Notes under the pieces: generated by a model
What the model saw: only the letters and a program-made list of their open reading frames with translations
Databases searched by the model: none
Told to the model about the DNA's origin: nothing
Shown here: positions 1 to 64,000 of the stretch, piece by piece
Layout of the letters: the number at the start of each line of letters is the position of its first letter
How positions within the stretch are numbered: position 1 is the stretch's first letter
NCBI GenBank assembly: GCA_000004985.1
Contig: GG738873.1
Length of the DNA: 64,000 nucleotides
Strand: one strand, 5' to 3'
From: Naegleria gruberi
Lineage: Eukaryota
Made by a program: the position numbers and the translations under genes

Positions 1-285
1 TTTTCAAACAAATGACAGGTGATTGTTTTTAAACAGAAATGTTTACTCTTCGTCTTTCTTGAATATTTAATTGTTAAATATTTAAATAGTATTTAACTGT
101 AATAATACTGTAAAGAAGGCTTTCAAAAAAATGAGAAAAATTTAGAAAAAAAGAAGGGAAACGTTTTCTCTCCAACACTCTTGCTCAAGTATTAAGGTGT
201 AACGGAATTTATTTTCTCTGTAGTAGTAATAATTAATACTAGTAATTGTATATTAAAAAAGTTGATGATTAAGGAGGAATAGAAA

Positions 286-903
286 ATGGTTGAAGCTACA
301 TGTTTTGGATTATTGGCCAGCAATCCGAGGGTTTGTTCAGGTAATGGAAATTGTACATATTTAAACTTTTGTGATTGTCAAGACGGTTGGGATGGTAATC
401 AGTGTCAAGCCTTAACAGCAATTGATATTAGAGAAGTAATGTTTGGATTTTCAATTACTGGTCCAATATTAGCTGTTATTATTTCAATCTTACTGTGCAT
501 TCCCTTCATTATTTATATTAGGAGAAGGAAGAAGCAAGAGGAAGCAAGGAAATCAGCATCAGCTGCTGCTGGTAGTAATGTAGATACAAATTCCTCTTCC
601 GATAGAGTGATAAGGTTTAGTGGACGAGGAAAGAGTAATAGTAATGCAGGTGATGATATTCAACGATCGCCCACCCATGCCTATCTTAAACCTCATCCTT
701 TCACATTGGGTCGATCACACAGTGAGAGAACTGACCGATCTGATGATATACTTATTGGCAAATCAAAAAGTCCTCCTCCTTCAAGCATATCATCATTGGG
801 AAAGACAAGGAGAGAATTGAGTGGAAGCTTTTCTGAGCCTAAAACACCAAAGAGTCCAAAAGATACTTCCAACATACTGAACGATGAAATGAATCAAGTT
901 TAA
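286..903 (+). CDS. Single-pass membrane protein with one EGF-like module (204 aa); the 5' end may be incomplete
   Basis: ORF track 286..903 with ATG at 286. Cys pattern CSGNGNCTYLNFCDCQDGWDGNQC is EGF-like. A hydrophobic TM segment ITGPILAVIISILLCIPFIIYI is followed by stop-transfer RRRKK and a Ser/Pro-rich tail. There is no N-terminal signal peptide. An in-frame TAG that also reads as an AG acceptor lies just upstream, so an upstream signal-peptide exon beyond the window start cannot be excluded. Confidence 0.5.
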   Translation: MVEATCFGLLASNPRVCSGNGNCTYLNFCDCQDGWDGNQCQALTAIDIREVMFGFSITGPILAVIISILLCIPFIIYIRRRKKQEEARKSASAAAGSNVDTNSSSDRVIRFSGRGKSNSNAGDDIQRSPTHAYLKPHPFTLGRSHSERTDRSDDILIGKSKSPPPSSISSLGKTRRELSGSFSEPKTPKSPKDTSNILNDEMNQV

Positions 904-3800
904 TAAAGAGAGCTATCCTTCTTCTTTCTGTAGTGAGCATCATAGGCACAAACATAAAAGTTATCAAAGACAGGGAAAAGAGATCCCAATAATTGACGAT
1001 GAGGTTGTTCAGTGATCCATTCAATGGTTGGTGAAATGGTATGATTAGAAGTTAGAATATCTTTCGAGTCAATTATGCTTTCCACATCGTTAAGTGCACA
1101 TACAAAGTGGCACTTGTGTTTTTGAATAAAGTTTTTGTAGGAGATCATCATGTATGGGAACGGGTATGACATGATTTTGTGACAGAAAAAGTCTCCATAA
1201 TCTGAATGCTTTCCTTCTTGTTCTTCTTCAGAATCAGTGGATTCGCTTGAGATGGAAATATTGTCGTTTCGTTTTGCTGTAAATGGATTAATAACAGAAG
1301 TATCTGCCTGGTAGTAGAGTAATAAGGCTAATCCATTCAAGTCACTTTGTTTCCAATAGTAAGAGTGACTTAACAAGCCAGGTTTCTTTACAAGTTCTGG
1401 TTTATATCCTGGAACCATAACTCTAAATCCTCTATAAGCATATTTTCGCAGTCTTAATTCATAAGTAAGTGATTGTCTTTCAATATCTACAAGATTGTAA
1501 CGACGAGTAAATGCTCTTCTAAATCTTGGTAAACACCACACTTTGTTTCCATCATATCCAACGCACTGTTATTTCAAAAATTCCACAATACAGTCCAAAG
1601 TAGAATTAGTCTCGTTGTGATTGAACTCATATATTACTTACACAAGAATCAATATCAAAACCAATCAAGACCTCTGCACAACTCTTATATAATCTGGTAA
1701 CAACTTGAATAGCAGGTATGCCAGGGGCACAGAATGTTACGGTATATTTTGTTCTGACAACAATAAAATTATCCTTTTTCACCTTCTTGACCAACGAATA
1801 AATATGTCTAATCTTATCTTCTGCTTCAGATTTAGTAAGGCCGTACAAAAAAATGTCAATATCCTGAGACGACTGAAGCATAGTTGCTGCTATCTTCTTA
1901 TTGTACATACTCGCATGGGCTTTACAACAAGTTTGAATGGCTCCTCCTAATATTTAAATGAGCAAATTAATAATACAATTAGTCACTTACCTGCAATGAA
2001 AACTCCATTCCAATCCAACTCTTCGAAAATGTTTGCAGTGAAAGACTTGAAGTTGAAATCAAATTCTTCCTTTCCTGTGGCAATGATTGGTATTTCCTTG
2101 CCATGTAGTTCAGAATTATTTTCAAAATCGAACAACATGTTTGTTAGTGTTGGTTGTTCCACAGGATAAAAATCTGTGACATTATCGAACACCGAGATTA
2201 AGTTCACGAAAGGGTCATCAATCAAAGGATTTTGTCTGTCATAACTGAACAATTTTCTAAGAATTGATTCAGTTTCTCTAATTTCTCTATCTTCCTCGCT
2301 TAAATCTTCAACAGGATATCTGAAAATATCTATCTTTACAGTGAGAGCATCAATACCAAAAAATTTAGACTCCTCAATGAGTTTAATTTGTTTTTGGTTA
2401 GCCAAACCAGTTGGAATAGTTTCATTCTTGATAAACTTGTAAATATAAGAAAACATAGAAGGATCCCTATCCAAAAAGATAGACTTCTTATCCTGACTCT
2501 TATTCATTAACTTGTAAAGTAAGCTAGATTCGTACTTGAGCAATTCAGTTGATTTGAAAGCAAAATCTTCACCACCAATATTAAAAACAATATCAAATTC
2601 TTCAACTGAGGTGGATTTCGCATCCTCATTCTTGAATGATGCTTTCATTTCTACCAATTTCGAAATTAAATCCTGTTCTTTCTTCAATCTTAACTTTTCA
2701 ACTAGCAATTTAGACTTTTTTTCTTCCATTGACCTCAATTGTTTAATGAGTTCTCTAATTTTTTCATCAGCTTGAGAAATGGCTTTTTCATTGGCCTTGA
2801 CTTTTTTATAATATTCTTCTTTTTCTTGTTCAATGTGTCTGTACTTTTCAGAGAGAACCTCTAATCCTAATGGATTTTCGAAATTTTCAACCTTCTTCTC
2901 AATCAAGGTCAACAAATCTTTCACACAAAAGTAATTACAAATTTCATGAAATTCCAAATAGTTTGCCAAATTGAATCCTTCTGTAATAAACTTGAACTTT
3001 TTCCTCATGGTGCTAGTAATTTCGTCTGAAAGTTCTTTATCACTTGGTGTAATCTCCTCGTCATCACCTCTGAAAAATATGAGAATGTGTTTAAAGTAGT
3101 CTGAGTGAGGAACTGAACGGAAAACAACTCTTCCTGCAGAATCTGTTTCAATATCAAATCCTCCACTTTCCTTGTTTTCAATCATTACCTTGATCAATGA
3201 ATCATACTTCATCATTGTCTTTCTAGTGGTTTTATAAATCTTGCCGTCAATGTTCAATTCAAGAAATGTTGTATTATCAGTTTCTTCGAGATTAAACTTG
3301 ATAATTTCTTCTACCAATTCATCGGATTGTTTTTCCTTCCTCTCATACTTTAACAATTCAATTTTAGCCTTTTCTAATAATTCCCTGTCAACTTGATGAA
3401 CATTATTGACAATAGATGAAGATGCTTCTGTTTCCTCCTTGTTATTACTTTCTTCACGTTGTTTGGCCCAGTAGGCTTGCATTGATCGCTTCACATAATT
3501 TCTAACAAGTGCAGATCCTTGTGTTGGCCGTTTAGCATCCTCCAATATAGTGAAAATAGGATGTTGAAAGAGTAAATCATCCTTAGAGAAGGCTGAAGCA
3601 CCAGCCCAACCAAAAGGCTTTGTATTTAAAGTGGTACTATTATTATGAGGATGATAGGTTCCACAACTTGAACAATAATAATAATCACTATTGTTACGAC
3701 GATAATCATCATCGTAATCATCGGAATCATCGTCTTCTTCAGAGGGATGGAAGGATCTATCACTTTCCCATTCATCAGAATCTTCGCCGGATGAGTACAT
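900..3800 (-). CDS. Double BTB/POZ (KCTD/T1-type) domain protein with a conserved C-terminal domain of unknown function; 3 exons, about 926 aa
   Basis: Exons on the minus strand are 3800..1991, 1946..1642 and 1565..900. The introns are 1990..1947 (44 nt, GTAAGT..TTAG) and 1641..1566 (76 nt, GTAAGT..ACAG). The reading frame is restored exactly across both introns, joining ORFs 1983..3800, 1627..1908 and 900..1541. An in-frame TAA lies just upstream of the ATG at 3800. Two T1/BTB-like segments are present: NIDGKIYKTTRKTMMKYDSLIKV..GRVVFRSVPHSDYFKHILIFFR and FNIGGEDFAFKSTELLKYESSLLYKL..IFLDRDPSMFSYIYKFIK. The N-terminus is acidic. Confidence 0.7.
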
Positions 3801-3871
3801 TTTTACTGCAGAACGTTGTTGGTATTTTTTTTACTTCTTTCAGAATGAAGAACAAATGGTGTGTTTAATTT

Positions 3872-6256
3872 CTAGGCTAAAATTAATGTCGATAAGAATA
3901 AGATTTTTAGAGTTTTAAATTCACATATTTTAGATTGTCCAGAATTCTGGCTTGATTGTGTGTTAACAGAGTAAACTTCATAATCATCCACAGTAAAAGT
4001 TATAGAGCCAGCTAAATACAATGCACACGACTCACCAAGGACACATTCATAATCTGATCCAAAAACTGTAACACTATCTTTTTCAGTTTGGCCACGAATC
4101 ATCAAATCGGGAATTTTACCAAATTGTGGACCATTATTCTTATAATTTTCAATGGCAGACTTTGGGTTCAAAACTCTATGCAGTGACCACTTTCTTCTCC
4201 ACTTGCAGATTTAATACTGAATAACATTGCCTTTTCGTCGAAAACACGAACTCTGGTAACAGTGCTCTTCCAAGATACCTCCGAATAGCCACCAAAGATA
4301 TCTTTTCCAGACTTGGTAATCCTCAATGTTAGCCCTTTATTATCACATGCTCTGTGAAATTGTTCTAAATTGGAGCCATTCAATGAGGCTAACTATGGTA
4401 ATTTTTGCTCAATCATATAATCTCTTCCCAATGTTCAAAATCAAATCATCACTGAATTCAATAATTTATTTTCCCGGGGATATTTACAAAACAAATGTTG
4501 GTTCAAGTTTTAGATCAATGTGGTAATCTTCCAGGCAGAAAGATTTCATACGTTCTCTCAATTCCTCATCTCTTAGATTCAATAAGGTTGACAAATGGTT
4601 GTGTAATAATTTTGAAACAAGATCTTTGCTATCCTTTTCCACATAATCACCAATAATATTCAATGATTTTCTCAACATTTCTCTATTAATTGAACTAGAC
4701 AAGAGCATCTCAAATGCTTCTTCGAAATTAACATACTTCTGTGAGTCTTCCTTTTGTTGCAATTCATAGAGCCATTCATCGTCATTAACTTTGTCCTCTC
4801 CTATAAGTTCAATGATTTTCTGGGTGGTCTTTCCATCCAAATCAAAAGCAATATCTTCTCCCAAAACTGAATTCCTCTTTGAAAAGTGAACAGGTCTTGA
4901 AATAAAATCAGAAAGGAGAGCATTTGTCATGGATTCATCAGTTAGAATTTTTGTTCTAAGAGTCGCATTCAAAGAAGCCAGTTTCAATGCATTGCTAGAG
5001 CATTCACCAATCAAGGAAAAATACTTGACCTGACTAGTTCCAATATTTCCTACAAGACATTCAGAACGAGATACTCCAATTCCATAATCTAGTTCTGGTA
5101 ACTTGACTTGATCTTTAAGTTGTGAATTGACTGCTTCCATTTGTTTCTTCAGATGAACAGCACACATCAATGCTCCCTTCTCAAAACTTCTTCCATTCTC
5201 AAAACTGACCATAATTATCTTTGGAGTCACTATGGTAGCTCTTCCCCTAAATTGTTTGCTAACACTCTGAACTTTCTGATATAGCATTGTGAAAACACCC
5301 AACAAATCAGTTGAAATTGGATAGCTTCTTCCATCGAAATTTCTAAATTGAATTACCAACACTGTTGCCACATATGATGAAAGCCCCAATTCCAAGCTAA
5401 CTTTCTGTTGATGATTGCTTGTCATTGATGTGGTAGCCTGTGAAACCTTGCTCTTATGAGAATGGCCCCCAACAGAACTCATTTCAACAAAACTTGATAC
5501 TAAACTCGTTTTGGAAACTTGTTTTCTTTGAGTAACGAGTTTTCTCATCTCTATGAGTTGTTTCTCACGATGTTCCTCGGCCAGTCTATCTTGTTCTTTT
5601 TCCAAATCGTCGTCTTCCATTGAAAAGAGGCTTTCTGGAATAAAGGGTCTTATTTCCTTCATGACTTTGTTAAATTCCCAAAAGAGGCTAAAGAAGGGAA
5701 TGAATTCGGCTATCAAAGTTGGCATTTTCTCAATATCTTCAAATTTCATCTTCTTCATTTTGAAGAGTTGCAAAGTAATTCTTTGAAGTGGTCGTTTCAA
5801 AGTAAAATAATGTATAATTGGAATGGTAAGTAATGTCAAGATACTCATCACTACAAAGGTCAACCATGAAATGATGGAAATTATAGAAATATCAATTGAA
5901 ACTCCTTGATTAATAACTACAACCGAAGAGATCCATATTATCAAGCAAGTAATAAATAAGAGAGATAACGAGAGAGCAATCACAAGCATCCTAATTGACA
6001 TGAAACAGTCCACCACAGTTGACCTTCCGGTACTCAACGGATTATCAAACACATCACCTCGTTTTTCATCTACTTGAATGGAATCATTTGTGCTGGCACT
6101 GGGCACTATCATAATCTTGCTATTGTTTGTTTTTACATTGATTTTATCACTTCTCATTGATGCTTGCCTTGTCGAATTCAAAACAGCAATTTCTTGAGCA
6201 GAAGTTGACCCAACACTTTCAATTTCCAATCTTGATGGGAAAATACGGGTTGGCAT
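3872..6256 (-). CDS. Membrane protein with a degenerate class-III nucleotidyl-cyclase homology domain fused to a C-terminal TLDc domain; 2 exons; an apparent frameshift sits in the TLDc part (possible pseudogene or assembly indel)
   Basis: Exon 6256..4493 (ORF 4484..6256) is joined to 4392..3872 by a 100-nt intron at 4492..4393. The donor is TTT|GTTTTG (canonical GT, weak extended consensus) and the acceptor is CCATAG. The TLDc alignment runs continuously across this junction: ..DYHIDLKLEPTF|LASLNGSNLEQFHRACDNKGLTLRITKSGKDIFGGYSEVSW. Two or more TM helices occur at residues of about 90-150. Cyclase-like motifs are VLVIQFRNFDG, GRATIVTPKIIMVSFENG and DYGIGVSRSECLVGNIGTSQVKYFSLIGECSSNALKLASL, but the metal-binding Asp residues are not conserved. 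ORFs 4168..4383 and 3872..4171 overlap by 4 nt in different frames inside the TLDc domain (..LFSIKSASGEESGHC / ..NPKSAIENYKNNGPQFG). No intron of 34 nt or longer fits, so this is a frameshift. Confidence 0.55.
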
Positions 6257-6775
6257 CGTTCAATTTATTGAATATCCTCAATGGCTGATGGGATGTTGTT
6301 TGGGTTTTTTTATGAAAAAGCTTTGTTAGTGGGTGGGTTACTTTGTTTCTTCACTTCAATAGACATCAGATTGAGGCGCCACTCATAACAAACTAATATA
6401 GATATGTTAGTGCTAAATACATTTTGAGATTTTGTTTCGTATTAAATATTGCCCCTCACCTCAGAACATTTCATGCATTTGTCGGTGACAGACACATTTC
6501 GGATTTATCGCTGGACGCTTAAATGCAATTCTGAATTCAACCAGGTTTTAGTTACTAGTAAACGTATTTTTCTAAACCTATTTTAGAACAACCAGGTTCA
6601 AGCTTATTTGAACAAAAAACTTATTTAATAATACTCCAATCATTTCATTAATAATATTATTCCAGGCTAAAAAGGGTTCATGGCGCTCCTTTTTGCTTAG
6701 TAAAAAGGTCGCTCCTTTTGAATTGGTGAAGAAATAATATGTGGCAACCTACTCAATGAAACACATTAAGAAAAA

Positions 6776-8404
6776 ATGAATTTGTCATCAAACACCTTAA
6801 TATTATCAATCCAACTATGCTTTTTATTATGTTTCATTGGTGTTGTGATGGTGAACGGTTTAGAGTGGAATGGTCAAATTAAAATTGAAAATAGTGTTAC
6901 CATTCCGGTTGGTGAAAATTTGGTGATTAAGGAAGGTGCTGTGGTGAGCTTTGCTCCAACTACCTCAGCAAGTGGACAAATTTTGATAAGAGTGGAAGGT
7001 AGATTGAATATTGAATCGGGAGTTGAACTAAAAAGTGATGATATTTTGAATAATCAGAATGGTACAAATGACCAGTGGGGTTTCTTATTCCCTATTGGAA
7101 CCCAACAAGGTTCTTTAACATTAACAAATTCAAAGATTAGGAAGAGCTCTCCACTCTCCTCTGGAGTGGCAACTTTTTCATTTGAAGGAGGAGATAATTC
7201 AACAGGAATTGTTTTGGATAATTGTGAAGTGGATGGTGGTTTTATTGGCATTCATGTTTCGAGTAATATTGTCATTTCAATCAAATCAAGCTCTTTCTCT
7301 AACATGATATCAGCAGTTCAAACTGACAAGACATCCTTCCCTAAAATGACATTTTTTGATTCCAAATTCACTGGAATGGGTATTGCCATTGATGATAGAG
7401 GTATTTCATCAAACGGTGATTTGGTTTATAGAACCATCTCACTGACAGATTGTAAATTTAAGAGTGTCAGTCGTGCCATTAGTGCAAGCTGTAAGGTGGT
7501 TGTGTCTAGCAATGTATTTCAAGCATTTAGAGGAGCTATCACTGCACCATTTGTTCATTGTACCAATTCCATATTTGATAATAGACAATATATAGTATCT
7601 GCACTCGGTCTATATATTTCAAATATTCCTCAAGGTTATAAGGGAGAAGTTTTCATTAAGGATTCAACATTCTCTGAAATTACAGGCTCAGTCTTTGGAT
7701 CTCAAGGAGATGTTGTCGATTTCACATTTGTGAATAACATTGTGAGAAATTGTGCCACCTCTGCTGGTTTGAAAACTCGTCACTCCTTAATTGAAATGGC
7801 TGCAATTACTGGATCTGTCTCTATTACCAAGAATGACTTTGTTGGAAATCAAATTGTTGCTGGTTCAAGTGCCATACTCTCTCTGCATCAACTCCAATCA
7901 TTGGCTTATATTACCCACAATAATTTCCATGATAATAATATTAATACTTGTACTGTCAAAATGTCAAATGTACCAGATGCTTTGGGAGTATTGACCTTCT
8001 CACAAAATACATTTACCAATTACTTTGGAAGCAAATCTGAGATTGCAACAGAGTTTTGCTATGAAGGACCTTTAGGCAAAAAGATAAATATTGCCTACAA
8101 TTATTGGGGAACTGACCCAACCAGTATGGATGCAACTCAAATGTACGATATGATCATTTCAAAGTTGAAGCCACTCGATGCTCTTGAATTCACTCCATAT
8201 TATTTGACTTCCAATGTGGATGACCAAAGTTCAACCAATCTTGGTGGTCTCCACAAGCCAATCAAACCAAACTCTAGTATTATTGCAACAGTTATTGGAG
8301 GATTATTCGGAGGAATTACACTAGTTCTTTTCATCTCTATGATTATTGCTGTCACTGTAATTCTCATCCGAAGAAGAAGGAAAGGATATGAAAGTTTGAT
8401 ATAA
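6776..8404 (+). CDS. Type-I membrane protein with right-handed parallel beta-helix (PbH1/pectin-lyase-like) repeats, 542 aa
   Basis: Uninterrupted ORF from ATG 6776. The N-terminal signal peptide is LILSIQLCFLLCFIGVVMVNG. Periodic repeats of about 22-25 aa are typical of beta-helix coils, for example NCEVDGGFIGIHVSSNIVISIKSSSFSNM, with recurring N..F....AI patterns. The C-terminal TM IIATVIGGLFGGITLVLFISMIIAVTVILI is followed by RRRRKG. Many NxS/T sequons are present. Confidence 0.6.
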   Translation: MNLSSNTLILSIQLCFLLCFIGVVMVNGLEWNGQIKIENSVTIPVGENLVIKEGAVVSFAPTTSASGQILIRVEGRLNIESGVELKSDDILNNQNGTNDQWGFLFPIGTQQGSLTLTNSKIRKSSPLSSGVATFSFEGGDNSTGIVLDNCEVDGGFIGIHVSSNIVISIKSSSFSNMISAVQTDKTSFPKMTFFDSKFTGMGIAIDDRGISSNGDLVYRTISLTDCKFKSVSRAISASCKVVVSSNVFQAFRGAITAPFVHCTNSIFDNRQYIVSALGLYISNIPQGYKGEVFIKDSTFSEITGSVFGSQGDVVDFTFVNNIVRNCATSAGLKTRHSLIEMAAITGSVSITKNDFVGNQIVAGSSAILSLHQLQSLAYITHNNFHDNNINTCTVKMSNVPDALGVLTFSQNTFTNYFGSKSEIATEFCYEGPLGKKINIAYNYWGTDPTSMDATQMYDMIISKLKPLDALEFTPYYLTSNVDDQSSTNLGGLHKPIKPNSSIIATVIGGLFGGITLVLFISMIIAVTVILIRRRRKGYESLI

Positions 8405-8577
8405 TTGTTTGGAATTAAATTATTATTGTTACATTGCAATGTAACTTCTTTTAATTGTGCCTCAAGGGCAACAAGTTTATCCAACACTTGGAGTTATTCT
8501 TGCAACATAAAATTCATCCAACTCTTGTCCTCCTTTTAAATCCAATCTAAATTTCATCTTATATTCCTAGTAGACAT

Positions 8578-8823
8578 CTATCCATTGTGATGATCCTGAT
8601 ATTTTGGAGGGTTTAACAAGAATAATGTTGATTGTTTTCTCAATTCGGAACAATTCTTCAAACACTCTGCATATTCTCTACTCAAGTCTTTTGGCAACAT
8701 TGTTGCTCCTCCAACATCAATAGATCCACCACTCGAAAAACACTGACGAAAACAATACGACAAATCAGAGAGTAGAATTAAATGTTCTCCTTGTTGATTA
8801 TTACTATCACCACTCTTGCTCAT
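8578..8823 (-). CDS. Small 81-aa protein with twin CX3C motifs (CFRQC..25 aa..CLKNC); function unknown and possibly not a real gene
   Basis: ORF from ATG 8823 with an in-frame TAA upstream. Cys spacing is reminiscent of small Tim / CHCH-type proteins, but the 25-aa spacer is atypical. No other support. Confidence 0.3.
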   Translation of the reverse strand: MSKSGDSNNQQGEHLILLSDLSYCFRQCFSSGGSIDVGGATMLPKDLSREYAECLKNCSELRKQSTLFLLNPPKYQDHHNG

Positions 8824-9294
8824 CTTATTGAATGATGGGAAAAATATTTTTTACGGTTTGAATCTAAAAATCAATGATTACGTTATTCTTCGGCAACTAA
8901 CTCTTTAATAAGGTTAACATTTTCCAAATGTTTATTACTAGGGTGAGGCTTGATGGCTAAAGGACATTTAAAAGTGTTGGATTCATGTCAAGTAAATTGC
9001 CAGGCAAAGAACGAGTTGAAAAAAGAATCAAACTCTCCTCTTGGTGCTTGTTGTTTAATTATTAGCTTCCTATTGTTTTTCTATTATTTCCTTTTGTTGA
9101 ATTTAATTTTCATTTCTTGTGTAGTAATAGAATTTTAGTATTATTTAATTCATCATTGAGTCAGTTTGATATTCTTTTAAAGTGCTATTTCTCCACTCTA
9201 AATTAACTTGATACATTCATAATTACATACAACACCACCCGGGTCTGCACATTCATAATTGTAAATAATAATAACAACAACAGAATAACAACAG

Positions 9295-10833
9295 ATGAAG
9301 CCTCTCTCGGATCAAGACTTGCTTCTCTACTTTACTAAATTCAAAAAAGAAATTAAACCAAGGGATCATACCTATCTATTCACAAGTTATGCTAATTGCT
9401 TCTCAGGGAAGGAGGCTGTTAAAACATTGACTTCTCTCTTTAATAATCTTTCAATGGAGGATGCTATTCAATTAGGAAATCAAATGATTGAGAGGAAATT
9501 GTTTATTCACGTAACACACGAATCTTCACAATTACTCAACAAACGATACGAGTTTTACAGATTTACCAACTTTAGGAGATGTTCAAAGAGATTGAGTATT
9601 ATGAACGTTACACAATTCACATCGAGTCTTGATGCTTCCTATCAGAAAGTTATTCAAGATGAATATAATAACAAGGGACGAGTTGGAGACATTAGAATAT
9701 TATTGGATGATGTTTACTTGTCGAGTCAAAACAATAATCAAACTGCCACCGGTGGTGCCATCAGTACTGCGAATGCAGTCACTTCGAATAGTGCAGTCCT
9801 ATCTCGTTCAAGCTCATTCTTTTCCTCAGCTTGCGTTCAATCCTTTTTAAATGATGATATTGCATTGGTCAACAACCAAACCAATGAGACGGATACTTCA
9901 TCACCAGACCAACAGCAAAATGCCAGTTCAATATCCTTATTTGGAAAGAAAATATCTGTACCTCTAAAGATTAGAAAGAATTCACAACCTTCCCACCAAA
10001 ATTCTCCACCAATGAGTGGTTCCTTTGATAATCCAAACCTTTTGAAAAAATCTCCAAGAGGAAACAATAGCCCATTCACTGGATTCAGTTCTGAGCTGTC
10101 TCCACACCACAAATCATCTAGTGCTGAGGATTTATACGGAAGAAAAGTGAGACTAAATGAGTATGTTGATGTTAACTCCCTTGGAGTTGGGTCACCACTC
10201 AAATCTATAGCAACATCTTCTGCTGATGATTCGAGTCCTCTTCAAGACACTCCCTCTCCTCAAAATGAGAGTAGCGTTGTTTCCTCCTCTCCTAGACGTC
10301 ATGGTATGATAGCCCGAACAACTTCACAAGATTTTGAATTGAAACGTAACTTGGAAGATATGGATTTGGATTTTGACAAGTTTGCAAATATTGATGAGGT
10401 TTTAAAGCATCCAAAAGCTTGTGCCATTCTCACCAAATTTGCATTTGATGAATATGCAGAGGAATCAATTTACTTTTGGAAAGATTTGAAAGCCTACAAG
10501 AAGGAATCGAGAATTGATTGTAAATTAGATATGGCTATCAAAATTTTCGATACCTATGTGAATCCAGATGGTAGCTTGGCTCTTAATATTACAAAAAAAC
10601 AAATAGTTGAGTGTAGGAGAAAGTATCTCAATGCTGATGATGATTGTTTCGATGATATTCAAAAGGAAGTCAAGATTATTTTGAATGATCTCCTTGACCG
10701 TCTTCGTTTGGGTATTCAACAACAAAAAACCAATCAAATTAACATGCTAAACAGCAAGAGCTCTCTTATTCCCTCATCAACTTCCAATTTGAAAATGTCT
10801 AGATCTGATGAAAGTATAGCCTTTGTCCAATAA
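9295..10833 (+). CDS. DEP domain + RGS domain protein (RGS7/EGL-10/Sst2-like architecture), 512 aa
   Basis: Uninterrupted ORF from ATG 9295. The N-terminal DEP-like segment is YLFTSYANCFSGKEAVKTLTSLF..AIQLGNQMIERKLFIHVTHESSQLLNKRYEFYRF. The C-terminal RGS-like segment is FDKFANIDEVLKHPKACAILTKFAFDEYAEESIYFWKDLKAYKK..AIKIFDTYV..ALNI. A Ser/Asn/Gln-rich low-complexity linker lies between them. Confidence 0.75.
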   Translation: MKPLSDQDLLLYFTKFKKEIKPRDHTYLFTSYANCFSGKEAVKTLTSLFNNLSMEDAIQLGNQMIERKLFIHVTHESSQLLNKRYEFYRFTNFRRCSKRLSIMNVTQFTSSLDASYQKVIQDEYNNKGRVGDIRILLDDVYLSSQNNNQTATGGAISTANAVTSNSAVLSRSSSFFSSACVQSFLNDDIALVNNQTNETDTSSPDQQQNASSISLFGKKISVPLKIRKNSQPSHQNSPPMSGSFDNPNLLKKSPRGNNSPFTGFSSELSPHHKSSSAEDLYGRKVRLNEYVDVNSLGVGSPLKSIATSSADDSSPLQDTPSPQNESSVVSSSPRRHGMIARTTSQDFELKRNLEDMDLDFDKFANIDEVLKHPKACAILTKFAFDEYAEESIYFWKDLKAYKKESRIDCKLDMAIKIFDTYVNPDGSLALNITKKQIVECRRKYLNADDDCFDDIQKEVKIILNDLLDRLRLGIQQQKTNQINMLNSKSSLIPSSTSNLKMSRSDESIAFVQ

Positions 10834-11261
10834 CATATGTTCTAAAATCCTTCCACTATTTTGCTATTCCCTATCTAATGAGCCATTCCACCACAAGTTT
10901 TTTTAATTTGTAATCTTGTACAACACAACTGAAAGAGAGAAATTAATTTTTGATATTACGGCCAATATAATTTGTTACAATTTTGAGTAAATAATAATAA
11001 CCAATTTTCATAATCGTTGAATCTAATCTCCTTCGTGCATGAGACTGGTATCATAGTCCAATAGATTTCCTTCAGTTGATGAAATTCAACAAGTCAACAA
11101 TACAAAATTGTCTCCCATCACATAACTCTTGACAGTTAATCACAATCAAAAAAAATTCAGAAACAAAAAGTTCCGTTCACACAAAAACCATCAGGGTCAA
11201 CAGCTTTAAACAAACTTTCACCCGTTCATATACGAAACTCTCTCAACTATCACACAACTAA

Positions 11262-13053
11262 ATGTTCAACTCTGTCGATAAAAGACAAGGCAATCATCTA
11301 TCCGAATTTGATTATGGATACGAAGCCTCCAGTCCAACAAGTCAAACCAATGAACAATCCTACTATACTAATACCAATACTACCACCAATAACAATAACA
11401 ACAACAATAATGGATCGGACGACGAAGGTGGTGATGATACAGTCGACATGACCTTCTCTCAACTCTACGAAATGATGAAGCAACAACCTGTTGAAAACAT
11501 TCCCGCCAATATTTTACAAACCCTCTCAAAAAAAGATTTGGTCTTGTGTGAGTTGAGGCGAGAGGGCATGAATCCACAATTTAAAAGGGATGCTGAATAT
11601 TGGTACAATACATTGAGTGTATTTACTCATCAATCGAATCAAGATGTTATTATGAGTGATTTTTCATTGGCTAGTAATATTACTGAAAAATTTGAATTAA
11701 TTGCTTTGGAAAAGAAGAGAATTGATATTTTGAGAAGAATGTTTATAGTGTTACGTTATGGAGATTTATTATATAGAAAATCAAAGAAAACTAATGATTG
11801 GATGCCTTGGAGTGAATTGAAGGGTTTACCAATTGCTACTGCCATGTCACATGGTTCTAGAATTATTATTCAATTACCTAAATCTGCAATGGCAGCTGAA
11901 AAGAAGGGAATCTTTTCAAAATTAAAGAATACACTTCGACCAAAGGATGAAAGCTCTCACGATCATGGTTTTTGGACTTGGTTATTGTGTGGTGATGAGA
12001 ATGGTAGTTTGGAAATGGTAGTCACTCCAGAAACAACAAATGGAAGTGTAAGTTTTAATATTTCTATCAATAATTTAATAATTATTATGTAAACTACTAC
12101 TATCAATGAAATTTAAATGTCATTTTGATGATATTAATTCACACAATATCACACACTCACTAAATACATATTAATCATTGTGCTAAATACATATTAATCA
12201 TCATATGATGAACATTAATTTTATAATACAATATAATTAGGAAGCTGCAAAGAAAGGATATTTATTATTTAAAAGAACAGCAGCAACTCACAGTTTAGGA
12301 TATTATACAGACGAAATTAAAGATGAAGAATCACCATCTTCACCTGCAGGTGGTAAAAAGAAGAAGGTCAAACAATTGAGAAGAATCACTGCTAACTATA
12401 CCGATCAAAACAATCAAAGGGGAACAATGAAAAAACTCAAGGATATTATTGAAATTAAGGAAAAACTAGGATTGAATACCAGAAATTCCAAACTCCTCGG
12501 AAGCAAGGAAGAAGTTATGCTCAAACACAGACATTGGGGACTCAACGTTTCAATGAGTGGATTTGGTAAAAAACTTCCAGTATTTTTACCTTATAAGGAA
12601 GCTAAAAAAGCAAGAAAAAAAGGACCAAAGAAGGGATCAAAAGTTTCATACACAACAGTTGAACCAACTGGTGAACATTCACATATTTATCTTTACTACA
12701 TGTCACCAGGACCAAAGAGGTATGGTGGCATTATGATTGGTGTTGAAGGTTCTGAACCAGGTAAGAAAGACCAATCTGGAGAACACCACGGCATAACCGC
12801 TGGTTCACCTTTTATTGGTGTGACAGATGGCATGAAGTGGAATAAGATTAAGGATATGGGTATGGAAGAATATCCTGACAAGTATGACTCACTCTTTATT
12901 GACTTGTCATCTGGATGGGAATTTTTGAAAGATAAAGTAAATGAGTGGCGAGATGAAATGGTTTTTGAAACTATTTACATTAAACCAGCTCAAGAAGCCG
13001 AAGAAGAAGCTCAATTCAAGGAACAACAATATATTGAAGATGAGGATGAATAA
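11262..13053 (+). CDS. Conserved hypothetical protein, 2 exons, about 532 aa; poly-Asn/Thr N-terminal region
   Basis: Exon 1 is 11262..12047 and ends ..TTNGS|GTAAGT at phase 0. The intron 12048..12240 is 193 nt and ends at the AG of ..ATAATTAG. Exon 2 is 12241..13053 and begins EAAKKGYLLFKRTAATHSLGYY.. exactly in frame with ORF 12376..13053. An in-frame stop lies immediately upstream of 12241 in the intron. There is a poly-N/T tract (NTNTTTNNNNNNNNGSDDEGGDD) and an acidic C-terminus. No recognisable domain. Confidence 0.6.
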
Positions 13054-13305
13054 ACTATGTAAAATATTTCTGTATTTGTATGATATCTTTATGGTAATTT
13101 AACAACGTTTTCAATTTGGTAAGTTTGAGCGAAATTGCGAAATGCAACATAGGACAAAATTTCGAATAGGATTGCCTTCATGATGGCTTTAACATGTGTT
13201 TATAGGATGTGAAAGGAAACATCGAAATGACCTTATCTGATTCTCTCGCCATAATTCAGTTTCAACCCACACAACAATCTGGCTTCAAAAAAAATATACG
13301 AAACT

Positions 13306-14094
13306 ATGCCTCCCACCAATTCTCAAACAAAACCAAATCAAACTTCAAATACGTCTACGAAAGCAATAAAGAAAACAAAGAAGAAGAAACATGAGTTTGT
13401 AAATATCATGTTCTTTGATAACCAGATTACATCAGAATGCTTTGAGAATCATAAGGCGGGAAACTTGTTTCATTGGAAAGTGCAACAACCTACACATGCA
13501 TCATCTTCAACACAGCATGGAGTTTCTTCTACAATTGGTGCTTCAACTCCAACTTCGGTTGTTTCTTCATCATTATCATCAAACTCAGCTACCAGTAGCA
13601 GATTTTTGCCAACACATGTACTTTCGAATAGTAGTGGAAGTTCATCTTCTTCGGCAAGTGAATCAGACAATACAATATTACATGATGCATTACCAACAAG
13701 TCATAGCACTCTGCATGCTAGTAATAGTAGTATTAGTAGTGTAAATAGTTCGAATAGTTCTCAAAGCCACAGATTATTAGAAACCAACCAAAAAATTCAA
13801 GATTACACTCCCATATTTATTAAACCTCCAAATATGTTGGATTCGTTAGCCACATCCACAACAGAAACGCACCCCTCGCTGTATCAAATAATGGAAAAAC
13901 AACATGTTGAAAGAGAGAAATCCGAAACGAGACAAGATTATTCTTCCAATTTAGTAATCAGAAACGAAACCTCAATAACATTAATGGGTTCAATTCCTCC
14001 TTCTCCTCAACAACAGCATACCGGCCATGCTGTTGGTGTTGAGAAAAGGAAGGTGAGAAGTAGCATATCTATCAGAGAATTGCTTAATGATTAG
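13306..14094 (+). CDS. Ser/Thr/Asn-rich low-complexity protein, 262 aa, unknown function
   Basis: ORF from ATG 13306. It has long Ser/Thr tracts, is basic near the N-terminus (KKTKKKKHEF) and has no recognisable domain. Confidence 0.4.
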   Translation: MPPTNSQTKPNQTSNTSTKAIKKTKKKKHEFVNIMFFDNQITSECFENHKAGNLFHWKVQQPTHASSSTQHGVSSTIGASTPTSVVSSSLSSNSATSSRFLPTHVLSNSSGSSSSSASESDNTILHDALPTSHSTLHASNSSISSVNSSNSSQSHRLLETNQKIQDYTPIFIKPPNMLDSLATSTTETHPSLYQIMEKQHVEREKSETRQDYSSNLVIRNETSITLMGSIPPSPQQQHTGHAVGVEKRKVRSSISIRELLND

Positions 14095-15002
14095 GATAAC
14101 AAAAAGAAGGAGCGGATTATCAGTTCAAATGAGTTGGAGCACATTTTGTTTGCTTTTTGTGGTTCAAATTGGAAGATTACAGTAGCATGCATGCAACTTC
14201 TTCTTCAATGTAAAATTTCAAATAACAAATAAGGAAGTACATGCATTTATACAAAAATTTTTTTTTTCAAAGGAAACGAAAATTTTACAAACCATCAACT
14301 TGATTGAATAGCTATACATCATTAAGATTATCAAATATCAATCAAATTACCAACAAAATTCATTCAAAAATTCACCAATCACACACAAACTTTACTAATA
14401 GAAAATTACATTACAAAAAATATGAGAAACACATTCACTTTTTTATCCGTTCTAAAGATGGAACATTAGAGTATTTAATAAACTCCTGAAATTAAACTCC
14501 CATCTCACAAATTAACATCTGAGAGTTTTATTTGAAATTAAGGTAATTGAGCGAGTTGGAATTTTGTGAAGGAAGGTGTACTGAATTTTAGAAGAGTAGT
14601 AATGGTCCAATTTTCCCACTCAAGGTTTAAAAACTATTGTTTTCAATACATTTTTTAATTCTTTTATCAATTTTTTACAATTTCCAATTAGAAAACATGT
14701 TTTCTTCCAATTGAGTTCCAAGTAGAAACCATTTGGAAATCTAATAGCGCTTAAAAAATTCGCAATTTAAAAAAAAATTGAATGAAGCAACGGCCATCTT
14801 TTTAAATTTTTATCATCACGTAGAATTTATTTGATTTTTTAAAACATAACCTTCTTTGAATGCTGCTGTTTTCCTCTTCTTGTAGAGAACAAATAATTTA
14901 ATAGTAGTAGTATCTTCCGCCACTTTTGTAGTGGAGATTGAATCATCCGAATCTTCATCATCACACAATATATATAATTTCATCTTGTTAATAATAACAA
15001 TA

Positions 15003-16013
15003 ATGGAGGTGGTTAATAATTCAATACCTTTGAATATTGATCAGTATTCACCTCCGCCACCAAATATCATTGTGAATAATCATCTAAATCATCATCATTC
15101 ACAACAACAACATTCTAATAATAATGGTCAACAAGAAATGATGGAAGTTGATAGAGTTTTCATGATGATGAATAATAATAATAACAATAATTTTGTACAA
15201 AATCCATCCACCTCTCCTCCACAACAAACTCCTCCCAATCATCCTGGAATTAATAATTATTATTATTATATGCCTAATCCCTATAATCATTCCGAGTCAG
15301 CTACCAATAATGGTGTTTTTGCTTATCAACCTGTTTTTGTAACCATTCCAAGTCATCATTTGATACCTTCTCCTTCCAATACTAATATTCCACAACCACA
15401 ACCACAACAGAATGTAGGATCAATACCCAATAACTTATCCAAATCAATATCATTTGATAGTGATCCATTGTCAGCGAGTAACCACATGAATCATTTCAAA
15501 CAGAAATTCTCAAATGAAGTTTACATTGATGAATACTCTCTACCTCATTATGCACAACAAAATCCCAGTGATCAATATTATTCCTATTCACAATTTTCAG
15601 ATCCAAGATTATGGATAAAACCATCCAACTCATTCTTTACATATCCACTAGTAATGAGCTTTTTCAATTTAATATTATTAGGTCTTGGACATACCTTAAT
15701 TGGACAAGATAGAAAAGGAGTTAGTTACATGTTAGTGACAATGATAATCTTTTTTTTATGTATTGTGTTCTTTGGAATTCTGGCTCTTCCATTTTATTGG
15801 CTGTGGGCATTAATGGTAATTATGGACGGATATAAACTGTCTAAACGTTTAAGGGAAGGGATTCCAATCCACCAGTCAGAATGTACTAACAAGTGGGCAA
15901 CTAGAGGTATTAGTCAATTTGTAGGTGCTGATTTAACACTATTCAATAATAATAATCCTCGAGAGTGTTCACAGGAATGGTTAGATATGATCAATCATTT
16001 AACAACGATATAA
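15003..16013 (+). CDS. Low-complexity (Asn/Pro/Gln-rich) protein with two C-terminal TM helices, about 336 aa, unknown function
   Basis: ORF 14931..16013. The first in-frame ATG is at 15003 (MEVVNNSIPLNID..). Poly-Asn and Pro/Gln-rich regions are present. The C-terminal hydrophobic helices are FFTYPLVMSFFNLILLGLGHTLIG and MLVTMIIFFLCIVFFGILALPFYWLWALMVIM. Confidence 0.45.
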   Translation: MEVVNNSIPLNIDQYSPPPPNIIVNNHLNHHHSQQQHSNNNGQQEMMEVDRVFMMMNNNNNNNFVQNPSTSPPQQTPPNHPGINNYYYYMPNPYNHSESATNNGVFAYQPVFVTIPSHHLIPSPSNTNIPQPQPQQNVGSIPNNLSKSISFDSDPLSASNHMNHFKQKFSNEVYIDEYSLPHYAQQNPSDQYYSYSQFSDPRLWIKPSNSFFTYPLVMSFFNLILLGLGHTLIGQDRKGVSYMLVTMIIFFLCIVFFGILALPFYWLWALMVIMDGYKLSKRLREGIPIHQSECTNKWATRGISQFVGADLTLFNNNNPRECSQEWLDMINHLTTI

Positions 16014-16113
16014 AAGCAAAATTGTTTTATCAAAATTCTCCACTCTCTAATTGTTCAACAGGAAAGATAATTCTCTCTAAATAATAATACAAGTAATAAT
16101 GTGACAAAATAAG

Positions 16114-16740
16114 TTAGTCCATTATTTGATCTCCATCATAAAGTGGACGATACTTGTGCACTTGGCTATTCTTTCTTGTCACTACAATCCTCAAAATTCC
16201 ACACACAAATAAAGGTACACAACAACAAATTAACAAGGTACAAGCAACACCAACAAAACTCGAATAGTATAGCACTGAAAATTTGTACGTTTTCAATGCT
16301 GCTTGATCATCCTTTGGTTGTGTCGTGTTTAGCACACTGTCTAATTTACTGCCATATCCTCCTATTAAACAAGTCATGGCCATCAATGAGAGTAGTATTG
16401 AAAATGTCCACACATAGGCACAAATAGAAAAGTAACGTGTAGAATTTAATGAAGCTGTACAATCCACTACTGATACCATTCCAACAATACTCATCATTAG
16501 AAAGAATGACACGGCAACAAACTCAAAAACTAGCAACATGGTACCATACTGTTTGTCATTCAATTCTAATAATGTCTTTCCTTCCACAATTAAAACTATC
16601 AACGAAATCAAATATCCTAGAGAAGATAAAAACACAATCAAACAACCAACAAGCGTGCATAGTATGGATAGTGTTGTTGCTTTGTGTTTTGTGTTAATGC
16701 TACTTGTCGGAACGTTGAGCATTTTTTTAATGGTTATCAT
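16114..16740 (-). CDS. Four-pass small membrane protein, 208 aa (tetraspan-like topology, no CCG motif)
   Basis: ORF from ATG 16740. There are four predicted TM helices: LSILCTLVGCLIVFLSSLGYLISLIVLIV, MLLVFEFVAVSFFLMMSIVGMV, VWTFSILLSLMAMTCLIGGY and YSSFVGVACTLLICCCVPLFVCGIL. Confidence 0.5.
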   Translation of the reverse strand: MITIKKMLNVPTSSINTKHKATTLSILCTLVGCLIVFLSSLGYLISLIVLIVEGKTLLELNDKQYGTMLLVFEFVAVSFFLMMSIVGMVSVVDCTASLNSTRYFSICAYVWTFSILLSLMAMTCLIGGYGSKLDSVLNTTQPKDDQAALKTYKFSVLYYSSFVGVACTLLICCCVPLFVCGILRIVVTRKNSQVHKYRPLYDGDQIMD

Positions 16741-16787
16741 TTAACATTTGACATTGATTGAAATAAATGATATTTATTTAATAAAAA

Positions 16788-17535
16788 TTAATTCCATACA
16801 GCATAACTATTAACCATAACATTAGGATCTGCATCATCATCATCAAATTCTGGCATAACATTTGTTGTTGTTGCTGTAGATGAGGACATTTGATCATCAG
16901 AAGAATTCATCTTATCAAACAAGTCATTCATTGCATCTTGTAAATCATCTCTGTTGTGGGCATAATCATAAACAGAATACTTGCTACTTCTCATCTTCTT
17001 TCTTCTGTAATACCAAATACCAGCAACAACGAATACCAATACTGTAACTATTAAAATAATTGCAACTGCACCAGAAATTGCTCCAGCAAGAATGGTTGTA
17101 ATATTGGAGGATTCCATGTTAGGTAATAAAGTGGCATGGGCAACACACTTTTGAACTTTACAAGCAGCCACAATATTGTACAAATCTGTTTCAATGTTAA
17201 TGGTTGGCTTATTTAGAATTTGAGTACAAGTTACACTACTTTCCAACCTTAATGTGTAATTATGAGAGAACTTTTCAATAAATTGAGGGTAAGTGATTGG
17301 GAGAATAAAAGAGTTAGAATTACAAATGGCATCTCCATTGCTGTCCTTGATTGTGTAAGAGAGAGTGGCTTTCCAATCCTTATAATCTTGAGAGGACCAT
17401 TCAGAATAATCTAATTGAGAGAAACTGTGTGTAACCTTCATATCTAACTTCATATTTTCACCTTCTTTAAAGTCACAACGAGTAGATATATTTTTGGTTT
17501 CAAATGAATGTACCCAAGTTACTTCAGAATAAAGA
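16788..17535 (-). CDS. 3' fragment (about 249 codons) of a type-I membrane protein, very probably the C-terminus of the giant EGF/LamG gene interrupted by the scaffold gap. It holds an extracellular Cys-containing segment, a TM helix and an 85-aa cytoplasmic tail.
   Basis: The reading frame of ORF 16788..17453 stays open upstream all the way into the N run (..LYSEVTWVHSFETKNISTRCDFKEGENMKLD..). The internal ATG chosen by the ORF track is therefore not the start. The TM helix is ILAGAISGAVAIILIVTVLVFVVAGIWYY, followed by RRKK and an acidic tail. It shares strand and orientation with the giant ORF on the other side of the gap. Confidence 0.55.
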
Positions 17536-19157
17536 NNNNNNNNNNNNNNNNNNNNNNNNNNNNNNNNNNNNNNNNNNNNNNNNNNNNNNNNNNNNNNNNN
17601 NNNNNNNNNNNNNNNNNNNNNNNNNNNNNNNNNNNNNNNNNNNNNNNNNNNNNNNNNNNNNNNNNNNNNNNNNNNNNNNNNNNNNNNNNNNNNNNNNNNN
17701 NNNNNNNNNNNNNNNNNNNNNNNNNNNNNNNNNNNNNNNNNNNNNNNNNNNNNNNNNNNNNNNNNNNNNNNNNNNNNNNNNNNNNNNNNNNNNNNNNNNN
17801 NNNNNNNNNNNNNNNNNNNNNNNNNNNNNNNNNNNNNNNNNNNNNNNNNNNNNNNNNNNNNNNNNNNNNNNNNNNNNNNNNNNNNNNNNNNNNNNNNNNN
17901 NNNNNNNNNNNNNNNNNNNNNNNNNNNNNNNNNNNNNNNNNNNNNNNNNNNNNNNNNNNNNNNNNNNNNNNNNNNNNNNNNNNNNNNNNNNNNNNNNNNN
18001 NNNNNNNNNNNNNNNNNNNNNNNNNNNNNNNNNNNNNNNNNNNNNNNNNNNNNNNNNNNNNNNNNNNNNNNNNNNNNNNNNNNNNNNNNNNNNNNNNNNN
18101 NNNNNNNNNNNNNNNNNNNNNNNNNNNNNNNNNNNNNNNNNNNNNNNNNNNNNNNNNNNNNNNNNNNNNNNNNNNNNNNNNNNNNNNNNNNNNNNNNNNN
18201 NNNNNNNNNNNNNNNNNNNNNNNNNNNNNNNNNNNNNNNNNNNNNNNNNNNNNNNNNNNNNNNNNNNNNNNNNNNNNNNNNNNNNNNNNNNNNNNNNNNN
18301 NNNNNNNNNNNNNNNNNNNNNNNNNNNNNNNNNNNNNNNNNNNNNNNNNNNNNNNNNNNNNNNNNNNNNNNNNNNNNNNNNNNNNNNNNNNNNNNNNNNN
18401 NNNNNNNNNNNNNNNNNNNNNNNNNNNNNNNNNNNNNNNNNNNNNNNNNNNNNNNNNNNNNNNNNNNNNNNNNNNNNNNNNNNNNNNNNNNNNNNNNNNN
18501 NNNNNNNNNNNNNNNNNNNNNNNNNNNNNNNNNNNNNNNNNNNNNNNNNNNNNNNNNNNNNNNNNNNNNNNNNNNNNNNNNNNNNNNNNNNNNNNNNNNN
18601 NNNNNNNNNNNNNNNNNNNNNNNNNNNNNNNNNNNNNNNNNNNNNNNNNNNNNNNNNNNNNNNNNNNNNNNNNNNNNNNNNNNNNNNNNNNNNNNNNNNN
18701 NNNNNNNNNNNNNNNNNNNNNNNNNNNNNNNNNNNNNNNNNNNNNNNNNNNNNNNNNNNNNNNNNNNNNNNNNNNNNNNNNNNNNNNNNNNNNNNNNNNN
18801 NNNNNNNNNNNNNNNNNNNNNNNNNNNNNNNNNNNNNNNNNNNNNNNNNNNNNNNNNNNNNNNNNNNNNNNNNNNNNNNNNNNNNNNNNNNNNNNNNNNN
18901 NNNNNNNNNNNNNNNNNNNNNNNNNNNNNNNNNNNNNNNNNNNNNNNNNNNNNNNNNNNNNNNNNNNNNNNNNNNNNNNNNNNNNNNNNNNNNNNNNNNN
19001 NNNNNNNNNNNNNNNNNNNNNNNNNNNNNNNNNNNNNNNNNNNNNNNNNNNNNNNNNNNNNNNNNNNNNNNNNNNNNNNNNNNNNNNNNNNNNNNNNNNN
19101 NNNNNNNNNNNNNNNNNNNNNNNNNNNNNNNNNNNNNNNNNNNNNNNNNNNNNNNNN
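17536..19157. other. Assembly gap (1,622 N) inside the giant gene
   Basis: Uninterrupted run of n. Flanking sequence on both sides is coding in the minus orientation. Confidence 0.95.
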
Positions 19158-22100
19158 TTTCTTTTGGTAAATCCAATGTTTGATGCAGTCTTCTTGATTA
19201 CATTCAACTTGATGAATGTATTCTTAACTGTATTCACAAGGTAAATAATATCGTCAACTTTAACAATACTGATCTTGTCAGAGTATTCGGAAAATTGAGA
19301 AATACTTGATGGGTAATTAGCAATTTGTTCAAACTTCATAGAATCTGTCCATAGATTGGTTTTGGAATCTTGTTGAGTAACATTTGCAATAAAGATCTTT
19401 GTTCCTTGATCAGTAATGGTGGCAATCAATATCTTGATACCTGAGGCTTCAGTAGCAGAGATTAGCGCTCTAGCGTTAGAAACTGCGTCCTTGTTTGGGA
19501 ATTCAACAGTTGATATGATTCTAACTCTAGCATCGAAGAAAATAAGGGTTGGTGTTAAGGTATATCTATTACTAGCTGTAAAGACAATTGAAGTAGTATT
19601 ATCAACAACAATATTCAAATCCTTAACTGTTTCTCTGTTGAATGTATGATTGTACAATCGTTTGTTGTCGTATAGGGTTGTCTTGATAATACTGTTTCCT
19701 GAGATATCTCTAGCAGATAAGGATTCATAGAATTCAATAGTAGTAACTGTAAAATTATTTGTGTTAATGGTAATACCATACAAAACAGAGTCCATAATAA
19801 AGATCTTATCAATTTGGTCTGCTTCAGTAAGGCTTGAAAGGTATTTCCAGTTTGAAATTGAGTCAACAATATCCATTTGTGTATAAATTAAAACTGAGAA
19901 ATCATCATAATTAATTACTGTAAAGTAATAAGTCCCATCAAATATTGTTGGAGTAGTAGATTTGATAGGAGATGAAGGTAAACCCAACTCGGAAAGTTTT
20001 TGGGAAGATATGACCACCAAATTACTGCATGCTACATCCATTACAATAATGTCAACCGATTTGGAAGTAACTGAAACAGAATTGACTGTAATATTGGAGC
20101 AAGACTTACTGCTGTCAAAATATTCACAATTCTTGCCGGTAAATTCTTGCTCACAAGAGCAAACATTAGGGAAAACACATACACCATGAGTGCTACAAGC
20201 ATCAGCCAAAGTCTTGTTAAAGCAAACAGGAATGGAACAATTTTCTCCTCTATAATCAGGCCTGCAAACACAAACATCTTGTGAGATACAAGTACCGTGA
20301 GCCGAGCAATTATTTCTATTGGCACAATCAAAGTATGAAGTAATGTTACATTCAATACCCTCGAATCCATAGTCACAAGTGCAATTGTTTGGAGCAGCAC
20401 AATATCCTCTATTACAAGCGTCCTTACCATACTTTTCGTAACAAATAACATACTGACATTCTTCTCCAGTATAACCTTCAGAGCATTTGCAATTATTGTT
20501 AGAAATACAAGCACCCCTGCCACTGCAAACTTGGCTATTATTGACAGATAAACCATAACAAGTATACCAATTACATGTATCAAAATCGTTACAAGTACCC
20601 TTCTTGGCACATACGTTTGGATCAGTGGCTGGTAGTCCATAACAAACCGGTGTAGAACAATTGGTTCCGATATAACCATTGCATTTACAATTGTCTGGAT
20701 AGGTACAATTTCCGTGTCCATTACAAACATTGGTTTCATTAGCTGGAATGTTATAACAAATAGTAAATTCACATTTTGGACCTGTAAAACCTTCACTGCA
20801 TTGACAGGTATCTGGCAAAGAACAAATACCACGACCAGTACAAACATTTTGAGAGTCTGAAGCATTAAAACCATAACAAATTGGAATGGAACAATCTTTT
20901 CCAACATAAGTTGAAATGCATAAGCATAAATCTGTATCGTTACAAATACCATGCCCATAACAAACAGTTGAATCATTTGAAAGAATGTCGAAACAATTTG
21001 AAACTTCACAAGCTGAACCAATGTATCCATTTGAACAAGTGCAATGGTTTGCATAATCACAGGAACCGCGATTGGAACAATCAGTAATATTGTTGACAAT
21101 ACAAGTCCAGTTTTGACAATTATTTCCAAAGTAGTTTGTTTCACATTCACAAGTATTATTGCCAATACATTTTCCTCTGGAGCTACAAACATCTGTTTCA
21201 TTACTTTCCACACCAAAGCAATGGTAGTATTCACAAACATCTGGTGCAATACATTTTCCAATTCTTCCACAAACAGTACTTGTATTAGATACCACACCAT
21301 AACAATTGGTAAGGGAACAGTCTGGAGCAAAGTACCCAACCTCGCATGTACAATTATTAGGTGAACCACAAATACCTCTTCCACTGCAAACTTCTGTTTG
21401 GGTGGAATCAAAGCCAAAGCAAATAGGAAGGGAGCAGCTTTCTCCATCATAAATAGGATCGCAAACACAAGTATCCTTATCCACACATAAACCATGTCCA
21501 GAACAAACATTTGAATCATTTGAAAGAATGTTGAAACAAATGGAAACTTCACAAGCATTACCGACATGTCCTTCTTCACAAACACAGTGATTTGCATAAT
21601 CACAGGAACCGCGATTGGAACAATCAGTAATATTGTTGACAATACAAGTCCAGTTTTGACAATTATTTCCAAAGTAGTTTGTTTCACATTCACAAGTATT
21701 ATTGCCAATACATTTTCCTCTGGAGCTACAAACATCTGTTTCATTACTTTCCACACCAAAGCAATGGTAGTATTCACAAACATCTGGTGCAATACATTCA
21801 CCAATTCTTCCACAAACATCTGGGTGAGTCAAACGTAATCCACCACAAGTTATAATTGAACAATCGACACCATCGGTATTGTTGTTACAAATGCAGGTAT
21901 CAGGAGCAACACAAACACCCTTAGAGCTGCAAACTCGTATGTCTGAAGAATTGAGACCAAAACACATAGGAATAGAACACACACTTCCAGTGAATGTGGA
22001 ATTGCAGCTACAGGTGTCATGAGAAATACATTCACCATTGTTGCTACAAACACCAGATTGGTTGGATAACAAACCATAACAAATTGGAACTTCGCAGTTA

Positions 22101-25100
22101 GAACCATAATAACCGTCATTGCAAACACAAACATCTGGTTCAGAACACAATCCGCTTGAAGAACAAACTGTTTGCTTGTCTGATGGAATTCCGTGGCAGA
22201 CAGGATATTGACATTCAGGACCACTGTATTGTGAAGTGCAATTACAAACGTTAACAGCAACACAATGACCATGACTATGGCAAGTACTGGAACTGTTGGA
22301 TGAAATATTAAAGCACTTATGGAACTCACAGTCAGAACCATCGTGTTCATTATCGCAAGAACAAGTGCTTTCAAATTCACAAACTCCAAAGCCACTACAG
22401 ACCGTTGTGTCATTACCTCTTTTACCATTACAAAGAACAAGGAAAATATCAGGCAATGCTTCACCCAATGAGAATTCTAAACTATACAAGGAGCCATCCA
22501 ATTTGGCATCAGAAACACCTGGTTCCGAACCAATTGTGTTTTGTTTTCCCTTGTTGAACACAGTATTTCTTATCCTCCAATCATCTAGCAAAGTTGAGTT
22601 TACTAGTTTTCTAGTACCATCAACAAACAGGCTAGTACCATGGTTTGTGCTCTTAGAGACAGCAACGGTGTGAATATTATTTTCAAAGGTATGTGGTATG
22701 TTGATATGGGATTCTAGACCATCTGACAAATTGAAACTTAATATCAAAGTGTTATTTTTGTAAACTAATTTCCAATCGGCACCACAAGCAAAATTGAATA
22801 GTGTATGAGTTTTTGAAGGAGAACCATTCATTTTGAATGTAAGAGAAACGGTAAAATTGTTAGAAAACCATCTATCGAATGGTTGATAAACTCCAAGCTT
22901 ACCAAGCACATCAGCCTGTCTTATTGAAAGGGAGATATTTGAGGAGGTAGTCACTTCAGTGCCGTACCCATCAGTAGTGTTGTCGTAAGCCACTGCAACG
23001 ATATCATTGTCAGAACCATTTCCAAACACATATTTTCCTTCGACATATATTGACGAGTTGAAAATTATTGTCTTGTACATAGGTTCCTTTGCTGATAATT
23101 TACAGTCATCACCAAAATAAGGACTGGTACAAACACATGTGTCAACATCAATGCAAGCACCATGATTGGAACAAACTTTTGCTGTGTCGTTAGCATACGC
23201 ACCAAAGCATCTTGGAATTTCGCACCAAGTACCAATCCAATCTTTCTTAAGGTTAGGGTCTGTAGCGTTTGTAGGGTTACAAATGCAATTATCAAGGGAG
23301 TCACATTTTCCATGGGCACTGCAAACTTTTATCAGATCGGTATTTAGAATGTTATTACAAAAATGATATTCACATTTTTCACCAGTGTATCCAGTCTTGC
23401 AAAGACAAGTGTGATTATTAGTGCACTCACCATGTTTACTACAAGCAACGTCGTAGGTTTCATTATGGCATTTAGGCTTAGAACAGTAAAGATCTGTCCA
23501 CAAGTCTTCGCAAGTGCAGTTATTCTTATTATGACAAGTACCGTGACCATTACAAACGAATGTACTGTTGGTGTTCATTATATTATTACAAGTAAAGTCT
23601 TGGCAATACTCTCCATAATAATCGCTAAAGCAGTCACATTTGTTGTACTCAATGCATTTACCTCCTTCATCTTTCTTTTTAAACGAACATTGCACGTTAT
23701 TATCGGAAGAAAATGGAATTCCAAAACAAACAGGACCTTCTTGGTCATAACGGCTTTGTAAACTTTGAGGACTATTCTCAATAGAGATGGTGCTATTGAT
23801 AGTCAAAGAGCTAAGTACAGCAGCATCAAACCTCAGGTTGGATATGCTTCCCATAAAGTATGATTCCCTTGTACTTGGATTATAGCCAATCGCTGACATT
23901 ATATGAATATCAATAGTACGTCTCCAAGAGTAGGTTGTATCAGTGTCCACAAAGCAAGTAGAGAACTCATTGTTAAAACAAACTGAAAGTCCGTTACTGG
24001 TAGAATCTTTAGTGACAGAAACAAAGTAGTATCTATTATATTTCAATAAGTTGCTAACCGATCTAGTTGTGTATTGATCAGTTAGAGACAGTGTAAATCC
24101 ATCAATGGATTCAGTTGCAACTAGCTGCCAGTAGCTTGGAGATCCCATGTAAATAACTGTTTGGGAAGAATTTCCATCCTTCTTTTCTTTCTTCAGCCAC
24201 AAAGTAACGGTGAAATCGTTGTGGAAGAAAACCATGTTTGAATCATGGGCAATGTCAATCTTTGATGATGATCCATCAAAGTAAATACCACTTCTATTTG
24301 AGTTTAACCCATTTGTAGTAATACAATTTTCGCACTCCAATTCTTCGTTGCAATACTTGGATTTTAGACTGTCTGTTTCTTGAACGAGATGTCCTCTTAT
24401 GAATGTCGAATAACCTTGTGTAGTCAAGTTATTGAAATCATACACTTGACTTGTGGCAACCAAGCTGCAATCATCAGCAACATATCCCTTCTTACATTCA
24501 CAATTGTCTGTATATACACAAACACCATGTCCAGAACAAACGTCGGAAGACAATGTAGAAATACCGTAACAGGTAGTGTAGTCAGCAAAATCTTGAATGG
24601 CCTGTTTATCTGAAAAGCCTCCTGCAACAAGAGCAATGAACTTGAAGAAACCATTCAAGGAAGTAGAATTAACATTGTTAAAACCGAAATAAGTTTCTGT
24701 TACCGCTACTAGACTTGTAGTTGATGACAATCTTACAGATGGTAAACCATTGATATAAATGGTAACACCTCTCTGCTTTGACTTTACAAGCGTTACAACC
24801 ACAACAGAGTTGTCAGAAGGTACAACATTATTGTCTGTTTCCACTGTTTCAATTTCAGATTTGTTACTGTTCAAATAGCCAATATATCTAATCGAATTGA
24901 GTGGAGTCTTTTCCAAGAAGAAATTTGATGAGACTATTGGCTGGGCTTGGGTAGATGTATTATCAAATGAAAGTACTATTGTAAATGAAAATTCAGTTTT
25001 GATATTGAAAGGAGAGTTTAAATAAGGTGTAAAGTAGCTATTTTCTCCGTTAAATATAGCACCCTTGTTGTTTGTTATGGTTGCATTGTTGATTATCATT

Positions 25101-28100
25101 TGGAAGAGACTGTCTCGGTCAATTACTACTTTGTCCTCAAGGATTGCTTTTGGGTACCCTATTGGTTGGTCAGCAAGAGCAAAAACAATTCTGTCTCCAT
25201 CTCTTAGCGAAACAGAGGAAATAGACAATTTTGGTAATGTTGAAAGTAAATTACAGAATGGTGCACAGGACAGGGTTGGTGTTGAATTTGTGCTTGAAAA
25301 GAAATCTGATGCATTATCAGTTGTACAGACACCATCAGTAGTATTGCATGTGGTCTTACTTGAATCTACTTGACAATTGGATCCAACGTAAGGAGTTTTG
25401 CATTCACATTTATCTGGAGCAGAACAATATCCTTTACCTGAGCAAACTGTTTTTTCATCTTCAGCTGAAACACCAAAACACAACGGAGTTTGGCACTCTT
25501 CACCAGTGTAATTACCATTACAGACACATACATTTCCACCAAAGCAAACTCCATTATGGCTGCACACAGAACTTTCAAGTTGGGAAATTCCAAAACATGT
25601 AAACAAACTAGTATCCACCCCAGAATAGTTGATTGGATCTATTCTGATAAGGATGAGAGATTCTAAAGTTCCGTTCAAATAAATAGGCAAGTCATTCACC
25701 AAGTCATAACCCACAAAGCTTTCACTTGTCAAAGAAGGATTTAAGGCTAGGAATTCTGGAACACCTCCAAAGAGTCCAAGAGGATTACCGTTTACCAGAA
25801 CAGTTGTCACGTAACTTTTAACAACATTTACATGGTACAGTAAACCAGTGTATGGAATGGCATCCTCTACGGTTAAGGTAATTGGCGATAGAGATGTTTC
25901 ACTAATTCCTTGGATAACAAGAGAAGACCCATCCAAAAAGACTTTCCAGTAGCCTCCATCTTTGAGACTTATGATTGGTTGGATTCCTCCCAAAGATTGA
26001 AGTCTAATATCAAAAGACAAACTAAAGTCATCAGAAAACAAGGTCAAAGGAGACGGATCTTCCAAAATATCGAAGATGACAGATGATTTACCAAATTGTA
26101 AATAACCATTGTTATCAAAAGAAGGATTCTCCACCATTAGGTTAACATGATAAGCTAAATCAAGCAATATTCCGTACATAGGGGCATTAATATCGAAAGA
26201 GTGTGTCAAATTCGAATTTACCACCAATGAGGTATTGTAAGAGATGAACTTGGAGTGTGGTGTATAAACCAAACGATAGTATGGATTTTCTTCCAATGTG
26301 GTTGTTTGGGTAGTCTTAATTTTTTCAATGTAAGAGTTGTCAACTTGACAGTTATTGCCGGAATACCCTACTTTACATTTACAAAAGTCTGGTTTAGTAC
26401 AAGTTCCCTTTCCAGAGCAAACATTCTTATCTTGTGATTGAACTTTGAAACATATTGGGTACTTGCAGTTAGTTCCATAATAACCAACTTTACAAGTGTT
26501 AACAGTGGTATTGACCACACTTGGCTTTGCAGTTGGGTTTGTCGATAATCCACAAAACATGGCTTCAGCGGTAGTTTTTGTATTGTTACAATCAATACCA
26601 ACCTCTATCGTTCCATTGTTAGTCTTATTCAAGTAGTTACTTGGATCATCTAGAGTACAATTAGGATTTCCTTTACATAGAGTGTTTGTAACATCAATAG
26701 AACAGTTTGCTCCAATAAATCCAGGATTACAGGCACATGTATCAGGTGCCTCACAAAGTCCTTTACCAGAACAAACTCTCTTATCATCCGAAGCAATACC
26801 AAAACAAACTGGAGTAGAGCATTTAGAGCCAGTATAATTAGAATTACAGGAACAAACATCCAAACCATAACATTTACCATGGCCATTACAAACTGATGGT
26901 TCAAGTAAAAATGTACCATCACAAGTAAATGCTCTATCAAGTATGTCAGTTGGTGATTGTGGTGTTGAAGCAACAACTATCTTACGTATTTGACCCATAA
27001 AATGTGATTCCTTTCCATCCACAAAGTTATAGCCTATTCTTGCACCCATATCTTTACCTGCCATTGTATTCTTATAGTCTCTACTGAATACAGAGGTGAA
27101 AACTTCCTTATTATTTACAACAACAGATGTACCACTTATGGACGATTTGGTGATTAATATAGAGTAGGGCACATGTTCTACCTCTATTACATATGGAATT
27201 GATATTACTTCAGGTTTTATCAACTCTTTGGTATTACCTTCAATAAACAACACACGGTCAAGCAAGTAAATGTTAAAAGCTGCAACATCAGAAACGAAAA
27301 GTATAGGACTAATTGCTTCGAAACTGTCAATTGTCAGATCTATGTAAATAACGAAATCGTTGATGAATGGGACAAACAGTTTTGAGGTTGGGATGTCCAT
27401 TTTTGCAAGTTTGGGAACAATATAGCTGGCACTATCCACGGACAAGCCTGAAATTTGAACAGTTGTTGAATTTCTAAGTTCAACTAAATTACCAGTTTCG
27501 TCTAAATAAGCTTTGTGAAGCATAAACCTGATGTACGGAATTGTATTATTGCTACTGTCAGGAAGATTAGTTTTTGTAAGGTTATTTGCGGTTAAGTTGT
27601 TGTTTGTAAAGTTACTACTTGTAACATTGTCAAATGTGAAATTGCCCCTACTATTTGTATAGTTATTATATGTGAAATTACCAATTGTAATATTATTGCT
27701 TGTAAAGTTACTAATTGTAAAGTTACTAATTGTAATGTTATCACTCGTAAGGTTACGGATTGTTAAATTAGTATATGTGAAATTACCAATTGTAATGTTA
27801 TCACTTGTAAAGTTACTATTTGTAAAGTTACCAATTGTAATATTATCACTCGTAAGGTTAGTGTTTGTAAAGTTACTGCTTGTTGAATTAGTATATGTGT
27901 AATTACCAATTGTAATATTATCACTTGTAAAGTTACTATTTGTAAAGTTACTGATCGTTAAATTAGTATATGTGTAATTACCACTTGTGGTATTCTCATA
28001 TGTAAAATTATAATAGGTAAAATTGTTGAGTGTCAAATTCGGTATTTCCGTAATTCTCATCACCTCGTTTTCTGGATAATTTGCATCATTTTGGCAATTT

Positions 28101-31100
28101 TGTCCCGTAATAGAATTTCTAAAACATTTACAAAAATCAGGCTTGGTACAATTACCATTTCCACTGCAAACAAGTGGATCTTCTGATTTAACACCAAAAC
28201 AAATTGGTAAAGAACAATTTGATCCATAATATCCTTCTCTGCAAGTGGTTACATTTAAGAGACCTGTTGCATTCTTCTTGGAGCAAAGATACAAATTATC
28301 ACCTGTTGGGTTTGTACAATCAATTTCAAGATCAAGAGTTCCATTAATCTTTGTATTATTACATTTACCTTCAGGATTGGTACATGTCGCCATACTAACA
28401 TTTGTTTGACACTGTGTGCCAATAAAACCAACTTTGCAAGAACATTGATTTGGTTTCTCACAATAACCATTTCCTGAACAAACCTTAGAAAAAGTGGCAG
28501 GAATATTAAAACAAACTGGAATATTGCAGATTGAACCAATGTAAGTGACATTACAGATACAATTATCATAACCAACACATTTACCATTACCACTACAAAC
28601 TTTTGGTGAGGTCATAGATATATTTGCACAGGTGAAAGATTTGTCATTCTTTGGAGGATATTGCGGATCTTCAATAGGTGGAAGATTATCATTGAGTGCA
28701 ATTTCAATCAAATCTAAAGTTCCTGAAAATCCAATAGTGGATCCATCATCCAAAATATCAAAACCAATGTAGCTGTCTCTATTTTGATTCAATGTATCAA
28801 TATAATCATAACTGAAAACACTATTATAACAACGTTTGTTGTTGATGTATACTTGTGTCCCCATTGATTTTGATTTCATTATGAATACATCATAAACCTG
28901 ACCTATTAACTCAATTTCATTTGGTACAGAGATTATATAAGGAAGAGGAGAATCTAAAATACTGGCCTTAATAACCAATGTCGTTCCTGTCAAATAAATA
29001 TTGAAAGAGGCACCACTTTGTATGTTCATGATAGGATTGTATGATTTAAACTCTGTTGGTGAAATTGAGAATGAAACGTAAAAGTTGTTGGTAAATAAGT
29101 AAAGAATTGAAATGACATTGTTGGTATTCAATATTATTTGAGTTCCATCTTTGAATGAAATTATGTTATCTTGATCAATTACCAAATTCTTTACAAGTAC
29201 CTTCATTTCACTTCCAAGCTCTTCAATATACATATTACCATCAATGTCTGGTTCACTTATATAAAGAGGATCAATAACAAGTCTAAAACTAGTAAGGTTT
29301 TGTTTCAATTCATTTTGTAAATTAGTAATATTTTGTAGTAATTCAATATTTACACCACAATCTAATCTTGTAAATGTTGAATTAAAACATTTACAAAAAT
29401 CAGGCTTGATACAATTACCATTTCCACTGCAAACAAGTGGATCTTCTGATTTAACACCAAAACAAATTGGTAAAGAACAATTTGATCCATAATATCCTTC
29501 TCTGCAAGTGGTTACATTTAAGAGACCTGTTGCATTCTTCTTGGAGCAAAGATACAAATTATCACCTGTTGGGTTTGTACAATCAATTTCAAGATCAAGA
29601 GGTGTATTAATAGTTGTACAGTTACCTTCAGGATCCATACATGTTGTCATAGAAAGGTCTGTTTGACATTGTGTACCAATAAAACCAACTTTGCAAGAAC
29701 ATTGATTTGGTTTCTCACAATAACCATTTCCTGAACAAACGTTAGGTAAAGTTGCCGGGACAGTAAAACAAACTGGTATGTCGCAATATTTACCAATATA
29801 AATCCCATTACATTCACACAAATCATTACCATAACATTTTCCATTGCTATTACATGCTTTTGGTGATGTCAAGTAAATACCATTACAAGAGTAAGCAAGT
29901 TGGTCGTTCACAATTGCTAATATTTGTGAGTAATTATTACTACCTATTTTGGACATTTGGATATCATCAATAGTGCCAGAAAATGTGATTTTGTTACCAT
30001 CTTTAAAATCAATACCAACATAACTATTGGCAGTTTTGTTAGAAAGTGAGGTCAAAAAGCTGTAACTGAAAACACTATTGTACTCCTCATGTCCATTAAT
30101 ATAAACTTGAGTTCCGTCTTCAAATGATTTCATAATCAAAACAGAATATTCAATGTTAGTGAATTCAATACCATTAGGAACTAGCTGTACTATTGGATAG
30201 GGGAATTCTACAGTCAAGCCTTCAATGGCTAAAGTTGTGCCCATCAAGTAAATACTGAAGCAGGCCCCACTAGTAATATTCATTATTGGATTGTAGTCTT
30301 TGAATTCAGTAACCACAATCTTGAAGGAAATGTAAAAATCATTGGTGTACGTGTATAAGGGAGAAATAGTATTGTATGTACTGATGATTAAACCACTTCC
30401 GTTTTCGAAAGAAATTGTACCATTAGAGACAACAATGTCAACAACGGTAATCTTTAAAGATCCACCCAATTCCTCTAGCACAGCAGTGTCTGTATCAACA
30501 GCGAGCAATTTTCTTCGAGTACTAAACTTTTGACTGCCAGAGCTTGGATAAGTGGTATTTTTTACAAATGTTGGGCTAACTTTTAATCTAAAACTATAGT
30601 CAGGATATTCTGTTCTCATGTTGTACTGGATTTTAATCAACTCTTTAATGTATTCGTTATCAACACCACAATCTCTTCTAGAGAACGTTGAGTTATAACA
30701 ACGACAATAATCAGGTTTTGTACAATTACCATTTCCATTGCAAACAAGTGGATCTTCTGATTTAACACCAAAACAAATTGGTAAAGAACAATTTGATCCA
30801 TAATATCCTCGTGGGCAAGGGTTACCGGGCAATAAAGGTAACGCAACAGATTTACCACCACAAAGATAAATTTCTGTATCAGTTTGTGGATTGGAACAAT
30901 CGTATTCGTTAATATATTTTCGAGTTCTAAAATACTTTGTTGGGTCATTTGCAAAACAATCACCATTTACGTCTGTGCAAGTTGTTGCACTTAGATCTGT
31001 TTGGCATTGTTCACCAGCATATCCAACCTTGCAAGCACAAAAACCTGGTTTCTCACAGTGTCCATTTCCAGAGCAAACCTGAGAACAGTCAGCGGAAATA

Positions 31101-34100
31101 CCAAAGCAGACTGGAATATCACAATTTGATCCTGTGAAGTTTCTGTTGCATTCACAAACGTTATTACCATAGCATTTACCATTAGAATTACAAACTTGAG
31201 GGGATGTCAAGTAAATTCCTGCACAGAAGTGTCCCTTATTCTCTCTGAGTAAATTAGCTACTTCAACCGAGGATAATCCGAGGTTGCTGCCGATTTGAAT
31301 ATCATCAATATAGCCATTTAAACTTATTTTATGGCCTTCCTTAATGTCAAATCCAATAAAACTATCAGCATTTTGTTGGGGTAAAGTAACAACAAAGTCA
31401 TAGCTAAATGGAGTAGAATACCTCAATACCCCATTAACAAATACTTGAGTACCTGTGCTAGTTGATTTGGTTATTAATATTGAATATATCTGATTTTCAA
31501 CTTCAACTTCTCCATGAACAGAAATAATGAACGGGGAAAGTTCAATTGTATGGCCTTCAAAAACCAATGTGGTTCCAATTAGATATATGCTAAATGAAGC
31601 CCCACTAGTAATGTTCATGATAGGATTGTAATCAGTAAATTCTTCAATTATCAATTTGAAAGATATATAGTAGTCATTAGTAAATAGATATAAAGGGGTA
31701 ATGTTTGTCTTTGTGTGCATTATGACCTCAGTACCATTACGGAAAGAAATTGAATTATTATTCAAAACAAGGTTATTGATTTGGATAGTCATATTACCGC
31801 CCAGTTCTTGCAAATATTTCTTGTCAGCAGTAGTGAACATAAAGTCCGAACTAAGTTTAAGTCTGAAAGAATAGTTGGTATCGTTGGCCTTCAAAAGTTG
31901 TTGAATAGTGTATAATTCTTGTAAAAAGGTAGCATTATTACCACAGTTTTGTCCGCTTATGGAGGATTCAAAACATTTGCAAAAATCAGGCTTAGTACAA
32001 TTACCATTTCCATTGCAAACAAGTGGATCTTCTGATTTAACACCAAAACAAATTGGTAAGGAACAATTTGATCCATAATATCCTTCTCTACAAATACTGA
32101 CATTGCTAAAAACAGGAGATCCAACCAACATTGTTTGCCCACAAGCATAAATGTCTTGACTATTTTTGCAATCAGGTGAGCTGGAGGTAAAATTCAAGCC
32201 CTTACTTGCAATGTAATTAGTGGCATTGTTGGAAGCACAATTACCCTCTGGATCTGTACATGTTGACTTAATTAGTTCAGTTTGGCATTTAGACCCTACA
32301 AACCCAACATTACACTCACAGATGTTTGGCTTTATACAAACACCATGTCCTGAACATACACCGGCATCATTGCTAACTATATTGAAACACATTGGAAGAG
32401 AACAAGAAAGTCCTGAATAGTTAGAGTTACATATACAAACATCAAAGCCGTTACAAACACCATTTCCGTTACATACTTTTGTCGAATTCATGTGAATTCC
32501 GTTACACTTGAAAGCACCTCCAATTGCAGCAATATTGGTAATTTCAGACTCTTGCATTCCGTAAACTCCAAAAATCATGAGCTCGTCTATGTAACCATGA
32601 GAAGGAGAAAAACCAACAGAACTGTAGGTGTTTTGAGATTCGTTCACAGAAATGTAATCATCATAGTGTTCAAATATATAATCTGGAGTAGACTTTCCAT
32701 CCAAGTACACTCTGGTACCTAAAGAGCTTGATTTAACAACCAAAATCTTGTACCATTTGTCTAAAGTTTCAATCATCGGTGTCAACAGCGTTTGCTCTTG
32801 CACCAAATTTGTCTGGGTTCCATTTATATATAGTTTAGTTCCTTGTAAGTAAAGGAACCAGTTAGCAAGATTGTTGATTGAAATAATATGTTTAACAGTA
32901 TTGTCTATACTGGTAAGGTAAATCTTGAAAGATATTGCAAAGTCATTCACTGTCCTTCTTGTTAAAGCACAAGGAACATTTGAATCTAACATTGATTTAT
33001 CATTTGCTGCAAGTTGATGAAGAGAAGTGTTTGTTTGTGAGGAAATTGCAAAACCCATAGAATAGGTTTCTTGTCCACAGGTGGACAGCTCTTCATAGGC
33101 AGCATTTGTATAGTTTGAATCAATTTGACAGTTGTGACCATGGAAGCCAGAATAACATAAACAAAAATTCTTATATTTACAACTTCCATGCCCACTACAA
33201 ACATTATGATCTTCCTGTTTAACTCCAAAACACATTGGCTTGCATCTATAGGTAACATTAGGGTCTTGATAATAGCCTTCTTCACATACTGTGATATTAT
33301 AAGTTGTATTTGCTGTTATGTGAGCATCAAGAATTAGCTGTTTACAAGCTGCACTGGGAGCGACAGAGGATAAACATTCTTGAACTGTTTGATCTACAAC
33401 AGTATCAGGTTTTACAAAGCCATTTGGAAACTCAATTGGATTATAAGCTCCAGTTTCGTTTATCACACTTAGGTTGTTATGGATAAAAAACGCTTGAGGA
33501 TCTACACTATCCACAGCAGTTCCATTTTCATTGTGAACATATAAAATTGCATTATTGATTTGACACTCCAATCCTGTGAAAGAAAGGTCACATTTGCATT
33601 CATCGGTACTATGACAATCACCATGGCCTGAACAAACAGAAACGTTAGTTGCCGAGACGTTGTGGCAAAAAGGAACTTGGCAATTATTACCTTCACTATA
33701 AACACACTCACATAAATCTCTACCTAAACATAATCCTTTTCCTGAACAAACAATTGGACTATCATATCTAATACCATTACAATACCAAAGAGAAGATATT
33801 TCTTCAGTCATATTATAGGAAAACCAAAGAAGTTCAATATAGCCTTCCAATGCCAAGTCGCCAACATAACTTTCACCCTTAGTGTTGGTAACAAGATCCT
33901 CAGTAATGGTAGTGTCATTAAAAATGACATTACTATCAATAGAAATAGTTAAACCTCGTTCTGATGATTTGGTAATTTGAAATTCGTATAAATGATTTGG
34001 TAAAATGAGAGAAAGGCCTAATATAATAGTTTTTGATTTGAGTGATCCTTGCTTAGTTTCAAATATTAAATCATTTCCATTAGTAGAAAGTTTCCAACCG

Positions 34101-37100
34101 GCAATGTTATTCAAGTCTAGCAAAGTTTGGTTTCCATCTAAGGTGAAAAATAACACCCTAACAGTAACTTGGAAATTATTGTAGAGAATGATATATGGTG
34201 AGTTAGTGTTACCACTTGCCAGTGTTGCCCTCAAGCAGCCCTTATTATCACTAGCCGATTGATAGTCTTTCAAATTGTACATTGCATCCAATCCTCGAAC
34301 CTCAGCACCTAACATATATTTGTTGTCGAATATATTACGCAAGCTGAACGATTCTCCGTATGTTGCGATTATGGATTCAAAAATAGTGTCTTTGATTGCG
34401 CAATTGGACCCACTGTATCCAAAATCACAAGTACAGTTATTAAGACCATCACATTGTCCGTGACCACTACAAACTTCAGAAGTGTTGCTACCTATTCCGA
34501 AACATGTTGTATTTTCGCATTTATCTCCAGAGTAACCATCTTTACATTCACACAAGCTTTCACCGATGCAAATGCCTCTATTGTTGCAAACTGTTGGGTT
34601 TTTATCTCCATGGCAACCCACAGCACTATAAAAACCTTTTTTGAGGTGATAATCCTGATAGTCAAAAAAGGCAATAGCAACATTGTCTACAAGTCCATTA
34701 AGGTAACTGTCACCTCTGATACTCATACCAATAGTAGAACTCTGTGTTTGGTTTTGTCTTTTGTTAAACTTTGAGGTAAAAGTAGAATTAATATACACGT
34801 CTGTTGTATTAGCAACAAGCTTCAACCCTTGAGACGAGCTTTTCACAAGGGCCAAATAGAAAGGATAAGTGCTGACACTATATTGTGAGACAATTACTGA
34901 GTCGTCATATAATTTTAGTTTCAAAATGTTGTCAGTGTCAACAAATAATTCCCATGTTGTATCATCATCGTTGAACACAATGGTTTGGCGAGAACCTAAT
35001 ACATTCATCTTAAGCCAAAAGGCAACAGAAAAATCATTCGAAAGGCTAGTGAACATGGAGTATCCTGAGAATACAGAGTAGGATTGGCCAGAAAGGAGCA
35101 AAGCACTCCCCCCACCAGGTAAAAAACTGTTGGTGTAGCTTGCATTGTAAAACACAGAAGTGAAGTTGTAATTCTTGTCTAAAAAGTACATTCTATTTGG
35201 GCCAGTTGAGATAGGATTATTAAAATCATAAAAAGTAATTTTAGATGGTGATCTTTGGGTTTCCTTTAGATACTTCAAATAAAAATCAGTTCTGGCAAAA
35301 GAGAAGGCACAAACAGAAAATTCTGCAGTAAGAAAATCTCCAACAGATTGACAAGGTACGGGGTCATTGGATGAGGAAGGCAATGTGCCACCTAGTGAGT
35401 AACCAGAACTAGATTGGCTATCATCGAATTGTTGAGAGCAACCACCCTGTAAGTTTAGTGGACAAATTGGCTTGGAACCATTCAAGTCCAACTCCAACAG
35501 TTTTTCACATTCTAAACCTTCATAGTTAGGGTTACAAGTACAATTATCGTAGTTAACACATTTACCTCTACCACTGCAAACATCAGAGCTGTTGCCATTA
35601 ATTCCGAAACAAGTGTATATGGGGAAATCGCAAACTGTAGCATGATATGGTTCAGAGCATCTGCACTCATCAGAACCAATACAAATACCATTGTAATTAC
35701 AGTACTTATCAGCTTCCATTTGTTCTATTCCTTGACATTGCCATTCTCGTTCAATATCTCTCAACACAATGGATGAAGAATTGAATTTCCAAATTATTAA
35801 CCTGTCCAGAACACCTTCGAAGAAATTACCTTTTGTTTGAGGGTTGACCCCAATTGTGGAGTTATCTGCCTCAATACTCGGATCTACCAATTTGTGAAAA
35901 TCTTCGACTCTTTTATAATCATAAATTGCAATTTTACCATTGACTTCAATCGTTAAGCCATCCAAAGAGCTCTTCTTGATGTAAATATCATAATCGCCAA
36001 TTTCATCATTTTTTGGAGGTATTGACTCAGATTTGTGAGTAATAATTTGTACCTGTGCATTATTTGCATTGTGGTTTGTTGATTGGAAAATAAACTCCCT
36101 CTTATTGGACATTAATAATCTCCAGTATGAACCATCAGAAACATGGATTATTTCGTGATATATTGTTTCAATAAATTGTGCCACCGTAGAAGATCTAATT
36201 TTAAGGTTCAACACAAAATTATTTCTTAAATGTCTGAAAGGAGAGTTATTGCCGGATATGTCAATGAAATTTTTTCCGTCTAGTTTGAGAAAACCACCAA
36301 TATCACTTTGCACATCTCCAACCATAGAAAAATTACAATTACCTCTTAATTCTCCCAAAGAATCGTTGTAAGGCAAGTATTTGCGATTGAACATCCACTT
36401 GAGAGTATAACTATCTCCAAATATTGTTTGGTTAACTGTAGTTGGGATGAGCAAGAAACTACAATTGTTACCATAATGGAGATTGTCACAGAGGCATGAA
36501 TCTGTGTCAACACAAGTACCAAATCCAGAGCAAACCGCTTGTTGGGTAGATTGTATTCCAAAACAAGTTGAAATTGAACAATCAGGTCCAAGGTATTGTG
36601 GAAGACATTCACACAAGTACTCCCCAACACATTCACCTCCTCTACACAAATCTGGGTTATTAACAAACAAAGAATTATGGCAACCATGACCTTTCCATTT
36701 CATCTTCGTTAGCAAACGGTTAATTGAGAGGTTATCAACCCCAGCATAAAAGAAAGCATAAAATTCATCAAGATATCCATGAAATTGACCAGACATAGAA
36801 TTTAAATCATAACCAATAGAGCTTCTTTGAGAATTAGAGGAACTGGGTCTAGTATTTGACGAAAAGGAACCAGTTATATCTACCCTTTGCAAACATTGTT
36901 TTCCATCGATGTAAATACGTAATCCAGTAACAGAAGATTTGGAAATAAAAACATGGCTAAAAGAGCTAGTTAGTTTCTCGACAGTGTCAAAACAACGTGA
37001 ACCACAAATTTCAACTCCATCAACGTTGACACAAAGCTCAGGACTTCCTTCTAACAGTTTAAGAATAAGGTTCCATTTTGTTACTGTATAGTTTACAGAT

Positions 37101-37981
37101 AAAATAAACTGATCTGTTGACAAATAAGATGTATCTGACAATTGTAACCAAAAACTCAATGTAAAGTTATTTTTCAGTTCAATAAATGGTGTTCTATCTA
37201 GAAGGATGTAGCTTTGGTCGGTTAAACCAAATTTGAAAGATCTTCCTTTTTTTACCACGTTAGACTCCAAATCAATACCATTTGATGCTAGTTGGAGTGG
37301 TTTGGTTTTTTCTCTAACGAACTGAACTCCTCCAATATTGGTAAGGTTGTCAAAATTAAAATACATTTCATAATCAGCATCTACATCATAGCTGATATCG
37401 TCTTGTAATTCTGTACATTGAGGATTGCTAAGTATTTCACTTGTTGTTGAACAAATAGGTGATTGGTAAGAGTATTGAGATGTCCCTAAAGTTGCGATTA
37501 CGCTTGAACTAGAGGAAGACAAAGGGCAATTGCCTAGTAAATCTTTTTGGCAAGTACTTGCAGTCGATTGCAGAAGAGACTCACAAAACACACCTGAAAA
37601 GCCAGGATTGCACTGACAAATTTCAGGACCAATACAAACACCATTGCCACTGCAAACACCGGGAGCACCTTCAGACATTCCACCACATACAATAGTTTCG
37701 CAATTTGTATTGGCGAAGCCTGGGGAACAACTACATAAATCTTCACCAATACAAACACCGTTACCGGAGCAGGCATTAACAAGATCCGATGAATGAACAC
37801 CAAAACAACTGAAGGAGCTAACTTGGCATGTACAATAAATCAAGAAAAGAAAGACTATAAATACAAATCTTATTGCACAAATATTTCTAGTAGATAAAAA
37901 GCGGAATAGATGTGGTGTTGTTGGGCAAAGATCATCACCCTTGGCACCACAACAAAAACCTGTATTCCTCATATCATTCAT
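19158..37981 (-). CDS. Giant extracellular adhesion-type protein. It has a signal peptide and dozens of EGF-like modules alternating with ConA/LamG-like modules of about 200 aa. About 6,270 codons are resolved in one uninterrupted exon upstream of the gap, and the gene continues through the gap to 16788.
   Basis: ORF track 17519..38071 (minus) is open for 20 kb. The probable start ATG is at 37981 (MNDMRNTGFCCGAKGDDLCP..). The signal-anchor/signal peptide is ICAIRFVFIVFLFLIYCTCQVSS. Dozens of C-x-S/N-G-x-G-x-C...C-x-C-x-x-G(F/Y)-x-G-x-x-C modules are present, for example CSGNGVCIGPEICQCNPGFSGVFCE and CSGHGQCDGLNNCTCDFGYSGSNC. Interspersed non-Cys modules of about 180-220 aa carry F..SFWL.. and ..Y(I/V)(D/N)G.. 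motifs typical of ConA-like/LamG/pentraxin folds. NxS/T sequons are very dense. No stop occurs for 18.8 kb, so no intron is needed. Confidence 0.75.
21050..21820. repeat. Recent tandem duplication (unit about 543 bp, about 226 bp near-identical) inside the giant CDS, duplicating a pair of EGF-like modules
   Basis: ORF-track plus-strand antisense ORFs 21044..21364 and 21566..21838 contain an identical 77-aa run (IITGTAIGTISNIVDNTSPVLTIISKVVCFTFTSIIANTF..NIWCNTF). On the coding strand this is the repeated segment CGRIG(E/K)CIAPDVCEYYHCFGVESNETDVCSSRGKCIGNNTCECETNYFGNNCQNWTCIVNNITDCSNRGSCDYANHC. Confidence 0.8.
27560..28040. repeat. Coding minisatellite (21-63-nt units) inside the giant CDS encoding an array of N-glycosylation sequons
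   Basis: DNA units such as gtaaagttactaattgtaatgttatcact repeat many times. The translation (minus strand) is ..NFTYTNLTISNFTNSNFTSDNITIGNYTYTNSTSSNFTNTNLTSDNITIGNFTNSNFTSDNITIGNFTYTNLTIRNLTSDNITISNFTISNFTSNNITIGNFTYNNYT.. Confidence 0.8.
28131..32100. repeat. Four tandem repeat units of about 1.26-1.31 kb inside the giant CDS, each encoding one LamG-like + 3xEGF-like module. Cores of about 210 bp are near-identical between units.
   Basis: Core sequence caaaaatcaggcttggtacaattaccatttccactgcaaacaagtggatcttctgatttaacaccaaaacaaattggtaaagaacaatttgatccataatatcc.. recurs at about 28131, 29394, 30704 and 31981. The protein-level repeat is CNGIYLTSP(K/Q)ACNSNGKCYGN..CREGYYGSNCSLPICFGVKSEDPLVC(S/N)GNGNC. 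More diverged units flank the array at about 26.3 kb and 33.1 kb. Confidence 0.8.
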
Positions 37982-38141
37982 TTTTTGTTGTGAAGGAAGC
38001 AAAGTTTGCAAACAACAGCTTGATTTACGCCGTAAATAAACTGTAGAGATACAGTAAACCTGTACAGCCACAGTAAAAGGGGTAACACCAGAGTGATTTA
38101 TTACATACAGAAAGAAAATACATCAAGCGTGTTCCGGTAGA
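37982..38141. promoter_or_regulatory. Short (160 bp) divergent intergenic region between the ATG of the giant gene (minus) and the ATG of paralog A (plus); putative bidirectional promoter with a TACAG motif cluster
   Basis: Start codons lie at 37981 (minus) and 38142 (plus). The element ctgtagagatacagtaaacctgtacagccacagtaaaagg at 38041-38080 contains three TACAG copies. Confidence 0.45.
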
Positions 38142-40976
38142 ATGGCAAGAAACAATTTTTTTATTGCAATACTGGCTGTTTTTATTTTAGGATTAATTAC
38201 AGGTAGGTAGTAAAATCAACAAGAAGATGTAACACGGACTAGTTAATCTTTGTACCAATATTGTTAATGCTCAGGATGAAAATTCAGCAACAACAGAACA
38301 AGTGCAAAACCTTAAAGCTCAAAAACTTCTTCAAAATGATTTTTTAGAAGTGTTGAGCGTATTGCAAAAGCAGCAATCTGACCTCTCAGACGCAAACACC
38401 AAGAAGAAGCTGTTGGATACAAAGGAAGCTATTGAAATTTCTGGTCCATACCTGGCTGCTCTCAACATTACCTCGGATCAATTTACAACCATGCTAGCCA
38501 ATAAGCAAACTCAATTGCAAAGTGTAATGAGCTTGGAATTGGAGTTGAAGAATTTGATATCATTGACCCAAAACTCTGCTAATATTGTTGGTGATAACAT
38601 CAAAAATTTTGTAGCTGTAAGTATTAATTGTTTGTCTTTTATATTTAACATTAGCAGTTGTTCACAAAAAAAGCCTACACTGTGGATCAGTATCAAAATA
38701 CAACAAAAGAGGTACATAGATATGATCTTAATATTACCCAAGTTGATGCAATTGTTCCAAACTATCTAACTGCTTACCCAGTGAGAAGAATTAGAAATCG
38801 TATTTCAGTCGGTTTTCAACACGTGTTAGTACTAAACCAAAATGGGAAGTTGTACTCTACAGGTATTCCTTCTTATGGAAATCTGGGAAGAACCAACACT
38901 GATTCAAGAATGTTATATAACTTGCCTGTTCAAGGATTGGATGGTCTTGATATCCTTCAATTTGATGCCAATTATTACTCAAACCTTGTTTTAACCAATG
39001 ATGGAGTTTATTCATTTGGGTTGAATGACAAATCACAGATGGGAACTGGAGATAGAAATGACAGATATGTCGCTGGAAAGGTTTACGGATTTGGTGGACA
39101 AAATATTGTTCAAATAGCCATGGGACGCCAAGCATCCTATGCCATTGATTCCAACGGCAAGTTATGGGCCTGGGGTGACAATACCATGTACGGTCAATTG
39201 GGAGACAGAACCTTTTCTGAAAAGAATCGTCCTTTCCCAGTTTACAGCTATGGCGCTATTAACAGCACGGCTGTGGTTAGGGTTTGTGGGGGTGGTTACT
39301 TTGCTCTTGCCTTACTTGCAAATGGAAATATGGTTTCGTTTGGTGATAATTCATATGGACAGCTAGGTGTTAATAACCCATTAATTTCAAAATCGGGAGA
39401 ACCATTGTTGGTGGTTAAACCTTCAGAACTAGCCTCAAAGACAATTGTTGACATTCAATGTGGTTATGATTATGCAATGGCCCTTACATCATCAGGTGAT
39501 GTATATACTTGGGGAAACAACAATTACGGCCAATTGGGTGATGGAAGTTCTGGAGGTAAATCCCCAATTCCACAAAAGATCACAATTTCTGGCTGTACAG
39601 TATCCCAAATCCACACAAAATACCAAAGCTCATTTGCTTTGTGTACAAGCAACGAACTGTATTCATGGGGAATGAACTCTGTTGGCCAACTTGGAAGAAC
39701 TAGTAACCAAATACCAACAACTACCCCAACCAGAGTTGATCCTTCGTCGTTCTTGTCCAGCACTGATGACTATTTGGGCTTCCCCAAAATTATTGAGATA
39801 TCCTCCAATTTTAACAACATGTTCCTTACCACATCTGATTTGAGTATTTATGGAACCGGATCATGTATTGATGGTTCTAAACAGCAATTTGCCTTCTTCT
39901 ACACTACAAGATCCAGTGATTATGGGGCTTGCACTAGTTCCAATATTTTCTCCTTGAATTCAATGTCAAAGATGCCAACTTTCTCTTCTATTAGTTATCC
40001 AGTATCCCTTAGAAAGGCCCAATATTTTGAGATTGGAACAAGAGCCTACCTCCTTCAAACAGATACAGTAGTTCCAACCAGACCTAATAATGGCTTTAAT
40101 ATGTATTATAAGCAATTTGCTGATCCAGAAAACTCTTGGTCTATTATCGAACGAAATGAAGCCACCAACGCAGGTTTTCCTGTATCAATTTACAACAGCC
40201 ACTTCCTTAAAGCTGATGAATATGTCTACTTCTTTGGTGGTTTCATCAATGACGAAGTTTCAAATAAGATTTACAGGGCTCCAATTTATGATGTTGAATC
40301 TGGATGGGAACTCTGTAATTTTACTCTACCATATTCTGTTGCAAGTGGTATGACAACAGTTATTAATGGATACATTTATATTTTTGGTGGTATAACCAAG
40401 ATCTATTCCTACAATGGCGGTGAACTTCCAACTCTTTCTCCAACAGTTACAAACCAAATAATTAGAGCCCCAATTAATAATTTGACAAATTGGATGGTTG
40501 TTTCAGGAAAGGTATTGCCATCCGCTATACACAGTGCTTCCATTACAATTATTGACAAGTATGTCTATTTATTTGGAGGTTCCCCATCTTATTACTCTTC
40601 CAGCCAAGAAGTTTACAGAGCTTTGATTACTGATCCTTCATCTTGGGAAATGACTTTTGGTTTACTTCCATTCTTTGTAACAAATGGTGCTTTTATCTCA
40701 ACTGGTAATGAATTGTTAATGGTTGGAGGCACAGCTTCTGGCAGTTTAGTGAATGGAGGATTTATGGCGATTTCAAAGAAGTCACAATTTGACCCAGTCG
40801 GCTCATGGATGGCTAGTGATGTATTCTTACCTTCAAATGCTGCCCAATCTCTCATTACAGTGATTAGAAACGACACAGTATTGCTCTACGGAACTGAATT
40901 GCACCGTAGTACTTCTTACACTCCCCACTCACCAAAAATTGGAAGAGTTTTGAAGCTTGCACTCGATCTGTACTAA
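38142..40976 (+). CDS. Paralog A: secreted protein with coiled-coil + RCC1-like beta-propeller + Kelch-like beta-propeller; 3 exons, 918 aa
   Basis: Exon 1 is 38142..38202 and encodes MARNNFFIAILAVFILGLITG. Intron 1 is 38203..38242 (40 nt, GTAGGT..CTAG, phase 1). Exon 2 is 38243..38616. Intron 2 is 38617..38654 (38 nt, GTAAGT..TTAG). Exon 3 is 38655..40976. The frames of ORFs 38302..38769 and 38658..40976 join exactly. The predicted signal peptide cleaves near ..IVNA|QDEN. About seven RCC1-like blades carry G.N..GQLG motifs, for example YGNLGRT, GLNDKSQMG, GDNTMYGQLGD, GDNSYGQLG, GNNNYGQLGDG and GMNSVGQLG. The Kelch-like repeats are YVYFFGG, YIYIFGG and YVYLFGG. Confidence 0.8.
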
Positions 40977-41451
40977 AAGTTGTATTTGTAAAATAAAAAA
41001 TAAATTCTGTTGGATTTTTAGTGAGATCTGTGAGTTTCTCGAGCTTCAATTAGAACTCAAACTCTTGGTCTTCTTTTTATTGTTTGAAACCATGCACCTA
41101 AATTGAAATTGTGGCTCTTCCCAAACATTTACAGACCTGACTGATAACTTGTCAGTAAGAGGGGAAGCAAGAGCAGAATCAATAGAAGCAGCATCAGATT
41201 TTCAAAGACGATGGTTCAATACTGATCCTGGGTTATGTTCTATCTGGTCACAAGACAGATAAATTTCTATTGACAAGAAACTCATATTGATCCTTACAGA
41301 GGAGATAATAAATATTGTTAGATTCTGTAAAAGTGTTTGGATTTTATTTGAACAATTTACTCTGTTAGTCTTTCATAGAAAATAGCTCAAAAGTGAAATA
41401 AGCCCTTTTCACTGCAGCTTTTCACTGTTATACATTCTTTGTTCTTGCGCA

Positions 41452-44363
41452 TTAATTTTGGGAAATTACAATAGTTGATATATGAGAGTGTAATCCTTCC
41501 ACTGTTGTGATAATGGATGAAGTTGAATTTGCAGCTGCTGTAATTACTGATACAATGTAACCAACAAGCGGTAACTTTAAATCAATAACTATCCATTTTG
41601 AAGGATCATTTTTAAAACAAGCTAATACATTAGTTGAATTTCCTTCATAATCCTTTCCTCCCCAGATGAAATAATTATCGTTATCACTTGAAATTTTAGC
41701 TTCCACTCTGCTGTATGGAAGAACTTCATATAAATTCTTCCATTTCCAGTCTGCGAGTGATGCTACATGTATATCACCCACAGATTGAACTCTGTTCACT
41801 CTTCCTCCAAAGAAGTACATAGTTTTATCAATTATCTCAATAAATACATTGTAAACCGATCTTGGTAAAACTTGGTTCACAACTTCCCACAACAGCACAT
41901 TGCTAATTTTTGCTCTCATAATCTTTGCTGTTGGTACTCCTTTTGCAATCATTCCACCAAATATATAGACATATTCCTCAATCATTTTAAGTACACCATT
42001 AGCAACTGGATATGGTAATGTTTCATTATAGATTGTAACTTGGTTAAAAGATTGCTTTGAAATAATTCTATTTGAAAAGGTGCCATTCACAATACCCCCA
42101 AAATAAAAAGTCAATCCATCAAATGCAAGTTGGTGAGTGCTAAAGAATGACTTGGCAAAAAACTTTGGGTCAATTGAAAAATTGAAAGTGGGGCTAGAAA
42201 AATAAAAGGAACTAGCTAAAATGACAGAGCTAGAGTTGGAGCTTGACAACGACTTAGTGTAAATTGGTATTTTTGTGAAACTAACTAAATCAAAACCAGT
42301 ATTAGGAATTGGATGATCCATAACTATCACTCTCTTCTCTTCATCTTCATATATTGGAAGAGTTCTTTCTTCTACTGGAAAATAATTAAAAGATCCCATC
42401 ATCATTACACCTGCCATGTAATTTTGCTCATTAATGAACCCACTTGGAAAAGGTGTCACTTTAAAATAACCACCAACCATAATGCCAATTTGCCCATTAT
42501 AGGAATAAACTACTAGAGAAGAATCAGTAGATATTTGAACATCCAATAAATCTTCATATGCTGTTTCGTGAATTTGTACAAATCTTGGTTGCCTAATATC
42601 TCCACAACAAGGAACTTCGTACGATACTGACTTGATGCAAGCTGCTGGTTTTTCACAAGTGCTAATTGTATAACCAACAAATACAGGGTGAGCAGAAACA
42701 GAACAAGTGCCTGAAGACAACAATTGGCTTATTTCTGCTGCTCTCTCTGGAAGAATTCCACTCTCATATAGCCTATTTTCACCAGTAAATACGATATCCA
42801 CATTATGGGCAGGAGCCCACTCTTCACAAGCATGTTCAATGCAAATGGCTGTCAGTACTCCAGTTGCACACTGACACTTTTTCTTAGTGTTAACTCCCCA
42901 AGAAACCACTCTATTGTCAGTGGTAATGGCGTTCACAAGACCACCTCTGTGTCCAATTTTTTCAAATTTAACATCTCCAATGAACTGCCTACTAACTGGA
43001 ACGGGGGAGGGTGATGATGTTTCATCATCAGTTCCAACACAAGGATCATACCTTCCCCAAGCATAAATATTTCCATTTGACAACAAAGCTACAGTTGTTT
43101 CAGTTCCACATTGAATATCTTTTACAAAAACTCCTTCAATCCAGTCTGGAAAGCTGCTCCTAGAGATTGGTGTTGGTGATACACTGGATGCAGATCCCTA
43201 AAAGAAAACAGTAATTAATAATATGTCAAATATTGTACTCACCCAAGTATAAATGTTACCATCATAACCAATTCCAAAGGCATCTTTATCTTGTAAGCAC
43301 ACTTTTTCCATTCTAATATTTGAATTCATTCTTGTTGGCTTTTCAACATTGATATTGTCATTGTTTCCAATTATTGGGCCACCTATTCCCCATATAAAAA
43401 CGTACCCAGAATTATCTATAGCTACTGAATTAATTGCTGCATTCATGTATGCAAAAGTGTTATCATGATAAAGTATTGTAAGTGGTAAGGAAATAAATTT
43501 GTTTGTTCCTGAAGGAGGAGGTATGCCCAATCTTCCATCTGAGTTTTCTCCCTTTCAAAAATTTAGATAGATATAAAATATTGACAACCTACCCAACCAA
43601 TGATTCGTTTGTTGGTCAACACCATTGCATGAACTTTTCCACATACTAGTTGTTTGATGAATTCTCCATCTACAAGTCCTAAATTAACAGCAGCTGGTTC
43701 TATAGTTGGTGGTGAGCCCGGTCTTCCAAGAGGAACAGTCAGACTATATTCATATCCAAATGACATAAGCTGCCCACTTGAAAGATCAATGTACATTCCA
43801 TACTGATCTCCAAGGCATATGAATGTTCTTTCAGAAATAAATTTTCCACGTACTTCTCTTGAAATGCTGACTTTGTTCTTTCGTATGGATGTAGAGTTCA
43901 TTTTCTCCCTTGCAAAATAAGGGGATTTAAAGGCTTCTTGCAATGTTGTTAGGTTTTTTACAAATCGTTGTTCTATACTGTTCCACTTTTCTTGAGCAAT
44001 TTTGTTCATGCACTTTGTTTCCTTCAGCGAATGGAAAAAGGATTGCCTCCTTTGCAAAGTTTGCTTAAATGCATACATGTTTCTATTATTTGTTTCTCCC
44101 AAACTAATTATTTTCATTTCATGATCAACTTGTTTCAATTGAGCTTCTACTTCATTAATATATTCAAACATTGTTCCATTTAATTGATTAACTTTCTCTC
44201 TGTGGGCTTTTGCATTCATTAGGGCTTCAAGATAGATCTCCGAAGACATTTTGGTGTTTGTTGTTAGTGTTGCATTCATTACATTTGTTGAGTTGAGAGC
44301 CACAACTTGCAAACAACATCCCACAGTCAGGAAAAACAAAAGAACAACACTCCAACCACCCAT
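41452..44363 (-). CDS. Paralog F: secreted coiled-coil + degenerate RCC1-like + Kelch-like protein; 3 exons, 941 aa
   Basis: Exons on the minus strand are 44363..43593, 43551..43243 and 43197..41452. The introns are 43592..43552 (41 nt, GTAGGT..GAAAG) and 43242..43198 (45 nt, GTGAGT..TTTTAG), both phase 0. Frames join exactly across ORFs 43563..44363, 43198..43530 and 41452..43086. The signal peptide MGGWSVVLLFFLTVGCCLQVVALNST lies in the first exon with no intron after it. The coiled-coil region is ..NQLNGTMFEYINEVEAQLKQV... RCC1-like motifs are degenerate: GENSDGRLG, GYVFIWGIGG, DGNIYTWG, NGNIYAWG and DNRVVSWG. The Kelch-like repeats are LTFYFGG, YVYIFGG, TMYFFGG and YFIWGG. Confidence 0.75.
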
Positions 44364-44691
44364 GTGTTTTCAATGCGTTTTTTAATTATTAATATTGGAG
44401 AGATATGCAACCTCCTGACTAAACACTTGAACATTTCACCTCTTTAAGGGCGGCTTGACTTTTACTGTAACCAAAAGTTGCTGTTGTATTACCTCTTCTG
44501 CTGTCTGCAATTGGCACTGATAATACGGTATTTTAAATGAATAATGGGTGCCCTAGAGTAAGGTAATACACAAATTTTAAAGGAGCCAAAGTTCTCCAAC
44601 ATGCAAAAAGTTCAATGGTTTGGACAGAGAGCAACTTGTCTAACAAATAAACATGTACAGAATATTTGATGGGTTTTGTCTATTAAGCTTA

Positions 44692-45086
44692 CAGCACGTT
44701 TACTTCAAATTTGACTCGTTTTATGAAAGAAAATAAATTATTTAGAAAAAATTTTGATGTTCTTCTGCTGTCAAATCCAAAATAAGCATTTCAATAGAAC
44801 AACACCTAACCACTCGTTCTTACTCATTTCTACATATTTTTGAGAATGCTGCCACCCCAAGGGGTATGTCAATGCGAGGATTCATAATTTGAAGTCAGAT
44901 TTCAAAACTACCTTAATTCCATCGAGAATTTAGCATTTTGTTGAATAAAATATTATCGTTACAGATTCTTTTCAAATGGAGTTGAGTTTACTTGCCAAAT
45001 CAAAATTGAAAGATGAAATACTGTTAATTTTAAAAAAAACAATTTTAATTTCCCCAAATCTTGTCAAACTTGAAGTAAACGTGCTG
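44692..45086. mobile_element. MITE-like non-autonomous element (395 bp) with 25-bp terminal inverted repeats and TA target-site duplication (Tc1/mariner-Stowaway-like)
   Basis: The left end is TA|CAGCACGTTTACTTCAAATTTGAC. The right end is GTCAAACTTGAAGTAAACGTGCTG|TA. The TIRs match 24 of 25 positions. The interior is AT-rich and non-coding, and the element sits in an intergenic region. Confidence 0.55.
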
Positions 45087-45610
45087 TAATAAAATTACAA
45101 TTTATTCATTATTGTAAATTATTGGAGCTAAAAATATATTCTCGCGCCAACCAAAAACCGCTGAAGGTATAACATAAGGACCGTTAAATATTCAACAAAA
45201 AAAAACAATCGCTCAACATGAGTTCCTCACCACCCTGCTAAACAACCACCTTGATACCAGGAGGAGAGTTCTCCCTTTGCTTCCTTCCACAAAGTTGTTG
45301 TTCATTCTCATCAGCCATAACTAGATTCAACCATAACATCAACAGTCTTACCTGCCATTTACTTGAAGTTGTAGCTACATTAAAGTGAAGGTTCATATCC
45401 AAGAACAAGTACTTCTTTTTAATAAACAAAATATATAATATATTATATTATATTTGTCAATCCTTCACCTCCTTTGGCTTGGGTTCTCCTGGAAAATGAA
45501 CCAGTTTCTCATCTATTTGAATGAAATTATACTTTCTAATAACAATGACTCTTATTTTCCTCTTTGCGCTTTTTGACAGATTTCTCTCACCAAAATAAAA
45601 GTTTAAAAAA

Positions 45611-47016
45611 ATGGAAAAACTGAAAAACGAAACTCTCCCACAATACCCACCAACGGACAATAATAATACAGACTACTCGATCACACAGACAACAGATGAC
45701 CACTCTAAAAACAATAGTACACCACTTTTAAAGAGTACCACAATCGTTTTAGAACAAGGAAATTATAGAATTCATGTTCTAGGGACTGCTCATGTATCGG
45801 AAGAATCAGCAAGAGAGGTGAGAGAATTAATTTTGGAAAAGAAGCCCTCGATAGTAATCTTGGAATTATGTCAAGGAAGAAGTTCAATTCTTGTAGATAC
45901 CAACATTTTGAAAAAGAAGCCTTTTGAAAAATCGGAAAATAGTTTTGATGGAGAAAACAGCTCACCCATATTGATGGAAAAGACAGAGGAAATTGATCCT
46001 CACAGTAATAACAATAATAGACAAAGTTTATTTTCATTACTGATGGATTACGTAAAGAGTAAGTTTAAATCTTTTTTTGTTTGACCTTATTTTCATCATT
46101 AGAAAAGAGGAAAATTACACTTTTTCAATTGGCACTTGTATATTTCATGCAAAAGGTTACAAATGATTTGAAAATACAAACCGGAATTGAAATGAAAGCA
46201 GCATATGATATTTCTGTAAAATTAAATTCGAGAATAATTCTAGGAGATAGACCAATAGATATTACGTTGAATAGATGCTGGCATTTGATGGGCTATTTCC
46301 AAAAATTCAAATTTATTTCACATATTTTATATGCCTGCACACAGACATTTTCCTCTAAAGACATTGAAATGTTGAAACATTCCGATATTTTGACGGATAT
46401 TATTGAAGAGTTTGGAAATCAATTCCCACAGCTTGCAAGAGTGTTGGTTGATGGTATGTAATGAATAATTCTAATTTTGTAATCATTTTCAAAAGAACGT
46501 GATGCCTATCTTACTCATTCAATTCTCAAGGCAATTGAATATCTGGAAAATGAAAGGCTCAGAAGAGATCAATTGGATAGTGCAGATGATGTTGAATCTA
46601 ATAATTCTAACATTTCTTCAAATAATTCAACAGCTTTGGAAGAATCAAAAATAACAACAACCAATACTACAGATATATCGACCATTACTAATGAGAGTAA
46701 GGAAAATCAAATTGAGGAGGAAGGAGCAAACAGTTGGAGTGAATCAGAAGATGAGGAAATAGATACAAGGAGTGGCGATAATTCAAGTGAAACAACTCAA
46801 CCAGATTTGGATCCAAATACAATTGTTGTAGTTGTTGGGGCAGGACATGTTAACGGTATTTCAAAATACTTTTCCAATCCAGAAAAGATTAACAGACGAG
46901 AAATTATGAAACGATACAAGAATGAGTCTAATACGGGAAATATTCTTTTCATTTTTGCTATCCTTTTCACTTTATTGGGAATTGTAATGTATTTGTTCAA
47001 AGATATGTTCATGTAG
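45611..47016 (+). CDS. TraB/PrgY-family (TRABD-like) protein with C-terminal TM helix; 3 exons, 439 aa
   Basis: Exon 1 is 45611..46058. Intron 1 is 46059..46102 (44 nt, GTAAGT..CATTAG, phase 1). Exon 2 is 46103..46453. Intron 2 is 46454..46495 (42 nt, GTATGT..CAAAAG, phase 1). Exon 3 is 46496..47016. Frames join ORFs 45611..46084, 46081..46461 and 46573..47016. TraB motifs are YRIHVLGTAHVSEESAREVRELILEKKPSIVILELCQGR, LGDRPIDITLNR and ERDAYLTHSI. The C-terminal TM is ILFIFAILFTLLGIVMYLF. Confidence 0.75.
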
Positions 47017-47339
47017 CAAAGTATTAATAATTTTAGGTTTAGATTAATTTCAAAATGGAAAACTAAACTCATAATACCATCCCAATTGTTGCCAACCTTA
47101 GTACTTTTGAAATTAACAAGATCCAATTTTTATTTTTCAAATTTCATGCTCCTTCAGTTTGCTGTATGTTTTTGGCACTTTGAAAAATTAACAAGAAGAC
47201 TTTTCATTACTTTCTTTCACCTTTCAACATCTCCAAATATTTTTTAAAAAAAAAATCGTCATTACCCATTCATTCTGCTGTCAATTAATCTGTTGACAAC
47301 AAAACATCATCAACGCCAATCATTAAAATAAAAAAGAAA

Positions 47340-50207
47340 ATGGCCAAAGATAAAAAGAAGAAGGAAACATCTCCATCCTCTTCCTCTACATCTAATCTTT
47401 CTGATGCTCCAACAAGAATTTCTATTTCGTCATCTGACTCTGGATTTTCAAAGAATAGTCAAGATGACCAAAGCTTTGGTGAAGGAGAAGAATATATCCC
47501 AGGTGCTTCATCATCATTGTTATCAGCTTCCTCTGCTGCTAATTCAAAGAAAAAACATAGATTTTCCATTCGTAATTTATTAGGAGGTAAGAAGGAATCC
47601 TCAAAGGAATTGAGTCCTGGCAGAAATTCCGTTACCCAATCAACAGGTTCTCTAGATGAGATGAAAAAGGCAGGATTGAGTGGTACAAATATTGGTGTTT
47701 CACTTGATGTTCCAACTTTGGACACTTCTTCCTCAAGTGATCAAGCTCTCTTGGATTTACAAAAGAGAATCAAGGAATCTGATGTTAATGGAACAAGTTC
47801 AATGTCTCCTTCCTCTCCAAGTGGTTCTACTTCTGCCAGGTCAAATAATTCCCCTCGTGTCTCTTCACCAATTGCTTCATCAACTGGTTCTCCACGCACT
47901 AATCTTGCTTCCAATGAAAAGATTATTCAAATTGATGAATTTGAAAGATTAAAGAATTGTGAACAAGAATTGGCAACCAAATTGAATGAAATTAAAAATT
48001 TTGAAGAAGAGTTGGCTCAAACTAATGCCAAACACAAGCAAGAATCGGAAGAAAAAGAAGGTCAATTACAACAACTTAAAAAGAGTATTGAGGTATTGAC
48101 CAATCAATGCGAACAATTGAAGCAATCCATTTCCAATTCTGCTCCTGTTGAAACTCAACAACAACCAACGAGTGGTGTGGTTGATATATCACTTGTTGAC
48201 CAATTAAAGAAGGAAAATGAAGAAAAATTGCAACAAGTCAAGAATGAACATGCTACTCTCTTAGAACAAACAAAGAAGGATCTTGCAACCGAGTTGGATC
48301 AAGTGAAGAAACAAGTTGAAACTCTTCAAACCAGTATTACTCAATTAACCAAAGAAAAGCAGGAACAAGAAACCAAGATTAAAGAATTGACTTTAGAAAA
48401 TGAAGGTTTAATGGATGACTTGGTGAATTTGGATTCTAGGGCTTCCGACGTTAAAAAAACATTGGAAAAGAAGAATAAGGATCTTGCTACTGAAGTTGAT
48501 GAACTAAAGAAGAAACTCCAAGAACAAACATCCACCGAAAAAAAGGAAACTCAAAAGGCCATCCTTGAACAAAGTGAAAAAGTTGTCTCAAACACAACTG
48601 GAGATCATGCTGAAAAGGTTAAGGCAGAATTTGAAAAATTGAAACGTTGGAATCAAGAACTCAATGATATCATGTCCACTATTGAGAAAGAACGTGATCA
48701 ATTGGCCTTGCAAGTGGAAGAGCTCAAGAAGAAGCTTGAAGAGTCCTCCGAAACAACCAAAAAGGCAGTGCCAACATCAGGTGAAGATGCTGATGCCGAA
48801 GAACCAGCAGATATAGAAACTCTCTTGAAGAATTTGGAAGAAATCACATTGGAAAGAGATGTCCTTGAAGAATTACGTCAAGAAGAACTTTTGGAATATG
48901 AAAAGGAAAAGGAAGAATTAGCTGGTGAAATACTGGCTCTTAAGGAAGAATTGGAAAAGATTAATGGAAGTCAACCATCCTCTACACCTGTTGCCACAAC
49001 TCAACCTCTTGTAGATACAACAGAGTTGGACAATTTGAAGAAACTTGTTCAATCTCTCCAGTCAGAGAATCAAGAATTAAACAAGGTGTCAAGCAAGTCA
49101 GAACCAGAAAAGATTGTAGAACAAGTTGAAAGGGTAGTTGAGAAGGAAGTCGAGAAAATTGTTGAAAAAGTTGTCGAAAAGATTGTTGAAAAGGAAGTTG
49201 AAAAGATTGTAGAGGTTGAGAAGATTATTGAAAAGCTTATTCCTGTTGGAGATGGTGAAGCCAGTGTTGAAATTAACAATTTGAGAGAACAAGTTGATAA
49301 TTTGGTAACTCAACTCGATCAAACTCAAGAACAAGTGAGAGATTACGAAAAACAATTTGAGAGTGATCGTTTGATTTTGGAACAACTCAAGAAGGAATTA
49401 TCTGCTGAAACTCAAAAGGCCAAGAATGCTGAAAGTGAGCTCAAGAAGGCCAAGAACGAACTTGAAAAGCAAGTTTCTTCTGTTTCTACTGCCTCTGCCA
49501 TTGTTACTAAGCAAGAAACCTCCAGTGCACCAACAGAAAATACCATCCAAGAACAACCATCCATCCCAGAGTCATCAGAATCAGCTGTCACCAGTGAAGA
49601 ATCAGCCTCTGTCAGACCAGCATCTTTTGAGGCTCCTGTCATTTCCTCCTTAGAAAAGGAAGACTTGTACAAGATTCGTTCCAAGTATAGTTATTATGAC
49701 TCTGATGAAGAACACAACTCTGTTCCTCAACAACCAGTTGCTGCCGTACCAATTAAAAAAGAAGAACCAGAAGAAGAGGAAGAACCAGCTAGAGACGATG
49801 AAGACGAAATTTATCAAGATGAACTCAAAAAATTCGAAAAGGATTTGGATAAGATGTTGAGTAAAACATCTATCAATCTCTCCAAAGGAAAGATTACCTC
49901 ACTCAAAGAACTCGAATTGTTATGCATCAAGTTGAAATTCAACAAGAGTGTTAAAATTTTGGACTTGTCAAGCAATACTTCCATTGATAATAGAGGTTTA
50001 AAGATTATTTGTGATATGCTTCGATGGAATACTGCTGTAACTGATCTTTATCTCGAAGACACTAGTATTACAACCCTCAATCCTCATCTTTTTGATGTTT
50101 TCAATGAAAATTTCAAACTTACCAATGTTGCCTTCTCAGAAGATTACATCCCAAGTGCAGAATTAGACAAATTGGATACTCTATTAGACAGAAATGAAAC
50201 CTACTAG
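47340..50207 (+). CDS. Long coiled-coil protein (955 aa) with Ser-rich N-terminus and a C-terminal RNI-like leucine-rich-repeat cap
   Basis: Uninterrupted ORF from ATG 47340. There are extensive heptad-like E/K/Q/L-rich repeats including (E/K)KIVEKVVEK.. iterations. The C-terminal part is ..ELELLCIKLKFNKSVKILDLSSNTSIDNRGLKIICDMLRWNTAVTDLYLEDTSITTLNP... Confidence 0.65.
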   Translation: MAKDKKKKETSPSSSSTSNLSDAPTRISISSSDSGFSKNSQDDQSFGEGEEYIPGASSSLLSASSAANSKKKHRFSIRNLLGGKKESSKELSPGRNSVTQSTGSLDEMKKAGLSGTNIGVSLDVPTLDTSSSSDQALLDLQKRIKESDVNGTSSMSPSSPSGSTSARSNNSPRVSSPIASSTGSPRTNLASNEKIIQIDEFERLKNCEQELATKLNEIKNFEEELAQTNAKHKQESEEKEGQLQQLKKSIEVLTNQCEQLKQSISNSAPVETQQQPTSGVVDISLVDQLKKENEEKLQQVKNEHATLLEQTKKDLATELDQVKKQVETLQTSITQLTKEKQEQETKIKELTLENEGLMDDLVNLDSRASDVKKTLEKKNKDLATEVDELKKKLQEQTSTEKKETQKAILEQSEKVVSNTTGDHAEKVKAEFEKLKRWNQELNDIMSTIEKERDQLALQVEELKKKLEESSETTKKAVPTSGEDADAEEPADIETLLKNLEEITLERDVLEELRQEELLEYEKEKEELAGEILALKEELEKINGSQPSSTPVATTQPLVDTTELDNLKKLVQSLQSENQELNKVSSKSEPEKIVEQVERVVEKEVEKIVEKVVEKIVEKEVEKIVEVEKIIEKLIPVGDGEASVEINNLREQVDNLVTQLDQTQEQVRDYEKQFESDRLILEQLKKELSAETQKAKNAESELKKAKNELEKQVSSVSTASAIVTKQETSSAPTENTIQEQPSIPESSESAVTSEESASVRPASFEAPVISSLEKEDLYKIRSKYSYYDSDEEHNSVPQQPVAAVPIKKEEPEEEEEPARDDEDEIYQDELKKFEKDLDKMLSKTSINLSKGKITSLKELELLCIKLKFNKSVKILDLSSNTSIDNRGLKIICDMLRWNTAVTDLYLEDTSITTLNPHLFDVFNENFKLTNVAFSEDYIPSAELDKLDTLLDRNETY

Positions 50208-50398
50208 TTAAACTACTAAAACATTCGACTCAACTTTAAGAAGATTAATTTCTTTGTACATAAATTTTCTTTAACTTCAACTGTTTCCCAATTAATAAAT
50301 TGAAGAACACAAAGCTCACAAATCAAGCTGATTTCCAACATTTATCAAACTTTCCTTGATTCCACTTTTCGGCAATGTAGTAAAGGAGCAAAGAAAAA

Positions 50399-51903
50399 AT
50401 GGGACAAAGAGGTTCAAAGGGAACGAATAATAACGGAAAGAGAGGATCAACACGATCCACCACGACCACAACAACAAATACAACAAATACTGTTGCTAGT
50501 ATTCAAAACGATCCACAGGACTTTGAAAAAGTATGTACAAGATTATTTGTTATATTAATAATTCTTTTACAATTAAATTATATAATATTAACAACATGAT
50601 GATGCTGCGGAAATTAATTACAGGGCATTGAATTTATAATAGATAAATTAAAAAACAATGAAATATATAGAGCAAGACTCCAAGATATTAATATTATGAG
50701 GCAATTTGCTGAAGTTCTTGGTACAGAAGATAAACTCCAAACAACCTATTTAACTACCAAATGGTTAGATACTGTTGATCTTGCCAGGAAGATGTTACAA
50801 CAATCAAAGACTTTAGTGGAGGATGAGGAATTATCTAGAAGTGGACATTCAGGTATGAAATCAGTTGTACCAGCCAGTACAGCTGCTTCGGATGTGAATC
50901 AAATCAACAAGACACCATCAGAAAATGTTGGAGGTGACTTTGATGATGATGATGATATTATCAATGAGGAAGATATTCGTTTGGGAGAAAAGGATCCAGG
51001 ATTGAACAAGATTTTAGAACAAAATACTGTTAAAGTTAAGATTGTCATTTCTGAAATTGCCAAGACTAAAGGAAAGAAGGCATTCAGAAGAATGTTGTCT
51101 CCTGTTTTGAGCAAATTGGATATGTTACCAGAGTTGGGTATGTTCCACTCTGCTCTTCAAATTGGGTATGTAACTATTCTCTAATATTTCCCCTCACTTT
51201 ATATTGTTTAATATTTACTTGCATTACTAATTAATCAATCAAATATTTTAGACCTTGGTTAATTGAATGGAACAATTCTGCTATTTGTGTTCCAAGAAAA
51301 TGTGTTAGCTCTGCTGCCATGCTATCAGCAGATATTGAACAACTCCAAACCAATGAGGATGTTAGAAATGTTGTAGAGAAATTGAGCAAAGTTATTGTAA
51401 AGTGGAATACTAGTATGAGTTATAAGGAAAGAGATACAGAACCAGGAAAGAGTGGAAATTGTCAAGATTTTGTGGATGATGTTCTGGTTTCAATTGGACT
51501 TTCAAGAGATAGCCTATCACAAGGACCTCTTGGAGAATTCCTTAAAAAACTCAAAACAAAGGGACAGAGTGATTTGGTTTTCAAAATGAATGAACAATTC
51601 AGAAAAGCATTTAATTTTGCTGAAAACAAAAAGAAATTTACTACCCACAGAGATTTGGACGAATTTGTTAAAGGTTTACTGACTATTGATCCAGATTTCG
51701 AAAAGAACTACCGATATGAATGGCTATTCCTCAAATCAATGGATCGTGCATTCTGGCTGAAACATATAAAATTTGAGGAAATGGAAGAATACAAGCCTGC
51801 TTCAAGGGAGGCTGTAGATGAGGATGATGAGGTTATATTAATCACAGACTGCCCATTCAAAGATCCAAGAGATACCTATTCTTTCATTTATGACGACGAA
51901 TAA
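50399..51903 (+). CDS. N-myristoylation-motif protein with LRAT/NlpC-P60-like (H..NC.xFV) catalytic-core motifs; 3 exons, 441 aa
   Basis: Exon 1 is 50399..50530 and begins MGQRGSK.., ending at ..DFEK|GTATGT. Intron 1 is 50531..50623 (93 nt, ..TTACAG). Exon 2 is 50624..51165. Intron 2 is 51166..51251 (86 nt, GTATGT..TTTTAG, phase 2). Exon 3 is 51252..51903. Frames join ORFs 50399.., 50696.. and 51319... The motif ..MFHSALQIG|PWLIEWNNSAICV.. resembles the LRAT/H-rev107 His box, and ..GKSGNCQDFVDDVL.. resembles the NCEHFV Cys box. Confidence 0.55.
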
Positions 51904-52652
51904 ACCAATATTATCCTATACAGTTACATGAAACCTAAAGAACTTAAAAACCTATTTCTAAATATTAATCCTTGTAATTGGTTTACAATAGATTTCAGTG
52001 TGGACATTTTCAAGGTGGATTTTATACAAGGTTTTGGAAGTCTAATCTGTCGATTGTGACCTGCATGACGAAGATAGAGAATCAGAAGAGCATTGACCAT
52101 GAATGTCTGTTACAGAGCTTGACATCGAAGAGCGGACTGCACCAATGATCTTTGAACAAGAAATGAGAGAACATTTGGAATCGACTTGGTGCAAAGAACT
52201 AAAATGAGAATTGCTAGTTTTCAGACAGTTTTTCAAGATTGAATGGTGATGTGAATTGACCAAAAGTACCACTAATCATCTTGATGTTGCTGTGCATGTT
52301 TCGTTCGGAGGAAATTGTTGGTGAACAGTGTTTAATTGGTTTTTTCTAACAAGCAGTAAAAACGAGCTGCCCTTAATGAAAATCTTTGTCTGCTCAACCA
52401 TTATTGAATTATGAGGGTTCAGAGTATATAGAAATCAACAAAAAGGTGTATTGAGGGTTTGGTGAAGACTAAATTAAGTGCGTTTGATCATGTTTGGAGG
52501 GTGACTCCTTCTGTTGGAGGAAGCAGTAACAGTTCAGATACAATAAAGCAAGTAAAAGTTTCAAGCTAAGCGTTTGTTCTTGTCATGGTTGGAGTGTAAT
52601 GATTCAAATGTTTGTTTTTGAAACAGCCGATTCAAAATAATATAAAAAAGAA

Positions 52653-55600
52653 CTAAAAAACCATGTCACAATATACTTTAATTGGTATTGTTGTTCCATT
52701 ATTTAGAATACTATAGAAACCACCACCAATCAAACCTTGATAAACACGAGAGGTGTTAGTTGGATTTTTGTAGGAAGAGCAAGAATCAGCAACAGTTCCA
52801 TCAGCATAGTGTCTCCCATTACTGTAATCCACTATTCCTATTAATTGACATCTGTCACCAAATCTACCATGACTACATTGACATTCATCATTACCAACGC
52901 AAATACCAGCTGAAGAGCAGACACTTGGATTAGTAGCCTCGTAATATTGTGGACCAGTATACCCTGTAACATTACTGAAACCAAAATCTGGGTTAGAACA
53001 TTGATAGCACAACAATGGATACTTAGTGCACCAATCAAAATGGGTCAACTCTATATTTGTATCAGGAATAGCAGTCCATGATCCTATAATATCACTCTTC
53101 TTACCAAAGGCAAAGTAAGGTCCAGTTGAACTAGTGGATGAGTTTGTACCACCAAAAATATATAACTTATCTTCTGTTGAGGAAAATGGACCGGTATTAG
53201 TAATGAAATAAGGAAGGAGACCGAAGGTCATCTCCCAAACAGTTGGAGATTGTAATTTTGCTCTAAAGATATTAATACCACTTCCTCGTACTGTTGAGCT
53301 GCCACCAAACAAGTAGACATAATTATCAACCACTTCGATAAAAGCAGAATGCAGAGGAAGGGGAATAACATCTTGTACAATCTCCCATTTTGTTATGCTT
53401 GTTGTTGAAGCTCGCATTATACAATTGGTTACATTGTGTTTCATTGTTGGAGCAATATCTGCAGTTGCATTGAACTCATAGATGGAAATGATACCACCAA
53501 AAATGTAAACATAATCTCCTACTGCCATAAGCATACCAGATGCTATTGGGATTGGAAGTTTTTCGTTAATTAATTCCCATGATTGAAACAAATCATAGAC
53601 AGGTGCTCTGTAAATTCTATTTGAAATATCATCATCCACAACACCTCCAAACAAATAGACATATTCACCATGTTTAAGGACGTGTGTATTATAAATAGAG
53701 TGAGGAAAACCAGTGTTGGTAGTTTCATTATACTCAATCATATTCCATACCATGTCATTTGCTGTAACGTTTGTGGTGTACATATTGAACCCGTTATTTC
53801 TTCTTGTTGGAAGAGTGTTCTCTGTTTGAAGTAAATATGCAATATCACCCATTTCGAAATAAACTGGTTTTCTCTGATACCAGTATAATTGCATGTTGGT
53901 TTGGTGTCGTACTTGAGTGAAAAGTCCGTTAATAGAGAAAGCAAACTTCTTTGTTTGAACGGTTTCAAAGCAATCTTGTCCAAGGAAAAACTGGGTATTA
54001 AAACAGCCACCTGTGGCATGAATGGATCCATCAGCAAGAAAAAGGAAGGAATTATAAACATTGGAAGTAATATCTACAATTGGGTGAGCTGAGTATTTTA
54101 CAAGTTTGGGCGATAGAATTTTTAATCCATAAGAAAGTCCAGCACCTGTTTGCCCAATATCATTCAATCCCCAAGAATAAAAATACCCTGGTTTAGATGC
54201 ACAAACAGCAAAACTCACATGACCTTTTGTGTGGATCTTGGTTACGGTGCAGTTAATACCAGAAATCAAAGTTGGTATTGGTATGTTTGTTGTGTTACCA
54301 GTTCCAACTTGTCCATACATATTACCACCAAAAGCAAAAACTTTACCACTGGCTGTAAGGACAAGGTTATGAAACATACCACATTGAATATCTTTGATTG
54401 TCTCATTTTGGAATGGTTTCATCTTTACAACAACAGGCTCACCACTTGAAACGTAATCACCAGTACCCAATTGACCGTATGTGTTGTCTCCAATTGCTAC
54501 CAGATTACCTGTTGATGTTAAAGCAAGTACACTACCATTTCCAGCACAAACTCTAACAACTGTTTGATTTGCTAAAGCTCCGTATCTATAAACAGAGAAT
54601 GGTCTATTCTTTTCATCCCAAGTTCTGTCACCAATTTGACCTTGATCATTAGCTCCCCATGCCCACAATTTTCCATTTTCATCTATCGCATACGAAGCAT
54701 AATTACCCATAGCAATTTGAACTATTTTAGTGTCAAAGTTAAAACCATGAACTTTTGTTGCTTTCAACACAGATTTAGTTCCACCAGTTGCTAATTGTGA
54801 ACGATCATTTAAACCAAAAACATAGAGACCATTCGTAGTCAACACCATGCTGCTATTTCTCTGAGCTTCAATTTGAAGAATTTCTAATTCGTCAAGAACT
54901 TCAACAGGGTTATTGTAGAGGAGTCTAGAATCCTGACTTGTTCTTCCCAAATTTCCATTATTGTAGACACCAGTCGAGTATAATTTACCATTAGGCATTA
55001 GTACAAGTACGTGATTTGCACCTGCAACAATTCTGTTTCTCACTCTGACAATAGAAGAATGATATTCATAGGAAGGAAAAATACCTGGTCTAGAGTTGAA
55101 ATACATTTGGTGGTTCATTGAAAAGTTCAAAGTGTTTTGTCTGAATAATAATTCCTCTCCATAGATAGCTTCGGTGAAGTTCTTTACAAAACTAAATTGT
55201 CGATGCTCAAAATAAACTTACATTAATCATATTAAAACTATTCTCTCCCAATATTCTTTGTGAGTTATCAGCCAAGGTAATGACATTTAGTAATTCCACC
55301 TCCATGCTCAATGCTCTTTTCCAGTCCTTTTTCTTTGATGTGACCATTTGATCAAACATTGTTTGATTAACTCCCAAGTCATCCAATATCATTGAAGCTC
55401 CATCAAGTGCTTCTTGCATATTCACTAGCTTTTGCATTATCTTTGAGGAGTAAAAATCTTCCTTTTGCTTTTCGAGTCCAACCAGAACTCTATTGTAACT
55501 ATTTTGTTTTTCTTTCCATCCTTTTACAAGTTCAACAGCATGTTGTTGTTGATCATTTGAGGCATCAAATGTATGTACACTCAATGTGAAGCAAATTATT

Positions 55601-55701
55601 ACTATGAAAAATTTATAGTAAGCGGAAATATACAACCTACAAAAAGCTACACACACACATTGCAATTTAGACCGCAAACCAGCGTTGAGGGTCTTCATCA
55701 T
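52653..55701 (-). CDS. Paralog B: secreted coiled-coil + RCC1-like + Kelch-like protein with an extra C-terminal EGF-like module and a truncated fibrinogen-like start; 3 exons, 989 aa
   Basis: Exons on the minus strand are 55701..55641 (MMKTLNAGLRSKLQCVCVAF), 55601..55222 and 55181..52653. Intron 1 is 55640..55602 (39 nt, GTAGGT..CATAG, phase 1). Intron 2 is 55221..55182 (40 nt, GTAAGT..TGTAAAG, phase 0); an alternative acceptor 27 nt downstream is also in frame. RCC1-like motifs are YNNGNLGRT, GLNDRSQLATG, GANDQGQIGD, GDNTYGQLGTG, GGNMYGQVGTG and GLNDIGQTG. Kelch-like repeats are YVYLFGG, YVYIFGG, YVYLFGG and LYIFGG. The C-terminal segment reads CSSAGICVGNDECQCSHGRFGDRCQ, then ..RVYQGLIGGGFYSILNNGTTIPIKVYCDMVF and stop. 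Confidence 0.75.
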
Positions 55702-56077
55702 TCGTTTTTTTTCTGAGTTGTGCACCGCAAATCACTGTAATTTCTGTGTTAAGGCTGTATTCACAGTAAGACTTTCAAAAACCTTAACTAGAAGTTATTT
55801 GGAGAATATTAGAAGAAGATTGTGCATAATGTATCTCCCAAATGTGCTCAACATTTTTTTTGGTTTCAAGCCAATCATAAGGGACGATTGAGCAGCAATA
55901 AACTTTTCATTTCTGCACGAAAATGAGATGATAATTGCCTACAGATTTATTAATCAAGATCTGTTTCTAAGTTGAATAGTCCACAATAAAATTCAAAACA
56001 TTTCAAAGAATAAAGTCCCTATCATTTTCATTATTCTCATTCAATACTCTATATTATCATTAAACTACTAGTACAAT

Positions 56078-58846
56078 TTATTTATTTTCAAATGGTTGAG
56101 TTAATAATGGTATGGTACACAATGTGTGAGTCTTGTTGCTCATTAACCTGGTGAAGATTCTCTTGATATCAGTGCCGTAGAGATAAAGATTATTACCAGA
56201 GAAGGTTGGAGTGAAAGAAGAAACAGAAGGGATAACATCTCCCGAAACAGTCCATGAACCAACTGGGTCACTTGTTGGAGTGTAAACAACTCTGTAATTG
56301 AAATCATTCAGAGATCTTGAATGTCCTTTGCTTGGATAACCACCAAATATGAAAATGTAATCTCCTGTTACCACCATTGGCCCATCAGAGTAGGTAAATG
56401 GCAATACAGAGAAGGTATTTTCCCACAGATAGGGGAAAATATATCTAGCTCTCAAAATATCAGAGTAGGCTTCTTGAGATGGTGATCTACCCCCAAAAAT
56501 ATAGATATAATCACCGATCATGGCTATGTTACCACCATACACAGGTTGTGGGAGTTTTTTAGAGACTATTTCAAAGTTGTAAGGTGCATTGATAGGGGCA
56601 CGAATTATCATGTCAGTAACATTATTAATTGAAATGTCAAAGTTCAAGATGCCACCATAAATGTAGATGTAATCGTCTACAACCAATGACATACCAGAAG
56701 CAACTGCATATGGTAAGGTATTTTTCATCAACTCCCACCCATTCTCTATATCACTGACAGGAGCACGATAAATCTTATTGCTGAGGGTTCCATTCACCAC
56801 ACCACCATAAAAATAAATATATTCTTGAGCTCTGGCTATATGCGTGTTATAAATGGTACCAGGGAAGGTTCTTTTTGTCTTGTTTTGGTAATTCACAAGA
56901 TCCCAAGTCATAGGGTCACTCAAGTTTCTATAATACAACTGGAAGCCATTATCCACAAGTGGATAATACTTATCACCAACAAACTGATAGGCCTTATCAT
57001 CAGTTTCAAAATATGGGTAATGTCTTCTTTCAAGAGTAAAGCCAGTGGTGTTGTCAAAGGTAAAAACTTTTCTAAAATTGGATGTTACAGGTTCAAAAAC
57101 GTCAAACAATTGTCTTTCGGTTTGGGAGGAATATCCAGCACCTACAAACGCTCCATCGGTTGTCAAGCCAACAGCCGACCTGTACATCATTGTTATTTCA
57201 GTAATTTTGTGGTTGTATAATTCATCATTGGAGAGAGGAATAACTTCTGTTGCCACATTCATAAGAGCAGAAAGACCACCTGTGTGACCTAATTGCCCAT
57301 TAGAATTATCACCCCAAGAGAACCACTTTCCATCGTTACAAAGTACAAAGGAATTTCTAAACTTGGAATAGAGGGCAACAATAGATCTGCCAGCACCAAT
57401 ACCAGCCATTTCAATTGGTGTAGGGACAGTGAGGTATGGTGAATTGATACCTGTTCCACACTGACCTTTGTCATTTTTTCCCCAAGCAAAAACTTTTCCT
57501 GATTCTGTCAATACAGTTGTAAAATCATCACCACACTTCAAATCAACAACTATCTCTCCTGCAAAGCTTTCTGGTAAATTTACAGCAACAGCTTCCATTT
57601 TATATTCAGCGGAGGAGGCGCTTCCAATACCTAGTTGACCGTATGTGTTGTCGCCAAATGAATACAGACTATTATTTGAGGTTAAGACAGCAGTGTGTGA
57701 CAAACCACCACAAACCTTAACAATGTACTGATTGGCTAGAGCACCATCCATGTATACATCAACCGGTCTCACCTTTGTCACAGTTGTTTTATCACCAAGT
57801 TGGCCTCTATGATTTCTTCCCCAGGCATATAACTTGCCGTTTTCCTTAATGGCATAGAAAGTAAAAGCACCAGCAGCAATTTGCTCAACATCTTGAGGAC
57901 CTTGCAAGTCCCAAGAGAATAATTTGAATGGTACTTTTTTGTGAACGGCAACGGTTCCATCACCAACTTCGCCATAGTCATTTCTTCCCCAAGTGTAAAC
58001 AGCATCACCAGCCAAGAGAATGTTACTATAGTACGAAGAATCGAATTGAAGAATTGTAAGATTGACATTTGTAGAATAGTTTGGCAACTCAACTGGTGTA
58101 CTAAGTGTTGGAACATATCCTGTGCCCATAGTAGTTCCTAATCTACCCAAACATCCATCACATTCAACACCCCAGGAATAAAGTTTTCCATTGCCATGAA
58201 GATAAAGTCCATGGTCTCTTCCAGCTGATAGCCTATTTCTTTCACGCACAACCTTCTTAAAGGTTGCATAGTTTGGCAGATACCCATATGTAAGATTAAA
58301 ATGCAACGGAACAGGAATTGTACTAATGTTAGTATTGGTCCACTTAGAAGGATCATTCAAATAGTTCAAGGAATCTATTACCAGATCTTTCAAGGAACTA
58401 TATGTTGTATTAAAACCTTGATTGGTGAGAGCAATGAGACTGTCAAGTTCTTTTTCAACAGAAACAACATTCTCATATTGGGTAACCTTATTTTTAAGAA
58501 TTGCTTCGTATTGGTCTTGAGGGATACCAAAATCAGATATAAATTCTTTCGAGTACTTTACAGCTTCACTAATAACAGTGATTTTTTCTTTAATATTTGC
58601 TTTGACCATGTCTGCTTTTTGTTGTAAATAATCTTGATTAACAGCATAATAACTATCTCTTCTTTCTCTAAGACTAGCAATATTATAGTAAGCTTCATCT
58701 AACGGGAGTTGCTCTGATAATACTTGATTGATTACTGTTATATTAAGCATTGTAAATAATCATTTAATATTAATAAATAGAAACATCAACCTACCCGAAG
58801 CAACAAGCAATAGTAACACAACCACAATTGTGGCATTCAGCTTCAT
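56078..58846 (-). CDS. Paralog C: secreted coiled-coil + RCC1-like + Kelch-like protein; 2 exons, 902 aa
   Basis: Exon 1 is 58846..58795 and encodes MKLNATIVVVLLLLVASG. The intron is 58794..58735 (60 nt, GTAGGT..AACAG, phase 1). Exon 2 is 58734..56078 and is in frame with ORF 56078..58750. RCC1-like motifs are GVECDGCLGRLG, GRNDYGEVGDG, GRNHRGQLGD, GDNTYGQLGIG, GKNDKGQCGTG and GDNSNGQLG. Kelch-like repeats are YIYFYGG, YIYIYGG, YIYIFGG and YIFIFGG. Confidence 0.8.
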
Positions 58847-59018
58847 TTTGTGATGTAGCGGGAGATGTGATGGGTGTTGTTTTTTTAAAAGTAGTTGCAG
58901 TTTGCTGCTGTAAGCACTCGCCCAAATCAGCTTAAATACAGCTGTGTACAGTACAGTCGTAATGAAATTACCACTACGAATTATTTTATCGCTTAATACA
59001 GCAGAAAAAAACATCACA
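58847..59018. promoter_or_regulatory. About 172-bp divergent intergenic region shared by paralogs C (minus) and D (plus); putative bidirectional promoter with a TACAG motif cluster
   Basis: Start codons lie at 58846 (minus) and about 59019 (plus). The sequence aaatacagctgtgtacagtacagtcg at about 58935-58960 is followed by ttaatacagcag. Confidence 0.45.
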
Positions 59019-61799
59019 ATGAAAATCAAGCCATCCCCAAACACGCACATCAACAAACGGGTGGTTTTTTGCGTCCTCCTCGCTTTGCTAGGACTTGGTA
59101 AGTAGTGTGGAGGAATAATATGTTGACACGTTTAAAGTATTTGTAGTGGTCAAGGCTCAATCAGAACAATCTTTCAGTGAATATGTACTTTCCTTAATGT
59201 TCATGATTCAAAAAAGACAAAGTTTGATGGGAATTGAAACAGATTATTTAAGTGAAGCTGACAAAATTATCTACAAGGAGAAAATAATTTATAATACAAA
59301 ATATGCAATGGAAAGGTCTCTAGCCTCTATTAACAAGCTTGGTGTTAAAGAACAAACATATACCATACTTCTCTCAGCCAAACAAAACGAAGCAGCAGCC
59401 GCTTGGGACTCTCTTGTTGAAGTTAACAGTTATATCAATGTTACTAAGCATGCTGTTTCAGTTGCCTACTCAACCATTGATTCAATCAATGAGGTATGTT
59501 TTTTTACAATTTTTGTTGCTGAACCAGTTAGAAATTATCGAATGTACTTCTAAGCTACCACCATTGGCAAAAAACTGACCTCGATTTATTGCCAGCAAAC
59601 ATGACTCTCAATACTACAGTTGGTTATCTCCCAAATCATGTAATGTATTTCCCAGTTATGAGAATTAGAAATAGAATTTCTGCTGGATTAAATCATGGTT
59701 TGTTCCTTGGCCCTGGTGGTAATTTGTATTCTTGGGGTGTTGATATGGGTGGTTCTTTGGGAAGATCTGTTAACACACCAATGCCAAGTTTGGATTTGCC
59801 TGTAGAATTGAAGAACGTTACCATTCTTCAGTTCACTAACTCTTACTATGGAAATCTGTTGCTAGCTGATGATGCCGTCTATTCATGGGGAAAGAATGAC
59901 TATGGAGTTGATGCTGATGGTACAACTGTGAATCATTACCAACCAAGGAAGGTCTTTTCATGGGATTTACAAGGTCCTAAAGGAATCGCTCAGATTGCTT
60001 CTGGCCCATATAACTTTTATGCTATTGACGAAAATGGTAAACTCTATTCATGGGGAAAGAATGATTTTGGCCAACTTGGCGATAGAACTCCAATTGACAA
60101 ATGGAGACCTGTGGACGTTTTTATGAAGGGTGCTTTGCTTAATCAAACAGTTACCAGAGTTTGTGGTGGTTTGACTCATACTCTTGTCCTTGCCAACAAT
60201 GGAATGCTTTACTCTTTTGGTGATAACTCTAAAGGACAACTTGGTATCGGAGTTAGTTCCTCAGTTATTGCAAAGAAATGGGAACCTGTCCTCATCAATT
60301 TCCCATTCAATGACACAATTGCAGATATTCAATGTGGTGATAACCACAACCTGGTGCTCTTGACTGGAGGTGCCATGTATGCTTGGGGTCTTAACGACTA
60401 TGGGCAACTTGGAGATAATACCACAACAACAAGAACAAAACCAACCAAAGTCAACACACTCTCAGCTATTGGTACAAGAAAAGTTGTCAAGATTGAATCA
60501 AGACTCAACGAGAATTTTGCCTTCTTGGAAAATGGAGCCATGGTTTCATGGGGTCAAAATGATTATTCTCAATTAGGTCATTCCAAAATAGCAATTATAG
60601 GCAATATTGCCACCACCTTTATAAATGTTCCGGTAGAGTTTAGCTTACCCAATGGTTATATGCCTTCTGAAATAGCAATCATGAATGGATCAACTGTAAT
60701 TCTTGGTGCAAATGGCACCCTTTATGGTGCTGGATTTTCTTCAGAAAGTACCAGAAAACTGTTGAACATCACCACTTCCCAAACTAAGTTTACCCAGTGT
60801 TACACCTTCCCACCTATATACCCAGTTATGGAAAGAAGACATTATCCATATATCCAACTCAACGAAAAGAGCTATGCATTTATTGGATCCAAGTACTTTT
60901 CTTACCCTGATAATGGGTTTGATGGATACGTGAGGAATAACACCTCTCCAGAATTGTGGTCAATGATTGATTATCAAAATACAACATCACAGATGTTCCC
61001 TGGTTCCATTTACAATACTCATATTTTGAGAACTAACCAACATGTTTACTTCTATGGTGGTTTTGTTAATGGATCAATTTCAAACCTTATTTACAGAGCT
61101 CCAGTGGATAATATTGAAAATGGATGGGAAATTGTTAAGCCAACGCTCCCATTCCCAGTTTCAAACGGTATGTCCATTTTATTGGATGACTTTTTCTACA
61201 TATTTGGTGGCTTGACTTGGTTTAATAGCACAGACAAAGGATTCGTATCAATTGGTGTTTCATCAAGTATTTTGAGATGTCATGTTTCCAGTCCAACCCA
61301 ATGGGAAATAATGAGTGGTGGTGGGTTGCCAAGAGGTGTCTATAGTGGCAATATTGCAAGAATTGGAGATTTCGTCTATATTTTGGGTGGGCGAGTTAAC
61401 ACGGGTGATGCGTTTGCTGACATCTTCAGAGCTCCTTATTTGAATATTAGTCAATGGGAAAATACTTACTCAGTGCTTCCATTCCCTTTATCTGATAGCC
61501 CAATGATAATTACCAATAGTAGTATCTACCTCATGGGAGGATATTTGTCTGAGTACTCTCCAAATATTATTGGTACATACTATCCTCATATTATTACAGC
61601 TCCTCTAAGTGATCCAGTTGGTTCATGGTCTGTTACTGGAGACAAGCTCCCAACTAATCCAGCTTTTCAATCTGTTACTTCGCCAGTAGTTGTTGGATCG
61701 AATGTATATTTATACGGTAATGATGCCTCAAAGATAACAGAGACAAACATCAGAAGTACCACTGTCAGCTCATTCATTAAGATTCCTCTATTGGTTTAA
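59019..61799 (+). CDS. Paralog D: secreted coiled-coil + RCC1-like + Kelch-like protein; 3 exons, 897 aa
   Basis: Exon 1 is about 59019..59097 and encodes MKIKPSPNTHINKRVVFCVLLALLGL. Intron 1 is 59098..59146 (49 nt, GTAAGT..TTTGTAG, phase 1). Exon 2 is 59147..59493. Intron 2 is 59494..59531 (38 nt, GTATGT..CAGTTAG, phase 0). Exon 3 is 59532..61799. Frames join ORFs 59146..59553 and 59589..61799. RCC1-like motifs are GVDMGGSLGRS, GKNDYGVDADG, GKNDFGQLGD, GDNSKGQLGIG, GLNDYGQLGD and GQNDYSQLG. Kelch-like repeats are HVYFYGG, FFYIFGG, FVYILGG and IYLMGG. Confidence 0.75.
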
Positions 61800-61990
61800 T
61801 AAACAACCTTGTATAATAGTTATTTATTTTCTAAACATATCTCTTTAAAAAATTAGTTAACCTTATTCAACATTCAAACAAAAAAAATTGAGGTAAAAAA
61901 CCGTTTTAACATTTTGAACACTGTACCGTACAAAATTACAGCCATTGGCTGTAAAACACTGTATAAGGCTTTAAAAAAACATAAAAAAAA

Positions 61991-64000
61991 ATGATCTGGA
62001 GCAATACTCATGTAGAGGTTAGTCCAAAGAGCATTGGGCTTGCCGTGGTATTGTTATTTGTATCAATATCTTTTATTTGTAAGTTTCTCCAAGTAATAAT
62101 TGAAGCATATAGTCCATATAGGTGTTACTTCAAGTGCTCAAACAACCCAATACAATAGCACATTAACTTCAGAATTGTTTTACAAACTGTCATTTTACAG
62201 AGAAAGACGAGATAGTTTTTACCAGATTTACACAGACTACGTTCGTCAAAATCAAGAAATAGAAGAATCCAGAATTAAATTGAAAATTAATATTACAAAA
62301 GAGGCTGTAGAAGCTTCTTTTTATGAAATTACAAAATTAAGAATTCCAGTTGAACAATACTATCAAATGCTGAATAATAAGAATATACAATACGCAAACC
62401 TAGAAGAGGTTCAGAAGGAGCTTGATGACTTGATCACATTGACTGATCTTGGTTTCCTACACACCCAATCCACCCTAGATGATGTAGAAAAAGTAAGTCC
62501 TTCAGTTATTGGAAATGCTTATCGGTAATAGTCTGCTTCTAACATTTTGTACAATGAAGAAAAATGGCAATTGGCCAAAACAAGGAAGATAGTTTCCTCA
62601 ATGAACTTTACTACGACTGTTGGATTTCTTCCTAGTCATGCTAGATCTCACAAAATACCAAGAATTAGAAATAGAGTGTCTGCAGGAAAAAATCATGGTA
62701 TTCTTCTTCATTATAATGGACTACTCTATTCTTGGGGCGCTGACAATGGTGGTGCTTTAGGTAGACCAAATAGTGCAGGTGTCTCATCTTTTACTCTCTC
62801 TACCCCTGTTGAATTACCAAAGAATATTTCCATTCTTCAATTTGTTAGCTCAAACTATGCCAATTTGGTTCTTGCTGGAGATGCAGTTTATTCTTGGGGC
62901 AGAAATGAATACGGAGTTGTTGGTGATGGTACTTTTGGTGGAAATAAGCCACCATACAAGTTATTCTCTTGGGATTTGCAAGGTCCAAAAAGAATTGAGC
63001 AAATTGGAGCTGGAGGCTACACTTTTTATGTAATTGATGAAAATGGAAAAGCATATGCTTGGGGCAGAAACAATAGAGGCCAACTTGGAGACAAAACAAC
63101 CATTGACAAGCCAAGACCAGTTGACGTCTACATGAAAGGCATTTTACTCAATCAAACAGTCATTAGGGTTTGTGGTGGAGAAAGTCACACTTTGTTGTTG
63201 ACTAGTAATAATGAATTAGCGGCTATGGGTGACAACACTTATGGGCAATTAGGTGTGGGTACTTCTGGTGGATATAAAATGGAACCAACAAGAGTCAACA
63301 TCAAATTTAATGGTACTATTATGGACATACAGTGTGGTGAAAATTATAACCTTGTCTTAACTTCCAAAGGGTTGGTATACGGTTGGGGAAGGAACGATGT
63401 TGGTCAACTTGGAAGTGGAGACAAGCTAGACAAGTTGGAACCTACTCTTATTTCCTACCTTAAAAACAGCACAGTAGTCAAGATTTATGCCAGATTTTCG
63501 ACCTCATTTGCTCTTACCAATGAAAGTTTCTTATATGCTTGGGGTAATAACAATCAATACCAATTGGGTGCTAGTTCAGCCACCCTTTTTACAGTACCTC
63601 AAAATATAACACTCCCAGAATATGTGACTGTTGTTGACTTGGCTGTCATGCAAGGAACAACTGTATTTTTAGGAAATAATGGTACTTATTACGGTAGTGG
63701 TGGATCAACTAATGGAGAACTGCTCCGTATTTCATCACAACAACCAGCCTTCGACTGGATTTATAATGGATTGAGTTTTTATGGGTTTGCAATGGAAAGA
63801 AGAAGATATCCATATTTTGAAGTGGATGATATTGCCTACCAGTTTGTAGGGGACAATTTTGCAATCTTTCCAGATAATGGTTTTTACCTTTATAAGAGAA
63901 ATATTGCAGATCCAACAATGGGTTCGATTGTAGAATACAGAAACAATACTGGCAAATTCTTCCAAGGAACAATTTACAATTCTCATATGCTTAGACTAGG
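61991..64000 (+). CDS. Paralog E (3' end truncated by the window edge): secreted coiled-coil + RCC1-like + Kelch-like protein; at least 3 exons, more than 645 aa in the window
   Basis: Exon 1 is 61991..62078 and encodes MIWSNTHVEVSPKSIGLAVVLLFVSISFI. Intron 1 is 62079..62112 (34 nt, GTAAGT..CATATAG, phase 1). Exon 2 is 62113..62492, in the ORF 62100..62528 frame, and ends ..DDVEK|GTAAGT. Intron 2 is 62493..62531 (39 nt, ..GTAATAG). Exon 3 runs from 62532 and stays open to the window end. This frame is absent from the ORF track, presumably because it has no stop. RCC1-like motifs are GADNGGALGRP, GRNEYGVVGDG, GRNNRGQLGD, GDNTYGQLGVG, GRNDVGQLGSG and GNNNQYQLG. Confidence 0.7.

What the first reader, a model, noticed from the sequence alone, without database searches (positions are those of the whole stretch)
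38142..64000. Cluster of six paralogous genes encoding secreted coiled-coil + RCC1-like + Kelch-like double-propeller proteins
Six genes share one architecture: an N-terminal signal peptide, a coiled-coil segment of about 100-130 aa, a 7-blade RCC1-like propeller with repeated G.N..GQLG motifs, then a Kelch-like propeller with YxYxFGG motifs. Many NxS/T sequons are present. The genes are A 38142-40976 (+), F 41452-44363 (-), B 52653-55701 (-), C 56078-58846 (-), D 59019-61799 (+) and E 61991->64000 (+). RCC1-like domains are classically cytosolic or nuclear (Ran-GEF, HERC, RPGR, alsin). RCC1 and Kelch propellers fused in tandem behind a cleavable signal peptide, and expanded as a local family, is not an architecture I recognise from described families. 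A and C-E are arranged as divergent/tandem pairs, which suggests local duplication. This is the most likely novel system in the window, with a candidate extracellular or surface role, possibly related to the neighbouring giant adhesion gene.
Basis: partly seen in the sequence, partly recalled or inferred. Interest (0 to 1): 0.85.

Follow-up and report, generated by a model that had tools for sequence, protein, structure and literature searches.

The report
Secreted RCC1–Kelch double-propeller family, Naegleria
The window (Naegleria gruberi) really does hold six old paralogous genes for secretory-pathway proteins made of a helical stalk, an RCC1-like propeller and a Kelch-type propeller; the family is found across the genus, has never been studied, and most likely consists of extracellular binding proteins rather than GTPase regulators.

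Summary
All six genes are at the stated coordinates, and spliced models give one shared architecture:
- an N-terminal hydrophobic signal;
- a helical region of about 130 aa;
- a 7-blade RCC1-like propeller (Pfam E 1e-62 to 1e-74; 8e-29 for F; Foldseek to UVR8 gives target-normalised TM 0.88);

The window is N. gruberi NEG-M: the public model XP_002676169.1 is 100% identical to gene A's last exon but lacks the signal and stalk exons.

Orthologues exist in N. lovaniensis and N. fowleri. The C/D head-to-head pair is conserved in all three species, so the duplications are ancient (19-46% identity between paralogues).

An extracellular location is supported independently. B-type and other family members add EGF and fibrinogen-like modules after the Kelch propeller.

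The RCC1 part is of the ordinary eukaryotic type. The Kelch part belongs to a subtype that is abundant in surface proteins of CPR bacteria (Candidate Phyla Radiation, Patescibacteria).

A coiled coil is not shown: the region is helical, but a crude heptad test was negative for A-E. Sequon enrichment is weak.

I found no literature on the family.

Verdict: a real, uncharacterised, lineage-specific architecture, i.e. a new variant of known kinds. The most likely role is secreted or surface ligand binding or adhesion, but the function is inferred, not shown.

The parts
38142..40976 (+). Gene A, 903 aa. Exons 38142-38202 (signal peptide MARNNFFIAILAVFILGLITA), 38288-38616 (helical region) and 38655-40976. 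RLD (RCC1-like domain) 38775-39875; Kelch-type propeller about 39975-40973.
   Evidence: Splice model. Pfam. The last exon is 100% identical to N. gruberi XP_002676169.1, which lacks exons 1-2.
41452..44363 (-). Gene F, 941 aa, the divergent member. Exons 44363-43593, 43551-43243 and 43197-41452, with two 41-45 nt introns inside the RLD. Kelch-type propeller about 41512-42375.
   Evidence: Pfam RLD E 8e-29 and PF24681 E 1e-11. Its best relatives are P0181 and N. fowleri P0155.
52653..55701 (-). Gene B, 1002 aa. Exons 55701-55222 and 55181-52653. RLD 53991-55061, then a Kelch-type propeller, then an EGF-like module and the first ~45 aa of a fibrinogen-related domain, ending 'VYCDMVF*'.
   Evidence: B is 92% identical to N. 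gruberi NAEGRDRAFT_68523, a paralogue outside the window that continues about 190 aa further. No missing exons were found in the window.
56078..58846 (-). Gene C, 902 aa. Exons 58846-58795 (signal peptide) and 58734-56078. RLD 57116-58261; Kelch-type propeller 56081-57082.
   Evidence: AF2 models. Fold searches. The orthologue is N. lovaniensis C9374_002175, 61% identical.
59019..61799 (+). Gene D, 897 aa. Exons 59019-59097 (signal peptide), 59147-59493 and 59532-61799. RLD 59649-60749; Kelch-type propeller 60783-61796.
   Evidence: The orthologues are N. lovaniensis C9374_002176 and N. fowleri FDP41_000283, both ~54-55% identical.
61991..64000 (+). Gene E, partial (642 aa seen; it runs off the window). 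Exons 61991-62078 (signal peptide), 62122-62492 and 62532 to beyond 64000. RLD 62646-63716; the start of the Kelch-type propeller is at 63744.
   Evidence: The orthologue is the N-terminal two thirds of N. lovaniensis C9374_014136, 54% identical.
58847..59018 (.). The 172-bp divergent spacer between C and D. It carries TACAGC motifs at 58912 (-), 58937 (+) and 58997 (+).
   Evidence: The head-to-head pair and the motif are conserved in N. lovaniensis L001 and N. fowleri L003.
38060..38071 (+). CTGTACAGCC motif 79 nt upstream of gene A, inside the 160-bp spacer shared with the giant EGF/LamG gene. Equivalent motifs lie at 55759 (-, B), 61937 (+, E) and about 44469 (-, F, TACAGT).

Best explanation
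These are six members of a Naegleria-wide family of secretory-pathway glycoproteins.

**Architecture.** Each protein enters the ER through an N-terminal signal. In the window genes this is probably a cleaved signal peptide; in some family members it looks like a type II anchor. The mature protein presents:
- a three-helix stalk of about 130 aa;
- a rigid 7-bladed RCC1-like propeller of the ordinary eukaryotic type;
- a 6-bladed Kelch-type propeller of a subtype otherwise typical of bacterial and phage surface proteins.

B-type members add EGF and fibrinogen-like lectin modules.

**Proposed function.** The proteins most likely act outside the cell or on its surface as non-enzymatic binding proteins, using the propeller faces to hold ligands. 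Candidates are prey or substrate glycans, or other proteins. They would not act as Ran or GTPase exchange factors.

**Evolution and regulation.** The family grew by ancient duplications that stayed clustered. Its members appear to be co-regulated through a shared upstream TACAGC element.

**Shown versus inferred.**
- Shown: the genes, the domains, the folds, conservation across three species, and extracellular-type accessory modules in relatives.
- Inferred: signal-peptide cleavage, oligomerisation through the stalk, ligand binding, and the biological role.
For: - Gene models and domains.
- A single N-terminal hydrophobic segment in all six proteins and in the N. lovaniensis and N. fowleri orthologues. 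There is no KDEL and no C-terminal TM.
- Family members with extracellular-only modules after the Kelch propeller:
  - P0271 has EGF plus a fibrinogen-related subdomain (PF00147 at 23.9 bits against a cut-off of 22; MFAP4 E 2e-6).
  - N. fowleri FDP41_001824, FDP41_001832 and FDP41_003733 and N. lovaniensis C9374_009311 are named 'EGF-like domain-containing' and show EGF repeats.
- P0155 has a type II anchor-like N-terminus.
- Secreted or surface RCC1-like and Kelch-type propellers are widespread in bacteria and phages. Examples are T9SS-sorted proteins, BLIP-II, tail fibres and giant CPR proteins.
- The C/D divergent pair is conserved in three species.
- The upstream motif is shared by all six genes and by the orthologues, and is absent from 21 control neighbours.
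Against: - There is no direct evidence of secretion, glycosylation, oligomerisation or any ligand.
- SignalP and TMHMM could not be run, and some orthologues have h-regions of about 22 aa that could be uncleaved anchors.
- There is no RNA evidence for the 5' exons in N. gruberi, and the public model of gene A omits them.
- The heptad test does not support a canonical coiled coil in A-E.
- Sequon enrichment is weak.
Confidence: 0.55

Rival explanations
1. The proteins stay inside the endomembrane system (ER, Golgi, lysosome or phagosome lumen). There they would act as enzymes or lectins on sugars, with the Kelch-type propeller as the catalytic part (a NanM-like mutarotase or an oxidase-like enzyme). 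They would not be exported.
For: - They have the same signal sequence.
- There are weak Pfam NANM hits (E 4e-4 to 1e-3).
- R588, H649 and the SIYNTH motif are invariant at the start of the propeller.
Against: - The NANM scores (18-20 bits) are far below the 45-bit cut-off.
- The best fold matches are non-enzymatic Kelch adaptors (KLHDC2, KLHDC3, LZTR1).
- There is no KDEL/HDEL retention signal.
- EGF and fibrinogen-like add-ons in relatives point to the cell surface or matrix.
- Catalytic residues were not examined.
Confidence: 0.17
2. They are structural components of an extracellular structure, such as the cyst wall or another matrix. The two propellers would be lectin-like cross-linkers, expressed only at encystment or another life-stage switch.
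For: - A secretory signal plus repetitive rigid domains.
- A family-specific upstream motif suggests stage-specific co-regulation.
- The neighbouring giant EGF/LamG gene shares a promoter spacer with gene A.
Against: No expression or proteomic data were available. Nothing in the sequence is specific for wall proteins. This is a special case of the best explanation rather than a true alternative.
Confidence: 0.15
3. The N-terminal exons are modelling artefacts. In that case the real proteins are cytosolic RCC1-like/Kelch scaffolds, such as GEF-like proteins or ubiquitin-ligase substrate adaptors, as for classical eukaryotic RLD and Kelch proteins.
For: - The public N. gruberi model of gene A starts at the last exon.
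- With the family profile, eukaryotic cytosolic RLDs are the best solved matches: UVR8 236 bits, RPGR 218, HERC2 217 and RCC1 206.
- The best Kelch fold matches are CRL adaptors.
Against: - The open frame continues upstream of every last exon, across short canonical introns at conserved positions and phases, into a hydrophobic first exon in all six genes.
- The independent annotations of N. lovaniensis and N. fowleri include the same N-termini, and these align.
- There is no BTB, BACK, F-box or HECT domain.
- Relatives carry EGF and fibrinogen-like modules.
Confidence: 0.05

Closest known systems
RCC1-like domain (RLD) proteins of eukaryotes (UVR8, HERC2 RLDs, RPGR, RCC1)
   Same: They share a seven-bladed propeller and repeat motifs. 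A family profile scores UVR8 at 236 bits, RPGR at 218, HERC2 at 217 and RCC1 at 206. Foldseek gives target-normalised TM 0.88 to UVR8.
   Different: Those proteins are cytosolic or nuclear and have no signal peptide. The Naegleria proteins have a secretory signal and no GWRHT tryptophan motifs of UVR8. They have no HECT or BTB partner domains and are fused to a Kelch-type propeller.
Bacterial and phage secreted or surface RCC1-like propellers (BLIP-II; 'alpha-tubulin suppressor-like RCC1 family' surface proteins; phage tail fibres)
   Same: An RCC1-like propeller is used outside the cell as a binding module. The bacterial proteins carry T9SS, cadherin-like, FN3 and Ig domains. BLIP-II is matched at E 5e-5 by sequence and 6e-11 by profile. 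Phage tail-fibre proteins are matched by fold.
   Different: The Naegleria RLD is no closer to the bacterial ones (best single domains 150-172 bits) than to eukaryotic RLDs. The host is a eukaryote, and the partner domains differ.
Kelch-type propellers of CPR-bacterial giant surface proteins and small bacterial lipoproteins (Saccharimonadales, Paceibacterota, Parcubacteria)
   Same: They share a blade signature, '...IYRAP..P..W.....LP......DYxYxFGG'. The family profile scores these at 110-140 bits per domain and over 200 bits per small protein. Solved eukaryotic Kelch domains score 41 bits or less. Two giant proteins, P0129 and P0183, also contain an RLD followed by this propeller.
   Different: Those are prokaryotic multi-propeller giants or single-propeller lipoproteins. 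No stalk and no single RLD + single Kelch unit of about 900 aa is seen there. A direct evolutionary link (HGT, horizontal gene transfer) was not tested by phylogeny.
Olfactomedin-family proteins (myocilin, noelins) and other 'signal peptide + helical stalk + propeller head' secreted proteins
   Same: The design logic is the same: a secretory signal, then an N-terminal helical or coiled-coil region, then a C-terminal beta-propeller used for extracellular binding. This comparison rests on my own knowledge of that family.
   Different: They are not homologous. There is no OLF domain hit in Pfam. Olfactomedin has a five-bladed OLF propeller, whereas this family has a 7-blade RLD plus a 6-blade Kelch. 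Oligomerisation is unproven here.
Attractin/MEGF8-type extracellular Kelch propellers and fibrinogen-related lectins (ficolins, MFAP4, tenascin FReD)
   Same: This is an extracellular Kelch-type propeller combined with EGF modules. There are weak PF24981 hits at E 1e-6 to 1e-8. B-type members carry a fibrinogen-related subdomain, with MFAP4 at E 2e-6.
   Different: The PF24981 scores are below the cut-off. There are no CUB, PSI or CLECT domains. The fibrinogen-like match covers only the first ~60 residues and is truncated in window gene B.

Membership tests
RCC1-like domain (RLD) superfamily | Pfam RCC1 or RLD models matched above their curated cut-offs | tested here: met
   PF25390 scores 210-252 bits (cut-off 150) in A-E and 101 bits in F, which is below the cut-off. 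PF00415 and PF13540 are far above their cut-offs in A-E, and PF13540 scores 55 bits in F.
RCC1-like domain (RLD) superfamily | Seven-bladed beta-propeller fold | tested here: met
   In the AF2 model of C, residues 146-557 have pLDDT mostly 85-97. Foldseek to UVR8 gives E 1.7e-31 and target-normalised TM 0.88, and HERC2, RPGR and RCC1 give E 1e-22 to 1e-23.
RCC1 / Ran-GEF functional class | Nucleo-cytoplasmic location (no secretory signal) | tested here: not met
   All six proteins and their orthologues begin with a hydrophobic signal-like segment.
RCC1 / Ran-GEF functional class | Beta-wedge and Ran-contact residues | not tested
   No residue-level comparison was made.
UVR8 UV-B photoreceptors | GWRHT motifs carrying the tryptophan triad | tested here: not met
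   The pattern GW[RK]H[ST] is absent from all six proteins. A pangenome paper labels Naegleria RCC1 genes as 'UVR8' (PMC9928731). That label does not fit these genes.
Kelch-repeat beta-propeller superfamily | Kelch Pfam models matched | tested here: met
   Kelch_6 scores 26.2, 42.5 and 33.3 bits in A, B and C (cut-off 25.3). D (18.2) is below the cut-off; F has no Kelch_6 hit, only PF24681 at 44.7 bits (cut-off 50). PF24681 gives E 1e-7 to 1e-13.
Kelch-repeat beta-propeller superfamily | Six-bladed propeller of four-stranded blades | tested here: met
BTB-Kelch, F-box-Kelch or KLHDC ubiquitin-ligase adaptors | BTB/BACK, F-box or Elongin-binding box next to the propeller | tested here: not met
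   No such Pfam hit appears in any of the six proteins.
NanM/YjhT sialic-acid mutarotase | PF24996 above its cut-off, plus the catalytic residues | tested here: not met
Galactose oxidase / AA5 copper radical oxidases | Seven-bladed Kelch domain with Cu ligands and a Tyr-Cys cofactor | tested here: not met
Olfactomedin family | OLF five-bladed propeller domain | tested here: not met
   Pfam gives no OLF hit. The resemblance is in the architecture only.
Fibrinogen-related domain proteins (B-type members only) | Complete FReD (about 220 aa) matched | tested here: inconclusive
   The paralogue P0271 scores 23.9 bits on PF00147 (cut-off 22), but only over profile positions 12-46. MFAP4 gives E 2e-6 over about 60 aa. 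Window gene B stops right after 'VYCDM'.
Classical secreted proteins | Cleavable signal peptide predicted by a trained predictor, or shown by experiment | not testable with these tools
   Only heuristics were possible. The h-regions are 12-19 aa and are followed by small residues, for example VKA|Q, SSA|Q, VVA|L and VAS|V. SignalP and DeepTMHMM were not available.
Coiled-coil oligomers | Heptad periodicity, or a predicted or observed intermolecular coiled coil | tested here: inconclusive
   AF2 predicts helices 11-44, 47-68 and 72-125 in mature C. A crude a/d heptad test gives z from -0.4 to 1.4 for A-E and 3.2 for F. No multimer prediction was possible.

The most novel reading that the evidence does not exclude
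The family is a chimera that arose in the Naegleria lineage. A eukaryotic RCC1-like propeller would have been fused to a Kelch-type propeller captured from bacteria or their phages, the 'IYRAP...DYxYxFGG' subtype of CPR surface proteins. The fusion was then placed behind a signal peptide and a stalk. The result would be a new class of eukaryotic secreted or surface pattern-recognition or adhesion receptors for bacterial prey, and in N. fowleri possibly for host cells. Some members are further armed with fibrinogen-like lectin domains, and all are driven by a dedicated TACAGC cis-element.
Probability: 0.15. Interest if true: 0.7.

Novelty: new variant of a known kind. Interest (0 to 1): 0.45.

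Why it matters
- **An unusual deployment of RCC1.** In eukaryotes, RCC1-like propellers are textbook intracellular regulators. A conserved, expanded family that sends an RCC1-like propeller through the secretory pathway, welded to a bacterial-type Kelch propeller, would widen what this fold is known to do in eukaryotes.
- **Candidate surface molecules.** The family gives candidates for how a bacterivorous amoeba, and its pathogenic relative N. fowleri (which has at least six members), recognises prey, substrate or host.
- **Annotation.** The public N. gruberi model of at least gene A is truncated, which hides the signal peptide from database users.
- **Limits.** The function is entirely inferred, and the family is restricted to one lineage, so the finding is of moderate interest and not a breakthrough.

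Tried and rejected
1. **UVR8-type photoreceptor reading** (suggested by the pangenome paper's label). Rejected: there are no GWRHT motifs.
2. **Bacterial origin of the RCC1 part.** Not supported: with one and the same profile, eukaryotic RLDs score as high as or higher than the best bacterial domains.
3. **Missing 3' exons of gene B.** tblastn with the 190-aa tail of the paralogue finds nothing in the window, so B is truncated.
4. **Canonical coiled coil.** The heptad test is not significant for A-E.
5. **The search for homologous proteins with the Kelch part.** Run once with the single sequence and once with the alignment. It returned nothing both times, although close relatives exist. This is a tool limitation, so family sizing relied on the exhaustive representative search.
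6. **afdb50 fold search.** The library was unavailable.
7. **Metagenome locus scan.** It gave only two hits at 27% identity, one of them on a virus- or phage-like contig.
8. **Exact look-ups of the N. gruberi proteins and of the 955-aa neighbour.** No contigs were on record, so the part of the cluster beyond the window could not be read.
9. **Literature searches.** Searches by gene identifier and by domain names found nothing on the family.
10. **tRNA and Rfam scans of the window.** Both were empty.

Full report
**Source and gene structure**

The window has about 35% G+C, with long ORFs interrupted by very short GT-AG introns. I rebuilt the six genes by finding in-frame GT...AG introns of 38-85 nt that remove the stops. 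They give proteins of 903 (A), 941 (F), 1002 (B), 902 (C) and 897 (D) aa. E is a 642-aa fragment cut by the window end.

In A, D and E, a phase-1 intron follows the signal-peptide exon and a phase-0 intron ends the helical region. C has only the first of these and B only the second. F has two introns inside the RCC1 region.

The organism is Naegleria gruberi NEG-M. The public protein XP_002676169.1 (NAEGRDRAFT_49691, 777 aa) is 100% identical over 773 aa to the last exon of gene A. That public model lacks the two 5' exons that encode the signal and the helical region.

**Domains**

Pfam assigns an RCC1-like domain (RLD) to all six proteins. PF25390 gives E 6e-64 to 2e-74 for A-E and 8e-29 for F, with four to six RCC1 repeats each.

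The C-terminal third gives modest Kelch hits. Kelch_6 is above its cut-off in A, B and C. PF24681 gives E 1e-7 to 1e-13. The attractin/LZTR1 and NanM models score below their cut-offs.

G.N..GQLG-type motifs occur four or five times per protein in A-E (twice in F, none strict), and YxYxFGG-type motifs occur one to four times in the five full-length proteins (once in F, none in the truncated E). The corresponding shuffle means are about 0.1 and 0.02.

An AlphaFold2 model of mature C, built on a 15-sequence family alignment, has pLDDT 79 and pTM 0.72. It shows three helices (11-44, 47-68, 72-125), a propeller at 146-557 and a second beta domain at 574-875.
- Foldseek against the PDB puts UVR8 first (E 1.7e-31, target-normalised TM 0.88), then the HERC2 RLDs, RPGR and RCC1.

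So both propeller assignments hold, and neither is PQQ or NHL.

**Signal and stalk**

Each protein has one hydrophobic stretch at the N-terminus, 12-19 aa long in the window genes. It is followed by small residues compatible with cleavage, and there is no further TM-like segment, no KDEL and no hydrophobic C-terminus. The independently annotated orthologues of N. lovaniensis and N. fowleri have the same feature, and their N-terminal regions align with mine. I could not run SignalP. Some orthologues have h-regions of about 22 aa, and one N. fowleri member (P0155) has a 40-aa N-terminus before a 25-aa hydrophobic stretch. Some members may therefore be type II anchored.

The 'coiled coil' is a helical region poor in Pro and Gly. 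A crude heptad test is not significant for A-E (z from -0.4 to 1.4) and is significant only for F (z 3.2). I therefore call it a helical stalk or bundle, and oligomerisation remains open.

NxS/T sequons total 76, against about 61 expected from composition. This is a weak signal.

**Family and age**

The best full-length relatives are Naegleria proteins:
- N. lovaniensis C9374_002175, 61% identical to C.
- N. lovaniensis C9374_002176 and N. fowleri FDP41_000283, both ~54-55% identical to D.
- N. lovaniensis C9374_014136, 54% identical to E.
- An N. fowleri protein 40% identical to A.

An exhaustive profile search with the Kelch part, followed by local HMM scans, found about 30 representative proteins with RLD + Kelch in this order. 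All the named ones are Naegleria, including N. fowleri FDP41_011001, FDP41_001824, FDP41_001832 and FDP41_003733 and N. lovaniensis C9374_009311. The rest come from unnamed metagenome contigs.

Within the window the paralogues are only 19-46% identical. The C/D head-to-head pair, 172 bp apart here, is conserved at 78-90 bp in N. lovaniensis and N. fowleri, next to the same Raptor and AMP-binding genes. The E orthologue lies elsewhere in N. lovaniensis. The duplications are therefore old.

One recent event is visible. NAEGRDRAFT_68523, on the same scaffold but outside the window, is 92% identical to B.

**Evidence for an extracellular location beyond the signal**

That paralogue continues after the Kelch propeller with an EGF-like module and about 190 aa that start like a fibrinogen-related domain. 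PF00147 scores 23.9 bits (cut-off 22). MFAP4 gives E 2e-6, followed by tenascin, angiopoietin and ficolin.

Window gene B has the EGF and stops right after the 'VYCDM' motif, and the missing part is not in the window. Several N. fowleri and N. lovaniensis members carry runs of EGF repeats after the Kelch propeller. EGF and fibrinogen-related modules are, to my knowledge, extracellular modules. Their fusion to the same RLD-Kelch core argues that the core works outside the cell.

**Affinities of the two propellers**

The RLD is of the ordinary eukaryotic type. With one five-sequence RLD profile, solved eukaryotic RLDs score 204-236 bits (UVR8, RPGR, HERC2, RCC1). The best single RLDs of the bacterial surface proteins that crowd the hit list score 150-172 bits.

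The Kelch part behaves differently. With one five-sequence profile, solved eukaryotic Kelch domains reach at most 41 bits. The representative library holds 5133 hits at E below 1e-3 and 148 below 1e-30, and these include:
- small lipoprotein-like proteins with the same blade signature (P0153 and P0156, about 207 bits);
- giant proteins of 3900-7100 aa with up to 29 matched stretches.

The named ones are from Candidatus Saccharimonadales, Paceibacterota and Parcubacteria. One metagenome hit lies on a virus- or phage-like contig. One giant protein combines these propellers with endosialidase tail-spike and S74 chaperone domains. Two giants also have an RLD followed by this propeller.

This makes a bacterial or viral origin of the Kelch part a lead. 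No tree was built, so it is not a result.

**Precedents**

Extracellular RCC1-like propellers are not new in biology. The bacterial hits carry T9SS sorting, cadherin-like, FN3 and Ig domains. BLIP-II, a secreted Streptomyces inhibitor, is matched by sequence. Phage tail-fibre proteins are matched by fold.

What is unusual is a conserved eukaryotic family of this kind and the RLD-Kelch fusion behind a stalk. I found no paper on it. One pangenome paper lumps Naegleria RCC1 genes under 'UVR8' (PMC9928731), but the UVR8 tryptophan motifs are absent here.

**Mechanism**

The most likely reading is a secreted or surface-anchored glycoprotein. Its stalk holds two rigid propellers that bind ligands, and B-type members add a lectin-like fibrinogen domain. 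In design it resembles olfactomedin-type proteins (signal, helical region, propeller) and bacterial or phage adhesins.

The steps shown are the genes, the domains, the folds, the conservation and the extracellular-type accessory modules. The steps inferred are cleavage, export, oligomerisation, ligand binding and the biological role (prey or substrate recognition, adhesion, or matrix or cyst-wall building).

The rivals are a luminal enzymatic or lectin role for the Kelch part, a structural wall role, and the unlikely cytosolic reading that would apply if the 5' exons were wrong.

**Link to the giant gene**

The neighbouring ORF (19158 to about 37981, minus strand, interrupted by a 1622-N gap) encodes teneurin-type EGF repeats and Laminin_G_3 domains. 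It starts 160 bp from gene A in divergent orientation. In the other two species the C/D pair has no such neighbour within 10 kb. The only hint of a functional link is the shared spacer and the motif below.

**A shared upstream motif**

TACAGC (TACAGT for F), often within a palindrome, lies 22-106 nt upstream of the start codon of all six genes. Six of the ten intergenic TACAGC copies in the window are these.

The motif is the best-conserved block of the C/D spacer in the three species, and it precedes the D and E orthologues at -23 to -32. None of 21 neighbouring control genes in the orthologous loci has it within 120 nt on the sense strand, and neither do the TraB and coiled-coil genes of the window. 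This suggests family-specific co-regulation, but it was not tested genome-wide.

**Verdict**

This is a real, uncharacterised, genus-wide family with an unusual architecture built from known folds: a new variant of known kinds, of moderate interest.

Noticed in passing
window 38063(+), 44469(-), 55759(-), 58912(-), 58937(+), 58997(+), 61937(+); L001 about 7313(-); L003 about 9978(+); L004 about 9978(+): A motif [AT]TACAG[CT], often palindromic (CTGTACAG, TACAGCTGTA, TTACAGCCATTGGCTGTAA), lies 22-106 nt upstream of the ATG of all six family genes and of the D and E orthologues in N. lovaniensis and N. fowleri. It is absent within 120 nt on the sense strand from 21 control neighbours, and within 200 nt from the TraB and coiled-coil genes of the window. 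It is a possible family-specific cis-element.
   Followed up: partly
window 38142-38654: The public N. gruberi model of gene A (XP_002676169.1, 777 aa) starts at the last exon. It omits the signal-peptide and helical exons that the open frame, the canonical introns and the orthologues support. This is probably an annotation error that hides the secretory nature of the protein.
   Followed up: yes
window 52653-52870: Gene B ends 'VYCDMVF*', inside the first subdomain of a fibrinogen-related domain. A 92%-identical paralogue on the same scaffold but outside the window (NAEGRDRAFT_68523) continues for about 190 aa. B is therefore a recently duplicated copy that has lost its C-terminal domain, and the cluster extends beyond the window.
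   Followed up: yes
window 17536-19157 and 19158-37981 (- strand): A giant single-exon ORF (over 6300 aa read) is built of repeated units of teneurin-type EGF pairs and Laminin_G_3 domains, with 398 Cys and 185 sequons. It is interrupted by a 1622-N assembly gap. Its start lies 160 bp from gene A in divergent orientation.
   Followed up: partly
window 27545-28039 (- strand): Inside the giant gene there is a 165-aa stretch made almost only of N-x-T/S units (NFT, NIT, NLT, NYT; 31 sequons). It is probably a heavily N-glycosylated spacer.
   Followed up: no
proteins P0121-P0131 (not in the window); L005 2007-3215: The Kelch subtype of this family ('IYRAP..W..LP..DYxYxFGG') is repeated up to 29 times in proteins of 3900-7100 aa from CPR bacteria (Saccharimonadales and others). 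One of them also has endosialidase tail-spike and S74 chaperone domains. The subtype also occurs on a virus- or phage-like metagenome contig.
   Followed up: partly
window 45611-47016, 47340-50207, 50696-51903: The genes between F and B are unrelated to the family: a TraB/PrgY-like protein with short introns, a 955-aa Ser-rich coiled-coil protein in a single exon, and a gene of two or more exons with no Pfam match.
   Followed up: partly
L003 7011-12948; L001 4364-10231: The head-to-head C/D gene pair, only 78-172 bp apart, is kept in three Naegleria species. The two paralogues may be co-expressed and could work together, for example as a hetero-oligomer. This is an untested idea.
   Followed up: partly

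Follow-up and report, generated by a model that had tools for sequence, protein, structure and literature searches.

The element described here lies in a 64-kb window of the Naegleria gruberi genome (the whole stretch of DNA that was analysed), within a 1,247-bp gap between two divergent open reading frames (ORFs): the first long ORF of an RCC1/Kelch paralogue ('paralog F') and the beginning of a TraB-family gene (Table 1). It is situated 329 bp upstream of the paralog F ATG and 525 bp upstream of the TraB-family ATG, confirming the intergenic position given in the initial annotation of this DNA. At the TraB locus of Naegleria lovaniensis (contig L015), gene gaps measure approximately 100-400 bp, and since such gaps are typical of Naegleria, a 395-bp insert within a gap of 1,247 bp is plausible. 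The neighbours of the N. lovaniensis TraB gene are other genes and the two loci are not syntenic, leaving no orthologous site for comparison. A suggested resemblance between the start of the element and a promoter TACAG motif was rejected, as TACAG is not enriched upstream of ATGs: just 4 of the 15 upstream regions of 250 nt contain it, close to the background frequency (1.18 per kb per strand).

At least six paralogues combining RCC1 and Kelch beta-propellers are clustered in the window, sharing 31-58% identity with Naegleria homologues. For the ORF at 38658-40976, homologues from Naegleria fowleri and N. lovaniensis were found at 44-57% identity, and its 90% cluster includes NAEGRDRAFT_49691 (XP_002676169.1), a 99.9% match to the window. 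A GC content near 35% and a run of Ns in the window also suit the N. gruberi draft assembly (PMC6125883). The N. fowleri counterparts FDP41_001825 and FDP41_001826 adjoin on one contig. Elsewhere in the window, two adjacent plus-strand ORFs (11262-12092 and 12376-13053) correspond to the N-terminal and C-terminal portions of the Pfam domain Ntox11 (PF15521, 'novel toxin 11'), with E values of 2.5e-37 and 7.5e-78, respectively, and seem to be parts of a single gene that an intron or a frameshift divides. On the minus strand, a giant open frame of more than 6,800 codons (17519-38071) encodes repeated EGF-like modules, has long internal repeats and is broken by a gap of Ns at 17536-19157.

Table 1. 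Coordinates in the window of the 395-bp element, its parts and the neighbouring genes.
Feature	Position	Strand	Basis
Left flanking TA, putative target-site duplication	44690-44691	.	direct reading
Left terminal inverted repeat, CAGCACGTTTACTTCAAATTTGAC	44692-44715	+	direct reading, arm comparison, simulations
Interior, 347 nt, GC 28.8%	44716-45062	.	ORF, Pfam, Rfam and repeat scans
Right terminal inverted repeat, reverse complement CAGCACGTTTACTTCAAGTTTGAC, 1 mismatch versus left arm	45063-45086	-	
Right flanking TA, putative target-site duplication	45087-45088	.	direct reading
First long ORF of RCC1/Kelch paralogue ('paralog F'), 266 aa, ATG 44363	43563-44363	-	
TraB-family gene, at least 3 ORF pieces, ATG 45611	45611-47016	+	
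RCC1/Kelch cluster	38658-40976, 41452-44363, 52653-55130, 56078-58750, 59589-61799, 62600-64000		

Direct reading of the sequence gave an element of 395 bp at 44692-45086, exactly as first annotated, in which two terminal inverted repeats (TIRs) of 24 nt each enclose an interior of 347 nt. The arms are identical at 23 of 24 positions, the sole mismatch being an A/G difference at arm position 18; the near-perfect TIRs proposed earlier were thus retained, whereas their count (24 of 25 positions over 25 bp) was not. The locus reads gcT TA-CAGCACGTTTACTTCAAATTTGAC...GTCAAACTTGAAGTAAACGTGCTG-TA Ata, and more widely ...ctattaagcT on the left and Ataaaatt... on the right. The ends read CAGCACGTTT, and the termini are CAG...CTG with TA directly outside both. 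One base past the TA, the T at 44689 also pairs with the A at 45089, and with the flanking TTA/TAA included, the inverted repeat extends to 27 nt with 26 matching positions; further into the element, similarity between the arms fades (34 nt at 88%). The element is AT-rich only mildly, with a GC content of 30.1% (28.8% in the interior) against 35.1% and 32.4% in the flanking intergenic sequence and approximately 35% in the window.

The inverted repeat is real and beyond chance expectation. Sites matching the 24-mer with at most three mismatches occur only twice in the window, with 0 expected from 100 dinucleotide-preserving shuffles. When the window was simulated 200 times with a first-order Markov model, no inverted repeat of 24 nt within 3 kb surpassed 21/24, compared with the 23/24 observed; among pairs anchored by TA-CAG...CTG-TA, the observed pair scored 19/20, whereas 100 simulations gave 15/20 at most. 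This arm pair is by far the strongest inverted repeat of the window, and inverted-repeat, blastn and anchored scans all agreed with the original view that it is the only transposon-like feature there. The draft state of the assembly, with its 1.6-kb run of Ns at 17536-19157, might invite an explanation by a chance inverted repeat or by an assembly or cloning artefact. Chance was ruled out by the shuffles and simulations, and the nearby assembly is supported at 99.7-99.85% identity by two contigs of the ENA metagenome ERZ929261, which carries a near-identical strain: contig L001 is 99.85% identical to window positions 37102-41647 and contig L027 is 99.73% identical to positions 45448-49147, the two lying on either side of the element. 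An explanation of this type is therefore highly improbable.

The element was found to be non-coding, as had been proposed: its longest ORF is 37 aa, and neither Pfam nor protein searches returned a match. Concatenated six-frame open stretches gave no match at E<=10 among 5.8 billion proteins, Pfam scans of the element peptides yielded no meaningful match and no transposase remnant, and exact protein look-ups of ten small ORFs from the element and its surroundings were negative. No tRNA genes were detected in the 64-kb window by a tRNA scan. Folded as single-stranded DNA, the element gave a predicted energy of -45.8 kcal/mol compared with -32.7 +/- 3.7 kcal/mol for shuffles (z = -3.6). This added stability would also be expected of an RNA gene whose product is structured or forms a hairpin, with a long stem closing its 5' and 3' ends. 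The gain is attributable to the terminal stem alone, with the centroid structure retaining essentially nothing else, and Rfam covariance models had no match in 44300-45700 at E<=1 or in the whole window at the gathering score, so that an RNA gene is a very unlikely explanation. The predicted fold pattern is the one expected for TIRs, unlike that of a structured RNA. Subterminal copies of the TIR, to which a transposase might bind, were also sought in the interior, where the best match of 14/24 was equalled in 518 of 1000 shuffles and is not significant. Short, near-identical ends around an unrelated AT-rich interior thus correspond to the geometry of a TIR transposon rather than to a structured RNA or a long palindrome.

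The presence of TA on both sides agrees with the initial annotation. Its interpretation as a target-site duplication is ambiguous: the reverse complement of TA is again TA, which makes a duplication inseparable from an extension of the inverted repeat. TA already accounts for 7.3% of the dinucleotides in the window, so its occurrence beside CAG...CTG adds modest weight. It is conceivable that the element is a TIR relic of another kind, whose true ends are the 27-nt repeat TTACAG...CTGTAA or lie at some other boundary, with TA not being a duplication; it could then belong to a superfamily other than Tc1/mariner, such as another family generating 2-bp duplications, or represent an old insertion with a decayed duplication. 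Such a reading draws on the continuation of the repeat through TTA/TAA (26/27), on the inseparability just described, and on the absence from the window of a partner transposase that would fix the superfamily. No direct repeat of 3, 4, 8 or 9 bp was found outside either candidate boundary, however, the near-identical arms speak against great age, and CAG/CTG ends with TA outside constitute the classical Tc1/pogo arrangement. On balance, we consider a relic of another kind unlikely.

TA duplication and 5'-CAG termini are characteristic of Tc1 and pogo/Tigger elements and of the MITEs derived from them. With the Tc1/mariner/pogo-derived MITEs, such as human MADE1 and the Tigger-derived MER elements, the N. 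gruberi element has in common a length below 600 bp, a lack of coding content, almost perfectly matching TIRs of 20-30 nt, a flanking TA at either end, 5'-CAG...CTG-3' termini and an intergenic position; it differs from them in lacking sequence similarity to any element searched and in being seen as one locus. The Pandoravirus/Acanthamoeba 'submariner' MITEs (PMC4495683) are likewise among the close known systems. The element also resembles plant Stowaway elements in its TA flanks, small size, AT-rich composition and presumed reliance on a Tc1/mariner-type transposase. The Stowaway family is defined by the terminal consensus 5'-CTCCCTCCGT, and many of its members fold as a long hairpin over their full length; to our knowledge, these elements are plant-specific. 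Unlike them, the N. gruberi element starts with CAGCACGTTT and pairs at its ends only. Because the Stowaway consensus end is absent, the term 'Stowaway-type' used in the initial annotation holds just loosely, for a Tc1/mariner-like, TA-flanked element, and fails in its strict sense (CAGCACGTTT versus CTCCCTCCGT).

Small, TIR-bounded, non-coding MITEs are also known from the hAT, PIF/Harbinger (Tourist) and piggyBac groups, and hAT ends often begin with CAG. Each of these origins was considered and rejected. For hAT, which generates an 8-bp duplication, the flanks TAAGCTTA and TAATAAAA match at 4 of 8 positions; for PIF/Harbinger (Tourist), with a 3-bp TWA duplication, the flanking TTA and TAA do not form a direct repeat; and for piggyBac, with a TTAA duplication, no TTAA is present at the flanks.

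Further copies were sought by blastn (word size 7), with the element plus its flanks and the whole intergenic region as queries, and by a scan anchored on TA-CAG...CTG-TA. In 62.4 kb of window sequence, only the two arms themselves were recovered. No second copy or related TIR was present in approximately 11.6 kb of new ERZ929261 DNA (contig L018 and the portion of contig L016 beyond its match to the window), and a further 44 kb of Naegleria-like sequence, including N. lovaniensis contigs, also contained none. The additional Naegleria DNA sampled comprised the paralogue-bearing contigs L016, L017, L018 and L024-L026 and the N. lovaniensis TraB locus. Roughly, the copy density is at most about 1 per 70 kb in the DNA sampled, and the 41-Mb genome could hold one copy or hundreds. 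Apart from the search for copies, window positions 52662-56117 were found to be 95.1% identical to L016, below the 99.7-99.85% observed elsewhere, and L016 positions 3522-8231 match nothing in the window, with collinearity being lost; the contig could come from another haplotype or strain, or from a segmental duplicate.

Exact scans of other collections also yielded no copy. A TIR 19-mer gave three seed-length matches in JGI metagenome contigs, without a partner arm. In GTDB genomes, a TIR 24-mer gave 0 matches and a 19-mer gave 3, again without a partner arm, and in IMG/VR, 10 matches to a 17-mer, 2 to a 20-mer and 0 to an interior 21-mer were obtained, none with a partner arm. The JGI, GTDB and IMG/VR matches were rejected as copies, being of seed length only and located in unrelated prokaryotic or phage DNA. 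In two IMG/VR contigs, 23 nt of the left TIR recur exactly (AGCACGTTTACTTCAAATTTGAC; L022, 1773-1795 and L023, 6089-6111), inside a 220-aa phage ORF and with neither an inverted partner nor any extension; we judged this to be a chance match, although the expected number is only approximately 0.005.

Occurrence as a single copy in all DNA examined, together with the location in a divergent promoter region, would also suit a non-mobile inverted repeat, either a local duplication in inverted orientation or a palindrome upstream of both genes that forms a cruciform or binds protein. In that case, the exact TA/CAG termini would be a coincidence (at a TA frequency of 7.3%), and a repeat confined to the terminal 24-27 bases around a 347-nt interior without symmetry has the geometry of a transposon. 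A non-mobile origin therefore appears improbable.

A partner transposase and an allele of the locus were looked for as well. None of the 20 window ORFs scanned against Pfam carried a transposase domain; the remaining long ORFs of the window encode the RCC1/Kelch paralogues, the EGF-repeat giant and a coiled-coil/LRR protein. Neither exact look-ups of the flanking ORFs nor a homology search with the concatenated flanking ORFs returned a second allele, protein-level negatives of this kind being weak in that the near-identical L027 genes were themselves not returned by the homology search, likely because it is blind to clusters represented by N. gruberi proteins. L027, the nearest contig of the near-identical strain, misses the element by 361 bp, starting to its right at window position 45448. 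Its end coincides exactly with a perfect palindrome made up of A and T only, ATATAATATATTATAT (45433-45448), which probably marks an assembly break at low-complexity sequence. The first TraB ORF (45611-46084) has 157 codons and the corresponding gene of the 99.73% identical strain (L027, 164-478) has 104; the single gap of the alignment may sit here, as a frameshift or an intron-boundary difference. The searchable literature yielded no account of a MITE or Tc1/mariner family in Naegleria. Repeats have been reported to make up 5.1% of the N. gruberi genome, and DNA transposons 1.25% of that of N. lovaniensis (PMC6125883).

Collectively, our analysis points to 44692-45086 as one insertion of a non-autonomous, TA-targeting TIR DNA transposon of the IS630/Tc1/mariner/pogo type, a reading to which we assign a probability of roughly 0.6. 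The structure itself is real, and at the same level of confidence it is most likely a low-copy or relic element. TIRs, TA flanks, CAG...CTG termini, small size, lack of coding or known RNA content and an intergenic location all favour the MITE assignment made initially, which is nevertheless only partly supported; a MITE family is marked by several copies, an autonomous element with the same ends and presence/absence polymorphism. The analysis demonstrates the inverted repeat and its significance, the flanking TA, the lack of coding or known RNA content and the host species, and it leads us to infer mobility, a superfamily, a partner transposase, and either membership of a MITE family or the status of a solitary deletion derivative or relic.

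Under the preferred reading of a TA-targeting non-autonomous transposon, the 24-nt ends would be bound, and the CAG/CTG termini cut, by a transposase whose gene lies, or once lay, elsewhere in the genome. The element would then integrate at the TA of ...TATTAAGCT-TA-ATAAAATTAC..., between the divergent RCC1/Kelch paralogue and the TraB-family gene, and gap repair would duplicate the TA. Having no coding capacity of its own, the element would have been moved in trans. The single mismatch in 24 positions between the arms suggests that the insertion is not very old.

Eukaryotes commonly carry small DNA transposons of this form, and the element matters little in itself; at best, it is a new example of a known transposon type and would not surprise a transposon specialist. 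Naegleria genomes are reported to contain a few percent of repeats, including DNA transposons (PMC6125883), and the element, if confirmed, would add one more small non-autonomous DNA transposon to a sparse Naegleria repeat catalogue. If confirmed, its insertion in the upstream region shared by the RCC1/Kelch paralogue and the TraB-family gene could also influence the expression of both. The close agreement of the two TIRs hints that a transposase was active fairly recently in N. gruberi, which would be of interest for the building of genetic tools for Naegleria. A more far-reaching and quite doubtful reading is that the element represents a recently active, new family of TA-targeting MITEs in N. 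gruberi, served by a functional Tc1/mariner/pogo-like transposase elsewhere in the genome. If this were true, Heterolobosea would gain their first characterised system of mobile DNA transposons, and N. gruberi, for which very few genetic tools exist, a possible basis for an endogenous transposon tool.

What the first reader, a model, noticed from the sequence alone, without database searches (positions are those of the whole stretch)
52653..52760. Paralog B ends in an EGF-like module plus a truncated fibrinogen-like domain start (..KVYCDM, then stop)
Unlike the other paralogs, B continues after the Kelch propeller with CSSAGICVGNDECQCSHGRFGDRCQ. A 45-aa segment follows: GTVADSCSSYKNPTNTSRVYQGLIGGGFYSILNNGTTIPIKVYCDMVF. 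It matches the N-terminal beginning of fibrinogen C-terminal (FReD) domains (..SG.Y.I.P.....F.VYCDM.T.GGGWTV) but stops after VYCDMVF. No continuation exon with GGGW was found downstream at 52040-52650. This is either domain shuffling frozen as a remnant, or a missing or mis-assembled terminal exon.
Basis: partly seen in the sequence, partly recalled or inferred. Interest (0 to 1): 0.5.

Follow-up and report, generated by a model that had tools for sequence, protein, structure and literature searches.

The report
Truncated duplicate gene, fibrinogen-like stub
This Naegleria gruberi gene is a shortened extra copy of a neighbouring full-length gene; homology ends just after the first ~58 residues of a fibrinogen-like domain, so only a stub remains. 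This is ordinary gene-family evolution, not a new kind of domain.

Summary
Gene B (minus strand, exon 1 55701-55222, 40-nt intron, exon 2 55181-52653) ends in an EGF-like module (52919-52848) and then a 58-residue start of a fibrinogen-like domain (52835-52662). After ..VYCDM come two unrelated codons and a stop.

The stub scores 81 bits against a profile built from 28 non-Naegleria homologues. No GGGW or other continuation exists in any frame of the 64 kb.

The window is the N. gruberi NEG-M 461,873-bp scaffold; several ORFs match NEG-M proteins exactly. The same scaffold also encodes a full-length 1018-aa copy, NAEGRDRAFT_68523. It lies outside the window and, from accession order, on the other strand. 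It continues VYCDM-TTNGGGW plus about 190 residues.

A related-strain contig of that full copy is collinear with window 56117-52662. It loses all similarity exactly after the ATG of CDM, and it has no intron there.

B is therefore most likely a 3'-truncated paralogue from a partial duplication or a later rearrangement, not a gene with a missing exon. B's two indels relative to that copy are both in frame, so it probably still codes. It lacks the region that in canonical fibrinogen-related domains (FReDs) holds the ligand site. A chimeric assembly join cannot be excluded without reads.

This is a new member of a known kind and of low general interest.

The parts
55222..55701 (-). Gene B exon 1 (160 codons): N-terminal hydrophobic segment (probable signal peptide or anchor) and a region matching the N-terminal part of N. 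fowleri FDP41_001825
   Evidence: ORF. Translation and phase. 92.7% aa identity over the 164-aa ORF that L001 calls upstream of its full-length copy, and 44-47% identity to the N. fowleri locus L002.
55182..55221 (-). 40-nt GT-AG intron, phase 0 (GTAAGT...AAAG)
   Evidence: Read from the sequence. The spliced product ...NMIN|NFTEAIYGEELLFRQ aligns with N. fowleri ...LVN|NYTQETYSDELFFRQ.
52653..55181 (-). Gene B exon 2 (842 codons plus TAG). The predicted whole protein is 1002 aa.
54069..55037 (-). RCC1-like beta-propeller domain
   Evidence: Pfam PF25390 scores 211 bits against a 150-bit cut-off, at residues 32-354 of the 825-aa ORF. Six RCC1 repeats are also found.
53061..53756 (-). Kelch-repeat region
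   Evidence: Pfam Kelch_6 scores 45.3 bits and Kelch_1 25.1 bits, both above their cut-offs; residues about 459-690.
52848..52919 (-). EGF-like (tenascin/teneurin-type) module core CSSAGICVGNDECQCSHGRFGDRC. The probable first Cys lies upstream at 53000-53009 (CYQC).
   Evidence: Pfam EGF and EGF_2 score 17.0 bits each, E about 0.007, below their cut-offs. The pattern C-x-C-x5-G-x2-C is present. Coordinates.
52662..52835 (-). Stub of a fibrinogen-related-type domain (58 aa, IVDYSNGRHYADGT..SC..VYCDM). It corresponds to what I recall as the disulfide-closed N-terminal 'A' subdomain and keeps both Cys residues (..ADSC.. and ..VYCDM).
   Evidence: NF040941 hits at E 1.9e-4, profile 14-36 of 46. 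A family profile scores it 81.4 bits. It aligns with full domains of P0001-P0004. In the AF2 model of the full relative the equivalent residues have pLDDT above 90.
52653..52661 (-). Breakpoint and unrelated sequence: GTT TTT TAG (Val-Phe-stop). All similarity to the full-length copy ends between 52662 and 52661.
   Evidence: The blastn alignment L001 1-3521 = window 56117-52662 ends here. Base-level alignment.
52662..56117 (-). Segment shared with the full-length gene's locus, at least 3.46 kb. L001 ends at this point, so the true extent towards higher coordinates is unknown.
   Evidence: 95.1% identity overall. One search gives the identity profile: 98-99.5% in the middle, 94-96% in exon 1, and 88-94% in the last 400 bp.
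51904..52652 (.). Anonymous, unique spacer between B's stop and the stop of the convergent gene 50696-51903(+). It holds no coding continuation, no Rfam or tRNA hit and no repeats.

Best explanation
Gene B is a 3'-truncated paralogue of the N. gruberi gene NAEGRDRAFT_68523. The ancestral architecture is: signal or anchor segment, RCC1 propeller, Kelch propeller, EGF-like module, and a C-terminal fibrinogen-related-type domain of about 240 aa of the 'YCDxxxxGGGW' kind.

A partial duplication (inverted, if the accession-order inference holds), or a duplication followed by a rearrangement, placed a copy in the window. The 3' boundary of that copy falls immediately after the CDM codon. By my recollection of fibrinogen-related domain (FReD) structures, that is the boundary between the small N-terminal A subdomain and the B and P subdomains. 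Unrelated DNA then supplies Val-Phe-stop.

- **Shown:** the abrupt end of homology, the absence of any continuation in the window, the existence of the full copy on the same scaffold, and the FReD fold of the full domain.
- **Inferred:** B is still a working gene, presumably secreted or surface-exposed, that keeps the propellers and the EGF module. It cannot perform FReD-type ligand binding, because in canonical FReDs the binding site lies in the P subdomain. The central part of B has been kept similar to the full copy by gene conversion, while the edge next to the breakpoint retains older divergence.
For: 1. **The window is NEG-M.** ORFs 4487-6256, 6776-8401 and 9295-10830 are exact matches to EFC43501, EFC43421 and EFC43422. 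The A paralogue is identical to EFC43425 over 773 residues.
2. **The full copy is on the same scaffold.** P0278 (NAEGRDRAFT_68523, EFC43436, D2VI14; 1018 aa) is listed on a contig of the same 461,873-bp length as those genes. It continues VYCDMTTNGGGW... to ...MTVYLR.
3. **It lies elsewhere and probably inverted.** UniProt accessions run positionally along the window and EFC numbers run per strand. This places the full copy on the + strand about 20 genes after paralogue A, whereas B is on the - strand about 5 genes after A. The next accession, D2VI15 (NAEGRDRAFT_68524), is the questin-oxidase-like gene that also follows the full copy in L001.
4. **Homology ends abruptly.** L001 matches window 56117-52662 and nothing afterwards. 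Its downstream genes are absent from the window and vice versa.
5. **There is no intron at that point** in L001 or N. fowleri.
6. **B is a distinct sequence.** It has 41 unique residues against the NEG-M and related-strain full copies, 27 of them in the last ~130 aa, where the two full copies differ at only one position.
7. **Divergence is uneven.** dS is 0.043 over codons 1-690 and 0.19 over 691-815; dN/dS is about 1 in the last 45 codons.
8. **The reading frame is preserved.** The two indels in B's coding region are 24 and 18 nt, whereas the upstream non-coding indels are 17, 4 and 2 nt.
9. **The full domain has a FReD fold.** The AF2 model has pTM 0.73, and all 50 listed PDB matches are FReD-fold proteins (fibrinogen, angiopoietin, tenascin, ANGPTL, intelectin), with E down to 7e-5.
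10. **There is precedent for a lone A module.** N. fowleri and N. lovaniensis paralogues carry the same module without GGGW, contiguous in the genome. These modules are as conserved between species as the rest of the protein: 81% vs 82%, and 86% vs 86.5%.
Against: - No sequencing reads or independent assembly of the junction were available.
- B itself has no protein record in the collection that holds the NEG-M proteome, so nobody has modelled or validated it.
- An exact-match search for the junction in JGI metagenomes found nothing.
- The DNA of the full copy's NEG-M locus could not be fetched. Its position and orientation are inferred from accession order only.
- The stub is barely degraded (81 vs 88 bits). 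This fits a recent event, retention under constraint, or an artefactual join equally well.
- The dN/dS estimate for the last 45 codons rests on only 15 substitutions.
- Expression is untested.
Confidence: 0.72

Rival explanations
1. Assembly artefact. B is really a full-length paralogue, and the reference assembly joined its contig chimerically to unrelated sequence right after the CDM codon.
For: The scaffold is a draft containing a 1622-N gap. The stub looks intact. The stop follows only two codons after the junction, which is unremarkable in AT-rich DNA. No independent sequence of the junction was found.
Against: The junction lies in gap-free sequence that is contiguous from about 19.2 kb to 64 kb. 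No repeat or shared sequence at the junction could have misled an assembler. Divergence from the full copy rises steadily towards the breakpoint, which a random chimeric join does not predict.
Confidence: 0.13
2. B is the second haplotype (allele) of NAEGRDRAFT_68523 carrying a deletion, and it was wrongly placed as a separate locus in the scaffold.
For: The first 700 aa are about 97% identical to the full copy. B is no more distant from the related-strain copy than NEG-M's own full copy is.
Against: B sits in contiguous, gap-free sequence. Its 3' side is unique (the 50696-51903 gene) and unrelated to the questin-oxidase flank of the full copy. It also appears to lie on the opposite strand from the full copy. 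The tail's dS of 0.19 is far above that of the rest of the gene.
Confidence: 0.06
3. The domain is intact in the mature protein. A terminal exon is missing from the window, or is reached by splicing from the GT that follows ATG at 52661.
For: A GT dinucleotide follows the CDM codon, and short (40-nt) introns exist in this gene.
Against: The donor GTTTTT is unlike the gene's real GTAAGT donor. Homologues have no intron here. No GGGW or tail-like coding sequence exists in six frames of 64 kb. A convergent gene ends 750 bp downstream. Plausible acceptors I read by eye in the downstream sequence give only short unrelated peptides.
Confidence: 0.03
4. The remnant arose by domain shuffling: B independently acquired only the first part of a FReD.
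For: Other family members carry the A-type module without the rest of the domain.
Against: Similarity to the full-length gene is continuous across the propellers, the EGF module and the stub, and ends at a single point. This is the signature of truncating a pre-existing architecture, not of inserting a piece.
Confidence: 0.03

Closest known systems
N. gruberi NEG-M NAEGRDRAFT_68523 (XP_002676180.1, D2VI14), and its related-strain orthologue P0001 on contig L001
   Same: Same architecture up to VYCDM: RCC1, Kelch, EGF-like module and start of the FReD-like domain. About 92-93% aa identity over 829 residues. The upstream exon 1 and intergenic DNA are also shared.
   Different: The full copy continues with TTNGGGW plus about 190 aa ending ..MTVYLR, and it is followed by a questin-oxidase-like gene. 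B stops two codons after CDM, has 24-nt and 18-nt in-frame deletions, has 27 unique substitutions in the last ~130 aa, and has different downstream neighbours.
N. fowleri FDP41_001825 (P0002, 1172 aa)
   Same: Closest annotated homologue in another species, 57% identity and the same domain order. Its FReD part passes the Pfam PF00147 cut-off (31.3 vs 22 bits) and the NF040941 cut-off (48.6 vs 30 bits).
   Different: It has a complete C-terminal domain that is contiguous in the genome.
Bacterial 'fibrinogen-like YCDxxxxGGGW domain-containing proteins' (NCBIfam NF040941, for example in Bdellovibrio bacteriovorus)
   Same: They share the motif set R-x-W/Y-x-DGT-x-A-x-SC...Y.G..GDG.Y.I....VYCDM. 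In full copies they also share GGGW and a C-terminal hydrophobic-x-hydrophobic-R/K ending. 3328 proteins match the tail profile at E<=1e-3.
   Different: B matches only profile positions 14-36 of 46 and falls below the cut-off. The host protein is eukaryotic with RCC1 and Kelch propellers.
Canonical fibrinogen-related domains (fibrinogen beta/gamma C-terminal domains, angiopoietins, tenascin FBG, ANGPTL, intelectins)
   Same: The modelled full-length relative matches only these folds in the PDB. The Cys...YCDM pair corresponds to the first FReD disulfide (my recollection of the fibrinogen gamma-chain structure).
   Different: Sequence similarity is limited to Pfam profile positions 10-46 of 221, even for intact Naegleria copies. 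TM-scores are modest (0.27-0.48), and the part of the model beyond about residue 170 has low confidence. B lacks what I take to be the B and P subdomains entirely.
N. fowleri FDP41_001824 with N. lovaniensis C9374_009414 (P0006/P0005), and P0003/P0004
   Same: They carry the same roughly 58-aa module not followed by GGGW (..VFCNM/FCDM, then unrelated sequence). So a lone A-type module occurs naturally in this family and is conserved between species.
   Different: There the module is internal and followed by a linker and further EGF or FReD modules. In B it is the extreme C-terminus, created by a breakpoint.

Membership tests
Fibrinogen-related domain (Pfam PF00147 Fibrinogen_C) | Profile match above the gathering score | tested here: not met
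   No PF00147 hit on B even at E<=10. The intact relatives P0001, P0002 and P0003 pass with 25.3, 31.3 and 23.1 bits against a 22-bit cut-off, but only over profile positions 10-46 (to 72 in P0003) of 221.
Fibrinogen-related domain (Pfam PF00147 Fibrinogen_C) | N-terminal subdomain with the conserved Cys...[YF]C[DE]M disulfide pair | tested here: met
   ..ADSC.. (52779-52790) and ..VYCDM (52662-52676) are present and align with all homologues. The stretch ending at CDM scores 81.4 bits against the family profile. The disulfide itself is inferred.
Fibrinogen-related domain (Pfam PF00147 Fibrinogen_C) | GGGW(T) motif and the central beta-sheet (B) subdomain | tested here: not met
   The stop falls two codons after CDM. 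There is no GGGW or GGW[TL] in six frames of the window, and tblastn with full tails is negative beyond 52662.
Fibrinogen-related domain (Pfam PF00147 Fibrinogen_C) | P subdomain carrying the ligand and Ca2+ binding site | tested here: not met
   About 190 residues present in P0001, P0278 and P0002 are absent from B.
Fibrinogen-related domain (Pfam PF00147 Fibrinogen_C) | FReD three-dimensional fold (tested on the parent domain, not on B) | tested here: met
   The AF2 model of the P0001 tail from a 30-sequence alignment has pTM 0.73 and pLDDT above 90 for residues about 10-75. All 50 listed Foldseek PDB hits are FReD-fold proteins (fibrinogen, angiopoietin, tenascin, ANGPTL, intelectin), probability 1.00, E down to 7e-5. 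The C-terminal third of the model has low confidence.
NCBIfam NF040941 fibrinogen-like YCDxxxxGGGW domain | Profile match above the 30-bit cut-off, including the GGGW part | tested here: not met
   B scores 21.4 bits, E 1.9e-4, over profile positions 14-36 of 46. P0001, P0002 and P0003 score 40.8, 48.6 and 30.4 bits.
EGF-like domain | Six-Cys pattern and profile match | tested here: inconclusive
   Pfam EGF and EGF_2 each score 17.0 bits, below their cut-offs of 21.5 and 22.1. The pattern C-x-C-x5-G-x2-C is present. There are five Cys in the core and a candidate first Cys 20-30 residues upstream. UniRef names homologues P0002-P0006 'EGF-like domain-containing protein'.
RCC1-like domain plus Kelch propeller paralogue family of Naegleria | RLD and Kelch profile matches, and close homologues in Naegleria | tested here: met
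   PF25390 scores 211 bits against a 150-bit cut-off; RCC1 130 bits; Kelch_6 45 bits. Hits to N. gruberi, N. fowleri and N. lovaniensis have E=0 to 1e-130.
Truncated (partial) gene duplicate | A full-length copy exists in the same genome | tested here: met
   P0278 is listed on a contig of the same 461,873-bp length as the genes that match the window exactly. It differs from B at 53 of 829 aligned residues. Its position is inferred from accession order, not from DNA.
Truncated (partial) gene duplicate | Abrupt end of homology with unrelated flank beyond it | tested here: met
Truncated (partial) gene duplicate | The junction is real in the organism, and the copy is transcribed | not testable with these tools
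   No reads, ESTs or second assembly of this locus could be reached.

The most novel reading that the evidence does not exclude
The roughly 58-residue, disulfide-closed N-terminal piece of this FReD-like domain may be an autonomous module that Naegleria keeps on its own. It occurs without the GGGW, B and P parts in conserved paralogues of N. fowleri and N. lovaniensis. In B it is still nearly intact although the rest of the domain is gone. If so, the stub would be a functional mini-domain (for example a spacer or an interaction surface at the tip of a secreted RCC1-Kelch-EGF protein) rather than debris. A further implication is that the whole family would show a bacterial-type FReD fused to propellers in a free-living amoeba.
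Probability: 0.2. Interest if true: 0.4.

Novelty: new member of a known kind. Interest (0 to 1): 0.2.

Why it matters
- **Annotation.** The N. gruberi NEG-M protein set in the collection searched has no record for this 1002-aa gene. It should be modelled as a truncated paralogue of NAEGRDRAFT_68523, not as a gene with a missing exon or as a 'fibrinogen domain protein'.
- **Gene-family evolution.** It is a clean example of a breakpoint falling at what appears to be a structural subdomain boundary. Divergence is high next to the breakpoint and lower, though patchy, across the rest of the copy, which looks like gene conversion between the copies.
- **Wider context.** The Naegleria RCC1-Kelch-EGF proteins carry a FReD-like domain of the type NCBI catalogues in bacteria (YCDxxxxGGGW). 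This may interest people studying lectin-like recognition modules outside animals, but that family is already catalogued.

Tried and rejected
- **Downstream exon.** Six-frame motif scans, tblastn with four homologue tails and visual translation of 51850-52720 found nothing.
- **Hidden gene, RNA or mobile element in the spacer 51904-52661.** Pfam on the longest open stretches, tblastx and blastn against the related loci and the window, Rfam, tRNA and repeat scans were all negative.
- **Searching with the tail alone.** The word-indexed protein search returned nothing. The whole protein was needed.
- **First working model: strain difference.** I first read B as an allele or orthologue of P0001 carrying a strain-specific deletion. 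I dropped this once exact look-ups showed that the window is NEG-M itself and that NEG-M also holds the full copy elsewhere on the scaffold.
- **EFC accession spacing as gene order.** This was misleading until it became clear that EFC numbers run separately for each strand. UniProt accessions are positional.
- **Independent sequence of the junction.** An exact-pattern scan of JGI metagenomes gave 0 hits. Exact-protein look-ups of two start variants of B gave none. The NEG-M full-copy locus could not be fetched.
- **Synteny through the downstream gene.** Only 41-43% identical relatives in unrelated contigs were found, which is uninformative. It did show that 50696-51184 and 51319-51903 are exons of one conserved gene.
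- **First AF2 run.** With four sequences it gave pLDDT 36 and was discarded.
- **Literature.** Two full-text searches found nothing on this family in Naegleria.
Full report
**1. The observation**

On the minus strand an ORF runs from 55130 to 52653.

Two details need correcting. The '45-aa' string is 48 aa. The given coordinates cover only the last 35 codons. The conserved module begins at 52835 and the EGF-like core is at 52848-52919.

The gene also has an upstream exon (55701-55222) joined through a 40-nt GT-AG intron (55221-55182). The spliced junction ..NMIN|NFTEAIYGEELLFRQ matches N. fowleri ..LVN|NYTQETYSDELFFRQ. The predicted protein is 1002 aa with a hydrophobic N-terminal segment.

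The other RCC1-Kelch paralogues in the window end soon after the Kelch region and have no such tail.

**2. Is the resemblance more than chance?**

- Pfam finds the RCC1-like domain (211 bits) and Kelch repeats on B. It finds only sub-threshold EGF matches (17 bits) and no Fibrinogen_C.
- NCBIfam NF040941 ('fibrinogen-like YCDxxxxGGGW domain') matches at E 1.9e-4 and 21.4 bits, below its 30-bit cut-off. The match runs from profile position 14 to 36 of 46, so it is cut at YCDM.
- A whole-library HMMER search with a profile of four intact Naegleria tails found 3328 proteins at E<=1e-3.
- From those I built a profile of 28 non-Naegleria domains. It scores B's 66 residues ending at CDM at 81.4 bits, against 88.4 bits for the same stretch of the full-length relative.

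The homology is therefore certain, and the stub is nearly undamaged.

**3. What the full domain is**

Intact relatives pass PF00147 only over profile positions 10-46 (to 72 in one) of 221. They pass NF040941 fully. Named bacterial members are 'fibrinogen-like YCDxxxxGGGW domain-containing protein', for example from Bdellovibrio.

Most of the 109 C-terminal domains of this family that I extracted end in hydrophobic-x-hydrophobic-R/K.

An AlphaFold model of the full tail from a 30-sequence alignment has pTM 0.73 and pLDDT above 90 for the first ~75 residues. All 50 listed PDB matches are fibrinogen-related-fold proteins: fibrinogen beta chains, angiopoietins, tenascin, ANGPTL and intelectins. 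Probability is 1.00 and E goes down to 7e-5.

The parent domain is therefore a divergent FReD.

B keeps only the part before GGGW. From what I recall of FReD structures, this is the small disulfide-closed A subdomain, and B lacks the B and P subdomains where ligands bind.

**4. There is no missing exon**

- No GGGW, GGW[TL] or second [YF]C[DEN]M exists in six frames of the 64 kb.
- tblastn with four full tails finds nothing past 52662.
- The 750 bp down to the stop of the convergent gene (51903) has no coding continuation, repeat, tRNA or Rfam match.
- In the related-strain contig L001 and in N. fowleri the domain is contiguous coding DNA with no intron at this point.

**5. The breakpoint**

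L001 positions 1-3521 align with window 56117-52662 at 95% identity. The alignment stops exactly after the ATG of CDM.

L001's continuation consists of the rest of the domain, a questin-oxidase-like gene and two further genes. All of these are absent from the window. Conversely, the window's downstream genes are absent from L001.

**6. Whose genome, and which gene?**

Exact-sequence look-ups show that the window is the N. gruberi NEG-M 461,873-bp scaffold:

| Window ORF | NEG-M record |
|---|---|
| 4487-6256 (-) | EFC43501 / D2VHY8 |
| 6776-8401 (+) | EFC43421 / D2VHY9 |
| 9295-10830 (+) | EFC43422 / D2VHZ0 |
| Paralogue A, 38658-40976 (+) | EFC43425 / D2VHZ4, identical over 773 residues |

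The full-length 1018-aa protein P0278 (NAEGRDRAFT_68523, EFC43436, D2VI14) is listed on a contig of the same length. The questin-oxidase-like NAEGRDRAFT_68524 (D2VI15) is listed there too.

UniProt accessions follow position along the scaffold. EFC numbers run separately per strand: 434xx for the + strand and 435xx for the - strand. On this basis the full copy is on the + strand about 20 genes after A, outside the window. B is on the - strand about 5 genes after A.

P0278 differs from B at 53 of 829 aligned residues. B is therefore a second, truncated and apparently inverted copy, not an allele of the annotated gene.

B has no protein record in the collection that contains the NEG-M proteome.

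**7. History and state of the copy**

A three-way comparison of B, the NEG-M full copy and the related-strain full copy shows two patterns.

- Over the first 700 residues the three are about equally distant, with clustered patches of differences.
- In the last ~130 residues the two full copies differ at only one position, while B has 27 unique changes.

Against L001, dS is 0.043 for codons 1-690 and 0.19 for codons 691-815. dN/dS rises to about 1 in the last 45 codons, though on only 15 substitutions.

Nucleotide identity is 98-99.5% in the middle of the shared segment, 94-96% in exon 1 and 88-94% in the last 400 bp.

I read this as an old duplication whose interior is kept similar by gene conversion, with the edge next to the breakpoint escaping conversion. 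This is inference.

At conserved positions B has four derived changes (A->D, GDG->GGG, hydrophobic->S, Q->L) against one in the full copy. This fits some relaxation of constraint on the stub.

The two coding indels are in frame (24 and 18 nt) while the upstream non-coding ones are 17, 4 and 2 nt. The 3-kb ORF and its intron signals are intact. B is therefore probably still a coding gene.

**8. Precedent for a lone module**

N. fowleri and N. lovaniensis paralogues P0003-P0006 contain the same module followed by unrelated sequence instead of GGGW. In N. fowleri this is contiguous genomic sequence.

These lone modules are as conserved between the two species as the rest of their proteins: 81% vs 82%, and 86% vs 86.5%. 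A stub of this kind is therefore tolerated and possibly useful.

**9. Rivals**

- **Chimeric assembly join.** This cannot be excluded without reads. However, the junction lies in gap-free unique sequence with no repeat that could mislead an assembler. The divergence gradient towards the junction is also not what a random join predicts.
- **Misplaced haplotype.** The unique 3' flank and the inferred strand difference argue against it.
- **Missing exon.** Section 4 argues against it.
- **Acquisition of a partial domain.** The continuous homology in section 5 argues against it.

**10. Verdict**

B is a 3'-truncated paralogue of NAEGRDRAFT_68523 that ends in an EGF-like module and a FReD-type stub. 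It is a new member of a known kind and of low general interest.

Its practical value is for annotating the NEG-M genome. It may also serve as an example of a breakpoint at a subdomain boundary combined with gene conversion between copies.

Noticed in passing
window 52653-55725 (-): Gene B (1002 aa predicted) appears to have no protein record in the collection that otherwise contains the N. gruberi NEG-M proteome, although neighbouring ORFs match NEG-M proteins exactly. It is probably unannotated in the reference.
   Followed up: partly
window 17519-38071 (-), N run at about 17.5-19.2 kb: A single ORF of about 6850 codons is full of tenascin-type EGF repeats alternating with modules of about 200 aa. 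It runs into a 1622-N assembly gap, so it is a giant secreted or surface protein whose 3' part is unresolved.
   Followed up: no
window 38658-40976 (+), 41452-44363 (-), 56078-58750 (-), 59589-61799 (+), 62100-64000 (+): A cluster of at least five further RCC1-Kelch (or Kelch-containing) paralogues surrounds B, on both strands. Several have a separate upstream exon encoding a region similar to B's exon 1. The N. fowleri locus L002 has a comparable cluster (FDP41_001824-001826).
   Followed up: partly
window 52662-56117 vs L001 and P0278: Differences among B, the NEG-M full copy and the related-strain full copy fall in clusters (NEG-M-unique at residues 524-602, related-strain-unique at 320-334, B-unique at 703-831). 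This suggests mosaic gene conversion or recombination between copies and strains.
   Followed up: partly
window 50696-51184 and 51319-51903 (+): These two ORFs are exons of one gene with no Pfam match. It is conserved at 40-43% identity in metagenome and WGS contigs from unrelated sources (L003-L006, GC 38-43%).
   Followed up: partly
P0003/P0004 (N. fowleri, N. lovaniensis), P0005/P0006: Family members show varied C-terminal architectures: EGF plus lone A-type module plus linker plus EGF plus full FReD-like domain, or EGF plus lone module plus EGF. The second domain of P0003/P0004 resembles homologues P0147 and P0153 (taxonomic source unknown) closely (WTLVYKYPKRV..TPNKF.. vs WMMAYKWPKGL..TPNKT..), which hints at gene transfer between bacteria and Naegleria.
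   Followed up: no
homologues P0122-P0277: Most of the 109 extracted C-terminal domains of the YCDxxxxGGGW family end in hydrophobic-x-hydrophobic-R/K at the very C-terminus. This recalls the final ..M-K-I-R-P strand of animal FReDs. Some proteins carry up to 15 partial matches to the module.
   Followed up: no
window 55182-55221 (-): The intron is very short (40 nt, GTAAGT...AAAG). List-of-ORF views split the gene in two, and prokaryote-style gene calls on L001 did the same (164-aa and 1018-aa products).
   Followed up: yes

What the first reader, a model, noticed from the sequence alone, without database searches (positions are those of the whole stretch)
55602..62112. Conserved phase-1 intron immediately after the signal-peptide h-region in paralogs A-E but not F
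Paralogs A, B, C, D and E each have a tiny first exon of 52-88 nt that encodes only the signal peptide. Each ends in phase 1 with a GTAGGT or GTAAGT donor, followed by a 34-60-nt intron: 38203-38242, 55640-55602, 58794-58735, 59098-59146 and 62079-62112. Paralog F carries its signal peptide in one long first exon and has differently placed introns, with degenerate RCC1 motifs. This supports an older F lineage and a younger A-E expansion that preserved the intron position. It is also compatible with signal-peptide exon shuffling.
Basis: seen in the sequence. Interest (0 to 1): 0.5.

Follow-up and report, generated by a model that had tools for sequence, protein, structure and literature searches.

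The report
Inherited intron splitting a signal peptide
Five neighbouring Naegleria gruberi genes for secreted double-propeller proteins share a short intron inside their signal-peptide coding region; it is an ordinary ancestral intron kept through old gene duplications, not evidence of exon shuffling.

Summary
The window is Naegleria gruberi NEG-M (exact matches to XP_002676165/166/245/247). Paralogs A-E each begin with a 52-88-nt coding mini-exon, end in phase 1 at a GTAGGT or GTAAGT donor, and carry a 34-60-nt intron at the stated coordinates. The pattern occurs nowhere else in the window and in at most 0.1% of shuffles.

The same phase-1 intron is in all 11 annotated N. fowleri and N. lovaniensis orthologues examined, and in three environmental Naegleria-like genes. 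A second, phase-0 intron sits at one identical alignment column in 15 of 16 genes; N. gruberi C has lost it.

Each of A-E pairs 1:1 with orthologues, so the duplications predate the split of these species. The intron is simply inherited.

F belongs to a separate deep clade with NAEGRDRAFT_73810 and N. fowleri FDP41_003733. F and FDP41_003733 lack the signal-peptide intron and share two phase-0 introns at the W|G of RCC1 blades.

Exon shuffling has no positive support. Exon 2 is phase 1-0 (asymmetric), and intron interiors are not conserved.

Corrections: the mini-exon does not hold the cleavage region; B's intron is 3n and stop-free; D and E have alternative in-frame acceptors. Low interest.

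The parts
38142..38202 (+). Paralog A, coding exon 1 (MARNNFFIAILAVFILGLIT + 1 nt): n- and h-region of the signal peptide
38203..38242 (+). Paralog A, intron 1: 40 nt, phase 1, GTAGGT..TAG, in-frame stops
   Evidence: The N. fowleri and N. lovaniensis orthologues have a phase-1 intron here.
38243..40976 (+). Paralog A, exon 2, intron 2 and exon 3. Intron 2 is 38617-38654, phase 0; homology favours the CAG acceptor, giving 38617-38657. Exon 3 encodes the RCC1-like and Kelch propellers.
41455..44363 (-). Paralog F (NAEGRDRAFT_68500). Signal peptide in a 771-nt first exon. Phase-0 introns at 43592-43552 (41 nt) and 43242-43198 (45 nt), each between W and G of an RCC1 'WG' motif.
   Evidence: Exact match to XP_002676247.1. 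Both intron positions shared with N. fowleri FDP41_003733.
55641..55701 (-). Paralog B, coding exon 1 (MMKTLNAGLRSKLQCVCVAF + 1 nt)
55602..55640 (-). Paralog B, intron 1: 39 nt, phase 1, GTAGGT..TAG. It is 3n and stop-free, and the h-region spans it.
   Evidence: Orthologues B1' and B2' have phase-1 introns of 138-177 nt.
52653..55601 (-). Paralog B, exon 2, intron 2 (55221-55182, 40 nt, phase 0, AAAG acceptor) and exon 3. Exon 3 encodes RCC1-like, Kelch, a Cys-rich stretch and a truncated fibrinogen-like start, ending VYCDMVF*.
58795..58846 (-). Paralog C, coding exon 1 (MKLNATIVVVLLLLVAS + 1 nt)
58735..58794 (-). Paralog C, intron 1: 60 nt, phase 1, GTAGGT..CAG, in-frame stop. It splits a GTA (Val) codon, as in the N. 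fowleri orthologue.
56078..58734 (-). Paralog C, exon 2: the whole rest of the gene. Intron 2 is absent.
59019..59097 (+). Paralog D, coding exon 1 (MKIKPSPNTHINKRVVFCVLLALLGL + 1 nt)
59098..59146 (+). Paralog D, intron 1: 49 nt, phase 1, GTAAGT..TAG, in-frame stop. An alternative in-frame acceptor lies at 59137.
   Evidence: Orthologues.
59147..61799 (+). Paralog D, exon 2, intron 2 (59494-59531, 38 nt, phase 0) and exon 3 (RCC1-like and Kelch)
61991..62078 (+). Paralog E, coding exon 1 (MIWSNTHVEVSPKSIGLAVVLLFVSISFI + 1 nt)
62079..62112 (+). Paralog E, intron 1: 34 nt, phase 1, GTAAGT..TAG. An alternative in-frame acceptor at 62121 would give 43 nt.
   Evidence: The N. lovaniensis orthologue has a phase-1 intron.
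62113..64000 (+). Paralog E, exon 2, intron 2 (62493-62531, 39 nt, phase 0) and exon 3, which runs off the window

Best explanation
These are ordinary U2-type spliceosomal introns that descend from one ancestral intron. That intron sat in phase 1, in the codon at the C-terminal end of the signal peptide's hydrophobic core. It was present in the founder of the A-E (+X) subfamily of Naegleria secreted proteins, whose architecture is signal peptide, helical region, RCC1-like propeller, Kelch propeller.

Tandem and dispersed duplications copied the founder before N. gruberi separated from the N. fowleri / N. lovaniensis lineage. Each copy kept the intron, plus a second phase-0 intron about 115-135 codons downstream. 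Only position and phase are conserved; length and internal sequence drift freely.

The rest of each roughly 2.7-kb gene has no introns. That is the 5'-biased intron retention usual in intron-poor genomes. It explains the 'tiny first exon' without any special role for the intron.

The F-type subfamily is a sister lineage with its own inherited introns and no signal-peptide intron.

Shown: coordinates, phase, frame joining, non-randomness, presence in orthologue gene models, phylogeny. Inferred: actual splicing in N. gruberi mRNA, cleavable signal peptides, and whether the intron was gained in the A-E stem or lost in the F stem.
For: - Source and models. The window is N. gruberi NEG-M. The F model equals the public protein.
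- The five introns and their phase are confirmed.
- The pattern is unique to these loci and reached by at most 0.1% of shuffles.
- Orthologues. Intron 1 is phase 1 and inside the signal peptide in N. fowleri A', B1', B2', C', D' and in N. lovaniensis A'', B1'', B2'', C'', D'', E''. The N. fowleri models came from BRAKER1 with RNA-seq (PMC6831594).
- Three further genes on environmental Naegleria-like contigs show the same intron.
- Intron 2 falls at one identical alignment column, phase 0, in 15 of 16 genes.
- Phylogeny. Every N. gruberi paralog pairs with its orthologue at 100% bootstrap.
- Position. In 9 of 11 genes tabulated (those in the family set with a mapped intron 1), intron 1 lies within 0-3 residues of the end of the h-region.
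- Typical size. Short GTAAGT/GTATGT introns of 41-45 nt occur in other annotated N. gruberi genes in the window.
- Intron interiors are not conserved.
- An excess of phase-1 introns near signal-peptide cleavage sites is a known pattern (PMC1626468).
Against: - No transcript data for N. gruberi were available, so splicing itself is inferred.
- My A, C and D models are not found as exact public proteins. The public N. gruberi models, if they exist, differ somewhere that I could not see.
- Signal peptides cannot be aligned reliably. 'Same position' for intron 1 therefore rests on phase and on its place relative to the h-region.
- In N. gruberi B and N. fowleri A' the intron sits earlier in the hydrophobic stretch.
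- B's intron is 3n and stop-free, so ORF logic cannot exclude read-through.
- The trees are neighbour-joining only, and the root is weakly supported.
Confidence: 0.85

Rival explanations
1. Signal-peptide exon shuffling. The mini-exon with its phase-1 boundary is a mobile module, recruited to or swapped between these genes and other secreted-protein genes.
For: A phase-1 boundary after a signal peptide is the class of junction that exon-shuffling models use (PMC1626468). I did not survey other secreted gene families in Naegleria.
Against: - The next intron is phase 0, so exon 2 is a 1-0 exon, not a symmetric module.
- The interiors of intron 1 show no significant similarity between paralogs or orthologues.
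- Gene trees are fully congruent with vertical descent, including the conserved C/D head-to-head pair.
- The neighbouring giant EGF gene and the F-type genes have no intron at their N-terminal hydrophobic segment.
Confidence: 0.04
2. Independent (parallel) gains of an intron at a favoured insertion site in the signal-peptide coding region of each paralog.
For: Proto-splice-site explanations exist for the phase-1 excess at signal peptides (Tordai and Patthy, as summarised in PMC1626468). The exact codon cannot be aligned between paralogs.
Against: - All 16 A-E-type genes in three species carry it, plus three environmental genes. One ancestral origin is far more parsimonious.
- The split codons are Val, Leu, Val, Val, Phe (G|TT, T|TA, G|TA, G|TG, T|TC). 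They are not the glycine G|G proto-splice sites of that model.
- The C orthologues split the same GTA codon.
Confidence: 0.05
3. Gene-model artefact. The mini-exons are not used, and translation starts elsewhere, or the 'intron' is read through.
For: B's intron 1 is 39 nt and stop-free, so an unspliced B still has an ORF. My A, C and D models were not found as exact public proteins.
Against: - In A, C and D retention meets an in-frame stop. In E it shifts the frame to a stop about 25 codons on.
- The first Met inside C's long exon is 41 codons in, and D's third exon starts 23 codons before its first Met.
- The pattern is statistically non-random.
- It recurs in RNA-seq-guided orthologue models.
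Confidence: 0.04
4. A regulated or functional intron. It would be kept because it boosts expression, or because retention or alternative acceptors switch between a cleavable signal peptide and a longer signal anchor.
For: The intron is strictly retained in all clade members, while intron 2 was lost once. B's stop-free 3n intron, and the alternative in-frame acceptors in D and E, would alter only the signal-peptide region.
Against: Intron length varies 34-177 nt and interiors are not conserved, so there is no sign of a conserved element. In A, C, D and E retention truncates the protein. There is no expression evidence.
Confidence: 0.05

Closest known systems
Excess of phase-1 introns near signal-peptide cleavage sites (Tordai and Patthy; Vibranovski et al.; Nielsen and Wernersson 2006, PMC1626468)
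   Same: A phase-1 intron lies within the signal-peptide coding region of secreted proteins, around codon 17-38. This is close to the 20-40 range reported for animals and plants.
   Different: Here the intron sits at the end of the hydrophobic core. By a crude -3/-1 rule that is about 4-11 codons before the likely cleavage site (A, B, D, E; C is ambiguous). It splits Val, Leu or Phe codons rather than glycine G|G sites. The organism is a heterolobosean protist, a group not covered by those surveys.
Conserved intron positions in paralogous and orthologous gene families (vertical inheritance of introns)
   Same: Same phase and same place in all members of a clade. Intron presence or absence maps onto the gene tree. 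There is one precise intron loss, intron 2 in C.
   Different: Nothing unusual. Only position and phase are conserved.
5'-biased intron distribution in intron-poor eukaryotes (Mourier and Jeffares, cited in PMC1626468; reverse-transcript-mediated 3' intron loss, from general knowledge)
   Same: Both introns of A-E lie in the first 500 nt or so of 2.7-kb genes, after a very short first coding exon. The propeller-coding 2.2 kb has no introns.
   Different: The F-type genes keep introns inside the RCC1 region, so the bias is not uniform across the family.
RCC1-like domain and Kelch beta-propeller proteins (Pfam PF25390/PF00415/PF13540 and PF24681/PF13964)
   Same: Strong RCC1-like domain hits (E 4e-66, 4e-62) and weaker Kelch-type hits in the C-terminal half.
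   Different: They have an N-terminal signal peptide and a helical region. The only full-length relatives listed (named or unnamed contigs) are Naegleria or Naegleria-like; other hits cover only the RCC1 part and are mostly bacterial.

Membership tests
U2-type GT-AG spliceosomal intron | Consensus 5' splice site (GTRRGT-like) and 3' AG | tested here: met
   GTAGGT three times, GTAAGT twice; TAG four times, CAG once.
U2-type GT-AG spliceosomal intron | Length within the range of accepted introns of the same genome | tested here: met
   These introns are 34-60 nt. Introns in exact public N. gruberi models in this window are 41, 42, 44, 45 and 193 nt. E's 34 nt is the shortest; an alternative acceptor gives 43 nt.
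U2-type GT-AG spliceosomal intron | Removal restores one long reading frame; retention disrupts it | tested here: met
   Met for A, C, D and E. B's intron is 3n and stop-free, so retention also keeps its ORF.
U2-type GT-AG spliceosomal intron | Absent from mature mRNA | not testable with these tools
   No N. gruberi transcript data were accessible. The N. fowleri orthologue models were RNA-seq guided.
Ancestrally conserved (orthologous) intron position | Same phase in all members | tested here: met
   Phase 1 in 16 of 16 A-E-type genes of three species, and in 3 environmental genes.
Ancestrally conserved (orthologous) intron position | Same alignment column | tested here: inconclusive
   Signal peptides do not align; the intron maps to columns 63-108. 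It lies within 0-3 residues of the h-region end in 9 of 11 tabulated genes. The C orthologues split the same GTA codon. For comparison, intron 2 falls at an identical column in 15 of 15 genes that have it.
Ancestrally conserved (orthologous) intron position | Distribution congruent with the gene tree | tested here: met
   Present throughout the (A,B,X)+(C,D,E) clades where structures are known. Absent from F and from FDP41_003733 in the F-type clade; the structure of NAEGRDRAFT_73810 is unknown. X (P0019) structure was not obtainable.
Secretory signal peptide | Short polar n-region, 11-22-residue hydrophobic core, small residues at -3/-1 soon after | tested here: met
   A heuristic scan finds all three in A-F and the orthologues. 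No dedicated predictor was available, and cleavage is not shown.
Exon-shuffling module | Symmetric phase class (1-1) of the shuffled exon | tested here: not met
   Intron 1 is phase 1 and intron 2 is phase 0, so exon 2 is a 1-0 exon.
Exon-shuffling module | Same exon found in otherwise unrelated genes | not tested
   No genome-wide search of Naegleria was possible. Among the paralogs, intron 1 interiors show no significant similarity.
RCC1-like / Kelch double-propeller protein | Significant Pfam RCC1-like domain and Kelch-type matches | tested here: met
   For D and B: PF25390 at E 4e-66 and 4e-62, above the gathering score. PF00415 and PF13540 are also above their cut-offs. The Kelch families are significant by E-value: PF13964 exceeds its cut-off in B only, and PF24681 is below cut-off in both.

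The most novel reading that the evidence does not exclude
The signal-peptide mini-exon with its phase-1 boundary could be one instance of a wider habit in Naegleria: secreted-protein genes acquiring or exchanging 5' signal-peptide exons. That would be exon shuffling operating in a heterolobosean protist. Alternatively, the intron could be kept under selection because alternative splicing (B's stop-free 3n intron, the alternative acceptors in D and E) toggles between a secreted and a membrane-anchored form. My evidence does not exclude either reading, because I could not survey other secreted gene families or any transcripts.
Probability: 0.05. Interest if true: 0.5.

Novelty: new member of a known kind. 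Interest (0 to 1): 0.17.

Why it matters
It matters little beyond annotation. The result gives clean, cross-species-supported 5' gene models for a Naegleria-restricted family of apparently secreted RCC1-like/Kelch proteins. My A, C and D models match no public protein exactly.

It also provides a tidy small example of intron inheritance in an intron-poor protist. The two subfamilies have mutually exclusive, conserved intron sets. One intron was lost precisely, in C. Orthologous introns shrank or grew 2-4-fold between species.

It adds a non-animal, non-plant case to the known association of phase-1 introns with signal peptides. It does not settle why that association exists.

Tried and rejected
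- Exact look-ups of my A (both acceptor variants), C and D models, and of ORF-only versions, found nothing. So I could not see how the public N. gruberi annotation treats the mini-exons.
- N. gruberi gene positions are not held by the contig look-up.
- The word-indexed protein search did not return proteins encoded in this window. Neither F's own cluster nor any N. gruberi copy of A-E or D appeared, although the exhaustive search did return F's cluster representative. It therefore could not show the N. gruberi models.
- For F, that first search found only six weak hits. The exhaustive HMMER search was needed to find F's relatives.
- N-glycosylation sequon counts were tried as independent support for secretion. 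They were not decisive: enriched in B and D, depleted in A.
- Rooting with bacterial RCC1 domains gave only 42% support for F being basal, so I do not claim a root.
- I looked for a signal-peptide intron in the neighbouring giant EGF gene and found none.
- The first Biopython bootstrap timed out. I replaced it with a vectorised neighbour-joining bootstrap.
- I initially noted that all five introns contain in-frame stops. Re-reading the frames showed that B does not.
Full report
**Source and setting**

The window is eukaryotic, about 35% G+C, with one assembly gap at 17536-19157. Three of its ORFs are letter-for-letter Naegleria gruberi NEG-M proteins: XP_002676166, XP_002676165 and XP_002676245, on a 461,873-bp scaffold.

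tblastn with the paralog proteins finds six related genes in the window and no more:
- A: 38142-40976, + strand
- F: 44363-41455, - strand
- B: 55701-52653, - strand
- C: 58846-56078, - strand
- D: 59019-61799, + strand
- E: 61991 to beyond 64000, + strand

Pfam shows an RCC1-like propeller followed by a Kelch-type propeller. Before these lie a hydrophobic N-terminus and a helical stretch of about 120 residues.

**The observation**

Donors are GTAGGT (A, B, C) or GTAAGT (D, E). Acceptors are TAG or CAG. Lengths are 40, 39, 60, 49 and 34 nt.

Walking upstream in the frame required for phase 1 finds an ATG that gives coding first exons of 61, 58 or 61, 52, 79 and 88 nt. Splicing joins each to the long downstream frame.

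I also placed the second introns. All are phase 0:
- A: 38617-38654. Homology favours the CAG three bases further on, giving 38617-38657.
- B: 55221-55182
- D: 59494-59531
- E: 62493-62531
- C: none

**Is it more than chance?**

I scanned for a strict pattern: ATG, a stop-free mini-ORF of 3k+1 nt with 8 of 10 hydrophobic residues, GTRRGT, then 30-70 nt ending in AG. It matches at 9 of 6765 AG sites over both strands of the window, and all nine lie at A, C, D or E. Dinucleotide shuffles of each upstream 300 nt match 0-3 times in 3000.

B misses the rule only because its hydrophobic core is split by the intron.

Short introns with these donors are normal here. Public N. gruberi models that I could map exactly have introns of 41, 42, 44, 45 and 193 nt.

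**Related sequences**

The nearest full-length proteins are from N. fowleri and N. lovaniensis, at 31-55% identity. I fetched their loci and mapped the annotated proteins back onto the DNA.

Every A-E-type gene has a phase-1 intron inside the signal-peptide region and a phase-0 intron at the end of the helical region:
- N. fowleri A', B1', B2', C', D'
- N. lovaniensis A'', B1'', B2'', C'', D'', E''

The N. fowleri models were made with BRAKER1 and RNA-seq (PMC6831594). Two environmental contigs from unsampled Naegleria-like organisms carry C-, D- and E-like genes with the same phase-1 mini-exon arrangement.

Intron 2 falls at a single alignment column in all 15 genes that have it. N. gruberi C reads straight through that point, which is a precise intron loss.

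Intron 1 cannot be placed by alignment, because signal peptides do not align. In 9 of the 11 genes tabulated it lies within 0-3 residues of the C-terminal end of the hydrophobic core. The C orthologues split the same GTA codon.

Orthologous introns are 2-4 times longer in the other species (73-177 nt). Their interiors share no significant similarity with the N. gruberi introns, and the paralogs' introns share none with each other.

**Phylogeny**

A neighbour-joining tree on 836-840 well-aligned columns, with 300 bootstraps, pairs each N. gruberi paralog with its orthologue at 100%. It resolves two clades, (C,D,E) and (A,B,X). The A-E duplications are therefore older than the split between N. 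gruberi and the N. fowleri / N. lovaniensis lineage.

**The F lineage**

F had almost no hits in the word-indexed search. An exhaustive HMMER search found its relatives: N. gruberi NAEGRDRAFT_73810, on another scaffold, and N. fowleri FDP41_003733. The three form a clade at 100% bootstrap. F and 73810 are sisters within it.

FDP41_003733 has no intron in its N-terminal hydrophobic region. Its introns 2 and 4 coincide in column and phase with F's two introns, each between the W and G of an RCC1 'WG' motif. My F model is identical to XP_002676247.1.

So the family has two anciently separated subfamilies with mutually exclusive, inherited intron sets. Where the root lies is not settled. With bacterial RCC1 outgroups, F is basal in the best tree but with only 42% support.

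**What it is and how it works**

This is an inherited spliceosomal intron. One phase-1 intron at the end of the signal peptide's hydrophobic core, and one phase-0 intron after the helical region, were present in the founder of the A-E subfamily. They were copied with the gene.

The long propeller-coding part has no introns. That fits the 5'-biased intron retention of intron-poor genomes; this last point rests on general knowledge, with Mourier and Jeffares as cited in PMC1626468.

The link between phase-1 introns and signal peptides is an old observation in animals and plants (PMC1626468). This case resembles it, with two differences. The intron lies several codons before the likely cleavage site. 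It also splits Val, Leu or Phe codons, not the glycine codons invoked by the proto-splice-site explanation.

The intron pattern does track phylogeny, and F does belong to a distinct deep lineage. 'Younger A-E expansion' is misleading, however. A-E are all older than the species split, while F itself may come from a later N. gruberi duplication.

Exon shuffling has no positive support. Exon 2 is a 1-0 exon. Intron 1 interiors are not similar between copies. Synteny, such as the C/D head-to-head pair conserved in all three species, together with the gene trees, fits plain vertical descent.

**Caveats**

- No N. gruberi transcripts could be consulted.
- B's intron is 3n and stop-free, so an unspliced B keeps its ORF but gains 13 residues inside the signal peptide.
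- D and E each have one alternative in-frame acceptor with the same donor.
- The claim that only these GT..AG pairs restore the frame is too strong, although each gene has only one consensus donor.
- My A, C and D proteins are not present as exact public sequences. The public models may therefore differ at the 5' end or at an acceptor.

**Verdict**

The explanation is ordinary: conserved ancestral introns in an old gene family. This is a new instance of a known kind, of low general interest, and useful mainly for gene-model curation.

Noticed in passing
window 19158-38071 (- strand), up to the gap at 17536-19157: One uninterrupted ORF of more than 6300 codons encodes Teneurin-type EGF and Laminin_G_3 repeats. 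It lies head-to-head with paralog A: its first ATG is near 37972 and A's ATG is at 38142. N. lovaniensis has an 8772-residue gene in the same position next to A''. Its N-terminal hydrophobic segment has no intron.
   Followed up: partly
window 56078-58734 (paralog C): C lacks the phase-0 intron 2 that the other 15 A-E-type genes in three species have at one identical alignment column. This is a clean, precise intron loss specific to N. gruberi C.
   Followed up: yes
window 52653-52900 (3' end of paralog B): B ends 'VYCDMVF*' just after the start of a fibrinogen-C-like domain. No continuation is visible downstream in any frame. N. fowleri B1' carries the complete Fibrinogen_C domain and B2' diverges at the same point.
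   Followed up: partly
window 38617-38657: A's intron 2 has a tandem TAG|CAG acceptor. Using the TAG adds one residue (Q) that no other family member has, so the CAG is probably the real acceptor.
   Followed up: partly
window 55602-55640; 59137; 62121: B's intron 1 is 39 nt and stop-free, so retention would insert 13 residues into the signal peptide. D and E each have one alternative in-frame acceptor with the same donor. Only transcripts can decide.
   Followed up: partly
window 41455-44363 (F); L006 6001-9764 (N. fowleri FDP41_003733): Both of F's introns fall between the W and G of RCC1 'WG' motifs in phase 0. They coincide with two of the four introns of the N. fowleri relative. That gene's first intron (phase 0) lies 8 alignment columns from the A-E intron 2 position and might be the same intron.
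   Followed up: partly
window 58847-59018; L002 9924-10000; L005 9911-10000: C and D are divergently transcribed from a 172-nt spacer. The same head-to-head pair, with 77-90-nt spacers, is conserved in N. fowleri and N. lovaniensis. In those species the A-B cluster, the C-D pair and (in N. lovaniensis) E lie on different contigs, whereas N. gruberi has all six within 26 kb.
   Followed up: partly
L001, L002, L003, L004, L005 versus window introns: Orthologous introns are 73-177 nt in N. fowleri and N. lovaniensis but 34-60 nt in N. gruberi. This looks like a systematic size difference between the species at identical positions.
   Followed up: no
L003 10001-14962 (N. lovaniensis C9374_014136): The annotated 1384-residue protein looks like a fusion of the E orthologue with a downstream GATA-type gene, joined through weak GTTTGG and GTTTGT donors. 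It is probably a mis-merged model.
   Followed up: no
Paralogs A-E, RCC1 region (e.g. window 59650-60700): Outside Naegleria, the best matches to the RCC1-like part are bacterial 'alpha-tubulin suppressor-like' RCC1 proteins at 30-37% identity, not eukaryotic RCC1 or HERC proteins. Several giant proteins (3000-7000 residues) of unnamed origin match both the RCC1 and Kelch parts of F.
   Followed up: no
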